A stretch of DNA of 64,000 bases from Eutreptiella sp. 'Long Island Sound 2002' (lineage: Eukaryota; Protista; Euglenida). The stretch is from assembly GCA_964036045.1 (NCBI GenBank), contig OZ038378.1:162750001-162814000 (forward strand), given 5' to 3'. Positions 1-64,000 of the stretch are shown here, piece after piece. How positions within the stretch are numbered: the stretch's first letter is position 1; each line of letters begins with the position of its first letter. The notes under the pieces were generated by a model. That model did no database searches. It was not told where the DNA came from and saw only the letters and a program-made list of their open reading frames with translations. The position numbers and the translations under genes are program-made.

Positions 1-1
1 G

Positions 2-1150
2 ATTCTAGAGGCGCCGCCTCCGCGCGATCTCATCGCCTTTGGACTTTGCAGCAAGGTTCTGCTACGGCCTGCTAAGGTCGGGGCACTCAAGGCGCTGGAA
101 CGTTTGTTCCCGGGTTCGGCGGCGGCAGACAGCTGCTCAGTGATGTTCGAGCTGCTGTGGCGCTGGGAGTTCAAGTACTCGTGCACGGCTGCTGCGCTGG
201 ACCAGGCCGACAAACAGGCTGTGCGGGCGCTCGTTGCATCACTGGACCTGGCCGACCAGTTTGCATCGTCGGAAGCCTACGGCGCAGGCGACGAGGAAAA
301 GTTCTTTGCGCATTGGGTTCCCAGCCTGCGGATGGAATGGGGAGAAACCGACGACTACTCTCGTCTGGGTGCGTCGCGTGTTCAGGGGATCCCGGACTTG
401 CCACGGATTTGGGAGTGGCCTACCACGGATACGGATACGGATACGGATAATGTCAAGCCATGGGGGGCAGAGGTCGACCAAGCACAGGGGGTGAGCTGCG
501 TTGAGGGATTGAAGGAGCGTGCGAAAGTTGCTCAGATCGCAGAGGGCAGGACTCCGATGATGTTTCTAGCTCAAGTGAAATTAGCAGAAGCGAAGGTAGC
601 CTGGGTGGAGGGGGATAGCAGCCGGCCATGGCCGCTTCCGTCCAGAGGACTATTGTACTACTTCGCGGGTGTGTGGGGACAGCAAAAGGTGCTCTTCTAT
701 GATGGCAACGTCGATGGCGATCAGCTCGTTCCCACACATCCCTCTGTGTTTGGAGGTGAGATGGCATCACGTGCCCTTTCCCGGCACTTGGGTGCCAAAC
801 GTTACATCTTCTCTCGGGCGTACACACTTTTGGCCGACCCGGATGACGAGGACTACATACACGAAGACCGTGGCCCAGCAATATCACCGAGCCATCCTAA
901 AGGCGCAAAGAGTGGGGATGGTGACAGTGGGCTCTGCATGATGGGACCCAATGCCGATGATGATCAACCCATGGCGACAGTAGTCCTCTTGAGGGACAAT
1001 TGTGGATTCCAGTTTGGGGACTGTCAAAGCCTGTTCGTGACCATACCGATACAAGACTTGCTCAGAAGGAACTTTGATGTTGTTGAAGAAAGGCCGTGCT
1101 ATCCGAAGGATCTTCAAACAGCGTATTTCAATCCGGGAGCGGTTGAATGA
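2..1150 (+). CDS. DUF1963/YwqG-like protein, 5'-partial, intronless over the visible part
   Basis: Frame is open from base 2 to TGA at 1148-1150. Motifs SRVQGIPDLP..WEWP, PMMFLAQVKL, LPSRGLLYYF and FQFGDCQSLFVTIPIQDLLRRNFD match my recollection of YwqG/DUF1963. An (ACGGAT)4 repeat near 423-447 encodes TDTDTD. Confidence 0.75.
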   Translation: MLEAPPPRDLIAFGLCSKVLLRPAKVGALKALERLFPGSAAADSCSVMFELLWRWEFKYSCTAAALDQADKQAVRALVASLDLADQFASSEAYGAGDEEKFFAHWVPSLRMEWGETDDYSRLGASRVQGIPDLPRIWEWPTTDTDTDTDNVKPWGAEVDQAQGVSCVEGLKERAKVAQIAEGRTPMMFLAQVKLAEAKVAWVEGDSSRPWPLPSRGLLYYFAGVWGQQKVLFYDGNVDGDQLVPTHPSVFGGEMASRALSRHLGAKRYIFSRAYTLLADPDDEDYIHEDRGPAISPSHPKGAKSGDGDSGLCMMGPNADDDQPMATVVLLRDNCGFQFGDCQSLFVTIPIQDLLRRNFDVVEERPCYPKDLQTAYFNPGAVE

Positions 1151-1281
1151 TTGCAACCTTCATGCAATGATTTCTGTCAATTGTGATATCCGTTCAGGAT
1201 TTAGACATTTTTGAGACATGTTTGGCCTCCATGAAGATTGCCAAGTTTGCAGTAGCTTCCAAGTCCGATGCAATTGGAATG

Positions 1282-1431
1282 CCTTGTAGCTGATTCATCA
1301 GAGCTCCTCCGTGTCTGATTTTACTACCATAACAAATCCAATTGCAAATTACATGCTATTACCTTGTAGCTGATTCACCAGAGCTCCTCCGTGTCTGATT
1401 TTATTACCATAATGAATCCAATTGCAAATTA
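1282..1431. repeat. ~80-bp tandem duplication
   Basis: ccttgtagctgattca.cagagctcctccgtgtctgatttt...aatccaattgcaaatt occurs at ~1282 and ~1362. Confidence 0.85.
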
Positions 1432-1629
1432 TCGGGCGTGGCAGCTCCCACTGCACTATATGGTCTCAGCGTATATATCCGCGCCCTCACTACGTGCTGT
1501 GTCTGCTACCACTAGCACACAGGCTGCCCTGATTCCAGATTCCGAGAACTCTCTCGAGCACCATACGGTAAGAACTTTGCTGGCTATGCCAGATTACCTT
1601 GGTCTGTACCAAAAAAAAAGACTTCAATT

Positions 1630-3590
1630 GCAAATTCTATTGCCTTCGGCAAGTCCACCTCGCAGAGAATCTACCCCAAGCCACACACACCCTAAATAGG
1701 GTATAAACTACATAAATACGGGCTAGAACATGCTTTCCATATCTTGGATGGTCATTTCAGGTAATCACGATATCAAAAAAACAAGTTTCAAAAACTTCGA
1801 TTTTTGAGCTGTCCAGAGTGAAAAACTGCATGAGCAGGTTGTTCACCAACCCCTTGGTACAACCCCCCCCCCCCCCCGGACCTATTACCCAAACAGGGTG
1901 AAAAACATGTAAATACGGCCTAAAATATGCTTTACATACCTTGGATGGTCATTTTAGGTGGTCACAACATCAAGAAAACAAGTTTCAAAAACTTCGAATT
2001 TTGAGCTGCCTAGGGTGAAAAACTGCATAAGCAGGTTGTGTACCAATCCCTTGGGAGACCCCCCCCCCCGGCCCAATACCCAAATAGGGTGAGAAACACG
2101 TAAATACGGCCTAAAACATGCTTTACATACCTTAGATGGTCATTTTAGATGGTCATAATATCAAAAAAGCAAGTTTCAAAAATTCTATTGCCTTCGGCAA
2201 GTCCACCTCGCAGAGAATCTACCGCGAGCAACACACACCCAAAATAGGCTGGAAACTACATAAATACCGGCTAAAACATGCTTTACATACCTTGGATGAT
2301 CATTTTAGGTGATCACGGTATCAAAAAAACAAGTTTCGAAAACTTCGATTTTTGAGCTGCCCAGGGTGAAAAACTGCACTAGCAAGTTGTGTACCAATCC
2401 CTTGGGAGACCCCCCCCCCACCCCCGGGACCTAATACCCAAATAGGGTGAAAAAGATGTACATACGGCCTAAAATATGCTTTACATACCTTGGATGATCA
2501 TTTTAGGTGGTCACAATATCAGAAAAACAAGTTTCAAAAACTTCGATTTTTCAGCTGCCCAGGTTGAAAAACTGCATGAGCAGGTTGTGTACCAATCCCT
2601 TGGGAGCCCCCCCCCCCCCTGGACCTAATACCCAAATGGGGTGAAAAACACGTAAATACGGCCTAAAACATGCTTTACATACCTTGGATGGTCATTTTAG
2701 GTGATCACAATATCACAAAAACAAGTTTCAAAAACTTCCATTTTTGAGCTGTCCGGGGTGAAAAACTGCATAAGCAGTGCAGTGCATAAGCATTGTGTAC
2801 CAATCCCCTAGGAGCCCCCCCCCCCCCCCCCGGACCTGATTCCCAAATAGGGTGAAAAACACGTAAATGCGGCCTAAAACATGCTTTACATACCTTGGGT
2901 GGTCATTTTGGGTGGTCACAATATCAAAAAAACAAGTTTCAAAAACTTCGATTTTTGAGCTGTCCGGGGTGAAAAACTGCATAAGCAGGTTGTGCACCAG
3001 TCCCTTGGGAGCCCCCCCCCCCCCCCGACCTGATACCCAAATAGGGTGAAAAACACGTAAATACGGCCTAAAACATGCTTTGCATAGCTTGGATGGTCAT
3101 TTTGGGTGGTCACAATATCAAAAAAACAAGTTTCGAAAACTTCGATTTTTGAGCTGTCCGGGTGGAAAAGCTGCATAAGCAGGTTGTGCACCCGTCCCTT
3201 GGGAGCCCCCCCCCCCGACCCCCCGACCTGATACCCAAATAGGGTGAAAAACACGTAAATACGGCCTAGAACATGCTTTACATACCTTGGGTGGTCATTT
3301 TGGGTGGTCACAATATCAAAAAAACAAGTTTCGAAAACTTCGATTTTTGAGCTGTCCGGGGTGAAAATCTGCATAAGCAGGTTGTGCACCCGTCCCTTGG
3401 GAGACCCCCCCCCCCCCGGCCTGATACCCAAATGGGGTGAAAAACACGTAAATACGGCCTAAAACATGCTTTGCATAGCTTGGATGGTCATTTTGGGTGG
3501 TCACAATATCAAAAAAACAAGTTTCGAAAACTTCGATTTTTGAGCTGCCTGGGGTGAAAAACTGCATAAGCAGGTTGTGTACCGGCCCAT
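1630..3590. repeat. ~195-bp tandem satellite, about 10 monomers
   Basis: The anchor aagtttc(a/g)aaaa recurs near 1784, 1980, 2171, 2331, 2530, 2723, 2934, 3129, 3326 and 3519. Each unit has a poly-C tract of variable length. Confidence 0.95.
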
Positions 3591-4933
3591 TCACTAGGCC
3601 ATTATTGGTGGAAACAGTCATTTCGCGTCTTTGGCACGGGTTGTGAACGGCCATAAGCAAAGCTACAGACTGCAAAAAACGTCCTTTCGTATCCTAGTAG
3701 GCATATACTGTCACAACATCCCCACTCGCACCCCTCAGGGTGGGTACCACGGGTTCACCGAGGTTGCCAAAACCGCCAACATAGCATAAATGGCCAAAAA
3801 GTGCATAAACTGCATAAGCGCTCGTCCCACTAGATTCGGGTTTATGCACGATCTGAGCATATGTTTATGTAGAGAATATTGATGCGGATCGATCGATGCT
3901 AAATTTCTAGCACTTTCGTGGCCGTCAGTTGCGAAGTGGTGCTTCACGGCAATGGAAGATTTTATATGTAAGGAAAGGGAATGGAACGGCACACTCCCTG
4001 AATTTCACGCTAAATGGATCGACCTCGCGGACCAATGATGGCGCTCGCGACCACACACAAAGATGGAGTGGGGAGGGGGGGGTTAGTCGTACTCCCTCTA
4101 GCAAACGAGACGAGGGAGGAAGGGAAGAGGAGGGGACGGGGCACCAAGAGGTCCCTACCCTTCTAGGCCAGGATCTTTGGAATCCAGAGCGCCACGGAAC
4201 ATCCTTTGCTTGCATTGTTTTAGTAGCTGATTGCCGTGTGATCGGTGTTCCCTTTGTCAACACGCCTTCACCTCTTGACAATTTCTCATGGGTTTACTTT
4301 CTTCCTTTCCCGGCAAGGTGTCATTTAGGGGCTTGAGTTTTGCCAACTCTGAAAAGGAAACGCGTCTTGGTTGTGCATGTCACTTGTCGCTTGTCCTCAT
4401 TGTGCACATCGTTGGAGACGTTGTCTGGTAACCCAGGACCCTTGGTGGGCTAGAGTACCTGAATCGTAGGCCTACGCTGTACGTGTCAGACGACATGACA
4501 GTTTTCTTTGGGCACACTTTCCCATATACCAGCAGGTGAAGACCCTGGTCCTCTGGAGCACGCACGACCCAAGTCCTCTCCCTGTGTTTTCTGTTTTCTG
4601 GTGGCCTGTCCCTGCAAACAGGCATCTCTTTAGCGGGCAGTTGTCATTGTCTTTGTGGGTTTCACCGGACCGTGCCATCCCATCTATCAAAGGAGTTCAT
4701 GGTACTGAAGGAGCTTCATACCATTTCTCCATAACCATTAGTGCCTCCTGCAAATTGGAAGAGTCACGTTTCATGTGTCACGTTGTCTCACCTGTAGTTT
4801 ATCTTGGGTACACAATGTTGACGAGTGGTGGCACGCCTCACCAATGAGAAGTTGCTAAGGTATGTGCCTGATGCGGTCGGTTGCGTGCGGGGCGGCACGA
4901 AAACGGAAGTCATGAATCTTTTGTATCCTAGGC

Positions 4934-5036
4934 ATGGGGATCTCGAACTTCTTATTTATTGGCGTCGGATTGCTCTTATCGGTCTCTTGTGCGTTGTTGT
5001 TGTTCATTTCTTCTACTTCGAGGACGGACAATGAAG
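4934..5036 (+). CDS. Exon 1: N-terminal signal anchor (MGISNFLFIGVGLLLSVSCALLLFISSTSRTDNE)
   Basis: ATG at 4934, a ~20-residue hydrophobic stretch, and a phase-1 donor GAAG|GTGTGC at 5037. Confidence 0.65.
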
Positions 5037-8000
5037 GTGTGCCCATCATTTTATTGTATTCACGGAACTCGGGAGGGGAGGGACGTCAATGACCTTTCGT
5101 TGGGTTGTGCCTTTCTGCACTAGAGATGGAGGAAGTCAAGCCAGCGTGTTGTGTTATCTTATGTTTGGTTTTATGTTGTGTCAAGTTGTGTTATGTTGTG
5201 GTGTGGTGCGGTTCAATTCACACAACGTAGAAGTGGGGGGGGGGGGGGCATTTTCCACCTTTGTGTTGGGTGCCTGTGTTCACATGTCTATTGCCCATCG
5301 ATGTACTAAGTTCATGTTGTTTGCTCACCTTATGCATTTCACTGGTCTTGGTGCCTTTTTTTCTTAGGGCCGCATGAAGATGAAGATGAATCTATGAAAC
5401 GGGCTACGATTCATCATGTAACCACAGGTTTGGGTGTGGGGCACGTGGGGGCATTCTTATCCACTTGGCCAACCACATAATGTCCCCGTGGATTTGCGGA
5501 TTTCTGCGATTTCCCCCTTGCGCCCTTTTTGTGTTCATTTTCATTTGTGTATTAATGTATTCTCGTGAAGCCACTTGGAAGGACTCGTCAATGGCGCATT
5601 AAGCGTGCAAGTATCAAACGTAGCATGCGAAGAAAACCAATGCGGCACACGCCCAATATGTGTCGATACGGCCCTGAGAGCTCGTTTGCACTTCGTTGTT
5701 GTGGTTTGGAAAAATTCACCAGCATTCGTTTTGTTGTTTGAGGTCGTCGACGGCGACGGTGGAGCGCACATCGGGGGGCAATTCCATCCATGACGACCAT
5801 CCACACACCCCCACCGTCACAAGAAGGGAGCGTCCGGGATCGTGACCTCAATTATCACGTCAATGGTACAACGGCACAAGAGGGGATTATCCGGTACCAT
5901 GACGTACAATATCACATCAATGGCAGCATTACTATTAATAGTAGTACAGACCATGCCGTGCTTATACCGGCGTATTATTGCTCGGCAACACCGTTTTGTG
6001 CAAAAATGGTGGGGAGGAGGCAATGTCACAAAGACTTTGGCCTTAATTCCACGGAACGCCCATTTGCCAAGTATGTATGCATGCATCCAGTGAATCGTAG
6101 GGCGTCTCCAACCGTCCGGTGGATTTGTTTTCCGTAGTATGGTCTCGGGAAGGAGCCATGCGCGCTTTGTTACCATTGAGGCCGCAACAAGGCGAATAGG
6201 TGTTGTTGACATTACATTTGGCGTGGGGTAGGGTGGAAGGGGGCCATCGCAAGATGCGCCTAACTGGTGGGAAACGAAACGTTGTGGAATGTGCAAGTGG
6301 TGGCTGTGCTTTTGCATGCTTGCACTGTCTTGCACCACCCTCATGTGCAGGTATGCAACTGGAATTCTCATTTGCAATTATTGGCGGTTGGTGTATAGTG
6401 TCTGGGTATCTGAATGTCTTCCTCGCCTAGCGGGGATGATCCAACGAATCAGGTTGCCTTCCAACTCCGCACGTCGTTGCTTCTCGAAGGCACAGATTGA
6501 TCCAATCGCTGCGATCACGGAGTCCCGCACAAGGCACATATAGCACGAGCAATTGGTGCACGGCAGGGCGATTTCACCACAAGAGCGAGACAGCTTTTGG
6601 CCCCTGGGTGAGGCCTTGCCACTCACCCCTTGCACAACTTTTGATGGACCCCATGCCGCATGCACCAGTAGAAGCCTCAGCCCTAGAGTAACTGGAAAGC
6701 TTTGAATCAATGGTCAATGAGGTGGGTGAAGGGGACAAGGGTGCATTCTGAAACTACTCCCACCGGCATGCAAGCATGCGGCAGTCAAGGGATCAGCTTG
6801 TGTGAGGCTGTCGTCTAGTTCTTACAATTTCATATGGTGGCACAAGTGACAGTAAGAGAGGGCGCGGGCCCCTCCGGTGGTGCCACCACGCCGAAGCCTT
6901 CTGGGGTGCGCTACCACTCTTTCAATCCGTGCCTGTGCTTCCCGCTGCTGGTGTCGCCAGAGGCCAAGGATGGATCCAGTACAGAATCTGTATCAGCTTG
7001 GGCACCCGGGACAGGATCCTGTTCAGCAGCAGCAATTCATCAAGGAGATTCTGGACTGTGATATGCCAATTATTTATAAATACCTGCAGCCGTCCTTCAG
7101 GGAATTTCGGCTCGCCGTGAATACGGTGTTTGCCCGTGATCAAGCCGCTTCTGTTTGCATTATCTATCCACATATTCGTGTGTAACCCCTGGTAGCTCAC
7201 CCCGCCGTTCCGCGTGTCACGATATCTGCGCGAAGATGACGTGTGGCTACTTATCTCCCGTTTTGGAAATCAACAGTCCTTCGACAGCCCTCCCTGTCCC
7301 CAACATGCGCGCTGTGCCGCAATACTTGACTTCTCCAAGCACCACAGCCGGGTTCCAACATTCTGCAATACAAGGGGAGCAGTTGCCAACCTTTCCTTTC
7401 GTGTGCTTTTTTTTTTTTAGCCCCCTTTGAGGTTTTGGACAGCATGGCTGTTGTGTCATCGGTGCGCTTGCGGGCGAAGCACCGTTCCCCGTTTCGTACT
7501 TGGTCTTTTAGGGCATTGGTGGAACAATACAATGCGTACATCATTGTGCCTGGGTTATATTATGCGTATCAGGTACTTTCGTTTGCGGTGGGGTGTGTCC
7601 CCAAGGGTGTCCCTCTTTCTGTGTCTCCGTCGCCGAGCACTGCGCCTGTGCATGTCCCCGTTTTGGGCGATTCCCGTCCGGGCGTGTGTGCACGCATTGT
7701 GTGTGTCCCCAATGGCGCGCGTGTGCTTCTTCGGTTGCAGCTGCGTACAGCCTTCTGTGGCACTGGTAAGGAGCCACGGGTTAAGGGTTGCAGTCTTTCT
7801 CAGTCTGGCACCTGTGCTGTGTTGAATGTTGCTGTCGAACTGCGCTTTTCATGAATCGATCCGCTCGGGAGCATCACACTCATTGGATCTCCTCCTGCTT
7901 TCCTCCTCTGGAGATTCTGTCTGGCCAAACGACCGTTGGGTGTGTCATTTGCAATCTTTTGTGTGCAGTATTTGGTGGAGGTCTTTGATATGCCGGAGCG

Positions 8001-11000
8001 GCAGTTGCTGGTGATGCCCCTGCTCGCGGGGCTGGAGACATACAGCCCCACTCGAGCCAAGGTATCGGTCGCCACTGGCAGCTAAGTGCTGTGTGCGTCC
8101 CTGTTTTATGGGAGGTGTCGTTGAATGCAACAAGAAAGCAATGATGTGCGACAGCCGTAATCCCAGCTTTATCCGAGGACTTGTGCTTGGACTACTCCGT
8201 CGACATGCCAAAACCGCTTGGTGCCTAGGAATCTGGGACTCTCTGGTTTTGGGGCGTTCTTTGCAGTTCCACCGTGCGTGTTGGGGTCCTCGTCTCGAGG
8301 TCATACTGGGCATCTATCGCCTTTGATAATCAAGGGATGCTCCCGGCATGGCTGCGGGTAGAGGGGGCGGGCGGCGCGTTGGTTGATCAGGTTTGCCAGC
8401 AAGGCGTTGGTGAAATTGGCGTAAGTGATCAGGTTTGCCACTACAATGCCACGGGGATCCACACACCCAATTTTCAAAGTGGAAGACGCGTCCGCGCAGT
8501 GTCCAACCCGAGAGGTGCCTGCATGCATTTTTGGGGTGTGTTGCATCATTTCACGCGTGGGCCAGGCTGCAATGCATGCGTGGGATCGTCGTGGCGTGTT
8601 CGATGGGTTGGAGCGGAGAAATCAGGACAATCGGTCACCAATGAACACGGTCTGCATCCACCAAAGCCTGCAACGAAGACGAGGGCGCACATGGGTTGGG
8701 AGGTGCAGCGGTTGGGGTTCTGTTGATCATGGCGTGTCTCTCAACCTTAGAAGCCATGGCCGCATCTACTTGAAGCCCCGCGCCCGCGCCATTATACCCA
8801 TCCCCCCTTTCCCCCAGACGCCGACCCTTGCCACAGAGTGACCCCTCGTCAGCTAAAACTAAATTGCCTCGTTTCGTTATCTCTTTCGACGTTCTCCCCG
8901 ATTTTCCTGCACAAGCTGTTACCATTTTGGTGACCAGGGTCCTTCCATTGTTGCGGTGCTTCGACAAGGGGCCCAAGAGGCACCACTCCATCTTTCAGGC
9001 AGCCCATTATTTGTGGCACGGTGGTTATTTCATTCCAGTGAAGGCTGTCAGCATCCATTTCCAGACGCTCTTCCAGCTGGACCACGTTCCGTGTGACGCT
9101 GCAGCAGTCGGGGCCCGGCTGCGGCTGCTGCAGAATATTCTTCCAGGTGCAACGCTCAACACAACAATAAGCATCACCACGAGGGCATGTAACCAGATGT
9201 GAATCACCTCGCAGAGTTTGTGAGATCCAAACCACGCGGGCCGCCATCTTTGGGAAAACGCCACATGCCCCTTTTGGGGGCCCAAAAATTGCAAATCTTT
9301 TGGGTGGTTTCGATTGTGAGCCAAAGAAAATGTTTTTCTGTCCCAATGGGGCTTGGTGAGGTGCGGGTGCAGTTTTTGTTATGACAGTGCGTTGGGGGGT
9401 CGTAGTGAACCTGTGGTGCCACCCTGCAGAGGGGTCGGATTGGGGATGTTGTGACAGTACACCCATGCGGACGTGTTTCGCAGCCTCTTGCCCCACCGAG
9501 GGCCGGTCATGACCTGATTGAAAGGTGCGAAATCATTATTTCCACTGAAAATAGCCTGCATGCATTTTTTCTGGCGACCCCTGGCGACCCCCTGTGGCTC
9601 TTTGCTCCATGCCTGGATCATCATTTGGTGACAACGGGAGTACATATGCACCCAAGGGGAGCCATGTAGCACCAATAAGACTCTCATAATCCTGATTTTT
9701 GGCCCCTAAAAGTGCTGTTCTGGGCTCTTTTCCAATCTGCGGGGCAAAATTCGTTTGCAGGCCAAACAGTGATTTCCGGCTTTCAAGCAGGCCATCACCG
9801 CCCCCAGGCGAGGCTGGAGGCTGCAAAACACGTCATTTTGCATCCGAACAGACAACATCCCCAATCACAGGGTCACTAGAGCTCCCAAAGTGATAACAAA
9901 AATGACTGAAAGCTGCATAAACTGCAGGAGCGCTCACCGAATTCCGCCTCGCCAAGCCCCATGAGGTTGGGACCCGAAACAATTTTTTGGCTCATAATCG
10001 AGAAAAATTAAAAGATTTGCGATTTTCATCCTTTTTTGGGGGGGGTCAAAAAGGGGGGCTTTTTTTAACATTTCTTTACCTCCTCCCCCCCTTAAAAGTG
10101 CGTTTTGGTGGTGGTGGGGCTATGGTCTCAGGGGTCCCAACCAAAAAATTGGTGTTTTTTTTTGCAAGGGTTGACCACGAAATGGCGGTTTTTTCAGGAA
10201 CGTCTGATAAATGCCGGGTTGCAGTGAGCCAGGGTTGGGTCATCATTTGGTGACAATGGGTGCACATGTGACCCATGAGAACCGTGTAGCACCAATTGGG
10301 CCCCCTCCGTGGTGCCTATTGCTAGATAAAAGGGTCCCTTTGGGCTATCTTGCACCATGGTGGGCATTTGGTTGGCCTATTGTGGCCATTTCAATCTGGA
10401 CGCTGCTCCCATTCCACTTTTCTCTTGTATATGGACCCCCTCGCCAATGGTGGGGCCCCGGGTTCCCTCTCTGAGTTCCCTTGATCGCCCCCGCCCCCTT
10501 TGGCCCCCACTGGTGTGGATTTTGCCGTTTTCAGGCCAGCATGGGTCGGTGCCCTCCGATACCTGCTGGGTGGACTTGGGCTCGGCTTGGGTCACCATTT
10601 GGTGACAATGGGTGCACATAAAAACCTGTGGGGGGGCATGTAGCACGAAGTAGGCCCTCCTAGTGGTGCTTATTGGCCCCTAAAAGTGCCGTTTTGGGCG
10701 TTTTGGCACCATGGTGGGCCAATTTGGTTGGCCTACTGTAGCCACTATCTGTTCATCCTGACTGAGGTTCCATTCAACTTTTTTTCTTGTCTGTGTAGCC
10801 CCTAGCCAAGAGAGAGGTCCCAAGGTCTATCTCTGGATACCACAGCCCTCCTCTTGGGCCCCTTTCTTTGGGGGGGGGTTTGACCATTTTCAGGCTGGCA
10901 TTGGTTGGCTGAGTATCGCAATTTTTGTGTGACCTCTGATGAACGCTGGGTTGCGTAGGATCAGGCTTTGGTTATCATTTGACGACAATGTGAGCAAACT

Positions 11001-14000
11001 AATCCCTCCGATGACCACTAGGTTGGCCTCAGCTAAGCTTTGGCCATCGTTTGGTGACGATACGAGTACCCCCCTACCCTGGGCCAACTGGTGCACTTTG
11101 GGGCGGGGTTAGGGACCCCCCCCCTATTTGGGGTCGGGAAACACCAAAAAAAAAGTGTTAGAATGCATTTCAAAGGTCTACATTGGGTAATTGCCCCCAT
11201 AAAGATGTGAGAAGGGCCACAATAGGCTAAAAATAGGGTATGACATCACAGCTGCCAAAATCTGAACAAATGGACTAAAAATAGCCCCATTTCCCCTAGC
11301 CATAGTCTTTATAGGCCGTAATAATGCACATTGAACCATTTTAGTGAGGGAAAATGTACAACACAATCCCACTTTATGTATTTTGAGTGGATAAAAGGGT
11401 TGGAATGGATATTTCTCATTATAAAGAGCGATTTTTAGTATTTTTGTTGGGATCCTGATTGTAGTGATGCCATACCCTATTTTTAGAAACTATGAGCCCT
11501 TCACTTGGGCAAATACCCTCTAAAAACAATCCAATTCACTTCTAAAACATGATTTTTCGTGTTTCCCGACCCCAAAATAGGGAGGAGGGCCCCTAACCCC
11601 GCCCCAAAGTGCACTGGTTGGCCCAGGGTAAGGGGGCGGGGGGGTCGCCGTATACACCATGTAGATTACCACACACCCTCTCCGCTTAAATCTAGCCACC
11701 AAGCAAGAAAGCAAGCAACAAGCAAGCATGCAAGCACTTCTCCATTCTGTTTTGGCTATTGCTCCGTTCCAACGCTTTGGGCTTTACTCTACTCTAGCCA
11801 TCCTAGAGCCTAGGTGGTGCCCTTGCCGAATCCAAGTTTTGAGCCAAAAACTCACCGGTGGCGCCCCGGGGTGGGGGCGCCACATTGGGAGGTGCCCTCC
11901 CAAAAGTGCGCATTTTGTGCCACAAAACAGCCTTTTTTTGGCCCAAAGCGGCCCCAAAACCCGGTCAAACCGGACAAACGAAGGGAAACAGTGGCTACAC
12001 TTCACATACCCCTTGATTACCCCGTGACAAAGTGCCCTTTGTAGCTCTCTAACTCCGCAAAATGTCCGAGGAACGGCCCAAAAACGGTTAATAATGGCCC
12101 AAGATGTGCGCACTTTGTGTCAAATAGAGCCAAAACCAAGAACGGGCTGTATCTTGGGCCACGTGGCTCAAATCAGAAATCCGAGGGCACATAGTCCACC
12201 CGCAACCCCCCATCTTTTTGTGGTTTCCAAGCCTTAGAATCGCCCGGAAACACTTGGACCCCCGTACCGCTGGTCGCTTGGTGGAGCCATAGGGCAGCCC
12301 GGGCCGTGCATGGTGGGGGCCAACGGTGGGTCCACCAGGGTCCCCGGGGCGAAAAACATGATTTTTTCCAGGGTCGTTCCTTGACCACCTAGGGTGCTCA
12401 AACAAGTGTTTTTAGCCCGTTTTGAGCTCGTGGTGATGTGTTTTAGCCCATTAAAAATCCCAAAATGCCTTGAAAATGGGCCGTTTTGGGACCAAAAATG
12501 GGTCAAAAATGGGTCAAAAGTGTGCCCCAAAGTTATCTTGGACCATTTGGGATGCTCAAACAAGTGTTTTTAGCCCGTTTTGAGCCCCTGGTGACGCGTT
12601 TTGGGCCATGGAAAATCCCAAAATGCCTGAAAAACGGACCGTTTTGGGACCAAAAATGGGTCAAAAAACGGGTCAAAAACACATTTTTCCAACAGTGATC
12701 TGGGACCGTTTGGGGTCCAGAAACAAGTGAATTGAGCCCATTTTGAGCCCGTTTTGACCCAGTTTAGCCCCTTCCGCCACATATATACACCAAGTTGTAC
12801 ACTTCGCACCTATCTTAGAGTCGTATTGTGGACCCACCTAGAGTTGGGGAGAGGGGTGTAGATTAGAGGATATGTATATATCCTCTAATCTTCACCCCTC
12901 TCCCCAACTCTAGGTGGCTCCACAATATGGCTCTAAGATAGGTGCGAAGTGTACAACTTGGTGCATACATGTGGCGGAAGGGGCTAAACCGGGTCAAAAT
13001 GGGCTCAAAATGGGCTCATTTCACTTGTTTGTGCTTCCCAAACAGTCTAAGATAACTTTCGGAAAAACGGTTTTTGACCCATTTTTGGACCCATTTTTAA
13101 GGCATTTTGGGATTTTCCATGGCCCAAAACGCGTCACCAGGGGCTTAGAACGGGCTAAAAACACTTGTTTGAGCATCCCAAATGGTCCAAGATAGCTTTG
13201 GGGAAAACACGTTGTTGACCCCTTTTTGGTCTCAAACGGCCCGTTTTCAAGGCAATTTGGGATTTTTAATGGGCTAAAACACGTCACCACGAGCTCAAAA
13301 CGGGCTAAAAACACTTGTTTGAGCATCTGAGGTGGTCAAGGAACGACCCTGGAAAAAATCATGTTTTTCGCCCCGGGGACCCTGGTGGACCCACCGTGTG
13401 GCCCCCACCATGCACGGCCCGGGCTGCCCTATGGCTCCACCAAGCGACCAGCGGTACGGGGGTCCAAGTGTTTCCGGGCGATTCTAAGGCTTGGAAACCA
13501 CAAAAAGATGGGGGGTTGCGGGTGGACTATGTGCCCTCGGATTTCTGATTTGAGCCACGTGGCCCAAGATACAGCCCGTTCTTGGTTTTGGCTCTATTTG
13601 ACACAAAGTGCGCACATCTTGGGCCATTATTAACCGTTTTTGGGCCGTTCCTCGGACATTTTGCGGAGTTAGAGAGCTACAAAGGGCACTTTGTCACGGG
13701 GTAATCAAGGGGTATGTGAAGTGTAGCCACTGTTTCCCTTCGTTTGTCCGGTTTGACCGGGTTTTGGGGCCGCTTTGGGCCAAAAAAAGGCTGTTTTGTG
13801 GCACAAAATGCGCACTTTTGGGAGGGCACCTCCCAATGTGGCGCCCCCACCCCGGGGCGCCACCGGTGAGTTTTTGGCTCAAAACTTGGATTCGGCAAGG
13901 GCACCACCTAGGCTCTAGGATGGCTAGAGTAGAGTAAAGCCCAAAGCGTTGGAACGGAGCAATAGCCAAGACGGGATGGAGAAGTGCTTGCATGCTTGCT

Positions 14001-15094
14001 TGTTGCTTGTCAGCTAGATTTAAGGGGGAAGGGGAGTAGCAATATATTGGGGGTGCTTGTGGGGGGGTCAGGGTACCCCCCCCCCCAATTTTGAGGGTGG
14101 CGCTTTCAACCAAAAAATAGCATTTGGAAAGATTTAGATGTGTCTGGGTTTTGGGGCCTACAAAGGGGTTGGAAGGGTTAAAAATCGGGCATGACATCCC
14201 CAATGATACGATCCCACCCAAACTGCTAAAACTAGGCACTTTACCCCCCAAAATAGCCCATCCCTACCTTTAACCCCCCCTAAGCCACAAAAGTTCCAAA
14301 CCTTTTCCTTCCGTTTGCCCATTTTCATCCCTGATGGTCACGTTTAGGGAACAATAATGTCTCATGTCACCAAGTTTGTCCCTCAGTTGCCTCTTTTTAG
14401 GAGTCTAGATAGGAGTCTATCATCAGTGATGTCATGCCCTATTTTTAGCCCTTCCAATCCCTTTGTAGGCCCCAAAATCCACCCCCACCCGTCTAAATAC
14501 CTTCCAAAACATGTTTTTTTTGAGTTCCCCGCCCTCAAAATAGGGGGGTGGGTGTCCTTATTTCCCATTGAGGAACCACCCAATAGTAGGGGGTGGGGGG
14601 GGCAGAGAGTACACTATCACCTATGTTTATATACAGGCAGCCATGTAGTACCAATCTGGCCCAGCTATTGGGGTCCATGTGCCCGTGAAAGCTGTTTTCA
14701 AGCTAGATCAGCCTTTTTGGATAAATGGAGCTGCAAAACTCTACGGCCACGTTATGGGGCATTGTTAGAGGCAATTCTCTGTGAGGGAGGGTTGCTGAAT
14801 GCAAAGGGGGGTGTTGAAAAAAGTCAAAATGCCCCTCCCCCCCCTATCCATCTGGGCCCAAAATTGCATTTTCCTTTCAACTTTGAGCTGCAAAGGCATT
14901 CTTGGGTCCCAGCTGCATCGGGTTTGGTGAGGGTGGGTGTGATGAGCACTGCTGTAGTTCATGCTCAGGGTCACCTCAGGGTCCCCTCACCACGCACATA
15001 CTGTTCCGCTGGTGTGGGCCGTCAGGCACCATGGGATGTCTAGCGGCGGCGTTGCTTGGCCGCATCTCCTCCTACTCCTCCTCTTCCTCCCATG

Positions 15095-15133
<39 letters not shown>

Positions 15134-15749
15134 ACCGGGTGACCGGTAGGCAATATATGGTACCGGAGACTGCTTTTGTCGGGGCTGAAAAACATAGGAG
15201 GTAGGAGCACAGTAGGAGCCCAAACGCGATCACCGAGGGCGGTGTGAACTGACTTGATCACACGTGCACGTGGCATAGTGCATACACGACCTGCCCTGAT
15301 GTTGCACACTGACTGTGAAGTTCTGAACCCCAATCAGATGAGGCTGGCTGGCCTTCGTGGCAGTGCTTCTCAGGCTAGTACCGGTCCACGACTACTGCTG
15401 CGCGCCTGCTTCCTGCAGAAAGGCGCCTATTGGCGTTGAACATGCTTTGTCTTGTTTGACTGTCCAACTGACGAGAATTGAGCACTCAGCGCTTTTGTAA
15501 GTACCTGTTTGTCGCGTCTTATGTGTGTGTGTGTGTGTGTGTGTCTGTATCTGTTCTTGCTGGTGCTGGGCTTAGGTCGCTTTGCGTCATCCGCGCGCGC
15601 GCGCGCGTGTGTGCCTCGAACAATGTTTCTGTCTTTGTTTTGATTGGCCTGACGAGGTGTTTGGAGGCATTTGCTCCGTGACCCTGCCCTGCTGTGCTCC
15701 ATATCATCCACACTGGGCCTTCGGTCGTTGGTTCATTTGTTTCCCTGAA

Positions 15750-15784
<35 letters not shown>

Positions 15785-18700
15785 CACGGACTGTGCAGCA
15801 CGGATGACCAGGGAGACCACACAGTGGGTGTTGTGCTCCCAGAACAGTGCCACACACCCAGAACACCCAGTGCATTCCTCAGCTAGTGGTGCTCTTCTCC
15901 CTGTGCCATTTGTGCAGATCGTCCACAGCAGTCGAAACGTTTCAGAGTGACGTATGCAGAGACAATTGACCTCCTGATGCCCATTAATCACAGTATCGGC
16001 CTCAAGCAATTGCATGTCGCAGTGCCCCACATGGAAATTGTGTCCGTAAGATTGGATCATTTGCCAGTGAAGCAGCAAATTGAGCTTCTGGCAGACACAG
16101 GTTTGTGCCAGCACCCCCCCCCCCACCCACCACCATGTGTTTGTGAAGAATCAGGGGCCACATTTCCGCATGGTGTAGTTCCAAGTGCCTCCACACTCCG
16201 GACCACATTTGTGGATTGGGCTGTGGCTCGGTTGGAGCCCCACACCCCGACATGCAAACCCCCTTCAGTATTGCAACCTTTGTGATCGCACACATATCAT
16301 GCCCTGAGTGTTGTCCCTTTGTGACGAAGCAGGGGCCACGTGTCCCCAATCTGTCACATAGCAGGGACCAAACTTCCACACAATGTGTGAGGAGCAGGGA
16401 CCAAACTTCCACACAATGTGTGAGGAGCAGGGGCCACACTCCACACAATGTGTGAGGAGCAGGGGCCACACTCCACACAATGTGTGAGGAGCAGGGGCCA
16501 CACTCCACACAATGCGTGAGGTGGCAGGGGCCACACTCCACACAATGTGTGAGGAGCAGGGGCCACACTCCACACAATGTGTGAGGTGGCAGGAATCACA
16601 TTTCCGCACCATGTGCGAGGTGGCAGGGAACACGTTTCCACGCAATGTGTATGGGGACAATGCCAAACAGTGTGTGAGGGAGGGAGGAGGAACAATGCCA
16701 CACAATGTGTGAGGGAGCAGCGACCACACTTCCATGCAATGTCTGAGGGAGTCTGAGGGAGCAGGGACAATGCGTTGGTGCATTTTCCTGCTTACCCCAC
16801 CCCCTACCCCAGGGCTTCTTTAGAATAATTAAAAACCAAGGGGGGGGGAGCCCTCCCCCAAAACCCCCTCCTCCCCTCCCCCCCCCCTGCTCAAAAGAAG
16901 CCCTGCCCTATCCCCAACCTCATCCTACTTTTTGCGTTTTCTGGTTCTTTAGTAGACAAAGGCCTAAGTTGTATCTTGCTTCTATCCACTCCCTGAGCAG
17001 TACTTATTTCCTTTCTCCACCTCTCAGTTCCAAGTCCCCTCGTGTTTTTAGGCAGAATGGTTTCTAACACTGAATTTGAATCGGATGGCACCAATTCATT
17101 TAGCCCTGACAAGAAGCCGCAGTGTGTGTTTGGGCAAAGGTGGGGCTGGTGCCAAGCATCGCACCATGTTGGTGAACTCGACTGTGGCACATTTTCCAAA
17201 CAAACCCCTCTAGGAACACGAGAACTGGCAAAACAACCCATTTGTGTCGTGTTCCTCAGGTAGGGAGCCTGTGGTACACCAAACAAAGAGTTTTGTGGAC
17301 ACACATCTCGGTAGAAGGTGCCATTATTGAAGGCAAGGGTCCTTTGACTCGTGGGGGCTGTGGTCTGCCGACCCAAGCCCAGTGCCTAGAGCCTTCGGTG
17401 ACACGGCCTGTGATGCTCTTGTTCTCTGCACCGCAATCAATGTTGCCGCAGATGTCCTCGTGGCCCCCAAAGGGGACCCTCTGTACAGTCTGGTGCATTT
17501 GCGCGAGGGGGCAACGGTGATCGAGGCCATTAGCCGCCCGTACCCGTACTACAACGAGACGTTAGTGTTCCTGGATCCCGCCGCGCTGTGCCGTGCTCTG
17601 GGTCTAAAGTACAGGCAATACTTTCTGACGCACGTTGGGCAGGCCTGGGAGCAGCCAGCACCGAATGCCACCCATCTCGCGCTTCTCCTGGAGGAGGCGT
17701 ATACCTCACACAAGGTCTCCCTTTTCCTCCAGTCTGCTGTTTCCAAGGGGCTCCAACCGCCCGATCCGTCCGCCTCACGACATCACTGAGCAACCCCAGG
17801 GGCAATGCAGGGGTCTCATAAACCATCCCCATCCAACCTCTTGACCCCCCCACCTCTTCATGCAGCAGACGCTTGCGGGGCTGCAGGGGGACTGAGCTGC
17901 AGGGAGAATGGAAATGTGTGCTTCCAGGGCCAGATTTCTTTGCATGTCTGCTTCACCCAGAGTTTTCGCCGGTGTCCGAGAATGTCTGCAGTGCCCGTGA
18001 GTTTCTGCCTCAAGTTTCTCCCCTTCGGGTACTGACCAAGATTCAGCACCACCAGCGGAGGAGACATGCCCCCCCCCCCCCCGCTAGAATGTTGGGGTTT
18101 ACCAGGGTGCCGGACAAAGCTGACCTGAGGGAGGGTCGCAGGGAGGCTAGAGCATGATATGCCGTGCATTGCACGGTATCATGTGGCGTTGTGCTCAGCA
18201 GGGCGGACATGCACCGATGCTTTGCCACATTTCTGTTAGACTTCGCCATTTGTGCAATGGCTCGAATGGCTTATGGCCTCCCACCTTCAAGTAGTCAGGA
18301 AACCATTGCCCATCACCTTCGGCTCAATCCCAAATTAAAGCGCAAACCAAATCAAATCAGTTCAAAGAAATTGTGATCTGCGGTCGGGCTCATCCAGCTT
18401 TCATCCACCCGCACCCTCTCCCCATGCCCCGTGTGCCACCAACCGATGATCAGAGACGTCAGATGCGGGAAAGGACCGCATGTCATTTCAAGTACTGGTG
18501 CGCATGCAACATCGCAACGCAAGCCCATCGCAAACGGCAGGGGATGGCAGGAGGACTCAACAGCAAGGCACAGCACACCCAACACCCTGGGCTTCTGTTG
18601 TGTGAACCTTTTTTTTGATGGAGGTTTGGTTCAGTGTTCGCGGCAATGCACTATCAGAACAAAAACTCTTGCAAGCCAATGGACTTAGCAGCTGTGGGCT

Positions 18701-21700
18701 GAAGGCAGATTAGGAGCTGTGGGCAGGCTGTTGTAGTACATCTGTGAGTCCAATGCCCTGGTACATGCTATTCTTGAAAATGATGAATTTAATGAGGAGA
18801 ATGCTGATCAGGATATCATGCGTTTGTATGGGGACGTTAGGAACAACAATGCCATGCCCCCCCACAGAAAGTTGAGCTGATTGAGTCTGTATCAGATTCT
18901 GATGTAGAGTTGCAAGATGTGGAATCTGAGTTACTGGAACACGTGGAATCAGAAGCACTATCCAAACTAGCGTGTAGCAACAAAAGCAGGTCACACAACA
19001 GACATGGCACTGGACACCTCGATGGGTACCGCCCGGCACTGAGCAGCCTTGCGCTTGGAATTCCGCTTCCCTCCTCCCTTCCTGAGTTGCAGAGTGTGGT
19101 ACACTCAGGCGGGGGAGACAGTCTCGGTAGGCAGGCTTTCCCCTGAGTTGGGCCTTGGTTTGGATTTGGGCTGCAATGGAGCCCTTCAGAGGTAGATTGC
19201 GTTTTAGACCCTGAGTGGCTAGCGCAGCTAAGGATCACCAATGCCATTTGAAGTCTCTGAAGAACTTGCCTGCAAAAAAATCTGAGCACAACGGAATGTC
19301 GCGCAAAGTGGGTGCACAACTAAGGTCACGTATGGAACTTGAAGTCTTCAAAGAAGTTGCAGGCAAAATCAGATCACAACTACTCACCATCTGGAATGTC
19401 ATGCCAGGTGGGTGCACAACGTAGTTGATGACATCCATGGAATGTAGAGTGTGGCCTTGTTTGTGAAATTATGAAAGATGGCCAGAAACGACTGGGGACC
19501 GATGTGCCTGTGGACATAACTACTGCAAGAAATAGCACAGTGACTAAATTTGGCCTCCGAAAGAAGAGCCTAATTCCAATAGGGGTGGTTGGACACTGGC
19601 GCTCTAACCCCCCACCCCCCCTTTTCGGAGAAGTTTTCCTCCGGCCTCGGAAGAGCCATGTCCCACCAGGCCTTGGGAACAATTCTTGGTTCCTAATGCT
19701 ATTTGAAAAACAAGCTGTACTGCTGCACCCTTGTCTTTTGGTACATGCAGAGGGTTGTCGAGCACCGTGGTGCGTTGTGCGGTGTCCTTGCGAGCCACGC
19801 AAACAGGGCATGTGTTGCACAAGGAAGCAAGCACATGGCTACCAAAACCACTGCTCAAAACAAACTTCTGCCGGAGACCGCATCCCTTCGGTGCACAAGA
19901 TGGGGAACAGCAAATGGTCCGCTGTCCATGGTAACATGTGTGCCTGTCACGTGTAAGCGCGGCATTGTCTAAGCAGAGGATCCCTGTCTGCCCCTAGTTT
20001 CCGCTGACCAGGGCTGTGCAAGGGGGCATCGGACTCATTGACCATGGCCATCTCTCTGCCAGAGACTCACAGATAGACCCAAACGACTTGCTTTTTCCAG
20101 GGGCATCGGCAAGACAACTCCCAAGCAGCGCCTGTGCGATTTTTGTCGCCGCAGACTCTTGGGTGTGAAGGCGTCAAGCTGTGGTCCACGCCCATCAAAT
20201 TCGGAGGTTGGGGGGATGGCCATTCCAAAAATGGCTGGTGGAAACGCGTCTGGATCGTGAGCCCAGGCGTGGCCAAGGTCCCGTTCAGGTGTGCATGTGC
20301 TTTCATGACCCCTCAAGTGGGTCGCGTGCGCATTGTTTTCGAACGGCCGAGGCTGCTCGACCCCATTTCGGGAGGGGTTTGGGCGTGTCCTCCAGCACTG
20401 GCAAGAAAGTCCGTCCGAGACCAACCCCCCTCCACGGGGGGGGGGGGGCGGCCGGGCTCGGTCCTTGTATGCGACCCCCCCCCCCCCCCCGAGTTTTGAA
20501 AGATAGCGGTGCAGGGGCCATGGCGCCAACGGCGCCAACTTTTTTGTTGCATGCTTAATTGAAGGGGGTACTATGCCTTTAGTCCTTAAGACCCTTAAGA
20601 CTTTCTTCCTGGCAAAGACGAGAAATCGCTCTCATCGCATACATGACCCCCCCCCCCCCCCACAAGTTTTGACAGATAGCTGGGCGGTGGGTCGCATCAG
20701 GACCGTGCCCCCCTTCCCCCCTCCCCCGTGCATGCCTGGACATGCAGCGCACCGCTGATGGGCAACACCTGGTGATCTGGAACCCCCTGGCCCTGTAGGC
20801 ACTGTGCGCGTCCATAGTAGTGGAGAGCAGCCTTCGGATTTCGCGGTGATGAGAACGATTGCATGTGACGCCTGCCGGTGGATCCCCTTTCCTGAGTTGC
20901 GGAGTGTGGCGGACTCAGGCGGGGCTGACGGTCTCGGTAGGCAGGCTTTCCCCAGAGTTGGGCCCTCGTTTGGATTTTGGCCGCAGTCGAGCTTCTCGGG
21001 CCCGAAGCGAAACTTTCTCTTCAGTTGCTTATGCTGTAGTGCTGCCTGGTGCCAGTCATACAGCACCAATTCTGATTCGGAAGAGTCTGCTGGAGGGCTG
21101 CATAGACCAAATCCTCGGAACAAATTTGCCATAGCAATGGAATCGCCGTGCGCCACTGTGTGGGCAAACGCCGAGCTGCCACCCACTGGTAGCACTCGTC
21201 CTCGGAGCGGCTGCCCGGGCGAGTGATAGTGCTCCAGTACGATACTAATGCCCAAGCAATGCCCTCCTGGACCAATGTTTTTTTGTTTTAAATTGTCCGC
21301 AGGGCCAAGTTTTAACTGGCAGCTCATGGCCCCCCGGTCGGTTGCGTGTTGAGTTATTGTATCAAGCTTTGGTGGCCAAAAATCTGCGGTTGGGGTGCGG
21401 TAGGGTAAGCCCCCAAAAGGAAGGAATGCCAAGGAAGGCGACTGCAGCGCCTTACAAAACGGGCGGTCCCATGACCCGGAGTGGCAAGGTATGGTCCATG
21501 GTACTGCCCCAAAGTGTCCCGCGTGTTGGTGATGCCAGGGGTACCCCGGGCCATTCGCACACACCCCCTCCCAGGCGTTCGCGAGCCCTGTCACGCCCAC
21601 CCTGAGGCCCATTGCGACGAGCCAACCCCCCATCCAACCCAGGCACGGCTCGGTTGTGCCAGTGTTCCCGTTGCAAGCGATGCGTACCGCTTTCGATTCC

Positions 21701-24700
21701 CCATCCGCACGAACACTGACGCACGATCTGGTGCCATGGTGTCCGTCCCGACCATGACTCGATCGGAAGCATCGGCCGGACCAATGTTATTGCTACGCCG
21801 CCGGATGCAATGAGTGCCCCAGTCTGCAAGCGCAACGGCCTGTAGGTGTCCATTCTGGTTCGTGTTTCCAATGGAGATAGGCTGAGAGCCACGCCTCCTC
21901 CTCCTCCTCCTCCTCCTCCTCCTCCTCCTCTTCCTCCTCCTTTGCAAGCCTGTTTTGGTGCAGACGTGGCAAGGCCACCATACCCGCCCTGCCCTGCATT
22001 GTATTGCACGACCAGAAGGCATTACAGCCCCCATCCGTTGCGGATGTCCGTCCTCGTGCATGCGCAACCCCCAAAGGCCCGTGCTGCCGCCTGCTCGGCT
22101 CCATTCGTATTAGGATTGGGTGGTCACCATAAAAGTGGTTGCCACTCAACATGCCGGGAGTGAGCCTTGGGAGGGGTGGTATCAAAAGGGTCAAATAAGA
22201 TGGGCGCAACGTAGACTGCACACGCATACCCTACACACACCCAACAATCCTTCCACATGCCATCCTCCCGTGTAAACCCCGCGACCCGCAGCCCTGCCCG
22301 ACACCCGCTCCCCTGTCCAGGGCCAGCAGCAGCTATTGGGTTCGCATGTGGCGTGAAATCGAGGCAATCCGCAACTTTACAAACCCTTTCACCGCGAAAC
22401 TGCTCGGGTTGTGCAGTGACAGTGTACGGAACAAGTACCTGTTCATGCAGGAGTCGCTGCCGGGGGATATGGATGTATGTTTCTGCTACGCGCAGTGCTG
22501 GTCTTCCAGTTTTCCGGTCAGCATGTTGTTGCTGATGCAGACGTCCCTGCTGCAGCTGCTCGTTTGATGGTTGTTGCCTGACGCTTGGCATAGCCCTCGC
22601 ACATGCCAATGCCCAAGCTAAGCTGGCAGCTTGACCCAGCAAGGCCCACAGGTGTTGGGTTTAGGCGAAGCGGAGGAGGGCGTCGCAACACACTTCGGGA
22701 CGTCTGATAGAGCAGGCATCTCCCGCTGACTGTACCCTCCGTTCACACACCCCAAGGCCCCGTCCTCCCCCTAATTTTCAGGGAGCCAGGAGGCTCTGCA
22801 GACTGCACACGAGCCACAAAGCAGCTTGCATGAGGTGTTCTCACAGCTTTTCGAACCTGAGCATTCATGCCTTGAATGATTTGGAGCGTGTTGGCGATCA
22901 GTTGTGCATTGTGGGTTGCCCTCCCCTGAAGGCCCCATGAGACCAGACCACCCTACCCAGCAGGGTGCCAAGGGAGACGGGTATGGAAGCCGAAACCTGG
23001 ATTCACCCAAGGTCAAATGGTGTGATAGAAGCCTTGCCGCACCACCCAACGCAGCTGGCAGTGCCAAACTCAGGGGGTGCAACCGGTGCGGACTTCTGGG
23101 GCGAGCATGAGAACAGGTCAATCATGCGTACATGCGGGGGAAACAGTAAATGATGGGCACCTGCTCGACAGAGTGATCTGCCTATGACTCGAAATGGAGA
23201 CGTGCAGACTACAATTTTTGATACTGTTTAGGGCTTACGGAATGCAATGTGCGGTACTGGGCAAGAACTTGGAGAGACGTTGGTGCATATGCAAGATGTT
23301 GTGCCACCGGAAGAAGGGGTTCTTCACAGGACCAGCTGGCCAATGGGCCTATTGGCACGCACAGCTGTCACCATGGCACCAGCTTCTGTGTTTTATGCCA
23401 ATGTTACTCTGCACGTTTGAGTTGTGCAAGTGGTCTAGCACAACGCCGGAGAGCATTTTTGGTCTGGGTAACCCACAGCTTTGTCCAACGACCACCCGCT
23501 GGTCGCTATAAAATGTCTAACGACCGAGGGGAAGTGGCGTAATGCGGCGAAACATCGTTGGCCGTTGCGCGAGAGAGGGGGCGGGGGGGGGGATGCATCT
23601 CGCCCGTCTGCAACCCCAACCCCCGAACCCGATACGGCTATCGTTTGGCCATAGGTACCTATCGTTCGGCCATGGGTACCTATCGTTCGGCCATGGGTAC
23701 CTATCATTTGGGCATAGTTACCTAGCCTTTGGGCATAGGTACCTATCCTTTGGGCATAGGTACCTGTCCTTTGGGCATAGGTACCTATCGTTGGGCCAGA
23801 GGTACGTATTGTTTCGGCATCGATAACTATCGTTTGGGCACAGGTACCTATCGTGTGGCCATAGGTACCTATCATTTGGGCATAGTTACCTATCGTTTGT
23901 GCATAGGTACCTATCGTTTGGGCATAGGTACCTATCGTTTGGGCATAGGTACCTATTGTTTGGGCATAGGGTAGGGTTTATGTATCCTCGCCGCCTTGGG
24001 GACCCTCAAACGGCAGGGGTGATGCGGCCATGTATCTTGAAACAATGCCAAAACATGCACAACACCCAAGCACAAGACAGACATGTGACAGGGTCGTTCC
24101 AGTGTCCTCCACAGCTATGCCAAATCCAAGGCACCAAGTGCGCGAGCAACAGCCAAGACAATGTTTGGGCTCCAGTTTTGGGCTCCAGTTTTGGGCTCCA
24201 GACCCCCCCCCCCTTGAGGAGATCTGTGGGCGCAGGTTTTGGTTGACCTTTTCCCCATAGGCTCTTCCCGCGCCTCACTGCTGCATTCCGCTCCTCTCCC
24301 TTCCTGGCCGCGCTCTTCAGGCCCTTACAAACAACACCTTTGTAAATGCACTGTCTGGCTATCTGCATCTTTGGCCAACTCAAAAGCAGGTACCTATCTC
24401 TCATGTATTGAAGTGAAGTGACCAAGCACCTCGGAGGACACCTTGGATCCGCCCCCCCCCAGCCAGGGATGCATTGGAAGGGGGGGGGTACCCCCCCCCC
24501 CCCCTCGAGGGCGCCCAGTCTATGCCCAGCTGGTGTCTCCCTGACGCCGAGTGCCGGCTTCAATGGCATTTGTAGCCGACAGTATCCGCCCCCAACCGCT
24601 TTGGCAGCCTTCTCCAATCGCCTGTGTGACCGCGTCTATGGCCGCCTCTGAGGCCCCTTCCCTTCTAATGCATCCCTGCCCCCAGCCCCCGTCGCCTTGC

Positions 24701-27700
24701 CCACATGCGGTATTGTTCAGCATCAGCCGTCCACAATACAGAAGGTTCCATGCACAAAACTTGAACAACTATGGCATCCTGGAACCATCAGCCATTCCAT
24801 TTTTCCTGGCCTAAATCCTTCATCCCCCCGCCTTTCTTCCGCGTACTTGGATGGGCACAGAGAAGAGGATCTGCAGGAGAGAGTGTGCCTCCGCCACCAA
24901 GGGCCCCCAGCCTTTGGGGCAGGTGCTATCCGTATGGGGCAGCGGCACCACTGCCATGCCCAGCGCCAGGGCGGTCCTGAAGGAACCCACCCCCAGGGAC
25001 CACCAAGCGCCAAACACCAACCGCCACCAACCGCCAATCGCCAATCGCCACCAACCGCCAAACACCAACCGCCACCAACCGCCAATCGCCAATCGCCACC
25101 AACCGCCAAACACCAACCGCCACCAACCGCCAATCGCCAATCGCCACCAACCGCCAAACACCAACCGCCACCAACCGCCAATCGCCAATCGCCACCAAGC
25201 GCCAACCGTCAACCGCCACCAACCGCCAATCGCCAATCGCCACCAACCGCCAACCGTCAACCGCCACCAACCGCCAATCGCCAATCGCCATCAACCATGG
25301 TTGAACATATGCGCTGCACGCGGTCTTTTTGCAAAACTGCCGTTGCGGAACGCCTTTTTTCCCCCTCTCTTGAGGACCGCCCTGCCTAGTGCTGCACATT
25401 TAGAGCTGCGATGAGTGTGATGACCTCCGCAAGCCTCACCAGTCTGAACGCCTACAAGCGGATCCCGTCCTGCGGTGTGGCGGCTCCGCCCCGACCTCTT
25501 GCATGATGTGTCGGACTGTGCGCCACCGCCCGTGTCCGTTCAACACGTTGGCACACACCCGGACATCCGCAGCTGTTGTGCGAACTTTGATGGCCGTGAC
25601 TGCGTGTGGGTGAGCGCAGACACTCCACTTTGCCCAGTGTCCCCAGTGCCCCCATTGAGGACCATGAACGGACATGGCGGGGCGCGTGTGCGTACCCAAG
25701 GGCTTGGGTGTACTTCACTGCCTCCGGCAAGGGCCGTGGTGGTTCTCAGCCCCGAGTCCAGCGCGGGGCAGCCTGAGACGAGTTGATTGGCCTGTCGAGT
25801 GCCCCCGTACGCAGGTGGCGCATCAGTGGACGTCGATATGGTGCTGGGCACACTCCTGACCCATCCTCTCGTCTTTTAATTCGGCGGAACGTCTTTGGGT
25901 TGGGGCGGATCCTTCCTCCGCCATGCGTGGGCCCAAATGCCGCTGTGCGCAGGGGCGTGTCGCGTGCGCTGCACAGCTGCGACCTGTGCTCATGGAGTGC
26001 GACTGGGCACCGGTCGAGCGCCGCACAAATGGTCCGGGCACCGCCCGCGCGTTGTACTGCGCTGCCGCGCGTGGAGACGGTGGGGCGTTCCCCCGCAGCG
26101 GTACAGCGGCAGTGCCGGAGGACGGGCGGTGGGTAGTTTGGTGCAGCGGTTCACTGGTGGTACACTGTCGAGCACAACGGTGCGCGTGCAGCGCCGTACC
26201 ACACCGGAGGTGCGCCGACCATTCGGGCAGTGTACAATGGAGCTCAGCGGTGCACAGTGTACAGGGGGTGGCACGGTCACGTGCCGCGGTGTGTAGGTGG
26301 TGCATAGCCAACTGCAGCAGGGCAGGCGGCGGGACAATCCCCTGATCAGGGTCTTTTCTGAGTGTGTGTCCTACCCTACGGGGGGGGTGGGAGCCCATCA
26401 GGGGCAGACCAACCGTGAGGGGGAAAAGGACATATGGTGGACGGCCCGGACAGCGCGTGGAGGAACAGGGCACCTGGGCCTCACAGAAACACAGCGAGGC
26501 AGGCTATGGACGGCCTGTGGACAGAGGTGTGTGGACAGCAAAAACAGTCAAACGACCCTGGCAACAACCACCACATCCTCAATACGCCAACTACTGGGCG
26601 CCGCTGACACGCAAACAGCACACCATGCCACATCCAGCACAGTCCCAACACACCAACTACTGGGCGCCGCGGACGCGGAAACGACACCAGCAAGAGCACC
26701 GGCTGCAGCAGCTGACAGACAGCAGCGACTCGACGCAACATGCGAAGGGAAGAACGGGTGACTGTCCAGGGCCCTGTAAAGGAGCAACAACCAGACGGAA
26801 TGTCACACAGGGGGTGGATTCGTCAGAATTCCTGAGTGGGTGGGTTTCCAACGCCCCTCCCCCCCCCTCTCCCCGTAGGGTAGGCGATTGTGGGGGACTT
26901 TGGGTCAGCGCCAAAGGCGCTGGTTGAGGCATTTTGCCGGTGGTAAGGCATTTTTCCTGTGGTAGTTGGGTGGGTGGGTGGGTGGGTGTCCAATAGCCCC
27001 CCCCCCCCGTGGGGGGTGGGGCATTTGTGGGTTTTGCCACAAATCTGTGGTGGGTGGGTCCCTCAAATCACACCCCCCCCGCCCCCCCCCCCCCCCCGGT
27101 GGTTAAGCACAACCCCGCCCCTGATGCCGTGGCGGCCACCTCCGTGAGATGCCCTGTGCTACGGTGCGTGCCGGCAGGTCCTGTACGCCTTCTATGGCGA
27201 CGCGGGTGCCAAGAACTGGCGCTTCGCACGCGACGGGGGTCTCCGGATGTTCGACTTCGACAGCCTGTTCATAGTCCTGGCGAACACGGCCTGCGGATCG
27301 GAATCGTATTGCGGGGGTGGCGGCGGGCGGAAGACGTCCGCCTGCGTGCAGGGCCGCTGCGACCCGAAAGGTGCGTGATTGCCATACTGTAAGCGAAGGG
27401 ATGCCACCCCAGTCTAGCAACTGGAACCAGCCCCCCTCCACCTCCCCCCCTTTTCCAAGGCGCGGCATGCCCCACGTGCGTACTCGGACGGACCGCATTG
27501 ATTTTGGGGGCCTGATTGCCATTTGCTTCCAAATGTGGCGCTGCAGTGGACAATGCCGATCGAGTTGGAAGTCAGTGATTTGCTATTTGCACCGTGGTGC
27601 GTGTCTTTATGGCCATTCTGTTCGACCCTTGCGGCGTGGTCTCTTTCGTTGTTGTTGTAGTTGTTGTTGTAGTTGTTGTTGTTGTTGTTGTTATTACTGT

Positions 27701-27723
27701 TGTTGTTGTTGTTGTTGTTGTAG

Positions 27724-27757
<34 letters not shown>

Positions 27758-27836
27758 GTTGTTGTTGTTGTCATTGTTGTTGTTGTTGTTGTTGTGTTGT
27801 TTTTGTTGTTGTTGTTGTTTTTGTTGTTGTTGTTGT

Positions 27837-27914
<78 letters not shown>

Positions 27915-27947
27915 GTTTATTGTTGTTGTTGTTGTTGTTGTTGTTGG

Positions 27948-28025
<78 letters not shown>

Positions 28026-29879
28026 GGTTGTTGTGGTTGTTGTTGTTGTTGTGTTGTTTTTGTTGTTGTTGTTGTTTTTGTTGTTGTTGTTGTCATTGTT
28101 GTTGTTGTTGTTTTTGTTGTTGTTGTTGTTGTTGTTGTTGTTATTGTTGTTGTTGTTGTTGTTGTTGTGGTTGTTGTTGTTGTTGTTGTTGTGGTTGTGG
28201 TTGTTGTTTTTGTAGGTGGTGTTGTTGTTGCTGTTGTTGTCCGCCTTGTCCACGATCTCATGACACCAATGCAGAACCCGGGCGTCGGGTGCAATGGTCT
28301 CGACTGTAGTCCGCCGTCTCGCATGCGTTGTGCAAAGCTGCACATTGATATTGTTGCCGGTGGGTAGTGTTTTGCTGGGAACGGGTACGCCCCCGCCGCT
28401 GCTTACGCGTTGAACGCTCATGAATTGTCGCCTTGGTGTTCTGTTGCCCGAATGCCGGGCGCATGCGGATGTACTATTAATGGTTTTTTTTGGATTGAGC
28501 AGAATGGAAAAGATGCCGTCTCATTCGGTGTCCAGCAGTGCAGGAGGGTATCGTTGAGATCGGCCCAACGTGACGACACGAGGGAGGTTCGTCAGGGACA
28601 GCGTGCGGTAAATCAGGGGTGCTCAAGTGGACAAGAATTTTGTTTCCGTTTTCTCAGTGAAGAACACTCCAGACACCCGGTGTTTGGCGAGTGGCGGGCC
28701 ACCGCCGGCGGTTGAATGTTCAAAGACATTTGTCAGTGGTCAACCGGTCAACCGCTGGCCAACCCAATTTCTTTTTCCGTCTCGACGTCTGGCCTTGTGT
28801 GCACCGTTTGGAGACGAGGCCGCTGCGTCCGAGCGGGCGCACAAGGGCCGGCACAGTTCACTCCGTCGAGGGAGTTCGGGGAAGGGGAAGCCCCCCCCCG
28901 TATCGAGACGCGCACTGTCGCCTGGACCGTCTGGGCGTCTCCCGCGCTGGGGAGGGGGGGGGGGGCTGCCTCCAAAGCTGCTGCAACGGCGTCGTACCGA
29001 AGCCCCTTCCGTCGCCCATTCGGACCCACGGCGTTGTGCAGGGGGTCGTGGCCCCGACGGCGATTGCACCGTCCCGACCGTAGTGCCCTCACGGCAGACG
29101 GCAACGAGGCTGCCCGGGACGCCCCCACAGAGAACGGCGGAGGGGCGGCAGACCGGTGGGGGGCCGCTCCCTGAGAAACGGACGGAAGTTGAGAGGAGCG
29201 TGTGAAGAGTCGAGTCCGGGGGCACCACGGCGGACCGCCTGGGGTCGCATGCTCTGCAGGACAGACGCAATGAGGGGCAGTGCCCCCCCCGAGGCGCGTC
29301 GTTGAGACGCATTTTGTCTGATGGAAGGAAGGGAATGCCCCGGGCGTTCGTCACCCCGTCTTTGCTTTCCTTTTCTTTTTTTTGCGCTCATGAGTGCCCT
29401 CAGGCAGCGCGCAAAACAACCGCTCGACCACCGTTGGTTGCCCTCCATCCGCTTTCGGTTCGCTGTCCTACCGCCTTCGGTTACCCTCCAACCGCCGTCG
29501 GTAACCGCTCGAAGATGACTGAGTGCAAGTCACCCGCTTTGTTTTTCCCGCATGAGGGAGCGCCCTGGGAATGCCACCGTGACGGAGATGAAACGCCCTG
29601 CGCATGCGGCCCCGAGCCCAGACCCGCGGCCTGCGTTGTTCAGGGATGCTGGAGATCCAAGGCGGGTGGATGCAGACGTTTGTGCAGGAGGTGCTCCGGA
29701 AAGTGCCAGCGGAGCTCCAAGCGGTGCCTGAAGTGAAAGCGTTTCATAAGAAGGTCGTTGGTCAGCACAAGTGCAGCCGCGAAGAGCTGTCGCAGTTTGT
29801 GCAGTTCGTAGTGGGGCACACCAACATTCAACCGTCATTCAGAGGGGCCAGGCATCCGGAAGGCGAGGGCAGGGGCTGA
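4934..29879 (+). CDS. Multi-exon gene: signal anchor + GT61 glycosyltransferase + PKDCC/POMK-like kinase, about 820 aa (manual model)
   Basis: Exons: 4934-5036, 5824-6070, 6544-6607, 6961-7177, 7421-7572, 7969-8061, 8135-8299, 8999-9146, 15883-15946, 15994-16100, 17452-17714, 20155-20288, 22321-22474, 24321-24389, [25815-25840 and 26326-26350 tentative], 27178-27370, 29644-29879. All junctions are GT-AG and phase-compatible. Total 2460 nt, one open frame. Exons 3-4 and the two micro-exons are the weakest parts. Confidence 0.7.
5824..6070 (+). CDS. Exon 2, luminal N-terminal region
   Basis: Lies inside ORF 5790..6137. C-rich acceptor ...tcacaag| in phase 1 (NAGNAG alternative at 5827). Strong donor GTATGT at 6071, phase 2. 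Confidence 0.6.
6544..7177 (+). CDS. Candidate exons 3 (6544-6607) and 4 (6961-7177)
   Basis: Phases run 2-0 and 0-1. Donors GTGAGG (6608) and GTGTGT (7178). Peptides TSNWCTAGRFHHKSETAFGPW and RPRMDPVQNLY...QFIKEILDCDMPIIYKYL...YPHI. An alternative acceptor exists at 6496. No family motif is recognised. Confidence 0.45.
7421..9146 (+). CDS. GT61 domain exons 5-8 (7421-7572, 7969-8061, 8135-8299, 8999-9146)
   Basis: Spliced peptide ...PGLYYAYQ|YLVEVFDMPERQLLVM...|...LGRSLQFHRACWGPRLE|AAHYLWHGGYFIP... is colinear with POMGNT2 as I recall it (PLFYTLRQF...RLFFM...LGRLLCFSHAFVGL...WYQYGFVQP). Junctions are canonical; the 7421 acceptor has a long poly-T tract. Confidence 0.72.
9610..10680. repeat. 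Three diverged copies of a ~70-bp motif
   Basis: ca(t/c)catttggtgacaa.ggg.g.acat...tgtagcac at ~9619, ~10240 and ~10593. Confidence 0.75.
11102..11602. repeat. ~500-bp self-inverted module left of the palindrome
   Basis: gcggggttagggaccc...tatttggggtcgggaaacac (~11102) is the reverse complement of gtgtttcccgaccccaaaatagg...cccctaaccccgc (~11558-11602). An inner pair lies at ~11222/11465. Confidence 0.7.
11685..14023. mobile_element. Giant palindrome / foldback element with arms of about 1.17-1.19 kb
   Basis: Arms are reverse complements; ORFs 11728+/13694- and 11784-/13608+ give near-identical peptides. The centre is between 12875 and 12876 in gattagaggatat-gtat-atatcctctaatc. No coding homology is visible. 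Confidence 0.9.
14073..14550. repeat. ~480-bp self-inverted module right of the palindrome, related to 11102-11602
   Basis: 14073-14200 is the reverse complement of 14428-14550 (gatgtcatgccc.attttta.cccttccaa.ccctttgtaggccccaaaa). Confidence 0.7.
15097..15782. repeat. (GT)n microsatellites
   Basis: Runs near 15097-15130, 15522-15544 and 15753-15781. Confidence 0.95.
15883..17714 (+). CDS. GT61 C-terminal exons 9-11 (15883-15946, 15994-16100, 17452-17714)
   Basis: Peptide VQIVHSSRNVSD|IGLKQL...VRLDHLPVKQQIELLADT|DVLVAPKGDPLYSLVHLREGATVIE...LCRALGLKY fits the DUF563/GT61 pattern (R.I.N...EQ..L....DVLV..HG..L..L..GA.VIE..A..LGL.Y). The 16101-17451 GT-AG intron rebuilds a GAT (Asp) codon. Alternative: a single exon 15918-16100. 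Confidence 0.8.
16350..16740. repeat. 30-bp minisatellite
   Basis: Unit cacaatgtgtgaggagcaggggccacactc, about 10-12 copies, degenerating rightwards. Confidence 0.92.
16810..16905. mobile_element. 96-bp MITE with CAGGGCTTCTTT termini (hAT-like)
   Basis: TIR cagggcttcttt...aaagaagccctg. Flanks ccctaccc and ccctatcc form an 8-bp TSD with one mismatch. Confidence 0.7.
20155..24389 (+). CDS. Kinase N-lobe exons (20155-20288, 22321-22474, 24321-24389)
   Basis: TLGCEGVKLW...NGWWKRVWIVSPGVAKVPFR|ASSSYWVRMWREIEAIRNFTNPFTAKLLGLC...YLFMQESLPGDMD|ALTNNTFVNALSGYLHLWPTQKQ. Contains a Gly-loop equivalent GWWKRVW, a beta3 Lys (VAK) and an alphaC Glu (REIE). Phases 0-2, 2-0 and 0-0; donors GTGTGC, GTATGT, GTACCT. 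Confidence 0.8.
20433..20730. mobile_element. MITE-like element with CACGGGG...CCCCGTG ends
   Basis: Imperfect TIR around ggtcc.t..atgcgacc / ggtcgcat.aggacc. Related pieces at ~56200-56305 and ~57955-58083. No TSD seen. Confidence 0.6.
21896..21942. repeat. (CCT)n microsatellite
   Basis: About 15 units. Confidence 0.95.
23636..23970. repeat. 21-bp minisatellite
   Basis: Unit cataggtacctatcgtttggg, about 15 copies. It produces the spurious GHRYLSF repeat ORFs. Confidence 0.93.
24464..24678. mobile_element. 215-bp MITE with a 19-bp TIR and 7-bp TSD
   Basis: cagggatgcattggaaggg...cccttctaatgcatccctg (one mismatch). ccccagc flanks both sides (24457-24463 and 24679-24685). Confidence 0.85.
25009..25298. 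repeat. 48-bp minisatellite built from caaccgc/caatcgc heptamers
   Basis: About 6 copies of accaaccgccaccaaccgccaatcgccaatcgccaccaaccgccaaac. Confidence 0.92.
27178..27370 (+). CDS. Kinase catalytic exon
   Basis: VLYAFYGDAGAKNWRFARDGGLRMFDFDSLFIVLANTACGSESYC...CVQGRCDPK. Catalytic D...N, DFD in place of DFG, and Cys pairs like PKDCC (PC...DC...C..GWC). Bounded by cag| and |GTGCGT. Confidence 0.8.
27648..28236. repeat. ~590-bp (GTT)n microsatellite
   Basis: Near-pure GTT with occasional 1-nt slips; lies in the last intron of the GT61-kinase model. Confidence 0.98.
29644..29879 (+). CDS. Terminal exon of the kinase domain
   Basis: Acceptor gttgttcag|, phase 1, matching the previous exon. Peptide GMLEIQGGWMQTFVQEVLRK...REELSQFVQFVVGH..., stop TGA at 29877-29879. 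Confidence 0.7.
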
Positions 29880-31204
29880 GCTGACCTTTGTTGCCGTTGT
29901 GTGACGTGTCCGGCGGCGCCGTATCCTCCAGTCGAACTCGGCCCGTGCATGGGGGATTGCAGTGCAGGAGGAGGAGGGGGGACCTGTGACCCAGGCCTTG
30001 CTGGCCCCTTCGGCCTGAGCCGCGGGGAACGCCGGTCACTCAAACTGCACCCCGTTTGCTGTGCCTCAGCATAGGGGCATTCCCACAGTGAGCCTGACAG
30101 GAGGGGGTGGTGCAGGGCATTGGAGGCCCTCAACGGCATGGGGCGGGAGGGGCATGCGCCTCAACGATGAGCCTCCCATGGTCCCGGGTCCCAAAAACAG
30201 TCGACGCTCCTTTTGATTTTTTTTTGAAAACGAGGTTTCATCAAAACGGACGGTAAATGGGCACTTTTCTGACTTACCTTGACGCACCGCACTCTGCGCA
30301 CGGAGCCCCATGTTGCGTCGGAGGTGGGGAGTGAGACCTGGTAGCACCCCTACCCCCTACGCGACCTTCGGCCAATTTTTTTTTGTGGGTGGCTGAGGAG
30401 ACCCCCGGGAGACCTGAGTACAAAGGCAAGGGAGGAACGCATTCAGTCGCGCGTGCGATGCGAGCGCACGCATGGCACAGCCTCTCTCTTGGATAGTGAA
30501 CGCTGAGGTTTCCACAAGCAGCTCATGCATGTGCAGTGCCCCTGGCGTTCATGGACCCGCCTCTGCTGCTTCCCCAAGCAAACCGACACACTTCCGAGTC
30601 CCCAGTTCAAACGTCACGGGGTTCATGTGTAAATTGATTACTCACCACCGGATTCATGTGTAAATTGATTACTCACCACCGTGTCGGCAGGGGCCACACC
30701 ATCTCGCTACGATGTCATGTTCCCCATCGTGCGCGTACAAGGGGCCATGAAACTTGACTGCTTACCCCATTGACCTGTGCCCTAACCCTGACCTAAGGTA
30801 CTAAACAGCAGTCAGCTCCGACCAGCCCCTGACAACATGTGTATTTGGTTTGGTACAACCTTCGTTCTTGTCGGTTGTGGCCGCCTCGCCCGTCATGTGA
30901 ACTTACTTGTGGTCCTCAGCGCCCGGTGCACCGACCGTCCACTGTGACTTGAGCATCACACCCCCACCAGAGGGCTCAGGACCCGGTCTGCCCCAAGTAG
31001 CCCCTGGAACTCACACAGGCTTGTTTGTATGTGCACTGTCTCACCTGCCGAGCGGGAAGGAACCGTTGTCCTTTTGCTGTTTCCACATCTTCCCCAAGTT
31101 CGGGATCCTGCACTCTCAACAGGACTCCTCTGCACGACCGGCCCACTGGCAGGGACTGAGGCACCACTCCACGGAGCACCGAGCACCAATAATTGGGCGA
31201 CCTG

Positions 31205-31484
31205 AAAATTGCTCTGCGGGGGGGGGGTGACATGGACGCCCGCCGAAGGAGGGGGGGGGGGTTGGAGAAATGGGGTTCCGTGTCGGGCCCTTTGTTTTGT
31301 GTAAGAACGGATGTTGGCGCCGAAGGTGCAGGAACACAAAATTTGGCCCGAAAAAGTTTTTTTCCACCAATAACCCCCCCCCCCCTGCCCTGAACCTCCC
31401 CTCCTGTCACGGCGGCCAAGGAGGGGGGGGGGTTGGGAAAATGGGCTTCCGTGTCACCCCCCCCCCCCCGCAGAGCAATTTTTT
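31205..31484. mobile_element. ~280-bp MITE-like element
   Basis: TIR aaaattgctctgc(G)n tgaca.gga ... tcc.tgtca(C)n gcagagcaatttt. Confidence 0.75.
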
Positions 31485-31802
31485 TCCCGCCTTGTCCCGT
31501 TGCCCCGGGCATGCCCTCCCGTTTTGCGTGCACCGCGCAGTGAAGGTAGCGGTGTTCGAAGGGCCTTGTTGAAGAGTACAGTAGCAGCGGCGGCCTCCAA
31601 TGAGGGTGACGTGCCTGGCAGGGCGCAGTAGCCCCTGCCAGGCCCTTGACGCTGACCCGGGCATCCCACCTGCCGGAGGGAAGGGGGCCACAGAGGCTAC
31701 AGCTGGTGCAACGTTCTCTTGTGTGTGTGTGCGTGAGGGGCATGCATGCACGTGACCCTCTCCTCCAAGAACACGGCATATGGCGCCATGTGGCAATGGA
31801 GG

Positions 31803-32606
31803 CAGAGGGGGGGGGGGGAATGCGGTCCGCATTTTTCCGCATTTTCCGCATTTTTTTTCGCATTTTCCAGGCAGGTCCCTTAGTGTAATGTTCAAGAGGA
31901 AACATTCTAGTGGCATTGTCTTGTAGTCAGTTAGTTGTGAGGAACAATAGGTTTTGTGGGCGCCAGAGGCGCCGGAGAATTTTTTTTTAGGCAGACGGCA
32001 GGGGGAAATTTTTTTTGTTTGACCCTATGTGTCTATGCTCAAAATACTCAGAATTTTGTGGAGAATTCAAAAATGGATGAAAAACACAAAAAAGGATATT
32101 GACCCCGACCCGACCTCCGGGTCGGACCTTGGCTGATGGGAGCCTGAGTTGATGGGCAAATTTTTTTTGAAAAAAACTTTCCCCAGTTGTGTATATTCAA
32201 AATGAACAGCGTGTCACGGGGATCCTTTTGAGGCATGTATGTTGGGGTATCCCCCCCCCCCCCCGGGGAGCCCGGCGGTTGGGGTCAATGGGGGAGCACC
32301 TGATGCGGCACGAACATTTAGCAGTCTGGCCTGACCAAGCAGTTGCAGCTTCTGCCCCTAGCGGTTTTGAGCCTAGTCCGTGATATTCTTGAGTTGAACT
32401 ACTGCACTAAGTTGTTCCATCAAACCGTCCATGCTTTGAGCGCCCAATTGTGCAAGACGAGACGAAACATAGGGGTTTCGAGGGGCAAACACCATTCTAA
32501 CAAAACCGCATTTTCTGTCGCATTTTTTGCCGCATTTTCCGCATTTTTTCCGCATTTTTCCGCATTTTTTGCCAATCCCGGCGACCGCATTTTCCCCCCC
32601 CCTCTG
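31803..32606. mobile_element. ~800-bp non-autonomous TIR element
   Basis: Ends cagag(G)n aatgcggtc ... gaccgcatttt(C)n tctg, subterminal ttttccgca arrays, and tggagg flanking both sides (6 bp). Confidence 0.7.
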
Positions 32607-35054
32607 TGGAGGGTGGCGCCAGGCCGCGTGTGTTGCTATCCTCGGTGTATGAGAGGCGGCTGTGTGGATATGATCAGGAGATCTGGGGATGATGGCCTTT
32701 GCAACACTTCCTGCAGCAACTGGTCTTATGAAGTGACAAGAAGCTGGCCAACGAGCCCCTGGTGATGCCCTCAGAGTACTTGCGGAGAAAAGGTGGCTCA
32801 CACACTAATGACACTGCTTGTCTTGCTACCGTTGGTTCACGCCGCGTGCACTAGTAGAAGGTATGCGCATCCCAGGGACAGTGTGGATGTATCCATGGAC
32901 TCGGTGTGTTCGCATGGGCTGTGTTAGCGAGCCGAGACCGGGCGCACTGTGCGCGCACCATGCAGGCTGCTCTTCTTGTTTGTGGCCGTAGCCTAGTGTT
33001 TTGCTTCTTTCAGTCCTCAGGCACGGTGCTCTCCTCACGGCACACGGGACATAAGTTTGGATGCGCTTTCTCTGCACGTACATGCTTGCCCTTGCTTCTC
33101 GTTGGTTTCTCCACATTCATCTCCCAATCCTGGTGCCCATCACCAAAGTCTTCTTTAGCTTGCCAGTGGTGCGAGCAGCTTGAGGTCGTGGTGAGGCCAA
33201 AAATCATCATCACCCTGTCTAATTGCTGTTCTCGTGCAGGGAAGTTCCAAGTTTCAGAGTTGTGGACCAGGTACCTCCGAGACGTAGGGCATGCTGTTCA
33301 GGCAGTGCGCATGCAGTGCAAAGTTTTGTATATTGGTCAACTCTACTTCCACTTGACTCTATTTTGCATTTGCAGGCAGACCAGGTACCAACCCTATGGT
33401 CCATAGCCTCATGTGCCCGAGTCTCTTTGGGCACAGGAGGAAGCCTCTAAGGAGGATGAGGACAACGATGGTGGTGTTTGCTGCCAATTGTGTGGCCACC
33501 ATTCATTCAACTACATTCAAGTACAAGGATGAAGGATGCACTCAGCTGACTATTTTCCATGTGGCTATTGCTGCTTTGCCCTGTTGTCCAGGTGACTGGT
33601 GTTGGATGGGCTTCCCTCCCGGTCGAATTCACTGCATGTGCGCAGTGTGCACGCAGTGCATCGACTTTCTCTGGGGGGCAAGGGTTTGCTACAATTTGTT
33701 GAGAAACTTGCATTTTTGCGCAGACCCTTCATTTTCCCTGACCAGGGCTGTGGGTTGCGCAAGCAGTCACAAATACGGAGGAATGTGGAAAAAGCATAAC
33801 CGACTCCTTCCATTCGGAGGAATTGATGGGCACATGAATTTGTTTGCCAAGAGCCTGTCTGTGTGCTACTGCAGTAGTCAATGCTTGCTCGGATTGATGA
33901 CGCGTGAGAGTGCTGATGGCAGATCAGTGGTTTCACTGTTGATACATTTCTGTAGTGCAGCAGAAGAGGATTGGTGAGGAATCTGTCAAAATCCCGGTGC
34001 CGGGCCAGAATTCAGCATATAAGCCCTTATCCCAAGAATTTGTAATTCTGCGGATGATACTTGTGCTGTCTGCGACCGAGCGTGTATGCCCGTGGTTGAG
34101 TGTTGAAGTAATGAGGCTTCCAATCATTTGTGGAGGACATTTCTGATATTTTCATCGATTTTCTATAAGGCTGCAGAGCAATCGAAAACACCGAGCACAA
34201 ACATCACCATATAAATCATTATAAATCATAAATCATGATAAATCATTCATTCAGGCCAAACGATTTCTGCTCGAATTCCCCGTCAACTTCAATAGGACAG
34301 TGTCGGAGGCCTCTGTGGTCAATGTTTTCTCACCTCTGGCATGCCGTTCGCAATGATGGGTGCTAGGTTGCAAACAATGATGACGACTTTTTCATGCGAT
34401 GCTCTACAGCTCTCCTCAAATTGTCGGTCTGATGCAGAAGAGTATTTTCACAGAACAATGGTGTGTGGGGAAGTGTTGGACGCTCGAGGTTGCAAGGAGG
34501 GGCAAAATGAAGCGTGGAAACAGTTCTTCACAAATCCATCAACTAGTTTTTGCCGGGGACTGGACCCATTTATCGTACGAACCCCCAAACCTACAAAAAC
34601 CCAACCGCCTCCCACCGCACCGCAAAGTCTCACCAGTGATTTTACGTGATTTTGGGACCTCAAGCCATATGATTTGTGCTTTTTCACTGTTGTGCAAGCT
34701 GAATGGTTCCTGTCCATCTATGGCATGGACCATGCTCCAATTGGACTTGCCTTTGCCTCTGTGGCTTGTCAATCGAACACTGGGATTTGAGAACCGATCC
34801 CCAAATGGTGATGGTGAGTGAAAATCCCTCTCAGTTTACATCGCAAATTATTTGGAGGGAGGTGGAGTGCAAACAAGGAGCCAATGATGGAATTTCATGG
34901 GATCTCTCAAACAAGTGGGACATGCCATCATCATACAATTCCGCCCCGGTGTTGTGCATGAGGCTACAACCCGGGGACCTGCCCCCCCCTTCCCGTTCTG
35001 ATGGTGGAATGGTGCCTTTTTGATGTCACAGGCACTTTTGTTGTGCCCCGGCTC

Positions 35055-36725
35055 ATGATGGGGCACATTGCTCTGCTCCCTCATCTGCTCGTAAGCGCCC
35101 TCTTTGTCGTATCCCTGGGGTTCACATCGGCCACGCCCACTGAAAAGCCCACGCCGGACCAGTTGTGGGCCAACTTCACACGGAACCACAACGACTGGCT
35201 CCAGGGCCAACAGTACTGCCTCAAATGGTGCAAGAGGGCGCAGCTGAATGCAACGGCCAATGTTTTCAGCGATTTTGAGGTTGGGTCCGGGAGCTGGAGC
35301 CGTGCCATGGCACTCCCGCCCTACGAGGGCGAAAACCAGCAGAACACCGCGCGCGTATTCAACCGGACCTGCTGCCACGTGTGCACTCAGGAATGCTTCA
35401 CCACAGTTCGCGACAGCCGCGCGGAGGAGCACACGGCAGACGTGACGCTTGCGACGGTGGTCACAATGGAACGGCTTGATGCGGTGGTGCAGATGCGGAA
35501 GGTCTGGTCAGGACCCATGGTGCTGATGTTCTACTTTCTGGTGCTTCCCACTGGGCCCACCAACAACACTGCCGAGGTTGCAACTGCGCGGCAGCAGATC
35601 CGCACCCTCGTGGCCAAATGGCCCCAGACGCTGGTGCTGGAGTACGTGCACCGCTCTCACCTGGAGCTGCCGCTCCTGCCCATTAACGCGCTGCGCAACG
35701 CAGCCCTGGATTGCGCGCGCACGCGCTACCTTTTCCCGGTGGATGCCGACTTCCTTCCGTCGGTGGGGATGCACGATGCACTGCAGAATGCTGCACGCGA
35801 GCTCCTGAATAAGGGCGCGCGCGCGCTCGTCGTGCCGCATTTCGAAGTTACGGAGTGTCGCGTCGTAGTGATGCGGCTGAAGACAGCGGATGAGTATCCA
35901 AGAAACTTCACAGCGCTGCACCAGATGCTCGGTCAAGGCGTTATGCGGCCGTTCCATGCCGAGACATTAGAGATTCTCACAGGCCTCCGAGGGCTCCCGA
36001 AGAATTACGGGTGCCCGAGGAAACCGCCGCAGCTCGTGCACAACATTGAGGGCATCCGTGTCACGCGATATGACCTGTGGTACGACGCGAGTCGCGTGCT
36101 CGAGGGACGGAACGCGACGGAGCTGCCCAGGGGACGTCCATGGCCGGCGGGTAGCATGGGCAATGCGACGGAGTGGTTCCAGCTCGATGCGTCTGAAACC
36201 GATAACCTCTGCGACAGAAAGAACCCAACCTACATCGACCGGTGGGAGCCGTACGTGTGCTTCGGCCGTGTGTCCGCTAAGGGGCTGGTGATGCGCTACA
36301 ACGAACTGCTCGTGGGGCGCTTCTACAACAAAGTGCAGCTCGTTTCGGCGCTGAGGGCCAAGCGCTTCCGCTTCTACACGCTGCTGCGGCACTTCCTGGC
36401 GCACAAGTCCCACAGGCCGTCCCGCTGGCAGCGGAAGCTGGGGGGCTGGTTCGCGGTGCGCATGCGGCTGCTGGTGGACAGCAGCTTGAGGGACGTCAAG
36501 CGCAGTTTCGGCGGCTGCGATGCGAACAACCTCAAGCTGGTGGCGAAAGGGAAAAGGCCCTTGGTCAAAGACAAATTGTTGGTGGAGGTGCGCCCCCTCG
36601 CGCGTGTGTCAGGGGAGACCGGGCAACGGTCCTCGGACATCGGTCCAGCTGAACCGCGCCCCGAGCGCCCTCCTTTGTCGTGTGTGCAGCCTTCTGCCTC
36701 CCTGCCTCCATGGCCCACCCCCTGA
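35055..36725 (+). CDS. GT49-family glycosyltransferase (LARGE C-terminal / B4GAT1-like), intronless copy A
   Basis: Hydrophobic N-terminus from ATG 35055. ADVTLATVVTMERL...WSGPMVLMFY, PINALRNAA...RYLFPVDADFLPS (DxD), ALVVPHFEV, WEPY and YNELLVGRFYNKVQ...HKSH align with the LARGE GT49 domain as I recall it. Confidence 0.9.
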   Translation: MMGHIALLPHLLVSALFVVSLGFTSATPTEKPTPDQLWANFTRNHNDWLQGQQYCLKWCKRAQLNATANVFSDFEVGSGSWSRAMALPPYEGENQQNTARVFNRTCCHVCTQECFTTVRDSRAEEHTADVTLATVVTMERLDAVVQMRKVWSGPMVLMFYFLVLPTGPTNNTAEVATARQQIRTLVAKWPQTLVLEYVHRSHLELPLLPINALRNAALDCARTRYLFPVDADFLPSVGMHDALQNAARELLNKGARALVVPHFEVTECRVVVMRLKTADEYPRNFTALHQMLGQGVMRPFHAETLEILTGLRGLPKNYGCPRKPPQLVHNIEGIRVTRYDLWYDASRVLEGRNATELPRGRPWPAGSMGNATEWFQLDASETDNLCDRKNPTYIDRWEPYVCFGRVSAKGLVMRYNELLVGRFYNKVQLVSALRAKRFRFYTLLRHFLAHKSHRPSRWQRKLGGWFAVRMRLLVDSSLRDVKRSFGGCDANNLKLVAKGKRPLVKDKLLVEVRPLARVSGETGQRSSDIGPAEPRPERPPLSCVQPSASLPPWPTP

Positions 36726-37674
36726 GGAGGTGGTATGTTCGGCCGCAGGGGAGGGGGCAAGTGGTCCGGGGGGGGGGGGGGGGCAGGTCGCTTGTTTTTC
36801 CTTGATTGGCGACGAGATCGGGGATCCCAAGTATTTCGTGCCAATCACCCCCTGGTTCTCCTCGTTCCTGTATCCTGAAGGGGCAGAGGGCCAAGAGGGG
36901 AGGGTTTGAGTGGGGGGCGGATTGGACGGAGCCCCTGATGTTTGACCCTGGGATGATGATTTTCTGAACTCGGATGATCCCCTACCCTGCCTAGGTTAGG
37001 TCCCGCTCCCACGCGAGGATAGGGAATGGCAGCTGCAGTTGATGCCATGCAGGCTTGGTCAACACCGCAATGCTGTTGGTGTTCTTTACAGCCTCAGGCC
37101 ATTCCGCCTGTTGTGGTGTGGATGTTGAATGCGTTGGTGCCATGACCTGCCACTGCGGTGGGCCAACGCAGCTGCGAGGTGGGGGTGAACAGGGCCTTTG
37201 AAACCGGAGGGGTGGGCCCTTGACCCGGGCCCACACGAAGTGGCGCCAGAAACGCTGCAGCGATGGTGTTTTCAGGGGCAGTGGCCCAATTTATGGAGTG
37301 AATGGGTGAATCGGTGAAAGGAGTGACTGGCACCACAATCTCTCCCTCCCTCCCTCCGTCCCTCCCTCCCACCGATTTTACTCTCCTCCCTTTGTTGGCC
37401 TTGTGGGCAGGCTTGTGGTGGATTGTCTGCAAAACATGTAGCCCCCTGGGAACATATGTCACCGAAAACCCATACCTCACCCTAAGCATAATTGTACAGG
37501 GCACTAGAACACAATGTGCAGCATTTTTCAGCAAGTTCTGGAGGTCCTCACTGCCCAGGAGGACTCAAGCCAATCATGACACAGCCCCTGTTTCCCTCTA
37601 CAATCGGCACACAATCACGTTCCGCTAAGCTTGTGAAAAACCATGTGAAAACCTTGTGAAAAACTGTGGTCAGA

Positions 37675-37875
37675 AAACGATGGTCACACCGGGTCCCGGT
37701 GCTTAGAGAAGGCGGTGCTTGTGCAGGAGGTTGGTACCGCCCTCCGGCGGCAGCAAGCGGTTGGGAGACGTACCAAAGGCGAAGCTTGTGCACCGTGCGG
37801 AACAGCAGCACATCGAACAAGGCTGGAAGCACCGCCTCGTCCAAGCACCAGGACCCGGTGTGACCGTCGTTTTCC
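37675..37875. mobile_element. ~200-bp hairpin / MITE-like element
   Basis: aaaacgatggtcacaccgggtcccggtgctt ... aagcaccaggacccggtgtgaccgtcgtttt, a ~31-bp imperfect TIR. Confidence 0.7.
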
Positions 37876-38107
37876 AGACTGTCCTGGTGCTTGCGCAAGG
37901 GGGGAGGGGTACATTCAACTACATGCCTTCCGCAGCCCAGCAGCGCTTTGGCGTATGGTGATTGGAGGAAGGGTCCCTGGTAAACCCACCAATCGCATTT
38001 TGGGTAGGGCTTTGGCTCTGTGTCTTAACAATTGCCAGCCCCTAGACCCCACAGTGACGGTCGGACCATCTCCTGCACATTTCTGTCCCACTCTTTTTGG
38101 TCTTAGG

Positions 38108-38613
38108 CAGGGGGGGGGGGGGAATTGAGGTCCGCAATTTTCCGCAATTTTCCGCAATTTCGCAATTTTCCGCAAATTTATCGCAATTTTCTGCAATTTT
38201 CCCTCAATTTTTCTGCTTTGCCCTTCTTACGTGCCTGCAGGTGACCCTTGCTGTCAATGCTGAACCATACTGGTGTACACAATTTTGTAGAACAATGAGA
38301 CTCCTTTTTGCCCACGCTTGAAGATGACAACATCCGCCGCCTTCGGTTCATGCTTCAATTCCATGGTGATATTGAGGGGCGCCTCCTGTAATTGTGCTGC
38401 CCATGGACCTTTTGTATGACTGAAAAAAATCTGAGCCACCTGTCCAGAATTGTTGCACTTTGAGGGTTACGGAGGGTTGCTTACAATGTCGCAAAATTTC
38501 CCGCAATTTTCCGCAATTTTCCCGCAATTTTCCACAAGTTTCCCGCAATTTCCCTGCAATTTTTCGCAATTGGTTTTGACCCCCCCCCCCCCACCGCAAT
38601 TCCCCCCCCCCTG
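38108..38613. mobile_element. ~506-bp TIR element with a 7-bp TSD
   Basis: cag(G)n aattg ... caatt(C)n tg, subterminal ttttccgcaa arrays at both ends, flanks tcttagg and tcatagg. Confidence 0.78.
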
Positions 38614-38719
38614 TCATAGGAGCCCAACCCCTTTGGTCATGGGAGTCCAACCCAACTCCCCTTTGGAACCTGCACTCCACAGCAAACCCTCTCCTCTTGA
38701 CCTCCTCCGTGCGCAGTGT

Positions 38720-39871
38720 CACGGAGGGGGAGCTTGTTGAGCATGATCAACAATAATTTGTAGCAGCCGTCCAACTTGCATTCTGCAACTTTCAAGAGCC
38801 ATGCGTTCTGGCTCCAATCCTTGCCTACATAAAGCCACAACCCAAAGAGGCACATTCGAAAGTGCCGAATAGCGCGTATGCCATCTGCCTTGCTGAGACC
38901 TACCTCAGCGGCTTGCAACTCCTGCTTAAACGTGAAACCGTTTTTGTGTCCAGCAAATCCACCAGCAGATGTCTTGACAGGAGGCAAGCCTGCCGAACCC
39001 TGACCCCAATTGCGTGAAGGCATGTATTTTTGCAAATCCGTTTGTCTGTTTGTCTCTTCTAGGGCTCTACGAATTGGGAGGCGCTATGAAACGGAAGCAG
39101 CCAAGTCCGCATGTCGGGGCGTATGCAGGTGCGGTGGAGCGTTCGCTTGTTCTGGGTACGAGCGCCTTGGTCCGCCCTAGAGCGCCTTGCGGCACCAGAG
39201 TGCACAATGCGGTGCCGACCCGAGACCTCACCCTGGAGCGCCTCGCTACTACGGCTGCTGCTGGTGATGATAATGATGCCGAGGTTTGGGATGCTCATGC
39301 AGGTGAACTTGGAGCCACAAGGGGACGCGGTCCGATCCCACCGAGAGGACCCAGGCGGCTCCTGGCGGCACAACGTGGGTGCAGTCGAGCACCTGGAGCA
39401 ATGCGTGCGAAGGGCCATCATAGGGCCTCTCCCGGTTGCAACTCCCGAAGGCAAGCGTGCAGCGCAGCATTCGGTGCGCCCTCGACCATCGGCGTGGTTT
39501 CGGTGTGTTTGTTTAGACTCAACAACGGGTCCACAGGGGCAGGGGGTGCCACACCTTTCAAATCGGGTGTTCTGGGAGTCAGAAAATTGCCCTTTCAGAA
39601 TGATGCCACATTTGTCTCAGTTTAATGTGAGGCCAGAGACCACCTTGAACTATTCCCTGGCATCCAGCAACTTTCGGACTTTCCGATGCAATTCGTGTCT
39701 CGTGGGTATTACACATAATTCATCGACATATAAATATAAGTAAGGATCCGTTCCCCGGAGGGAACTCAAACGATACAGCAGGATTGCCACACAAAACGAG
39801 AACAACAAGGGCGAGAAGGGGTCCCCCTGCCCTGTACCCGCTCTGGGAACAAACAGGACCTCCGGGACCAC
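38720..39871 (-). mobile_element. 5'-truncated, degenerate non-LTR retrotransposon RT fragment
   Basis: GQGDPFSPLLFSFCV...YLYVDE in ORF 39650..39871. Downstream frames are broken. The left boundary is approximate. Confidence 0.8.
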
Positions 39872-42800
39872 GCCCTGCCCCGCCAGTGCCCCCAGCCAGT
39901 GCTATGCTAGCGGCTATCTAGGTCTTTCCTGCCCTGGGGTCTGATACGGTCGGGGTCTTGCAGCCATGCGAGTCCTCCCCACTTTGGGGCACCCGGTGCA
40001 GCAAGGCATATGTAGCCATTTGAGTTCTCCCACTTTGGGGAATATGAGTTGCATCAATCACCGAGGCTCGTCCCTTTCTACCCTTATGGAGCTACACAAT
40101 ATGATTTTCGGAATGCGCTTGATTTTGGAATGAGGTTGATGTTTGTGCTTTGTGTCGTCAAGAGTACACCACCACAGTGTGTGGCAGTGTGTGGTGAATG
40201 TGGGGAGCACTTTGGCGACCGTACACCATGTGCACATTGCGCACAACGATTTCGCAGATTGGGCCGCCATGGCGCGCTGCTAATTGCAAGTGCGGCGGAC
40301 ATTGCTAGAGAGCTAAATCCAGCAGGCCAAGGACCTGGTTCGGATTCAGCAGAAGGGGAGGGTTACAAACACAAACCGGACTCGTTTTTGGGTCAGCGCA
40401 AATGGTGCTACTGCCTCATGGGTGTAAACCTCCACTTCTGCTGAATCCGAACCATTGCTAACCACAGGCATATGCATGTGCTATCTACTGGCCTTGCCAT
40501 GCCTGCTCCTATAAAAGACGCGGTATTCGATGCCCATGCCGTCCTCCTCGCTGTAATCTGCTGAGGTTTGGTGCTGGGGAGCTAAGGGGAACACCTGATG
40601 CGGCACGCGGGTGGAGATTTAGGCTTGGTGCCCAACCAAGCACCCATAGTCTTGCGGGTAGCCAAGCCGTACACGCTGTAGTTAGACCCACTACCCGCCC
40701 CCCCCCCCCCTTGCATAGTAATCGCCCTTGCATACCCCCTCCCCCCTTGCGCATGCACGGCCTTGTCTAAGCACGGGGTGGGCATTGAACCGCCGTTTTG
40801 AGGAAATTTTGAGACCACTGTTTTTTTGGTCCAGGTTGGAGGATTGGGTGTTTGTGGAGCACTTGTACAGGGAAAGAGGGGCTCAGTCATGTCTGTGATG
40901 GTGTATTCTGTTCATAACAACATTCTACCACACATTGCCACCCCATGCTGTTTGCTCTGATGTGAATTTCGGCCATGGCTAATAATGTTATTCCTGGCAG
41001 GGCTGTCATGTACGTTCGGAGCAGTGGGGAACATGCGTCTGCCACTAATGTTGGTCCCTCTCGTCATGGGGACAACTACATCGATTTGAATCCGATCCAC
41101 CCGATGCCACTGACAGTGAATAATGACAAGCAGAACATTTGGAGAGTTGCTTGTATTGTACCATGCCTTGTGCAAGTTTCCAGACCCGTGTGTGCTTTGC
41201 TGTCATGTGTGTGGCACACATGCACAGCCTTGTCTAAGCACGGGGTGGGCGTTGAACCGCTGTTTTGACCTGACTTTTGGGACTGCGACCGTGCTTGCGC
41301 AAGGCAGCGGGGTGGGCGGGGTGGGGGGGTAGTAAGCCGTGGGGCGAGGGAACTGTCACTTTCTGTTTTGCAAATTTACTCAGAACGTGGGATACTGTGG
41401 GATACTGAGCTTCTTGTGTTCGTTTGCTGGCCGGACAAGGTGGTATTATTGGTGCAGTGCTGTGTAATTCAGATTTCTTGCATCCAAGGCCTTCCACTGG
41501 ACCCTGTATCATGTAGAACACTTCAGTGTTTCGCAATTTTAGCCATGGGTGTTGGGGGGCATATTTCGTCCTGTGCGCGCGTTGTGCACAAAGTTTGTAC
41601 AGGACCATACCCAAATTGCATAGTGCTGAGTATCAATAACAATGAGCCTTGTTGTGCAATTATATGACTTGCTTGCATGCCTAGCCCTCAATTCTAGTGC
41701 ATTTGTGTGTGTTGTTGTGCATGTCACTCAAAAAGGGTACCCAATTCGGTGCTATGGTGATACATTCGGGTACCCTGTTTGGGGCCTCCACTACTCTGCC
41801 GTCTCTCAGACCTTCATGTCCACATCGATGGAAAGGGGGTACCGGGTGTGGTCACCTCCACCGCCACCCTCTCCAAGTCAGCCTGGCCTAGCCGCATCGC
41901 CAGAGACTAAGCGGCGCGATCGCCAGAGGCTAATCGGCGCGATCGCCCGCCATCGCCGCGGTCAAATACACCGTCTACGTTGGTGTCACAACCACGCGCG
42001 ACAAGCTGGCCGGCATGGTCCCCCTCGGCTTTGACCGCCGGTAGTCCATCTCTACCGGCGTAGCGGACATCACGTTTGCAATTGGCATTAGGGTCGGGGC
42101 GTTCATGCTCCCGGGGCAGATCACCTTCATGCAGAACATCACAGCCGGGGCCCCAAAGAGCGCGCACTCCAAAGACTACGGCACGCTCCCGTCAAAACGA
42201 GAAGGACCGCAACGCTATCGTTCGACTGATTTGCTTGTCTATGGCATTGGAAGGTCAGTCGAGACATTTGGATGGGTTCCCCCCGTGACGGTGGGTTGGG
42301 GTGAAACATCAGGCTGTGCAACATTGTGAGGGTGCCGTATGGTCCATAGAGGCAAGAAAAGGGTCAATGGTTGTCAATGGTTGTTGCAAAAATTTCCAAT
42401 TCCTCCTGTATTGTGTGCGCTGTGCGTGCTATGCACAAACGCCCCTTTGATCATATTGACACATACCTAGCTGTTGTCAATTTCCAACCTTGTGGGGGCA
42501 GTTATGTGCCTGCCAAAATTATGCTTGCCACAGGGGCCGGAGCCCACTGCCAAGATTCTTGTGGGCCTTGTTGACCAGCAGTGGCACACGCTTGTGTGCC
42601 CCTTGCACCCCTTGCCAGCTGGCGCCTAGTGCAAGCCGCACAGCGTGTACATGGGCCAGTGACACGACTTGCCCCCCGTCCTTGCCCACATCTCTGTATC
42701 CCTGTGACCGGGGGGGGGGGGGGGGGTCATTGATGGCTAGGCCCCGTGGTGGTACTATTGACAGGGCAAGCGTCTTTAAAGTCTTGGACATTCTTGGGCT

Positions 42801-45719
42801 TCACGGCGTTCGGGGTGTTGCGGGGTTAGGGTTTCCTTTGCCTTGTAGCCGTGTAGCCTCCACGCCTGTAGCCCATGTACTATTAACGAGTTCCATATGC
42901 ACTCATGAGCGGCAGCCACATTTGCGCAGACCTAAAAGTCCGGTTTGTGTTTGCAACCCTCCCTTTTTGCTGCATCCGAACCATTGTTGACCACTAGCAT
43001 ATACATGTGCTACGTACGGGCCTTGCCATGCCTGCTCCCATAAAGGACGCGGTGTTCAACGCCGTCTTTCTTGCTTTGCAGACCTTGAGGATGGGAGTGC
43101 ATGCTAGCAACGGTGTGTGTGTGTCTGCGCGTGCCAAGACAATGATCCCACTCATGCTCAACTTCGAAGTTCAATAATCTACTCTCCTACACAAGCTACA
43201 AAGCGATGGGTTCGTAGTTTGTCTATGTCTGCGTGCATGTACCCCCCCCTTTGTCCTAGCTACACCCTTGTCGAAGCTACAGTAGGCGCAGGGATTGTAT
43301 TAATTTGGGACCTAATTTAATTCGGTACGAAATGTAGTGCTGTCACATAAGACATGGGTTTGTTGACAAATTTGCTAGTTACATAGAGTCATGGATATAG
43401 TTGTCGTGAGTGTTAGCCCACTTGAACCCACATAGCTCTGATTTTAGGGATATTTTGGCATTATCTTCCCCCTTTTTGGTGATGGCATGTGTGCCGGTAG
43501 TTGTATGTGTTGCACGCAAGCTACGCCCTTGTCCAAGGTACATTAGGTGTAGGGACCATATTAATTTGGGACTTTTGCGTAGCTAGGAAAAGGGGGGGGG
43601 GGTAGGGCTAAATACAGCTTTGCCACTGGCACCAAGGCGACGACGGGCACTGGATGCAGGCACATTAGGAGCGGTGGGCTCATGCCTTACTCTTACTTAG
43701 TGCCCCCCCCAGCCCCCCTCGGGGGGGGGGCAGGTGCACGCTTGCCTTTTCAAAATGTTGGGTGCCTCCTGATGATGGGATCCACAATTGGCCAAGACTG
43801 AGTTGGTGGTTTTGAGGGGAAGGGCTATATTCCCTGCTGCAAAGGCGCCGGAAAAAATTTTCCCCTTATATTTTCCCTTGTGTTGGTCAGTCGGTGAGTG
43901 GGTGGGTGCCTCTTGAGTTGACCCCCCCCCCCCCCCCATGGAGGGAGGTCAAGTGTTGTGGGTGCCTGCCAAAAGTGGGTGCCTCCCCTTGTCATTCTGC
44001 CCGCCCCTCCGTTGCTAAGAAAAGCCTTGGGTGGGCTGCATAAACCACGTGTGACTACACTTGTTGGGCGTTGTGCATCATGGGACTGAACACAACGGTG
44101 GCGGGCCTATCACTGCAGACCGGGAGGCATTAGAGGGCTCCACGCGTGCGGCCCCACTCAATAGGACGGGGGGCCTGAAGCAGTCTGTAGGCGAGGCGGA
44201 CATGCACACGGAGGCTGCCAAAGTTGGGAACGCGGGCCAGCCAGCTGTTGCGCACCCCGAGCTTGCAAGCGGATGTGCATCCGATTGTGTGCGAGCATGC
44301 ACACTTCTCCAAGGTGGGGTGGACCACCCTCCCCTGCACGAGTTAGTGGCTCAACCCCTAGCCTAGGAGGCGGTAAGGCCACAGTGCCTCATGGGCTCTA
44401 GTGTGCTATATTGGGATGGAAGTATGAGGGCCCACCTGGTCCCCATGGACTCCGGTGGAAGTGGTGTAGGTGTAGTTTGAGATGGAAACAACCGAACACA
44501 CCATAAAAAAGGCAATTGGACCAGATCAGAAAGAATGACTTGATTGTGGTTGAGGCGGTCGAAATACATAAACTACAAAGAGAAGTGCCACAGTGCAATG
44601 GCCACGCATTTGTGGTGCAAAAGCAAGGGCCAAAGATGGATGACGATGCTTTTGGACCAGATGAGTGCAGCCATTGAGTCCACAAAAGGGGAGGGAGCAT
44701 GTAAACAATTGGTGTTGGGATATGTTGTGTAATTTCTCTCAATAACACAACATCCGTCAAATGTTGTATCATGGCAAGGACGTACAGAGCGGATTTCACC
44801 AAAATGGATGTTGACCAAAGGACACACTTGGTGTGCGGACCTTTTTGTGCTTTGATGTTTGTTGGACGGGGGAGGGGGGCAGGCATATCGTTAGCGCTTT
44901 GGTTCTGAGCATTTGGGCGGTTGATAGGTTTTCTCTTGCAATATTGATGGGGAGTTCTCGTTGTCCATTCGATCCTTTGAGGCCACTTGGTCACTTGATG
45001 ACACTGGATCCCGGTGAACTTTCGTGTTTCTAATTCCCTGGTCTGCTTACTGCTCGTGTGCGTGTAAACTGTGCGTTACCTGCGGCGTGTCCAAACACCG
45101 TTGGGTGTGGTTTTCGCAACTTTTGGTCATTTTGCTGCAGCTTGGACAATGTGTGTGTGGGGGGGGGGCGGGGGGTGCATGCCCGCCCAGCATGACACAC
45201 AACCTGCTAATTGTGTGGTTGCTTGGCATGCAACATCAGGTAGCTGGCCAACGTGAAAGTAATGCCCTGCGTTGCTTCTCTTTTCTGGTTTTTGCGTGCC
45301 TTGGCTTGATGTGTCTTAAGCCTCGTTAGGTGTGGGTGTATTGGTGTTTGTCCTGTTCCTAAACATGAAAACCGGTAGAAGGCTCCCCTTTCTAGATAAC
45401 TACCCCCCCCCCCCCCATTTGCGCAGGCATCGCCTTGTCTAAGCACCGGAACCAGGCGGGGGCTAATATGATGTTTTGCGCTCTGCCTCTTCTTTGAGCC
45501 ATCGACCGCGCCCACGGACAATTTGTCTCCAACACCTCAATCGTCTTCCCACTACATGGCTTCCTCCTCAAGCCGCCGCTGTGCTAAGGAGATGCGGGCC
45601 ACCCACTAGACCTCGGGCAAGCCGGTCTAGACCTCCGTCGACTCTGAACAAATTGTGTCACTCTCACCGCTTAGCCAGCCTGACTTTGTTCCGCAGGATG
45701 AGTTTTGGGTGTCATTAGG

Positions 45720-48700
45720 CAGTTTGGACATCGAAACTATTTCGTCAAAGTTTTAGCTATCCAGGGTGTCTCTACCGTTGAAGTTATGAGGAAAGTATTT
45801 TATGGCGACAACCCTTCACTGCTTATGGTGCATTTGTAGGACAAAGTTGAGGCCTTGTTCAAAGCCATTGATTAGCTTGTGACCCTATTGACTACCTTGG
45901 GGGACCTGGACATTCTTTTGTATAAGGAGGCGACTGCCGTAGAGCTGACCGAGTTCCTCACTACGGCGGGTTCCTTGAAGGATGCCTTCCCGGTTATGCC
46001 ATACCAGGTGTGGCAGATGGATAGATTAATCAGCTCTAGCTCAAAGGGCAAAGCATATTCTGTCTGGCTATTGTGCACAAGTTTCAAGTCACGCAGCGAG
46101 TGCCGTTGTATCGCATGGTTCGGCTTCGTTTGCCCGGAGAGAGCTAAGAAGGGATCCTTTTTCGTGCGCCAGAAATCAAATACCCCATGATAGTGGTGCG
46201 GTACGCAATGGGCTGGGAACCAGAGCCGCTAGACACGCTGGGCCTCAAACGGGAACATGCAGTCATATGTCCTGGCTGTAATGCTGCCCATTCGAAGTTT
46301 TGGTGTGTCGAAGTCGATTTTGAGACCACGTCGCGGCTAGTTACGACTTTCGGCCGTTACCCGCATTTTGCTCTCTTGCCTCTGCGCTGGTACACGGGCC
46401 AGGAGGTAGACACAGTGGAGGTGCGACTCGAAGTGACGATGAAGCGGTCTTTTTGGGACATGCACATGCAATTCTTTTACGTGTACGTTTTGGGGACCCT
46501 GTGGGAACTAGGAGAGGTGTTCACCTCCGGGAGCTTACATATTATGCACTCCAAACACATACGAGTGGGCCTTAAAAAATATTGCCTCTCATTTGTGGAG
46601 AAGAATATGGAGCATTGGCTGGTGACGATGGGGCTAGAGATTCGCGATGAATAAACAGGTAAACCCCTCACAGGGGGTGGCTCAGAGGTCACCACACAAG
46701 CCTCAAATCTGCCGGAACCGTGGGGTTGTTGCTCGTCTGTGTTCCCCACCAACGTCCCACCCTGTTGGAAAGAGGAATTAGTGCTGACCGTTCTCTTGAC
46801 ACAAGGTACTAGCCAATGTGATTTTGTGGTGGATAAGTGCCGATTTGGTATTGGCGACATTCGATCCAAGACTTGGATGGTAACAAGCTCCAAGGTTAAA
46901 GACGTCCGGGGGAACATCTTTCATACAACATCCACAGGCACTTTCATAGTGGCCGTTTGGCAACAAGAATATCGGTCTAAGGGAGCCAGGACCCGTCCAA
47001 GGGCAAGGGACGAGGCAAGGGACGTGGGACGGGCACGGGGGGCCGCGGGCCGCCACCAAAGCCGACCCCGATGGAGATCAGCACCGGCACTCAAGTTCAT
47101 GAAACGGAAACGTCCTGGCTCGTAGCCTTCGGTCTGCTACAAAAATGGCCGTCCAAGAGGATGGCCTTCACAACGATAAACGCCAATGGTTGGTTTGCCC
47201 GACCAAAGGCATCATCGCAATCTTGTACCCAGCCGCAAGCATCGAGGGCTTCCTCGACACAGCAGCAATATCACGTCTTCAAATGTTTGAAAAGGCACAA
47301 GGCCGATATTGCGGGATCATTAAAGTGCAGGAAACGCACTTTAAACATGAGGCCACCGTGCGCAACCAACGGTGGTGATTACAACGATAGGGGTGCAATA
47401 TGTTAGCAACAACACAAGCAAGAACGGCCCGCGGATCATCGGCGGTCCTATGGAAAACAGACGAATGGGCAGTAGTAGCCTCCAAAATACTGTCCCTGTG
47501 TCTCATTTTAATGCATTTCCAGCATTCTGATGGAGGAGAGGTGGTGGTCTTATTGGGGCACATGGAGTGCGAGCTAGGAGCTCGGAAAAAATAGTGGGGC
47601 GTGGTACAGGACGAGCTGGCGTCCAAACAAGGACTACCCCTGGTCACGCTTCTCGATCACAACAACAGTATGGTCCCGGGGGTCGATTCAGCGGACATTC
47701 CTAGAGAGCTGCCGGCGACAGTGAAGGCCTGGGAGCGAGAGGCCTTGGCGCTGGCCGAATCCGAGTTGGAAGATGTGTGGGTGCACCTGCATGGGGAACA
47801 CCGCGATGACTCCGTGAGCGGGTTCACGTTTCCGTCCCTGCAACACAGAATAGATCGGGTGCACTTGTCGGCGGCCCTCCACCCTTTCGTGCGGTCAACA
47901 TACACAATGTGTATATCATCAGACCACCTAGCAGTGGCTTTGCATGTAGGTCCCCCGGAGGAACCGGGCCTGCCGGTGCGATACAGGTGTCCTATGGATA
48001 TGCTCGCTTGAGAAGATGGAGTGGCCAGTTTGGAAGGGGTGCTGGACGGATGGCATCAATCTCTTTTGCCAGCAGATGAATGGCGGAGTGGGGTACATAA
48101 AGCAGTTCGAGCGGTAGGGGGAGCGTTGGCCACTGAAACGCCCTCAGACAGGGTGCACGCATCTGGATGTCCGAGTGCTTGAAAGCACTATCCATCGGCT
48201 GGCAGCGGGTGCAACAGACTTTTTGGAGGAACGAGGTTTGGTTTGTGGTTCGGTCCAGCAATCATGTCAACAGTTGGTGCAGCTCCGTGATTAGGCTCGG
48301 GAGGACAAGTTTCGCTCGGCCGAGTTGGTTTGTTTGCGGCGGTAGCTGCTTTCAAGAGATAAGCGAGCGGCTTTGAAGCGGGATTGCCAGCAGCGTATCC
48401 ACGATCTAGTGCGCCACTTGAAAGAGCGGAAACACATGTCATCTCTATGGGACTCAGCAGGGTTGATGGGTGATGCATGGCGGCCCCAAGAAAGTGGCCG
48501 CCCTTCTCGACGAGTATTGGTTAGGGGTCATGTCGGGGGGCGAGGGGGGGGGGGGGGCTACGTAGGGGGACTATGACAAGTACGTCCGCAGTACAGTCCG
48601 CAGGACTATTTCACTGATGAAGTGTATCCCTAAATTTTCCGAGGCAGCACACGCTCGGGACATGCGGCCCATAGCTTTGCAAAACACGGTGATGGAATGG

Positions 48701-51540
48701 CTCTCCACAGTGGTCCTAGTCCAACCCAAGGATGTGTTTGCCCATATAATCCCCACCTCCCAAAAAGGCTTAATGCGAGGACGGAACATGTGGTATCCGC
48801 GCCCCAACCAGAGCAAGTAATGGTTGCGCCGGACTTCCAAAAAGCCTACGATTCGTTTTCCTTTCAATTTCTGATGGTGGCGTTGAGCTGCATACACCTG
48901 CCGGCACCATATGTCTCACTACTACTCTCTATCATAGAGGGCCCAATCTTGTTTTGCGTAGGGAGGCGCTTTGAGCCAGGGGTAGAGCTTCGGCCTCGCT
49001 CAAGAATCCGGCAAGGGGATCCCCTTTCCCCCCTCTTGTTTAATGTGGTCACCATTTTTCTGATTTATGATTTTGGGAGACTGCGCTGTGATTTCTGGGT
49101 ACCGTTTTACGTAGACGATATTCTAATATGCCTCCCAGGGTGCACGAGGTCACATGAAAAAGAGCTGCAAGCCCTCTTGTGCGTATTAAACATTTTTGGG
49201 TTCTACTCAACCTTCAGATTGAAATACAACCAAACTTTTGTGGTGGTGAAAAGGCCAGAGGGACTGCCACAACCAGGGTCTGTGGCTGGCATCACAGTGA
49301 AGCCGCGGGTCAAATATCGGGGGGTTTTGCTTGGGAATGTTTCGGGACAACAAGCCTATGGGCCGGTGATAGCGAAAATGATGGGAAGGGCCAAGACTCT
49401 GTCCAGCCTACCACTGGGTATGGAAGAGAAGACCAATCTCTTTTGCGACGTAGATTGCACCTGTTTTGTAGTCAACAGTGCGGGCCCACGAGCCCACGGA
49501 CAAGGTCTTGTCCCAACTGAATTTGATACAGCGCGTGGCCCTCGGGTTGAATTTTTGGCACCTCCCAGCGGGTATCTTGAGCATGCCCAAAAGGGAGGGG
49601 AGGGTGGCGCATGCCCCCTTGCCGTCCTACGCCCTGTGGGTACACTCCCACTTGGTCGTCACAGCGGTATGCCACCCACATGTTTATGACGCGTCCCATG
49701 TGGAAAAATTTCAACGCTGAGCGGGGCGGGTCGGCATGGTGCTCAATGAAGTGACCTTATATCCAACTCGCGCCGGTTAACATCAAAAACCCTCCTTCCT
49801 GCAAGGAGCACTGAGAGCATACTTGTGGGGACGGAGAGGGGGGGGTTAGCCCCCCCCCCGCCGCAACTGCTACCCCAAAAGGGCATCTAGCATTCAATAT
49901 TTTTTAGGGGAGATACAGGGTTGACGTATGTGTGCTCTCGACTAGTGAGAAAAGGTGTCTTGCGATGGCGGGTTTTAGTAGTGGCGGGCGTGGTACATTT
50001 GGAGCATTTGGACGTCATCGCATACACATACAAAATGGCGTATGACATGGGAGTCCACAATGTTTGCTTACAGTACATGTGCCCAGATGATGGGGCACGA
50101 GGTCTTGCCTTGCACTGATGGGGGGCGGGCTGGGGGGGGGGGGGGGGGCAGCGCACGCTGCTCTACATGCAACTCAGCAAAGCAGAGTCCACGGCAAACG
50201 CCCGGAGTCCGCTTATATTTGCCACAATGGGATGTGGATTTCATCGGACGAGTATTGTGGAAAAAACTACCCATTGGGGGACGGATGGGCCACCGCGTGG
50301 GTAATAAGCTATGGCCCTTGTGTCAAAGGCTAGAGGACCACGAGCACATGCTTCGGCATTGCAGGTTTTCGGCGTTTTTTTTTAATACCGTCCACAAGGC
50401 ATTTGGTGTAGTGCAAAGGGAGGGGGGCGAGGTAGAGCCCGGCAGACTATTGTTTGAGGAGCTAGCACTGTTGCTTCAGAGCACTCAAGGTTTGGTGTTG
50501 TGGGCAACGCTCAAGGCGCAGTAGGCTCTGCGTTGTGAAGCAAGATTTCAGGGGGGGGGGCACCCGTCCCTGGATGATTTTGTGGCGCGCTAGATGGGGA
50601 TCCTGGAAGTATGGCGCGCGGAACTGAATATGTCGCTCTCCCACCCTGACCTAGCACCTTGTGGATCAACTGTTTCTATGGTTTGGTGGGGGCATGTTCC
50701 AAAAAAAGTACCGACACCAGGAGTCTTTCCCAAAAAGATGAGCGTGAAGCCTTCGGACTTCAAGGACCAAAAATAAGGCCAATATCGGGACGGGGTGGTC
50801 AAATGGTTACAGGTGTTAGAGGCCGAACATTTGACGTTGGTGTATGCCAATGGATCAGCGAAGCAAGTCATGGGATGGTGGCAGGCGGGGTATGGGGCCT
50901 GGTTCGGAGAGACACACGAGCAGAATGTGCGGTTGCCCGTCCGGGTCATTGAGAGATAGAGTGTGAGCAGAGGGGAGCTTCGCGAAGTTCTATACGCTCT
51001 GCAACGTCGGCGGGCAGCGGAAAAAATGGTAGTAGTGTTGGACTCAGAGTATGTGTACAAGAGGATCACTGAGTGGTCCCCCAAGTGGCACCGCCACTCT
51101 TGGAGGGTGAAGTCACGGGAGGTGGGTCACCGAGACCTGTGGGAGGGCATTTTTCAATTGCGGCATGACGCAGGGGCCCTGCTGAAGTTCATCTGGACGC
51201 CGTCCCATATGTGGGTAGAGGGGGGAACGATAAAGCCGATGAGTTGGCGGAGACTGGCACAGAGGTGCATCCCAACAACAAAAGACGGAAGGGGGACACT
51301 GACCGCGTGCCACGCTTGTGGCACGATGCGGGCTTGTCTCCGATGCGCACGGATATGCCGTCCTCCGAATCATCAGGGGACGGCTCTGGTGTGTTAAGCT
51401 CAAGAGCCAGCGTGTGGGGGGAACTGTCTTCGGCCGCTGACATGACGGGGACCCCATCTTCATTTGGGAGCTCGTGCGAAGAGGGGAGCTCTCACAGTGA
51501 GGGGTCTAGGTTCAGCACAGATGTGAGTGAGTGACAAAGG
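45720..51540 (+). mobile_element. Degenerate near-full-length LINE (ORF1 remnants + APE + RT + zf-RVT + RNase H)
   Basis: APE: TINANG, VQETH, LLDHN, RIDRVHLS, SDHLAV (47160-47950). RT: RPIALQN, DFQKAYD, RQGDPLSPLLF, FYVDD (48617-49400). zf-like: LWKKLP...LC...EDHEHMLRHC. RNase H: YANGS...AGYGAWFG, RGEL, LDSEYV, HRDLW, WTPSH, KADELA (50830-51270). Many stops and frameshifts; boundaries approximate. Confidence 0.9.
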
Positions 51541-54207
51541 GAGCGCAGAAAGCAAATGAGGGCGCATGATAATCAACATTCTTGAACACCTACAGGCGCT
51601 GTGACCCTATCCGCTAGGGTAGGAGGGCAAATGCACAGGATGTGCATGCACATATGATGGCGGCTTTGCCGCCTTGCTGGACTCATCGTCGCTGCTCCGC
51701 CGTGTTTGCACAATTTGTGAGCGCGGCTACGCTGCGTTTTTGGAACCGATGGACAGCGTTTTCCTGCCGGTGGGATACCGGGGGTGACAGCCATCGTCTG
51801 GTTATGGCTGAGCACCGGAACCCGGTCTGACCGTCACTTCTTCGGAATTATCTGACCACAGCTGACCATGGCTAGAAACTAGGCAAAGCGCGATTGTGTG
51901 TCGAGTGTACAGGGAAAGACGGCCTGTGTCATGCTTGTGATGAGTCCTCGTGCTCATCACATCATTGTGATTCGTACCGCACCCCACTGCTCGTTGTTTT
52001 GGTGTGATTTTCAATTCGGGAAGTGGGTTTCCTAAGTGCGGCATGCAGTTTCTGATGATGAGTTGTGCTCTGCCATGCGAAAGCCATTTTCCCCAATGGC
52101 CTAAAGGTAAGCCAATTGGAGGATGTTGATTTCCCGGAGCACCACGCGGCAAATGCAAAGCCGGACGCCGATTCTGATTCTGACCATGACAGTGGCACTG
52201 ATTTTGACTCAGAGCTCTTCATTTCAGATGATTTATCGTCTTGCTCAAATTCTGGGGAGGATGATGAAGTGGAGATTGTGTGGGCCAAAGCGGGCCATGA
52301 GATTTGCACCTTGCCCATGTGTTTGAGGGCAAGTTTTACTTCACCAAAGATATTGTGGATGACAGTTTTGTGCCAAGGAAAAGGAAGCCTCAATGCATTC
52401 AAAAGCTTGCTGCCAAGCCTGCCCCAAAGCCTGCCACAAAGGGCAAGCATTTGCAATTGTTCAAGATGAGGAGCAAGGTTGGAAAGAGCTTCTATTCCAC
52501 AGCCCCTGATGTCCCTGATGGGCAGTGAGGACCTCTAGAACTTGCTGAAATTTGCTTACACCTTGTGTTCTAGTGCCCTGTTGTGACTATTGTGCTTAGG
52601 GTGAGGTATGGGCAGGTTTTCGGGGCATGCGTTCTTTTGGTACTGCGCGTCGCACGCTACCACCGCCTTGTTTAATCACCAGGACCTGGTCTGACCATCC
52701 CTTTCCTGACTTTCCAGGTGCTTGCCCAGGGGGGGGGGGGGTAACTGGCAGGACTGGGCTACCTAAATTTCTTAAAACTGGTGTCCGAATACTGGGGAAA
52801 ATTTATGGGCGAGAATTAAAAATTCTCAGCCCATACATTTTTCCAAATTTGGAGAAAATGTATGGGCTGAGAAGTAAACAACCTCAGCCGGTACATTTTT
52901 CCAAGCATTTTTGCGTGTCAAAAATGCAGATTTGCTTGCCCCCGGGGGAACAGCAAAGGGCCGCATCCCTTGGGACGGGGCTTCGCCGCTTGCCCAAGGG
53001 GGGCCCCGTCCGGTTGCATTGAGCATGTTGTAAAAAGGGGGTAAATGCCACCTGTTTTGAGATATTTAGGTTGCAAAATGAGTGCGCGAATGCTGGGAAA
53101 AATGTGCAGGCTGAGAATTAAGCAATCTCAGCCAGTACATTTTTCCGACTTTTTTCATGCGCCAAAAATACAGTTTTGGCAAAGCAGTGCTTCTGAAGCC
53201 TGCCTTGGTCATGGGAAGTGGCAGCTGATTCACGAGTGGGTGCCCAGTGCAGGGCCATGCTCATGGCCTCTTTCTGCGTGCTGCGAAGACGACAGGTTTT
53301 GAAGCTCTTTGTGTTGCCTGTGTTGTTCACAAGGGCTTGCAGGGCCACTCTTCAGGTATCAGTAGAGAGGGCAGCGCAAGGAGTTGATAGCTGGGAGACC
53401 GCCTAGTCCTGGCTGTCCTGAGGACATGGTGCATAGAATGAAGTTTGGTCTCACACAAGCTAGATTTAAGCCGATGCCTCTATTCCTGGCTTTCTGGGTT
53501 TATTCCCAATTTCTTCAGTGCCTTGTTGTGCAGGGCGAGCAGTGATGCAGTTTCTGTGTGGTTTTCTTGCTTTGCACAGGGCCTTGAGCCAAGCAGGGGA
53601 AATGGAGGGAGACGGGGCACAAGAAATGAAAAAGGGGTGCGCACACAATGGGATGCTTCTCAAGCCTTTTTTTGTGTGGCGCGGATACCCTACCCCGGGT
53701 GGGGGGTGCCTGCCTGCCTTTTTTGAAGTTCTGGTTGCCCTCACCGGAAACCCCCTCCCCACTCCCCCCAGAGGGTGTAGGCCCACAGTGGGTTGGGACT
53801 GTTTCCCGGACATCATGTGTACGCTTTCAGTGATCTGCCACACACCAGTGACAGATGTGGGCAGTAGCTCAGTCTGGATTGCAGAGCAACCAGCTATGGT
53901 TTCCATGCCTGGTGTGCACAATTTTCCCCCTGCCGGTGGTGTTCTGTGGATACCGGGGATGAGACGTTGAGGGGGTGCCTGCCTCCCCAGCTAGACCGCT
54001 GTCCTCCCCGTAGGGGTAGGACAAAAGCAGTGTCTGCCCTCAAAAAGTGCCTGCCTCGTCCAAGATTTCACCCCCCACCCCCTCCCCGCACCACAAAAAA
54101 GGCTTGATGCTGCTGTGTTCCTCAACCTTCTCAGGGGTCCAGTTTCTTCGCGTTCTCGGATGGATGTCCCCGTTTATGGCTCTTGCTTAGCCATGTCATG
54201 AGGCGAC

Positions 54208-54741
54208 ATGGCCCTCCTCTTGCACCTCCTCGGGAGCATCGTCCTCCAGACCCTGCTTTTTGCCGGTGCGCCCAGTGTCTTGTCCAGGCCGACCTGGACG
54301 TCTGGCTCCAGGCCCCCTGCGGAGTTGGTGTGGGCCAACTTCACTCGGGACTATGGAGACTGGCTCGGCACCCAGCAGTACTGCATGGAGTGGTGCAGTG
54401 CGGATGGAGGCGCCGAACCCTCCAACATTTTCCGCGATTTCGACGCTGGCTCCCCGGCGTGGCGGCGCGCCAGCGCCCTGCCCCCGTACCAGGGCCAGTA
54501 CCAGAACAGCACGGCCCGCCTGTTCAATCGGACCTGCTGCCACGTGTGCACGCAGGACTGCTTTGCCACACTGCGCGACAGCCGCAGAGTCGAGGACACC
54601 GCGGACGTGACCCTCGCGACGGTGGTCACGTTGGAGCGGTTCGGGACGGTCTGGCAGATGCGGAAGGTCTGGTCGGGGCCGATGGTGATGCTGGTGTACC
54701 ACGTGGAGATCGCCAACGGGACCAACGCCAACGCGCTGGAG
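54208..54741 (+). CDS. GT49 paralogue copy B, exon 1
   Basis: Colinear with copy A: WANFTR..DW...QQYC..WC, ALPPY.G..QN.TAR.FNRTCCHVCTQ.CF, TADVTLATVVT.ER, QMRKVWSGPMV. Donor GAG|GTGTGC at 54742. Confidence 0.9.
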
Positions 54742-57700
54742 GTGTGCGGTCCAGTGCTGCCCCCCTCTGTGCCACATTCGGAAGCCGCCGCATCGAGGCT
54801 TCGCCAGGCCCCAATCCGCGTGCCTCAGTGAGGCCCCCATGCGGTGGGCGTGCTCCATGCGGCATTCGATTCGTCGTGCGGAGGCCCCATTTCATGTGCT
54901 GGCACACGCACGTGTCAGAGGAGCACCCGAGTCCATTGTTTCGGCGGCCGCCCCACACAACCTTCGCGGCCAAGAGGGTTCGGTACCGTTGTGTGCCCCC
55001 AAAGCCGTCTCAACGCCTGCAGCACTCCATTGGCCTTTGGCATCAGGCGACTGCCCACGCTCTGACTGTTTTGGTTGGTTCTCTGCCCAGTCGCCCCCGT
55101 GAATAGGCTGTGCCCCATCCCCTTTGAAACGCATGTGCACACGTGCGGGTCCACACACAGGCGACCCCCCACCTATCCCCCCCCCCCTGATACCGAGGCC
55201 TTGTGCCCCCCCCCCCCCCCTGATACCGAGGCCTTGTGCCCCCCCCCCCCCCCCGCCCCTGCGCTTCCAAACCCTCAGAGGCCAGGTTGCCTCCGACAGT
55301 GGCTGCAGAGAGGAGAGGAGGGCATATCTGTAGCCCAGAGTGCGACACTTCCGGGCAACGTCACCAAGTCCATGGCAGACAACAACCCTATGCACCTCAA
55401 CCTAGACCTCTTTCTTCGATGCTGCTTGTTCTGTGCATAGCACACCGCTGTTATTTACTCAGCCTTCCAGTTTGTTTGGTGCTACAGTAGCACACCGGGA
55501 TGCCTTCGGGCGTGGCAGTTCCCACTGCATTTCCTGGTATCAGATACAGCAGGTCCTTAACACATGTAACGTCCGCTACCACACCGCCTTGTGGGACCAT
55601 CGTAGCACTGGACTGATCCTTGATTCCGATAGATTTCTCAAGTGCCTTGTAACGAGCAAGCTCCGGCAGCTCATCATGGCTTGAACCCCCCAAAAAAAGA
55701 GGAGAGGAGGGCATATCTGTAGCCCCACACACGTGTCTCTGCGGAACACCGCCAAGGGTCCGCAGAAGCGAGTTCGTCCATGGTGCCCATGACGATGGTC
55801 CGATCCAGCAAGGCGGGGGGGATGGGGCCATTGCAGGCATTTGAAGACCTCCCAATTACTGGCCCCGTATGCGGCTGCCTCCTCATCTGCATTTGGGTCA
55901 CTATTCCAGAGCCATTTGGCAGATGACGGGGCCCAGCCAGCTCTCGCAGGTATTGCTGAGCGCTGGCACTGAGCGAGTGCCCTATCGCAGGCGGCACATG
56001 GCCGCGGCTGCCACTGCAGCTGGGCATGAATGAGAGGCATTGGAATGCTCCCTGAGCTCCGTGGTGCCAAGGCGAGGGGACAGGCGCAGGGTGTGTCACT
56101 GGGCTGTACAAAGCAGAACAAGGACCAAACACATGGTACCCCCTTTGAAGGGAGCAGAAGAAGGACCAAACACCTGGCACCCCTTGAACTAAGGTGCAAA
56201 AAAAACGGGGCCGTTGGCGCCGTGACCCTTGCAGCACTATCTCTCAAAACTCGGGGGGGGGGGGTCGCATACACGGACCGGGCCCGCATCCCCCCCCCCC
56301 CCCGTGAGTGCAGGGGCCAGGGAAGGAGCGAACGACCTGGGCCGAGCAGTAGCACAACTGGAGTATGGGGAAGATCTGCAGTAGCACAGTGCAGCGGAAT
56401 CTGTAGACTGCAGCCCCCACGATCAATGTGATTGTGTATTGAGGTGGCTGGATGGGGGGGGGATGGGGGCTGAGGTGCATTTTGGTGCCCGAGAGTGGGA
56501 GGGCTGTCCCTGGCTGCGGCCTTCTGCCCCTGGCCTCCGCTGCCCTGCGCGCACCTCACGTCCCGCCGTACCCCAGACCGTACCATTAGGGGGGCAGTCA
56601 TCACCAGAAATGGGGGCGATTGTAACACAGGGCCAGCCGTGGCGGTGCGCTGTGTGGGACCGGCGGTCCTCGTCGCTTCAGTACAATATGCACTGCCCCT
56701 TTTGAAGATCGCGAAACACTTTGCAACAAATGTTCACCCGGGCCCTTGAATTGCATTTTCTTTGCCGGGGGTGGGGGGGAACCCCCAGGGCCTTTTCTTG
56801 ATTGCTTGATTTCTTTGGGAAGAAAGTCAGGTTTGTGCGGAGGTTGGCTCGCAAAACAGCGCCCACATGCTGCGTTTCTGCAAGCCCCTCCCCAAAGGTT
56901 TGCCCTGGGCCCCTTCGGCGGTAAGCGTGTGAAGAAAGGAATATCATTGTAGTGCGGAGGCGGCGGGAAAGTGAATCAAATCCGTGGGATGGCCCCGCGC
57001 ATGGAACGGAGGACTGGCAGGTGTCACACTTTGGGTTCTTGGGCTGAGGGTCTGTGGACCCTGAGGCCCAAGTGCGAAGCCCCGGGGGGGGGGGGGGAGG
57101 GGGGTCGTCTGATTCCTCGACTGACCTTTCTCGGTGCTGTTGCCATCGCCATCTCCACCGGCAGGCACCTCTGGGCGTCCTCAGCTTATGTCAGTTTGCA
57201 GTGAACATGGGAAACCCCCCAATAAAGCTTCCAAGGAAGGAAGGGATTCACGAAGGAGATATGTGTGTTGAAGGGTGGAAGCAATGGGCCCCACTGCAGA
57301 TGAAGGCTATCGCAAAACACTGCTACCCGGTCCCTGCTCCTGTGTGCATGACTGTATGGGCGGGGGGGGGGGGGGGGTCCAGCCCCCCCCCCCCCCCATT
57401 AGTGGTGCTGAATTTTTAGAGGCGCCAATGGCGCTGAAGAAATTTTTTGGTCAAAACCAATTGCGCCGAAGGCGCCGGAAAAACTTTTTGATCGGCTGAA
57501 GGCCCGGAACAGAATTTGGCCCAATATCTTAATATCTTAAAGGGGGGGGGGGGGTTCAGGGGGGGGTCTCCCCCCCACCCCCCCACTCCCAGTGGTGCCG
57601 AGTTGTTAAAAGGAGCCCTGGGGAGGGGACACCAACGTGGGTCAGCAGGTGTGCACTACGAGCGCTCCGTGTTCAGGCCAATGGCCATCGGCCTCCGGCA

Positions 57701-58127
57701 GATCCGCGCAGGCCTCCCCCCCCACCCCCCCCCCCCCCCTCCCAGCCGGGGGTCTTCGTGATGACCGCATCCCGGGCACTGATCAGGCCGTCAGGGGAGG
57801 ACGCCATGGGCAGAGGTTGCATTCTGGATTCCCCCCCCCAAGGGCAGGGGGATGCCCGCAGCAGTGCGGATGCCTGCAGTAGTACGCATGCCTGCTTGTC
57901 ATAGCAGAAGGTTCAAGGGCGAGAAGCCACAGGTCAACAGAGCTAACCACCAATGCCTTGTGCCAAACCCCCCCCACCCTTCCGCCAACCCCCCCCCCCC
58001 CCCCAACTGCCCCCCCGCCCCCAAGTTTTGACAGATAGCCGGGAAGTGGGTCGCATCAGGACCAGCTGTAGGCCCCCCCCGTGCCTGCACTCCCGGATGC
58101 TGCCTGCGTGTAACCCACTACTCTCAG

Positions 58128-59197
58128 GTCTCCAGAGCGCGGAAGGCGCTGCAGACTGCATTGGCGGAATGGCCCCAGACGCTGGTGCTGGAGTACGTGC
58201 ACCGTGCGCGCTGGCAGCTGCCGCTCCTGCCCATTAACGCGCTGCGCAACGCGGCCCTGGACCACGCGCGCACGCGCTACCTCTTCCCGGTGGACGCCGA
58301 CTTCCTCCCATCGGTTGGGCTGCACGCCGCGCTGCGGAGCGCCGCGCACGGCATTCTGAGCAAGGGTGCGCACGCGCTCGTCGTGCCGCATTTCGAGGTC
58401 GCAGAGTGCAACCACCCGACAGGGGCGCAGCGGTTGCGGACAGCAGAATATCCGGACACTTTGGCGAGGCTCACCGCGCTTCTGAGGCAGGGGGTGGTGC
58501 GGCCGTTCCACGCCGAGACGTCGGAGATCCTGCGGCACATCGCGGGGGTCCCTAAGCATTACGGGTGCCCGAAGGAAGTGAAGCCGCTCGTGAACAACGC
58601 GGAGGGCGTCAAGGTCACGCGGTATGACGTGTGGTACAACGCGAGCCGTGTGCTCGAAGGCGTCCCGCCGGAGATACCATCTGAGCTGTTGAACGCGACC
58701 AAACTGTTCCACAGCTACGCCAAGCTCGTCGGTGGGCTGGGCAGGGACGCGCAGTGGCTGAAGCTCAAGATCTCTGACACGGAGCGCCTGTGTGACAAGG
58801 CCGTCACCATTTATCTCGACCGGTGGGAGCCGTACCTGTGCTTCGGTCGCGTGTCCGCGTGGGGGCTGGTGGTGCGCTACAACGAACTGCTCGTGGGGCG
58901 CTTCTACAACAAAGTCCAGCTCGTTTCGGCGCTGAGGGCCAAGCGCTTCCGCTTCTACACGCTGCTGCGGCACTTCCTGGTGCACAAGACGCACAGGCCG
59001 TCCCGCTGGCAGCAGAAGCTGGACACAGATTTCGCAATGACCATGCGGCTGCTGGTGGACAGCAGCTTGAGGGACGTTAGCCCCGCCCACCCCGGCTGCG
59101 ATGTTCCGAACTTGCGACGGGTTGCGCAAGGTCTGCCCCCCAAGCCCCGGTTCACAAAGCCACTTACACGTGCGAACATGATTGCGAGGCAGCTGGC

Positions 59198-59242
<45 letters not shown>

Positions 59243-59258
59243 ACAACAGCAACGTTAA
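58128..59258 (+). CDS. GT49 paralogue copy B, exon 2, ending in an 18-Gln tract
   Basis: Acceptor ctactctcag| at 58127. VSRARKALQTALAEWPQT aligns without gaps to copy A VATARQQIRTLVAKWPQT. The spliced product is 554 aa; stop TAA at 59256-59258. Confidence 0.9.
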
Positions 59259-59474
59259 TCTCCTGGGTGATTTTCAGGAGGCAGCTGTAGTAGAATGTGG
59301 GTGGCTGCTCCTTCCTGCTTTGGTTTGAGCAGTACAACATGCCGCACAGCTACTGATGCCAGTATGCCCCAGCGAGTGAGGTACTTCCAAGCAAAACATG
59401 GTGAGCATTCGGGAGGCATTGAGAGGGCACACTGATTATATGCATTTCTATTTATTACTACACCCCTCTCCCCT

Positions 59475-61990
59475 TCAATCTATCTGACAACAAGCAAGCA
59501 AACAAGCAACACCAAGCAAGCAATCATCATTCTGTTCCAGTCATCACTCGTTCTCAACGCTTCATGCCTTACTGCCCTGAAGCCATCCTAAAGCGTAGGT
59601 GGGCCTTGCCAAATCCAACTTTTGAGCCAAAAAGTCAACGATGATGCCCCGGGACGCAGGTGCCAAGCTGGGAGGTGTCCTCCCAAATCTGCGCGGTTGT
59701 GGGCCAGAGGGAACGTCGCGTGCCGGGGACGCAAGGCAAAGTTTCAACAGTCATTGTCCCTCCTTCAACCATTTTGGGGCACGTATTTTCATGGGATTTT
59801 CTGACCTACCCTAGTACAATGGTATTTGCGCTTTTGTTCTATTGCCCAAGAGAGCAAGCAATGATTCCAAGAGAGGCTAATATTGTCATTACACTCCCAT
59901 GCCACCACTTCTTCCAATCATGCATAAATGACTTATGTTTTCGCATTTGTGAAAAGGGCACTCCAAGCACAGTATGACAGGGGTCAAGCATTAAAGCATT
60001 CGGATGGATGGCCGGAACATTGACTTGGATGCGGGCGTGCCCCGGGCAAACGTTCCCTCAAAAACGGCCATCTTTGGCCCAAAGCAGCCCTAGAACCCGT
60101 TCAAAATGGCCAAGTGAAAGGAAACGGTTGGTACACCTCACATGCTTTACTTGCTCATAACAACGACCCCTATGGTGCCCGCTAACTCAATGATATGTCC
60201 CAATACTGCCCCACGAAGGCGCTAAAAAGCTCTAGAATGTGCGCAAATTGGTCAAAGACAGCCCCAAACCAAGAACAGGCCGCATCTTGGGCTACGTGGC
60301 TCCAACCGCGATTCGGAGGGCGCCTAGACCACCTGCAAATCCCCACTTTTGGTGGTTTCCACCCTCTCAAGGTGACCAAACGGACACCCAGACCCCCGTA
60401 CTAGTGCCCGCTCCGCCGCGGCAAGCTCCAAGCTCAACACCAAACAGGTGGGTGCCAAAATGGGTCAAGGGGAAAATTTTGAAAATGATCACCAAACCAT
60501 GTGGGATTCCAAAACAAGTGGTTCTAACCCGCTTTGAGCGAGTGGAGACCTCTTTTGCCCCCCCCAAAATGCCAAATTGCCTTGACAATGGGCCGTTTTG
60601 GGATCAAAAAGTGGGTAAAAAAGGGCAAAAATCGCGTTCTCCAAAATTGATCCTCGGCCATTTGGGATGCACAAACAAATGAAATGAGCCCATTTTGAGC
60701 TCAATTTCCAAATGAGTAGTCGTGGCCACTTCGACTCAGCCCCCCCCCCCCCCAAAAGAAATGAACCCATTATGGGCCTCCTTTTTGCCCATAAAAGTCC
60801 TATGAACCCTTCAAAACGGGCCATTTCGGGACCAAAAATGGGCCACAAATGGTCAAAATTGTGTTTTCCCAAAACTGATGGTGCACCATTTGGGGTTGAC
60901 AAACAGGTGAATTGAGCCCATTTGAGCCCATTTGAGCCCATTTTGACCCATTTTAGCCCATCAACCCATGCCAAGGCGGCAATTTCTACACTTGTGTCGT
61001 GCTATCGCGCTGACCCTAGAGCCATGAGACCGGATCCACCTAGAGTAGGGGAGAGGGGTCTAGATCAAAGGATATATGAGTACACCCCTCTCCCCTTCCT
61101 AGCACCACCCCACAAAGGCCCCAAAAGCCCCAAACAACCACATTGGCCGCAGGCAACCCCACTCCGAGAATAGGCTGCATCTTGGGCTACGTGGCTCAAA
61201 ACGTGATTTCGAGGGCGCCTAGATCACCTGCAACCCCCAGCTTTTTGTGCTTTCCACCCCCTCAAAATTGCCCACACGGACACCCAGACTCTCATACTAT
61301 TGCCCACTAGGCTTCGGCAAGCTGGAAGCTCAAGACCAAACTGGTGGGTGCCAAAATGGATCAATGGGATCCACCAGGGGCAAAAGAAGGAGGTTGCGGG
61401 TGGACTAGGTGCCCTCAGAATCGCATTTTGAGCCACGTAGCCCAAGATATGGCTTATTCTTGGTTTGGGGAGGTTTGCGGCCAAGCTGCGCAGATTTTGG
61501 GCCTTTGGGGGCATTTCTCAGACACACCATCGAGTTTGGGGCAAAAAACAGCTGTTTTGGCCCCAAAAAGCACAGATTTGGGAGGGCACCTCCTGATTTG
61601 GCAAGGGCCCACCTAGGCTCTAGGATGGCTAGAGTACAGTAAGCTCGAGGCGTTGGGACATAGTGATGGCGGAAATCGAAAGGAGAAGTGCTTGCTTGTT
61701 GCTTGTTGCTTGCTTGCTTGTTTGCTAGATTTAACATATCGTGGAGTTAGCGGGCACCATAGGGGGTCTTTGACATGGGCAAGTCAAGCCGCACGTGAAA
61801 TGCACCAATTGTTTCCTTTCATTCAAGGACTCCACCCAGGCTCTAAGATGGCTAGAGTAGAGTAGAGGTCGAACGATTGGGACGAGGTAATGGCCAAACG
61901 GAATGTTGACGTGCTTGTCCGTTGCTTGCTTGTTTGCATGTTGCGTGCTTGCTTGTGAGCCAGATTTAAGGGAAGAGGGTGTAGTAAAAT
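59475..61990. mobile_element. Diverged, rearranged relative of the 11685-14023 foldback element
   Basis: Shares the caagcaa/ttgcttg terminal arrays, ccacctaggctctaggatggctagagta, tcttgggc.acgtggctc and the centre hairpin ctagagt.ggggagaggggt...acccctctcccc (~61036-61100). Confidence 0.8.
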
Positions 61991-64000
61991 AGTCATCTGT
62001 AATGTGCATTCTCTCCACAAACAAAAATCCGCTTAATCTGCTCAGAGCTGAGTTTGTGAGTCAGCTCTGCTTTTATGGCCTATCCCTGACCCACCCCTGA
62101 CGCAATGCTGGAGCATAATCAAGGGAGAGTTCCAAGGTCCAAGCAGATTCTGTCCTTGTGCACAGGCAGTGCACAGGCCCCCATGCATACATACGTGGGT
62201 AAGTGCGTCCATACATGCCGTCAAGTGCCAGGGGATGTCATCTAGGCGGGACCAGTTGAGTTAAGCACGATGCAATGCCGATCATGCCATGGTCAGCGTT
62301 AGGGCTGACCAACCCTAATAAAACCAGACGATATGGCTATGCAATCGTCTTTAAGGGCAACAGCCCCCGCTGCCTTTCTCTGATATTCTCTGTGATCTTC
62401 TGCAGCGCAGTTGTTGGTTTGCACCCCACTCCATCTGCAACTTGTGGAATGAATATGGGAGCATTTGCTTCAGGTATTTTTTACATAGCATGTACAATGC
62501 AGTATTTTTTCTGTCCTCTCTTTGTTACCCTGTGGAAGGCTAGTAAAAAGGGATTAAACACCATCCAGATTTTTCAAAGAACGCCCCTGCAAAGCGGAAT
62601 TTATGAGGGCCTTGGAGACGACGAGGCCCACGTCCACATTTTGCAAGCAACAAGTGTAAGCACAAATAAAGATTCCTTTCACAGAACGAAGAATCGGACA
62701 TGCCTATTTGGCAGCAAGGGGCAACAGAGCAATGGTCCTGGCATTCTGCATTGGGGCAGGAAAGCACCACAAGTCCAAAGATCCTCAGCCATTTGCACCA
62801 GTATGCCAACATCCCCAACGCCAAACTGTATTTTATGCGCTTCCCTAACACTAGACATCATGCAGTCGCCTTTGCTCGCCAAGGCCCATCGTCGTTGTGC
62901 ACCATGGGCCCTATGTTACATTTTCCGCATCAACGGTGATGAGCACCCTCCAAATTGGATTGTGATGGGAATTGTTGAATGTGAAGCATGCAAGCACTGG
63001 CATGGGAGGGGCAAGGGGCTATAGGTGTCACTATGAGCAGGGATAGCTGTCCCACTCCCACCTACCAAGAATGTTTTTCCCTGTGCTTGGAACAAGCACT
63101 TTCCTCCAAAAACTCAAAGTGCATTCAGTGCATACACCAAGAAGTACTACCTTGCATAGTTCATTCGCCTATCCCCCCACCCTGCCAGGATATATTGTGG
63201 ATGTTGCGAGAAATGGCATTTGGTTCGAAGTCATGTGACGTATGTGATGGCACAGCCCACACATTGTGCCCACACATAGTTGTTTTTTTTCTTTCCGGTG
63301 CCCTCCATGCTTCCGGTTTGTGTCCATTGGAGGTATGTGCAAAAGTGCACCAATGTGTAGCGCAAATATCCAGAGCAATTGCTGTGGCTGCATTGGCATT
63401 GGCAATGAGTGAACTGTCTACAACATTTGCCAAGCCCCTTTCAATAGATGAGTTCTGGCCAAAAGTGTTAATCCGTATTGCAGAATTTCCGTTCCGCGGT
63501 GTTGTCCCAAGAATGCTTGTAGAAGATTCAAGTTTGACAAAAAGATGATTCTTGTAGAAGATTCGAGTTTGACAAAAAGATGATTCAACACTACGATAGC
63601 ATGCTCAAAGGTATTTTTAACAATATGTGTAAAGCCAATTCGAAGGCTGCACAACCCCATCCAAAGATATGAAGGTGGACCTCATCTACAAGCATCTGCT
63701 TCGTGATTTTCAATAAAAGAATAGATGTGCCCTATGTATAGGTGCATGTATGATACAAAAGCAGCTTTCGCTTCGCTGAATGCCACCGTTGAGTGGCTAG
63801 GAAGCCGCCTTGGGGCAATATGCACGTGAACACAAGTATCACCTACCATCAAAGAATTGAAGTGAAAGTGCAAATCTAGTAAAACTGAGTAGAAGAATTT
63901 TGTTTTAATTCAATTGCACCTTATTTTACCCACTTCCCCCAAATTTTACTCACTTTTACCTCATTTTTTGTTTATACTCACCAAACACTTCACCACGCCC

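Follow-up and report, generated by a model that had tools for sequence, protein, structure and literature searches.

The 64,000-nucleotide stretch of DNA analysed here (the window) contains a duplicated pair of LARGE-like GT49 genes beside a gene split by many introns that has a domain resembling one further sugar enzyme and may also encode a kinase, a picture that is partly confirmed by our analysis. The reading that we favour, and hold to be somewhat probable, is that of a tandem GT49 pair and an adjoining gene for a GT61-like glycan enzyme, unrelated to the pair by descent, with none of the genes orthologous to animal matriglycan enzymes. The solid part of this is ordinary, namely duplicated GT49 genes with a divergent GT61-like neighbor, and the main value of the analysis is that it keeps the matriglycan label off the locus ahead of a transcript-based gene model. 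An earlier note on this DNA had proposed co-oriented genes within 55 kb, each with an N-terminal hydrophobic anchor or signal, and in these respects it was right: every coding stretch identified in the window belongs to the + strand, 4934-59258 amounts to 54.3 kb, and a hydrophobic stretch of 19 residues is found at all three proposed N-termini (mean Kyte-Doolittle hydropathy 2.0-2.7). A Pfam scan of about 40 ORF and exon pieces matched the two GT49 ORFs, DUF1963 and LINE domains and nothing else. The products of the three consecutive, co-oriented genes would be enzymes of the secretory-pathway lumen in a large, intron-rich protist genome, and a common role in a surface glycan containing xylose or uronic acid is possible.

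The GT49 gene pair

The first GT49 gene (GT49-1, 35055-36725, + strand) is intronless, and its single-domain product has an intact DxD (VDADF) besides a signal or anchor. The second (GT49-2, + strand) has two exons. Exon 1 (54208-54741), found by tblastn with GT49-1 at 53% identity, encodes a signal or anchor and a Cys-rich N-terminal region, and exon 2 (58128-59258), 63% identical to GT49-1, encodes the catalytic domain with its DxD and a poly-Q tail at the end; the intron is canonical, with donor GAG/GTGTGC and acceptor CTCTCAG/GTC (slashes mark the splice points). The presence of two GT49 genes, as claimed earlier, was confirmed by PF13896 matches to ORF 34962-36722 of GT49-1 (E 3.2e-26, 92.9 bits) and to ORF 58032-59255 of GT49-2 exon 2 (E 1.5e-21, 77.5 bits), the cut-off being 27 bits. 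GT49-1 also matches P0001, a 560-residue form in which PF13896 is the sole Pfam domain, on a 1.6-Mb ENA contig bearing prokaryote-style gene calls only.

VDADF of both paralogues aligns with the DID of LARGE1, and all 10 sequences of an alignment have D234 and D236. In a sequence search of the PDB, GT49-1 matched LARGE1 chains (E 6.5e-12), and the DxD motifs align. Searching with the AlphaFold model of GT49-1 (pTM 0.71), Foldseek returned the GT49 domain of LARGE1/2 (E 3e-20), then B4GAT1 (E 5e-16), then Dictyostelium gnt12-15, with a probability of 1.00 to LARGE and to B4GAT1. On this modeling GT49-1 and GT49-2 have the GT-A fold, as in the LARGE GT49 domain, and the predicted structure is only somewhat nearer to that domain than to B4GAT1. 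Each protein combines a GT-A catalytic domain, in which the DxD is intact, with a Cys-rich stem and an N-terminal anchor. No GT49 enzymes other than B4GAT1 and the LARGE C-terminal domain are known to have been characterized; by analogy with these two, the pair would most likely add glucuronic acid in beta linkage, or a sugar related to it, to a luminal glycan, with a UDP-sugar as donor.

The two genes are old, diverged tandem paralogues. They share 59% amino-acid identity with a dN of 0.33 and a dS of 0.68, and in the tree they are sisters (SH-aLRT 99), with single-domain protist GT49s on the adjacent branches. The remnant of a non-LTR retroelement (LINE, 46148-51394, + strand) with RVT_1 (48634-49686), zf-RVT (49982-50521) and RNase H (50960-51394) sits between them and lies outside any pathway; it was a later insertion. 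GT49 protein searches returned no further paralogues from the same assembly. A metagenome scan with P0001 found no relatives, and a second scan gave five short contigs with flanks of no use.

The upstream gene and its GT61-like domain

The upstream gene (4.9-29.9 kb, + strand) would be long, with many small exons, one of which is transcribed and appears to encode the last part of a nucleotide-sugar-binding domain that is GT61-like but divergent. Exons were picked by chaining codon and splice scores with a non-circular codon LLR table and with GT-AG introns only. The gene model is incomplete because such chaining would miss nonconventional introns if the genome is euglenid, and the models were unstable beyond six or seven strong exons. 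The window was found to contain no spliced-leader sequence of the dinoflagellate or the Euglena type. The putative first exon (4934-5036) has an ATG and a 23-residue hydrophobic anchor beginning MGISNFLFIGVGLLLSVSCALLLFISS (hydropathy 2.71 over 19 residues) and is tentative because its coding plus donor score is negative. It is followed by two tentative GT61-like exons, 7969-8061 (YLVEVFDMPERQLLVMPLLAGLETYSPTRAK; codon LLR 11.6; chosen at every intron penalty) and 9065-9146 (TLFQLDHVPCDAAAVGARLRLLQNILP; codon LLR 8.8; from exon chaining), and then by an 8.3-kb intron that contains a foldback with arms at 11712-12322 and 13399-14009. The GT61-like exon 17452-17714 (beginning DVLVAPKGDPLYSLVHLREGATVIEA; codon LLR 28.5) was read as the end of the nucleotide-sugar-binding half. 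The last exon (29644-29879; stop at 29877-29879; codon LLR 15.4) joins directly and in phase to 27370, the end of a kinase-like exon discussed below, and had no PDB match. A candidate bridging exon, 25953-26079, was the best among many.

GT61 includes EOGT, POMGNT2 and plant xylan and N-glycan xylosyl- and arabinosyltransferases. The upstream gene probably resembles this family at the family level, and the earlier assignment to GT61 stands in that part: in the Atlas language-model search with exon 17454-17714, 95 of 100 named neighbors belong to PF04577 (score 0.94; 207 of 256 features shared), which places the exon among PF04577 clusters. It did not extend to profiles or structures, since no exon or ORF piece matched PF04577 or GT61 structures in Pfam or PDB at E up to 10. 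Among PDB chains at E 10, the GT61-like exon matched neither EOGT nor POMGNT2 (7E9J). Compared with 1.84 billion proteins by phmmer, exon 17394-17786 retrieved no GT61, only the ORF in which it lies and P0004, a repeat protein matched spuriously; a word-index search with the exon returned itself only, as did its protein cluster, and protein searches gave no paralogue of it from the same assembly. The AlphaFold model of the 87-residue exon alone was unusable (pLDDT 44).

Transcription of the exon is seen in an estuary metatranscriptome, where a 236-nt contig equals 17479-17714 with 0 mismatches and terminates exactly at the AAG/GT donor, with no read-through coverage past 17714. Reads were mapped over 17.0-22.9 kb and came from one RNA run, the remaining runs being DNA; the downstream candidate exons to 22.9 kb were uncovered and no splice joints were found.

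The hallmarks of GT61 are an N-R-R constellation that binds UDP and an adjacent catalytic His, represented in EOGT by N245/H248, R372 and R377 (PMC13123520). In exon 7969-8061, a by-eye alignment finds one Arg, the second of the Arg-Arg pair, where the spacing predicts it, and Phe or Asp in place of the other. From this Arg to the Lys aligned with EOGT H432 the distance is 54 residues, the corresponding distance in EOGT being 55 (by-eye reading; PMC13123520). The motif N-x-x-H-x-[hydrophobic]-x-[DEN] is absent from the + frames upstream of the Arg exon, where an intron could split it. Two stretches considered for N-x-x-H, ACMHFWGVLHHF in ORF 8229-8723 and ENSLHAFF at 9550, were rejected as they lie downstream of the Arg exon and are not collinear. 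Read by eye, exon 17452-17714 shares with GT61 a strand-loop pattern, D-h-h-h-G-x-[HK]-G-x-x-L...E, and the terminal helix of the family is apparently present. It differs in that the His-Gly-Ala-Gly of EOGT is Lys-Gly-Asp-Pro in the window, and the gene differs in showing one of the two UDP-binding Arg, no N-x-x-H and no HMM or PDB match.

Kinase-like exons downstream

The exons downstream of the GT61-like domain may carry the catalytic-loop and DFD pattern of a kinase, judging from motifs. Exon 22321-22474 (+ strand; WREIEAIRNF...KLLGLC...YLFMQESLPGDMD; codon LLR 13.3; splice sites CCAG/G and GAT/GTATGT) was read as alphaC to hinge and holds an alphaC-like Glu. Exon 27149-27370 (+ strand), whose codon LLR of 30.3 is the highest of the gene, has YGDAGAKN, then 12 residues, then DFD, and a Cys/Gly-rich tail. 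A candidate N-lobe exon, 20155-20288 (+ strand; LGCEG...GVAKV), is doubtful: it has a good acceptor and donor, its phase fits between 17714 and 22321 and the candidate beta3 Lys falls in it, but it is not coding-like (codon LLR -3.5) and chaining favors 21575-21738 instead. The GT61-like and kinase-like exons would together form one putative gene, their joins being in frame and phase-consistent only. POMGNT2 is not known to have a kinase-like region after it.

The secretory kinase claimed earlier was confirmed by no tool and rests on a reading of motifs. As single exons, the kinase-like pieces were not recognized as kinase in Pfam, in PDB (E 10) or in Atlas, where their recognition values of 1399-1728 are under the 2300 mark. 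The neighbors that Atlas returned for exon 27149-27370 were unrecognized, Cys-rich or random. The pattern of catalytic loop plus DFx occurs once in the six frames of the window; its mean in shuffled sequence is 0.16, and it arises by chance in 16 of 100 shuffles. A stricter [HY]GD pattern, defined after the sequence was seen, occurs in 0 shuffles.

Likeness to POMK was found at two points. As in POMK, FAM69 and PKDCC, a luminal kinase-like domain would lie behind a membrane anchor (putative in the window), and an acidic residue stands at the Gly position of DFG, the window having DFD and POMK DLD. POMK, however, has a non-canonical active site, with the catalytic Asp in an MCD motif and a disulfide to the activation segment, Ser replacing the beta3 Lys, Gly replacing the alphaC Glu, and five extra residues in the catalytic loop, where Gln takes the place of Asn171 (PMC5142810, PMC3696010). 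The window instead has F-Y-G-D, Cys-free before the catalytic Asp, a canonical D-x4-N spacing with Asn, the alphaC-like Glu and the candidate beta3 Lys. The kinase-like exons were therefore rejected as POMK, its non-canonical hallmarks being absent and D-x-D the only feature in common.

Matriglycan comparison and rival readings

The parallel with matriglycan synthesis is a family-level analogy. The resemblance claimed in the earlier note stood at that level, for GT49 and probably for GT61, but each test of a specific link that was run gave a negative result. The C-terminal GT49 domain of LARGE1 and LARGE2 is the beta-1,3-glucuronyltransferase of matriglycan synthesis, and B4GAT1 is the beta-1,4-glucuronyltransferase that primes it, the animal acceptor being ribitol-phosphate-linked xylose. 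LARGE1/2 share with the window proteins PF13896, an aligned DxD (VDADF versus SDIDF) and a luminal type II topology, and they are the best match of the window GT49 in sequence and in structure. They differ at 19-22% identity, and the window proteins have an extra Cys-rich N-terminal region, lack the N-terminal GT8 domain and group with single-domain protist GT49s. LARGE2 matches carry PF01501 as well as PF13896; PF01501 (GT8) had no match among the window ORFs scanned, and GT49-1 was accordingly rejected as a LARGE orthologue. Because they are single-domain proteins without the GT8 xylosyltransferase half, the GT49 pair cannot alone make the alternating Xyl-GlcA polymer as LARGE does. B4GAT1 is likewise a single-domain GT49 with an N-terminal anchor, and its Foldseek match spans nearly the whole protein, but identity is 15-17%, there is no evidence of orthology, and the animal acceptor has no known counterpart at the locus. 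Further steps of matriglycan and core M3 synthesis are performed by POMT1/2, B3GALNT2, FKTN/FKRP and RXYLT1, none of which was seen among the ORFs of the window. Nothing at the locus points to phospho-mannose or to a Xyl-GlcA polymer.

A functional assembly line, in which the GT61 enzyme extends a sugar, the fused kinase phosphorylates and the GT49s prime or extend an acidic chain as in the animal order of POMGNT2, POMK and B4GAT1/LARGE, is in our view improbable. It would account for genes that are adjacent and co-oriented with nothing else detected between them but the LINE, and it draws on the Atlas neighbors for its GT61-like member. From 17714 through 20155-20288 to 22321 the exons chain in consistent phase and have good splice sites, the interval 17.8-22.3 kb has, repeats aside, no independent ATG with a hydrophobic start, and a putative in-frame GT61-kinase fusion would link glycosyl transfer functionally with phosphorylation. 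Elongation by animal LARGE1 depends on the POMK phosphate, according to work cited in PMC8478517. In Euglena, the membranes show activity of a sugar-1-phosphate transferase, and a GlcA-xylose epitope is found on material released by the cells (PMC5745450), which is relevant only if the genome is Euglena-like. Set against these points are a kinase that no tool recognizes and that is without the defining active site of POMK, the negative coding score of 20155-20288, a metatranscriptome that has the GT61-like exon and no downstream candidate exon up to 22.9 kb, the missing N-x-x-H and first Arg of GT61, the lack of a GT8 xylosyltransferase and hence of a LARGE-type polymerase, and the lack of synteny in distant relatives. 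It is just as doubtful that a type II fusion of a GT61-like enzyme and a luminal sugar or protein kinase builds, with the two GT49 genes, a phosphorylated uronic-acid surface glycan in a euglenid alga; that phospho-primed matriglycan logic would have in such a system a counterpart outside animals, of independent origin, in which the fusion serves as a 'Rosetta stone' for the GT61 and kinase steps, also strikes us as a long shot. If a GT61-kinase fusion did work with its GT49 neighbors, the domain architecture would be new, animals could not be credited with inventing the coupling of glycosyl transfer to glycan phosphorylation and extension by GT49, and the surface glycans of euglenids, of which little is known, would become more accessible to study.

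Quite possible, if short of an even chance, is that the 'kinase' is none and that the exons at 22.3, 27.1 and 29.6 kb are another Cys-rich luminal or extracellular module or a separate gene, in which case the upstream gene would be a divergent, possibly catalytically degenerate, GT61-like protein. The failure of Pfam, PDB and Atlas to recognize a kinase, the frequency of the looser motif in shuffles and the poor coding character of the exon with the proposed Gly-loop and Lys are consistent with this, and the unfiltered Atlas neighbors of 27148-27369 are Cys-rich modules. However, the order and spacing of a kinase core are kept (alphaC-like Glu, hinge-like segment, D-x4-N, 12 residues, DFD), the elements lie in exons picked by codon and splice scores and not by motif, and the stricter pattern, post hoc as it is, was not produced by shuffling. 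Slightly more weight, though still less than even, goes to pure chance adjacency, in which the genome would be so rich in luminal glycosyltransferases and kinases, fusions included, that a glycosyltransferase beside a glycosyltransferase pair is expected somewhere. As a tandem duplication the GT49 pair amounts to a single event, and the hypothesis was framed after the data were seen, both of which speak for chance; the lack of same-assembly paralogues in protein searches speaks against it, and if the families are small in the genome, adjacency of GT61-like, kinase-like and GT49 sequences would be improbable by chance. The reading of a tandem GT49 pair with an adjoining GT61-like gene of separate descent is the one that we retain.

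A conserved linkage was not borne out in relatives. At the three nearest GT49 relatives with flanking DNA (L002, L003 and L004), which are distant at 29-35% identity, the neighbors are unrelated genes, and nothing there resembles the GT61-like or the kinase-like exons. GT49 is present in green and red algae with function unknown, and Dictyostelium gnt12-gnt15 and the algal GT49-like proteins resemble the window genes as non-animal GT49s outside any dystroglycan context (PMC3797821). The nearest GT49 relatives by protein (P0002, P0005 and P0006) are of this non-animal kind; relatives of their type lie in compact genomes beside unrelated neighbors, whereas the window gene is duplicated and adjoins a GT61-like gene.

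The GT49 gene pair

The window contains two GT49 genes, as the earlier note had claimed. Both are open reading frames on the + strand that match Pfam PF13896 (GT49-1, 34962-36722, E 3.2e-26; GT49-2, 58032-59255, E 1.5e-21). GT49-1 lacks introns and, except for one residue, is the same as P0001, a 560-residue protein predicted from an ENA metagenome-assembly contig of 1.6 Mb. With P0001 as the tblastn query, GT49-2 comprises exon 1 (54208-54741, 53% identity) and exon 2 (58128-59258, 63% identity), separated by a canonical GT-AG intron of 3.4 kb after ...NANALE. The paralogues differ in intron content (none and one, respectively), and the sequence ahead of the intronless GT49-1 showed no spliced-leader relic. 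Both proteins have the hydrophobic N-terminus described previously, a 19-mer with mean hydropathy of 2.23 and 2.04, and both retain the DxD motif (VDADF).

Against PDB chains, P0001 hits LARGE1 in its GT49 domain at E 6.5e-12, and the DxD motifs of the two align. An AlphaFold model of the GT49 protein (pTM 0.71) has its best structural matches in the LARGE1/2 GT49 domains (E about 3e-20, 19–22% identity), followed by B4GAT1 (E about 5e-16, 15–17% identity) and, as a third group, Dictyostelium gnt12-15. The suggestion of a LARGE-like polymerase was not sustained, as no GT8 domain lies alongside either gene. In a small tree, GT49-1 and GT49-2 are sisters (SH-aLRT 99), and nearest to them are P0002, P0005 and P0006, three GT49 proteins that have a single domain and come from compact contigs of protists; LARGE2 falls outside. 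The pair is 59% identical with dN 0.33 and dS 0.68, and thus the duplication is old and both copies look constrained. A + strand non-LTR retroelement (RVT_1, zf-RVT, RNase H) lies between them.

An antisense open frame of 405 codons with a poly-Leu end covers GT49-2 exon 2 (58059-59273, - strand). The GC3-rich coding strand most likely produces it as a side effect, and its presence may be the reason that GT49-2 is missing from public gene calls. Outside the window, two Logan proteins, P0009 and P0010, are distant GT49 relatives with unusual partner domains, a caspase-type Peptidase_C14 (PF00656) fused to GT49 in one and PF18404 with GT49 in the other.

The upstream gene

Codon-usage scoring, trained on the GT49 and DUF1963 ORFs only, identified strong + strand coding segments with acceptable GT-AG borders at 7969-8061, 9065-9146, 17452-17714 (GT61-like), 22321-22474 and 27149-27370 (both kinase-like) and 29644-29879. 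Exon chaining considered GT-AG introns only, so nonconventional introns, possible if the organism is a euglenid, would be missed. Exon 17452-17714 is transcribed, since a 236-nt metatranscriptome contig corresponds to 17479-17714 with 0 mismatches, its end coinciding with the predicted AAG|GT donor and coverage dropping to zero past it; 86% of sampled words of the exon are present in one estuary metatranscriptome run. Splicing at 17714 would leave a contig that ends in this way; the reads themselves showed no splice joint.

The GT61 assignment in the earlier note stands in part. In the language-model Atlas, the 87-residue exon was placed among GT61 clusters, with PF04577 in 95 of 100 named neighbors (best score 0.94, 207 of 256 features in common, recognition 2553). 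However, PF04577 itself matched no ORF piece or exon even at E 10, a PDB search of the exon at E 10 matched no chain though POMGNT2 and EOGT structures exist, and both phmmer against 1.84 billion proteins and a word-index search returned only its own ORF. The exon was also read against EOGT/POMGNT2 hallmarks of GT61, including EOGT H432 and R377 (PMC13123520). Its strand-loop pattern DVLVAPKGDPL...GATVIEA lies at the position of the EOGT segment with H432 (PMC13123520), and an Arg in exon 7969-8061 sits 54 residues upstream, compared with 55 for EOGT R377. The other Arg position of the GT61 pair is Phe/Asp here, and a search of all + frames gave no collinear N-x-x-H motif. The upstream gene quite probably encodes a divergent GT61-like C-terminal half; full family membership is less certain, catalytic competence especially.

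The case for the proposed kinase comes entirely from reading motifs. Exon 22321-22474 resembles the region from alphaC through the hinge (WREIEAIRNF...KLLGLC...YLFMQESLPGDMD), and exon 27149-27370 carries YGDAGAKN, 12 residues and then DFD, with canonical Asp-to-Asn and Asn-to-Asp spacing. Across the six frames of the window, this catalytic pattern appears a single time (shuffle mean 0.16). Pfam, the PDB and the Atlas recognize none of the kinase-like pieces. For exon 20155-20288, proposed to carry the Gly-loop and Lys, the splice sites are good and the phase is correct; the codon score is negative, and exon chaining preferred a different exon. A kinase fold in the upstream gene is about as likely as not. 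A POMK-like kinase, as was suggested, did not withstand comparison. The hallmark of POMK and its relatives is an active site that departs from the canonical one: Ser occupies the beta3 Lys position and Gly the alphaC Glu position, the catalytic Asp lies within an MCD motif whose Cys is disulfide-bonded to the activation segment, the catalytic loop is five residues longer with Gln replacing Asn, and there is a DLD motif (PMC5142810; PMC3696010). In contrast, the exons here have YGD, Asn at canonical spacing and an alphaC-like Glu, and share with POMK only the D-x-D form. Identification as POMK was therefore rejected.

Whether these exons form one gene or two can be argued from both sides. The chain that joins 17714 to 22321 by way of 20155-20288 keeps phase and has good sites, the GT61-like domain appears to stop with exon 17452-17714, and no ATG followed by a hydrophobic stretch was found from 17.8 to 22.3 kb outside high-copy repeats, all of which favor one gene. 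On the other side, the metatranscriptome in which the GT61-like exon is covered has nothing on any downstream candidate exon up to 22.9 kb, and the large number of candidate exons makes some in-phase chain almost always available. A putative GT61-kinase fusion is plausible.

Chance neighborhood or pathway

The adjacency of the upstream gene and the GT49 genes is real. The stop at 29879 lies 5.2 kb from GT49-1, which lies 17.5 kb from GT49-2, and no coding signal besides the LINE was found between the three genes. As the GT49 pair reflects one duplication event, the observation shrinks to one GT61-like gene beside one GT49 locus, and the cluster hypothesis was framed post hoc with the data already seen. 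Neither family looks expanded, the concern raised earlier, as protein searches returned no further GT49 or GT61 paralogues from the same assembly. The closest GT49 relatives do not share the linkage. The neighbors are an ABC transporter, GCFC and an aldo-keto reductase in L002 and UDPGT, a permease, SNF2 and XPD in L003, and L004 is too short to be informative on neighbors; nothing resembling the GT61-like or kinase-like exons was found at these loci. This is a weak test since these relatives are only 29–35% identical.

Green and red algae (PMC3797821) have GT49 proteins of unknown role, as does Dictyostelium, and choanoflagellates already have all matriglycan enzymes (PMC8478517); thus a non-animal GT49 alone does not imply a link to a dystroglycan-type glycan. 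The observation holds in part, and where they were testable its more specific expectations (a POMK-like kinase, a LARGE-like polymerase and conserved linkage) were not borne out. The matriglycan interpretation is a family-level analogy, and an ordinary neighborhood of secretory glycan enzymes is most likely. These enzymes may share one xylose- or uronic-acid-containing surface material as their target. That would matter only for an organism resembling Euglena, since it is Euglena cells that release material with a GlcA-xylose epitope (PMC5745450).

Composition and repeats

The window, 64 kb in length, is eukaryotic, with G+C of 49–60% (64%, 45% and 75% at codon positions 1, 2 and 3 of coding regions) and introns of up to several kilobases. 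A Euglena spliced-leader sequence had no match in the window. A DUF1963 ORF (2-1147, + strand, Pfam E 1.1e-6) enters from the left edge. The 8.3-kb intron after exon 9065-9146 contains a foldback with arms of 611 nt (11712-12322 and 13399-14009), 100% complementary, and further inverted repeats nested between them. Very high-copy repeats at 18065-19018 and 20349-20940 lie within the intron separating the GT61-like and kinase-like exons; over these repeats, a DNA run shows summed contig word depth climbing from ~12–27 to 300–50,000, with many rearranged joints. Directly downstream of a kinase-like exon, a (GTT)n microsatellite of ~600 bp (27648-28240, 199 copies, 89% matches) gives rise, on either strand, to long spurious ORFs of poly-V, poly-L, poly-C and poly-N. 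Between the kinase-like exons are minisatellites at 23638-23970 and 25000-25296, one with 16 copies of 21-nt units and one with 12 copies of 24/48-nt units, the second locus yielding proline-/threonine-rich repeat ORFs.

What the first reader, a model, noticed from the sequence alone, without database searches (positions are those of the whole stretch)
4934..29879. Hidden ~820-aa GT61-kinase fusion gene not visible in the ORF track
The GT61 exon can leave at AAG|GT (17715, phase 0) and join the phase-0 exon at 20155 that opens the kinase N-lobe. I found no separate signal-anchor exon for the kinase in between. One polypeptide with a GT61 transferase and a PKDCC/POMK-like kinase would couple sugar addition and phosphorylation. 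I do not recall this architecture being described.
Basis: partly seen in the sequence, partly recalled or inferred. Interest (0 to 1): 0.88.

Follow-up and report, generated by a model that had tools for sequence, protein, structure and literature searches.

The report
Possible GT61–secretory kinase fusion gene
A sugar-transferase-like gene and a kinase-like gene lie head to tail and could be spliced in frame into one protein, but the only RNA evidence shows where the transferase exon ends, not what it joins, so the fusion is plausible and unproven.

Summary
The sequence facts hold. The last GT61-like exon can leave at AAG|GT (17714/17715) in phase 0. The exon at 20155 starts in phase 0 behind a good acceptor. 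The joined frame reads ...EEAYTSHK|TLGCEGVK... without a stop. The kinase-like gene has no start codon or membrane anchor of its own that I could find.

New evidence for the fusion: an estuary metatranscriptome holds one RNA contig identical to 17479-17714. It ends exactly at the proposed donor, and that run covers no unique intron or spacer sequence.

Evidence against: no read or contig shows the join 17714^20155, and no RNA covers kinase exons 1-2. The donor GTCTCC has a pyrimidine at +3, unlike nine other donors modelled here (GTGTG type, the Euglena gracilis consensus).

Family assignments are soft. GT61 and kinase identity rest on language-model neighbours and on motifs I read by eye. Pfam, PDB and a search of 1.84 billion representative proteins gave nothing on single exons. 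I could not submit spliced proteins.

The kinase keeps the canonical lysine and glutamate, so it is not POMK-type.

My exon chain gives about 284 aa plus about 250-300 aa, not about 820 aa.

Fusion about 0.42; separate genes or a different join together are about as likely. The scan had already noted the kinase and the GT61/kinase/GT49 cluster on this same DNA.

The parts
4934..5036 (+). GT61-like gene, exon 1: ATG, hydrophobic signal anchor (MGISNFLFIGVGLLLSVSCALLLFI...), donor AAG|GTGTGC, leaves phase 1
   Evidence: Read from the sequence. The donor equals the E. gracilis GTGTG consensus (PMC11170887).
6853..9146 (+). Five predicted internal GT61-like exons: 6853-6950, 7027-7125, 7196-7240, 7969-8061 and 9065-9146. 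Phases run 1>0>0>0>0>1, and the donors are gtgtcg, gtgttt, gtgtgg, gtatcg and gtgcaa. More exons may be missing.
   Evidence: My own exon-chain search, stable at two exon penalties. The assembled frame is open, 284 aa. No homology support on single exons. Tentative.
17383..17714 (+). Last GT61-like coding exon up to the proposed alternative donor. The acceptor is at 17383 or 17392; both fit phase 1.
   Evidence: Atlas features: 83 of the 100 nearest clusters carry PF04577, and the top hits share 202-206 of 256 features. RNA contig of run X9, 236 nt, identical, laid on 17479-17714. Codon-use score in the 98th percentile of the window.
17715..17789 (+). Read-through tail (VSLFLQSAVSKGLQPPDPSASRHH) and stop TGA 17787-17789. 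In the fusion model this is the start of the intron (GTCTCC).
   Evidence: No RNA cover in X9. Codon score ambiguous.
17715..20154 (+). Proposed fusion intron of 2440 nt, or else the spacer between two genes. It holds high-copy repeats at about 18065-18082 and 18889-19087.
   Evidence: Depths and loose ends in the DNA runs X1 and X3. Repeat D8, 19076-19182, resembles 20886-20992. No Pfam family on minus-strand ORFs. No Rfam family.
17805..17915 (+). Rival first exon for a stand-alone kinase: ATG ORF of 37 codons in the GT61 frame, 16 nt after the TGA, ending at AAT|GTGTGC in phase 0. It has no hydrophobic segment.
   Evidence: Codon use looks non-coding (GC3 0.50, 30th percentile).
20155..20288 (+). 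Kinase-like exon 1: Gly-rich loop (FGGWGDGHSK) and VAK lysine. Enters in phase 0 and leaves in phase 2 at CAG|GTGTGC. An alternative phase-0 acceptor lies at 20101.
   Evidence: Lies in unique sequence in the DNA runs. No RNA cover in X9.
22321..22474 (+). Kinase-like exon 2: alpha-C glutamate (WREIEAIRNF), LLGLC, hinge YLFMQESLPG. Donor GAT|GTATGT in phase 0.
   Evidence: Atlas features of the enclosing ORF: the nearest named clusters are PK_Tyr_Ser-Thr / Pkinase fragments, score 0.95-0.96, about 130 shared features.
23232..23323 (+). Candidate kinase exon 3; its 3' end is unresolved. The acceptor tttag|G is in phase 0. One frame-keeping nonconventional-type intron, 23324-27161, has ACAGG at +3..+7, CCTG at -9..-6 and a 6-bp end pairing.
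   Evidence: With about 5,800 combinations tried, a match this good is expected by chance about 0.35 times, so this is only a candidate.
27149..27370 (+). Kinase-like exon 4: catalytic loop YGDAGAKNW (Asp...Asn at +5), DFD in place of DFG, and four Cys in the activation segment. Leaves phase 1 at AAG|GTGCGT.
   Evidence: No Pfam, PDB or atlas recognition as a lone exon.
29644..29879 (+). Kinase-like last exon (enters in phase 1; G+GG = Gly), C-lobe helices, stop TGA 29877-29879
   Evidence: The only match in the protein collection is the window's own ORF.

Best explanation
A type II membrane GT61-like glycosyltransferase gene (4934-17789) is followed on the same strand by a kinase-like coding unit (20155-29879). 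The kinase unit has a canonical catalytic set, several activation-segment cysteines, and no start codon or anchor of its own.

The most likely single reading is that part or all of the transcripts leave the last GT61 exon at the weak donor 17714|GTCTCC. That skips the TGA at 17787. They then join the phase-0 acceptor at 20155 (or 20101). The result is one anchored luminal protein with a GT61-like domain followed directly by a kinase domain. Unspliced read-through to the TGA would give a stand-alone GT61 form.

Shown: the phases, the open joined frame, the lack of any other credible first exon, expression of the GT61 exon, and an RNA contig that stops at 17714.

Inferred: that 17714 is a splice donor, that its partner is 20155, that both domains are active, and any functional coupling between them.
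For: - Phase-0 donor and phase-0 acceptor, and an open joined frame.
- Kinase exon 1 has a Py tract plus CAG acceptor and no in-frame ATG before exon 2, so it needs an upstream coding exon.
- No ATG-started ORF with a membrane-grade hydrophobic segment and a phase-0 GT lies in 17715-20155. All candidate first exons have non-coding codon use.
- RNA run X9 has one contig of 236 nt, depth 3, identical to the window, laid whole on 17479-17714. It ends at the predicted donor. X9 has no cover on unique intron or spacer sequence, so it is not DNA carry-over. A random contig end on that exact base has odds of roughly 1 in 200-300.
- Four Cys in the activation segment argue for a luminal protein that needs an anchor. 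Only GT61 exon 1 supplies one.
- No minus-strand gene or RNA family lies in the interval.
Against: - No contig or read joins 17714 to 20155 or 20101. X9 has zero cover on kinase exons 1 and 2.
- The contig has depth 3 and may derive from very few fragments, so its end could be a coverage end.
- The donor GTCTCC has C at +3 and C at +5. All nine other donors modelled here have a purine at +3. The E. gracilis consensus is GTGTG.
- The 20155 join leaves no linker between the two domains.
- No fused homologue, paralogue or transcript-derived protein turned up. These searches were short-exon queries under length limits, so a blank is weak.
- Nonconventional introns are common in euglenids, so an unrecognised kinase 5' exon cannot be excluded.
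Confidence: 0.42

Rival explanations
1. These are two separate genes. The GT61-like mRNA reads through to the TGA at 17787. The kinase has its own 5' exon or exons that I could not recognise. One option is a nonconventional intron. Another is the ATG ORF 17805-17915, which ends at a consensus GTGTGC donor in phase 0 and sits 5 nt behind a C-rich ...CCCCAG that could take a spliced leader. On this reading the RNA contig ends at 17714 by chance.
For: - The 17805-17915 ORF, its consensus donor and its phase.
- The candidate acceptor CAG at 17797-17799. E. gracilis outrons use a C-rich tract plus CAG, and 57% of its introns are nonconventional (PMC11170887).
- The 17715 donor is weak.
- No RNA covers the kinase exons in the run that covers the GT61 exon.
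Against: - The 17805 ORF has non-coding codon statistics and no signal peptide.
- A cysteine-rich activation segment without ER targeting is odd.
- The exact coincidence of the RNA contig end with 17714 is left unexplained.
- The hydrophobic ORF at 18209 cannot join in frame through a GT donor.
Confidence: 0.3
2. The donor at 17714 is real but joins another, unidentified terminal exon of the GT61-like gene, either outside 16700-22650 or too short to be laid. The kinase would then be a separate unit.
For: The RNA contig ends at 17714, with nothing laid on 17715-17893, on 20155-20288 or on 22321-22474.
Against: No candidate exon was identified. It needs two unknowns: the GT61 terminal exon and the kinase 5' exon. 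The GT61-like domain already looks complete at 17714.
Confidence: 0.15
3. The kinase-like unit is a 5'-truncated relic with no start, and is not translated. The in-frame geometry with the GT61 exon is coincidence.
For: No start or anchor. No RNA cover. No Pfam or PDB recognition of any exon. No relatives in any search.
Against: Four exons keep open frames, matching phases (2>2 and 1>1), consensus splice sites and a complete catalytic motif set, with a stop at the expected end of the domain.
Confidence: 0.1

Closest known systems
POMGNT2 (GT61) and POMK acting in sequence on O-mannosyl glycans of animal alpha-dystroglycan
   Same: A GT61-family transferase and an atypical luminal kinase of the PKDCC/FAM69/POMK group, here side by side. 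Two GT49 (LARGE/B4GAT1 family) genes lie downstream. DxD stands in place of DFG, as in POMK's DLD (PMC5142810).
   Different: In animals these are separate, unlinked genes. The window kinase keeps the beta-3 Lys (VAK), the alpha-C Glu and Asp...Asn spacing, whereas POMK has Ser, Gly, an MCD motif, a longer catalytic loop and Gln (PMC5142810). No sequence similarity to either animal protein was detectable. The substrate is unknown.
PKDCC/VLK and FAM69/DIPK secretory-pathway kinases
   Same: Kinase core without an APE motif, DxD metal site, several Cys just after it, a Cys shortly before the Gly-rich loop, and a need for ER targeting.
   Different: The likeness is read from motifs that I recalled from memory. 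No profile or structure comparison was possible on the spliced protein. There is no C-terminal extension and no signal peptide of its own.
Conjoined genes / transcription-induced chimeras, and natural bifunctional glycan enzymes such as LARGE1 (GT8+GT49)
   Same: A cryptic donor in the last exon of the upstream gene, just before its stop, would join an internal exon of the downstream gene and keep the frame. The outcome is two catalytic domains on one anchor.
   Different: In typical chimeras the downstream gene has its own first exon, and none is evident here. I did not find a GT61-plus-kinase architecture in the literature searches. I could not query an architecture database.

Membership tests
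GT61 (Pfam PF04577 Glyco_transf_61) | Profile match above the Pfam gathering score | tested here: inconclusive
   hmmscan found nothing on the last exon or on six other exons, even at E<=10. Only single exons could be submitted, not the spliced protein.
GT61 (Pfam PF04577 Glyco_transf_61) | Nearest neighbours by sequence features belong to the family | tested here: met
   Atlas: 83 of 100 nearest clusters carry PF04577, and the top hits share 202-206 of 256 features against a guide value of 170. The recognition score is below the guide (2169 against 2300).
GT61 (Pfam PF04577 Glyco_transf_61) | Conserved H-G-A-G-L-T-N type motif before the G-x-x-V-I-E strand (motif recalled from memory) | tested here: not met
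   The exon reads DVLVAPKGDPLYSLVHLREGATVIEA. The strand motif is present, but the His/Gly-Ala-Gly part is replaced by K-G-D-P. Activity is therefore uncertain.
GT61 (Pfam PF04577 Glyco_transf_61) | Detectable homologues | tested here: not met
   phmmer against 1.84 billion representatives returned only the window's own ORF and a spurious repeat protein. A single-sequence fold gave pLDDT 40, which is unusable.
Eukaryotic protein kinase-like fold | Gly-rich loop, beta-3 Lys, alpha-C Glu, catalytic Asp...Asn, metal-binding Asp | tested here: met
   Read from translations: FGGWGDGHSK, GVAK, WREIEAIRNF, YGDAGAKNW, MFDFD. This is motif reading only.
Eukaryotic protein kinase-like fold | Profile or structure match | tested here: inconclusive
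   No Pfam or PDB hit on exons. Atlas places exon 2 among PK_Tyr_Ser-Thr fragments but does not recognise exon 4.
POMK (protein O-mannose kinase) | Displaced active site: beta-3 Ser, Lys at the start of beta-2, alpha-C Gly, MCD motif with a disulfide, longer catalytic loop, Gln as second metal ligand (PMC5142810) | tested here: not met
   The window protein has VAK, the Glu in REIE, YGD with Asn at +5, and no Cys before the catalytic Asp. Only the DxD motif is shared.
PKDCC/VLK | Own signal peptide; family-specific Cys pattern; profile match | not testable with these tools
   No reference sequence of the family could be obtained, and the spliced protein could not be submitted. No signal peptide was found.
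Fusion / conjoined transcript | Reads or cDNA spanning 17714^20155 | tested here: inconclusive
   The single read-laying run showed an RNA contig ending at 17714 but no joint. Three of the four runs were DNA.
Euglenid conventional (GT-AG) intron | 5' GTGTG-like site; Py tract plus CAG at the 3' end (PMC11170887) | tested here: inconclusive
   The 3' end at 20155 is met. The 5' end GTCTC is not met at +3 and +5, while 9 of 9 other modelled donors fit. It does not fit the nonconventional signature CCAGG/CCTG either.

The most novel reading that the evidence does not exclude
A euglenid makes one membrane-anchored polypeptide that carries a GT61-like transferase and a canonical-site PKDCC-group luminal kinase. 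The gene sits directly upstream of two GT49 (LARGE/B4GAT1-family) genes. That would be a protist gene cluster, with a 'Rosetta-stone' fusion, for building a phosphorylated glycan analogous to the animal O-mannosyl matriglycan core.
Probability: 0.2. Interest if true: 0.8.

Novelty: new variant of a known kind. Interest (0 to 1): 0.55.

Why it matters
GT61 enzymes and PKDCC/POMK-group kinases work in the same compartment. In animals one pair of them (POMGNT2 and POMK) acts on the same glycan. A natural fusion would be direct genetic evidence that such a pair works as a unit outside animals. Together with the neighbouring GT49 genes, it would point to a previously unknown phospho-glycan pathway in euglenids. 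If the two are merely neighbours, the locus is still a co-oriented cluster of glycan-pathway genes, but the fusion claim falls and the finding is ordinary.

Tried and rejected
- Pfam on 25 exon or ORF pieces: nothing for the GT61 or kinase exons.
- PDB sequence searches on four pieces: nothing relevant.
- phmmer against 1.84 billion representatives with the last GT61 exon: only its own ORF and P0002, a bacterial repeat protein whose match is spurious.
- Three word-index protein searches: only the window's own ORFs, so no paralogues, retrocopies or transcript-derived proteins turned up.
- Two JGI metagenome scans: none.
- Single-sequence AlphaFold of the last exon: pLDDT 40, so no fold search was run.
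- Atlas on kinase exon 4: unrecognised.
- Dinoflagellate-type and Euglena-type spliced-leader patterns, recalled from memory: absent from the window.
- Rfam and tRNA scans: none.
- ATG ORF at 18209 as a signal-peptide exon: rejected, because it has no phase-0 GT and GC3 is 0.44.
- One ORF running through the TGA with the 17916 donor: considered, but codon use after the TGA looks non-coding.
- Nonconventional-intron versions of the join (17709, 17727 or 17742 to 20139): in frame, but inconsistent with RNA identity running to 17714.
- Runs X1, X3 and X4 turned out to be DNA (even depth, no splice joints), so they say nothing about splicing.
- I did not submit spliced protein models to any search or fold tool, because they have no reference and would have had to be typed.
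Full report
**What is there.** The window is eukaryotic DNA. Its introns have GTGTG-type 5' ends: gtgtgc, gtgtcg, gtgttt, gtgtgg, gtatcg, gtgcaa, gtgtgc, gtatgt and gtgcgt. That is the consensus reported for conventional Euglena gracilis introns (PMC11170887). It fits earlier notes of this scan that call the genome a euglenid. I did not otherwise verify the organism.

**The GT61-like gene.** My own exon-chain search gave a stable, phase-consistent set of five internal exons: 6853-6950, 7027-7125, 7196-7240, 7969-8061 and 9065-9146. They connect exon 1 to the last exon (acceptor 17383 or 17392) as an open frame of 284 aa up to 17714, or 308 aa with the read-through tail. The middle exons are ab initio predictions, and some may be missing.

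**Is it GT61?** Sequence searches on single exons are blank:
- Pfam.
- PDB.
- A full phmmer scan of 1.84 billion representatives. It returned only the window's own ORF and a spurious repeat protein.

The language-model atlas does place the last exon among GT61 clusters. 83 of 100 neighbours carry the family, and the top hits share 202-206 of 256 features. The strand motif GATVIE is present. The usual His/Gly-Ala-Gly motif before it is replaced by PKGDPLY. I call the domain GT61-like with uncertain activity.

**The kinase-like unit.**
- Exon 1 is 20155-20288. It carries the Gly-rich loop and VAK, and its donor is CAG|GTGTGC in phase 2.
- Exon 2 is 22321-22474. The split codon AG|G gives Arg. 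It carries the alpha-C Glu and the hinge, and its donor is GAT|GTATGT.
- Exon 4 is 27149-27370. It carries YGDAGAKNW, DFD and four Cys.
- Exon 5 is 29644-29879. The split codon G|GG gives Gly, and the stop is at 29877.
- An exon between 22475 and 27148 is unresolved. A candidate starts at 23232. One frame-keeping intron, 23324-27161, carries the euglenid nonconventional signature, but so many combinations were tried that this is not significant.

Atlas features put exon 2 among tyrosine/serine-threonine kinase fragments. Exon 4 alone is not recognised. The catalytic set is canonical. The POMK structure paper (PMC5142810) defines POMK by a displaced active site: Ser for the beta-3 Lys, Gly for the alpha-C Glu, MCD, a longer catalytic loop and Gln. 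The window protein has none of these and shares only DxD. It is not POMK-type. The PKDCC likeness is motif-level and rests on my memory of that family.

**The proposed join.** The arithmetic is right. AAG ends at 17714 on a codon boundary. 20155 is a codon boundary behind tttttgtcgccgcag. The joined frame is open. A second phase-0 acceptor lies at 20101, but the 18 codons it would add have no coding signal.

Kinase exon 1 has no in-frame ATG. [quoted passage not shown] So exon 1 must be an internal coding exon.

Between 17715 and 20155 I found three candidate first exons:
- An ORF starting at 18209 is the only hydrophobic ATG ORF. Every GT in it is out of phase with both strong acceptors.
- An ORF at 17805-17915 lies in the GT61 frame just after the TGA and ends at a consensus GTGTGC donor in phase 0. 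It has no hydrophobic segment.
- An ORF from 19471 reaches GTT|GTGCGG.

All three have non-coding codon use.

**RNA.** Of the runs that hold this DNA, X1, X3 and X4 are genomic. They show even depth over exons and non-exons, and every joint lies at a repeat. They say nothing about splicing.

X9 is an estuary metatranscriptome. It has one contig on unique sequence: 236 nt, depth 3, no mismatch, laid whole on 17479-17714. It has nothing on unique intron or spacer sequence, so it reflects RNA. There is no GT in the 80 nt before that point.

At such low depth, a contig ends exactly at an exon boundary if reads beyond it split between two forms and fall under the assembler's abundance threshold. 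A coverage end landing there by chance has odds of roughly 1 in 200-300. I take this as good but not conclusive evidence that 17714 is an exon end in RNA.

The same run has no cover on 17715-17893, 20155-20288 or 22321-22474. So neither the read-through form nor the fusion is seen. With perhaps five to nine reads in all, this absence carries little weight.

No transcript-derived protein, paralogue or retrocopy exists in the protein collections or the JGI metagenomes.

**Weighing.**

For the fusion:
- The geometry fits.
- The kinase needs an upstream coding exon and an anchor.
- There is no credible alternative first exon.
- The RNA contig ends at the donor.

Against:
- The donor GTCTCC has a pyrimidine at +3 and no G at +5, unlike 9 of 9 local donors and the published consensus.
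- The 20155 join leaves no linker.
- The join was not observed.
- More than half of E. gracilis introns are nonconventional (PMC11170887), so a hidden 5' exon is possible.

I put the fusion, as a regular product and perhaps alongside a stand-alone GT61 form, at about 0.42. Separate genes get 0.30, a different partner for 17714 gets 0.15, and a dead kinase relic gets 0.10.

**Context.** Two long single-exon ORFs downstream on the same strand carry PF13896 (GT49, 'glycosyl-transferase for dystroglycan'), at 34962-36722 and 58032-59255. The scan had already noted this GT61 / kinase / 2x GT49 arrangement and the kinase on this same DNA. The neighbourhood makes a shared glycan pathway plausible. 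It does not bear on whether the first two units are fused.

**Limits.** I had one read-laying run and two run searches. Spliced protein models could not be handed to Pfam, PDB or structure tools because they have no reference. Family calls therefore rest on single exons, language-model neighbours and motif reading.

Noticed in passing
window 34962-36722 and 58032-59255 (+): Two long uninterrupted ORFs (587 and 408 codons) match Pfam PF13896 Glyco_transf_49, the LARGE/B4GAT1 family (E 3e-26 and 1.5e-21). They are co-oriented with the GT61-like and kinase-like units. The first has a hydrophobic N-terminal segment.
   Followed up: partly
window 48634-49686 and 50960-51394 (+): Reverse transcriptase (RVT_1) and RNase H ORFs, a retroelement lying between the two GT49 genes.
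   Followed up: no
window 17790-18032 (+): The GT61 reading frame stays open for 81 codons after its TGA. Within it, an ATG at 17805 and a consensus donor AAT|GTGTGC at 17915/17916 are in phase with kinase exon 1. A C-rich ...CCCCAG lies 5 nt before the ATG. Codon use looks non-coding, so this may be chance (roughly 1 in 15), a vestige of an older longer exon, or a real separate start.
   Followed up: partly
window 11712-12322 / 13399-14009: A perfect 611-nt inverted repeat (100% complementary, 1076 nt apart), with further nested inverted repeats inside. It lies in the long GT61 intron between 9146 and 17383.
   Followed up: no
window 20282-20878, 16700-17100: Very high-copy repeats. Word depth reaches 20,000-53,000 against about 12-30 for unique sequence in the DNA runs, which suggests on the order of a thousand copies. 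G/C homopolymer runs mark their edges.
   Followed up: no
window 23597-24033, 24952-25359, 27525-28300: Tandem arrays with periods of 21, 24 and 9 nt inside kinase introns. They create long false ORFs in all frames.
   Followed up: no
window 18837-19319 (-) and 20632-21633 (-): Related ORF-bearing repeat copies lie on the minus strand either side of kinase exon 1. The direct repeat 19076-19182 matches 20886-20992 at 86%. No Pfam family was found.
   Followed up: partly
window 2-1147 (+): An ORF running in from the left edge has a DUF1963 match (E 1e-6).
   Followed up: no

What the first reader, a model, noticed from the sequence alone, without database searches (positions are those of the whole stretch)
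20155..29879. Atypical luminal kinase with an apparently intact catalytic set
It shows VAK (beta3 Lys), REIE (alphaC Glu), YGDAGAKN instead of HRD..N, DFD instead of DFG, and paired Cys in the activation segment. The Cys pattern and LGC..GxxKRVW start resemble PKDCC/VLK and POMK. Its substrate, glycan or protein, is unknown.
Basis: partly seen in the sequence, partly recalled or inferred. Interest (0 to 1): 0.7.

Follow-up and report, generated by a model that had tools for sequence, protein, structure and literature searches.

The report
Kinase-like tail of GT61 glycosyltransferase
The "atypical luminal kinase" is real, but it is not a gene of its own: it is the five-exon C-terminal domain of a membrane-anchored GT61 sugar-transferase found so far only in euglenid algae, and the fusion suggests that it phosphorylates a sugar chain rather than a protein.

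Summary
The exon model needs correcting. There are five GT-AG exons (20155-20288, 22321-22474, 24321-24389, 27178-27370, 29644-29879), which give 261 codons with no internal stop. One exon had been missed, and the stretch 'DALCYGACRQ' is intron.

Eight homologues were found. The four that carry source names are euglenid transcripts: two from Euglena gracilis, one from Eutreptiella and one from Ploeotia. They show the domain as the C-terminal part of one ORF, downstream of a GT61 glycosyltransferase domain, and one homologue has an N-terminal membrane anchor. The window holds collinear GT61 exons upstream (from ATG 4934), so this is one ~25-kb gene.

The evidence for a kinase fold is consistent but each piece is weak:
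- Lys, Glu, Asp, Asn and Asp-x-Asp are invariant with PKA-like spacing.
- A profile hit falls on JAK1 in the correct register (E 0.03).
- All top fold matches are protein kinases.
- ESM-Atlas neighbours are kinases, including DIPK1B and POMK.

Pfam finds nothing. The domain fails POMK's defining features and does not match the PIP49_C model that Atlas DIPK1B-named clusters carry. I read it as a new, unannotated luminal kinase-like family.

The most likely function is a glycan kinase working with its own GT61 domain, whose best solved match is POMGNT2. Two LARGE1-like GT49 genes lie downstream. No RNA evidence was found for this copy. The scan had already noted the GT61-kinase fusion on this same stretch (s1-192989).

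The parts
4934..5036 (+). Candidate first coding exon: ATG, short tail, 19-residue hydrophobic signal anchor, donor G|GTGTGC
   Evidence: in-frame stop upstream; mean Kyte-Doolittle score 2.7 over 19 residues. Homologue P0021 has an equivalent N-terminal anchor. Inferred; no RNA evidence.
6343..6432 (+). GT61 exon (motif ...CLPRLA)
   Evidence: tblastn to P0011, P0021 and P0022. GT61 HMM positions 85-114, E 1.3e-5.
7954..8055 (+). GT61 exon
   Evidence: GT61 HMM positions 139-172, E 0.008; tblastn.
15944..16102 (+). GT61 exon
   Evidence: GT61 HMM positions 219-271, E 5e-8; tblastn to P0021, E 1e-4.
17445..17714 (+). Last GT61 exon (nucleotide-sugar motif region). Donor AAG|GTCTCC in phase 0 joins 20155 in phase 0.
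   Evidence: GT61 HMM positions 269-339, E 5.6e-8; sequence. Searches list three possible phase-0 donors (17633, 17714, 17738). The 5' end of this exon was not fixed.
20155..20288 (+). Kinase-like domain exon 1: LGC, GWWKRVW (beta1-beta2), VAK (beta3 Lys). No Met. Seven-residue insert relative to homologues.
   Evidence: (P0001, E 3e-5). Acceptor cag|ACT, donor CAG|gt.
22321..22474 (+). Exon 2: alphaC (REIE), conserved N-x-T sequon (NFT), beta4 Cys (GLC), beta5/hinge
   Evidence: P0001, E 4e-13; E 5e-9.
24321..24389 (+).
   Evidence: tblastn; sequence with a pyrimidine-rich acceptor and donor CAG|gtacct; blastp to P0021, E 1e-4; HMM positions 92-122.
27178..27370 (+). Exon 4: catalytic loop YGDAGAKN, DFD, four-Cys activation segment
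   Evidence: P0001, E 4e-11 against 1.84 billion proteins; E 1e-25. Acceptor ggcag|GTC is the only one that fits the phase.
29644..29879 (+). Exon 5: C-terminal helices and stop codon (29877-29879)
   Evidence: The phase fits (G + GG); codon score. Similarity is weak but collinear: HMM positions 187-240, E 0.07, and to the C-termini of P0002 and P0003.
35001..36725 (+). Context: intronless GT49 ORF, LARGE1-like
   Evidence: Pfam PF13896, E 3e-26. Matches the LARGE1 GT49 domain, E 7e-12.
58161..59258 (+). Context: second GT49 ORF
   Evidence: Pfam PF13896, E 1e-21.

Best explanation
The stretch encodes the C-terminal ~260-residue domain of one large spliced gene (about 4934-29879, + strand). 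The product is a type II membrane protein with three parts: an N-terminal signal anchor, a luminal GT61 glycosyltransferase domain, and a cysteine-rich protein-kinase-like domain.

The kinase-like domain keeps the full canonical catalytic set: beta3 Lys, alphaC Glu, catalytic Asp in Y-G/C-D, Lys at +4, Asn at +5, and the metal-binding Asp of D-F-D. I infer that it binds luminal ATP and phosphorylates a hydroxyl on the glycan that its own GT61 domain builds or recognises. That would place two steps of one glycan pathway on one polypeptide. In animals, the GT61 enzyme POMGNT2 and the kinase POMK act close together in a pathway as separate proteins.

What is shown: the exon structure, homology to euglenid GT61-fusion transcripts, invariance of the catalytic residues, and kinase-like fold signals.

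What is inferred: membrane topology, catalytic activity, a glycan substrate, and expression of this particular copy.
For: One gene with GT61:
- phmmer with exon 4 finds P0003 (E. gracilis transcript), P0004 (Ploeotia) and P0011 (Eutreptiella, UniRef A0A7S1HVL4). P0021 and P0022 were added.
- P0004, P0011, P0021 and P0022 carry Pfam GT61 N-terminal to the domain in the same ORF.
- The window has collinear GT61 exons upstream, and their phases fit.
- Exon 1 of the domain has no Met.

Kinase fold:
- The spacing counted from the exon sequences is K-16-E-70-D-5-N-13-D. PKA has 19/75/5/13 (residue numbers).
- Lys, Glu, Asp, Lys, Asn and D-F-D are invariant in all eight homologues, across two subfamilies that share about 30-40% identity.
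- The family profile hits JAK1 alphaC-beta5 in register, E 0.03.
- An AF2 model (pLDDT 57) has protein kinases as all top 50 Foldseek hits.
- VIA-align's listed hits are nearly all kinases in the wide search and all kinases among Foldseek's top matches, Z 5-6.6.
- By ESM-Atlas features, the domain scores 0.95 to 'protein kinase' and DIPK1B clusters. By structure, TM by query is 0.60-0.69 to Pkinase clusters, including POMK (0.66 by query, 0.55 by row).

Luminal location:
- Signal anchor at 4934-5036 and in P0021.
- Six conserved Cys.
- A conserved R-N-x-T sequon.

Glycan link:
- The domain is fused to a glycosyltransferase.
- The GT61 profile matches POMGNT2 best (E 3e-9), ahead of EOGT (E 1e-4).
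- LARGE1-like GT49 genes lie downstream.
Against: - No single kinase match is statistically significant. The best are E 0.017-0.03 and Z below 8.
- Pfam gives no kinase hit even at E <= 10.
- Both AF2 models are poor (pLDDT 57 and 40), and the N-lobe is unresolved.
- There is no glycine-rich loop consensus.
- No RNA run or transcript-derived protein matches this copy. Only paralogues at about 50% identity are known to be transcribed.
- The junction 17714 to 20155 and the first exon rest on splice logic alone.
- The substrate is inferred only from the domain fusion and the gene neighbourhood.
- The GT61 motif region of this subfamily is divergent ('APKGDPLYS' against 'GPSGGNLVN'), so the GT half might be inactive.
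Confidence: 0.55

Rival explanations
1. The domain is an active luminal protein kinase (Ser/Thr or Tyr, like Fam20C or VLK) that phosphorylates secretory proteins. The GT61 fusion only supplies Golgi targeting.
For: The catalytic loop D-x-x-x-K-N has the basic residue at +4, as in the tyrosine-kinase pattern D-L-A-A-R-N (my own knowledge). The best profile and Foldseek hits are tyrosine kinases: JAK1, FES and TYK2.
Against: These hits are weak and do not discriminate between families. A stable fusion to a glycosyltransferase across three euglenid genera points to a shared glycan substrate rather than targeting alone. The post-DFD region is short (about 110 residues) and Cys-rich, and shows no recognisable APE or peptide-binding elements.
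Confidence: 0.18
2. The domain is a pseudokinase or nucleotide- or glycan-binding module that regulates or positions the GT61 domain without transferring phosphate.
For: It has no glycine-rich loop and no Pfam kinase hit. Many luminal kinase-like proteins are pseudokinases, for example Fam20A (my own knowledge). POMGNT2 carries a non-catalytic C-terminal domain at the equivalent place (my own knowledge).
Against: Every catalytic residue (Lys, Glu, Asp, Lys, Asn, Asp) is invariant across two subfamilies that otherwise share only about 30-40% identity. That degree of conservation is not expected for a dead site.
Confidence: 0.15
3. This particular copy is a silent or decaying paralogue. The family is real, but this locus is not expressed.
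For: No RNA run holds the stretch. No protein in the 15-billion-sequence collection matches exon 4 above 56% identity. The E. gracilis transcripts found are paralogues. The GT61 motif is divergent. Not all GT61 exons were located. The introns are full of repeats.
Against: All five domain exons are open, their phases are consistent, their splice sites are GT-AG, and they keep every family-invariant residue. The codon score is positive for exons 2, 4 and 5.
Confidence: 0.2
4. The motifs are chance matches in non-coding DNA.
For: Single-exon searches of Pfam and PDB gave nothing. Exon 1 has a low codon score.
Against: Exon 4 alone scores E 4e-11 against 1.84 billion proteins. Five exons are collinear with an independent HMM.
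Confidence: 0.01

Closest known systems
POMK / SGK196 (protein O-mannose kinase)
   Same: Both are luminal kinase-fold domains behind a type II anchor. Both have D-x-D in place of DFG (DLD in POMK, DFD here). Both have a Cys near the domain start and a Cys in beta4, at the positions of POMK Cys72-Cys139. In the YCD subfamily, a Cys directly precedes the catalytic Asp, as in POMK's MCD, and there is a partner Cys in the activation segment. POMK's pathway partner POMGNT2 is GT61, the family fused here. The ESM-Atlas POMK cluster aligns with TM 0.66 by query and 0.55 by row. VIA-align gives Z 5.1 to 5gza.
   Different: POMK lacks the beta3 Lys, the alphaC Glu and the Asn, and its catalytic loop is five residues longer and contains a helix (PMC5142810). 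Here all of these are canonical. The window copy has YGD, not xCD. No sequence hit to POMK appears at E <= 10. POMK is a separate gene, not a GT fusion.
FAM69/DIPK and PKDCC/VLK (Pfam PIP49_C)
   Same: These are Cys-rich luminal kinase domains with canonical Asp/Asn/Asp spacing (D294/N299/D312 in FAM69A). They have a Cys next to the catalytic Asp that is predicted to bridge to the activation segment (PMC3696010). A DIPK1B cluster is the second-nearest by language-model features: score 0.95, 188 of 256 features shared.
   Different: PF12260 and PF14875 do not match at E <= 10. This domain has no EF-hand insert, a shorter C-lobe, a GT61 fusion, and is known only from euglenids.
POMGNT2 (GT61), for the upstream half of the same protein
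   Same: The GT61 profile of the family hits POMGNT2 at E 3e-9, ahead of EOGT at E 1e-4. Pfam PF04577 matches in the homologues.
   Different: POMGNT2 ends in a non-kinase domain (my own knowledge). No plant or algal GT61 enzyme turned up in the PDB search, so 'closest' holds only among solved chains. The donor sugar here is unknown.
LARGE1/2 (GT8-GT49 bifunctional enzyme), as a mechanistic precedent
   Same: Two enzymes of consecutive steps of one luminal glycan pathway sit on one type II polypeptide (PMC9917425 and PMC7556876, listed). GT49 genes matching LARGE1 lie 5 kb and 28 kb downstream.
   Different: The domain types differ: two glycosyltransferases there, a glycosyltransferase plus a kinase here.

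Membership tests
Protein-kinase-like (PKL) superfamily | beta3 Lys, alphaC Glu, catalytic-loop Asp...Asn and metal-binding Asp at canonical spacing | tested here: met
   The spacing is K-16-E-70-D-5-N-13-D; PKA has 19/75/5/13. These residues are invariant in the eight homologues and the window.
Protein-kinase-like (PKL) superfamily | Bilobal kinase fold | tested here: inconclusive
   All top 50 Foldseek hits are protein kinases, as are nearly all of VIA-align's listed hits, but with E >= 0.017 and Z <= 6.6 on a pLDDT-57 model. The ESM-Atlas model gives TM 0.60-0.69 to kinase clusters. The second AF2 model was unusable.
Protein-kinase-like (PKL) superfamily | Significant sequence or profile match to a kinase family | tested here: not met
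   Pfam gives nothing at E <= 10. The best PDB profile hit is JAK1 at E 0.03, over alphaC-beta5 only.
POMK | beta3 Lys replaced by Ser (Lys supplied from the start of beta2), and alphaC Glu replaced by Gly | tested here: not met
   The family-invariant Lys (V-A-K here) and Glu (R-E-I-E here) lie at the canonical positions.
POMK | MCD catalytic motif whose Cys bridges to the activation segment; elongated catalytic loop with Gln in place of Asn | tested here: not met
   The window has YGD, with Asn at +5. Only subfamily A (P0004, P0011, P0021, P0022) has YCD together with an extra activation-segment Cys ('CGC').
POMK | Type II anchor and luminal location | tested here: met
   Signal anchor at 4934-5036 and in P0021. 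It is provided through the GT61 fusion. This is a prediction, not experimental evidence.
FAM69/DIPK-PKDCC (PIP49_C, PF12260) | Match to the Pfam model | tested here: not met
   No hit for any of the 12 sequences at E <= 10. The only link is language-model similarity of 0.95 to a DIPK1B cluster, which is a lead and not a test.
GT61 (whole protein) | PF04577 / GT61 catalytic domain upstream in the same ORF | tested here: met
   Pfam hits in P0004, P0011, P0021 and P0022. Window exons match the GT61 HMM at E 5e-8. The profile matches POMGNT2 at E 3e-9.
GT61 (whole protein) | Continuous transcript joining the GT61 and kinase exons at this locus | not testable with these tools
   No RNA run holds the stretch. 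The link is inferred from phase-compatible splice sites and from paralogous transcripts.

The most novel reading that the evidence does not exclude
Euglenids carry a 'Rosetta-stone' fusion of a POMGNT2-like GT61 with a POMK-like glycan kinase that still has the canonical catalytic residues. Together with the neighbouring LARGE1-like GT49 genes, it would build a phosphorylated, matriglycan-like glycan outside animals. If so, the core of the dystroglycan glycosylation pathway would be far older than Metazoa, and this domain would show what POMK looked like before its active site migrated.
Probability: 0.12. Interest if true: 0.85.

Novelty: new variant of a known kind. Interest (0 to 1): 0.6.

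Why it matters
Only a handful of luminal (secretory-pathway) kinase families are known, and glycan kinases among them are rarer still (POMK and Fam20B).

This is an unannotated kinase-like family that Pfam does not detect. The one family member with a UniProt-derived name, A0A7S1HVL4, is named only as GT61. The domain is covalently fused to a glycosyltransferase in at least three euglenid genera.

The fusion gives a directly testable answer to the question of substrate: look at the product of the attached GT61 domain. It also provides a compact two-enzyme module for studying or engineering phosphorylated glycans in Euglena.

It further shows that exon-by-exon reading of euglenid genomes can mistake the domains of very long, intron-rich genes for separate genes.

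Tried and rejected
- Single-exon Pfam and PDB searches found nothing useful. The Xaa-Pro dipeptidase hit (E 0.85) and the DUF3545 hit are noise.
- The word search with exon 4 found no candidates. The Atlas search with exon 4 alone gave no usable hit.
- Twelve of the 14 remaining phmmer hits in P0005-P0020 match in 4 to 12 short stretches and were set aside as repeat proteins that match 'YGDAGAKNW...'. They were not examined.
- The alternative start at ATG 4912 was rejected, because a stop comes before any GT donor. ATG 4934 was kept.
- The second AF2 job, on a four-sequence alignment, gave pLDDT 40 and was discarded.
- A profile of the YCD subfamily alone found nothing in PDB.
- The JGI metagenome scan found no relatives.
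- I laid DNA contigs of a second organism label (X4), hoping to compare substitutions in exons and introns. Its contigs are almost identical to the window (one differing letter in eight listed pieces, in an intron), so no selection test was possible. The tiny 'RNA?' runs laid nothing.
- A codon-usage scan could not find the missing exon or the GT61 exons by itself.
Full report
**Observation.**
- LGC at 20158-20166
- GWWKRVW at 20233-20253
- VAK at 20269-20277
- REIE at 22352-22363
- YGDAGAKN at 27193-27216
- DFD at 27253-27261
- four Cys between 27292 and 27360

Reading the DNA around them gives conventional GT-AG introns. Two corrections to the exon model are needed.

It has a strong pyrimidine-rich acceptor and a CAG|gtacct donor.

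The five exons are 20155-20288, 22321-22474, 24321-24389, 27178-27370 and 29644-29879. Together they give 786 nt (261 codons plus stop) with no internal stop. I joined the exons only inside that script, to count length, stops, Cys and sequons. The joined sequence was not printed or sent to any search tool.

An HMM built from the eight homologues alone matches the five pieces in abutting order: HMM positions 25-48, 49-94, 92-122, 123-188 and 187-240. The strongest E-values are 5e-9 and 1e-25.

**What it belongs to.**
Single exons hit nothing in Pfam or PDB, and the word search was blank. An exhaustive phmmer search with exon 4 against 1.84 billion representatives found six true relatives. A follow-up search added two more.

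Those that carry source names are all euglenids:
- Euglena gracilis: EG_transcript_9461 and EG_transcript_2801
- Ploeotia vitrea
- Eutreptiella gymnastica: UniRef A0A7S1HVL4, named only 'Glycosyltransferase 61 catalytic domain-containing protein'

In P0004, P0011, P0021 and P0022 the Pfam GT61 domain lies N-terminal to the domain in the same ORF. P0021 starts with a hydrophobic anchor.

In the window, GT61 exons lie upstream on the same strand and in the right order: 6343-6432, 7954-8055, 15944-16102 and 17445-17714. The donor AAG|GT at 17714 is in phase 0, and so is the acceptor at 20155. Domain exon 1 contains no Met.

A candidate first exon (ATG 4934, 19-residue anchor, donor at 5037) completes a type II topology.

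The 'kinase' is therefore the C-terminal domain of a ~25-kb GT61 gene. This agrees with another first-stage note on this stretch (s1-192989). A paralogous genomic locus, L001, shows matching exon pieces in the same order.

**Is it a kinase?**
Across two subfamilies that share about 30-40% identity, the following are invariant:
- the Lys of x-K-x-P
- the Glu of W...E...R-N-x-T
- F-x-x-D-x-x-x-K-N
- M-F/Y-D-F-D
- four activation-segment Cys

The spacing here is K-16-E-70-D-5-N-13-D, against 19/75/5/13 in PKA. The PKA residue numbers are those quoted in PMC5142810.

The further evidence is as follows:
- The family profile's non-trivial PDB hits (E 0.03-0.7) are the JAK1 and JAK2 kinase domains, aligned alphaC to alphaC and beta4-beta5 to beta4-beta5. 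A flavivirus envelope protein ties at E 0.03 and is taken as noise.
- The AF2 model from 12 rows is poor (pLDDT 57, pTM 0.55). Even so, all 50 top Foldseek hits are protein kinases, best E 0.017.
- VIA-align's top chains are kinases at Z 5-6.6, both in the wide search (where a few non-kinases appear lower in the list) and among Foldseek's best matches. POMK (5gza) scores Z 5.1.
- The ESM Atlas holds P0011. By language-model features, residues 505-789 are nearest to 'protein kinase' clusters (score 0.95, 21 of 30 hits). A DIPK1B/PIP49_C cluster (0.95) and APH, RIO and Kdo families follow.
- By structure, the Atlas's own model aligns to Pkinase clusters at TM 0.60-0.69 by query. These include a POMK cluster at 0.66 by query and 0.55 by row.

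Each line is weak, and Pfam sees nothing even at E <= 10. They all point the same way, however. I put a kinase-like fold at about 85%, and an active site that is used at about 65%.

**Which kinase family?**
The domain is not POMK. The POMK structure paper defines that enzyme by several features:
- a missing beta3 Lys, with the Lys supplied from the start of beta2
- Gly in place of the alphaC Glu
- an MCD motif, disulphide-linked to the activation segment
- DLD in place of DFG
- a catalytic loop five residues longer, with Gln in place of Asn

Here Lys, Glu and Asn are canonical and the loop has normal length.

Some resemblances remain:
- D-x-D in place of DFG.
- A Cys at the domain start and one in beta4, where POMK has the Cys72-Cys139 bridge.
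- In subfamily A (P0004, P0011, P0021, P0022), a Cys directly before the catalytic Asp (YCD).

Subfamily A also has an extra activation-segment Cys ('CGC'). Subfamily B (the window, P0001, P0002, P0003) lacks both of these Cys. [quoted passage not shown] It amounts to a single evolutionary event, though, and is only suggestive.

The PIP49_C model, which Atlas DIPK1B-named clusters carry, does not match. I therefore file the domain as a new luminal family within the kinase-like superfamily. The POMK/FAM69/PKDCC group is its most plausible, but unproven, kin.

It is formally met, because JAK1, FES and AMPK are the best matches. Those matches are too weak to place the family, however, and the luminal location rests on independent evidence: the anchor, the GT61 fusion, the conserved Cys and the conserved N-x-T sequon.

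**Mechanism and context.**
The GT61 profile matches POMGNT2 at E 3e-9 and EOGT at E 1e-4. Two GT49 ORFs lie downstream on the same strand: 35001-36725 and 58161-59258 (Pfam E 3e-26 and 1e-21). The first of them matches the GT49 domain of LARGE1 at E 7e-12.

Three enzyme families of the animal core-M3/matriglycan route thus sit in one 55-kb stretch, and two of them are fused. This supports the neighbourhood described in note s1-192982.

The simplest reading is a bifunctional luminal enzyme in which the kinase domain phosphorylates the glycan made or bound by the GT61 domain. I hold the glycan substrate at about 50%. The main rivals are a protein kinase, which the Tyr-kinase-like D-x-x-x-K-N pattern would suit, and a pseudokinase.

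**Caveats.**
- No RNA evidence exists for this copy. No RNA run holds the stretch, and the runs laid were DNA contigs nearly identical to the window.
- The nearest transcript-derived protein is a paralogue at about 50% identity.
- The GT61 motif region of this subfamily is divergent.
- Several GT61 exons were not located.
- The family was found only in euglenids. A JGI metagenome scan found none, but the searches used a 73-residue query, so more distant members could have been missed.
- Pfam, HHpred and AF2 on the joined protein were left out.

Noticed in passing
window 20300-20900 and 18900-19100: Intron stretches with extreme contig depth in the DNA runs: up to about 50,000 in the 20300-20900 stretch and about 2,300 at 18900-19100, against a baseline of 12-27 in X1. 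There are many joints and loose ends. These are high-copy dispersed repeats inside the introns flanking domain exon 1.
   Followed up: no
window 27648-28240; 23638-23970; 25000-25296: There is a (GTT)n microsatellite of about 199 copies in the last intron. The intron between 24389 and 27178 holds 24/48-bp (6-12 copies) tandem arrays, and the one before it a 21-bp (x16) array. These arrays produce long spurious ORFs (poly-Leu/Cys/Val, and 'PPTANRQS' repeats).
   Followed up: no
window 17445-17520: The GT61 nucleotide-sugar motif region reads 'VAPKGDPLYSL' here and 'LASPADWWCSL' in the E. gracilis paralogue P0003. Subfamily A has 'VGPSGGNLVNL' and POMGNT2 has 'VSMHGAQLVT'. The glycosyltransferase half of this subfamily may have a changed or lost activity.
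   Followed up: partly
window 8962-9060: There is a weak look-alike of the start of the kinase-like domain ('...LHLSGSPLF...EGCQHPF' against P0011 '...MHLSTGPPFIGCQHLF'; tblastn E 0.49). It lies among the GT61 exons. It could be chance or the relic of a duplicated exon.
   Followed up: no
L001 (ENA ERZ25074135, contig ctg10826, 1.9 Mb), 190-10400: This paralogous locus has four of the five domain exon pieces in the same order as the window; the last one was not found. No GT49 was seen in the fetched 20.5-kb locus. The database 'protein' P0009 is a prokaryote-style ORF call that probably reads from an exon into the intron.
   Followed up: partly
window 48697-49686 and 104-1147: There is a reverse-transcriptase ORF (RVT_1, E 4e-9) between the two GT49 genes, and a DUF1963-containing ORF at the window start.
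   Followed up: no
window 22373-22381 and homologues: The sequon R-N-x-T directly after the alphaC Glu is conserved in every family member (NFT, NLT or NVT). It is a likely N-glycosylation site and an independent hint of luminal exposure.
   Followed up: partly
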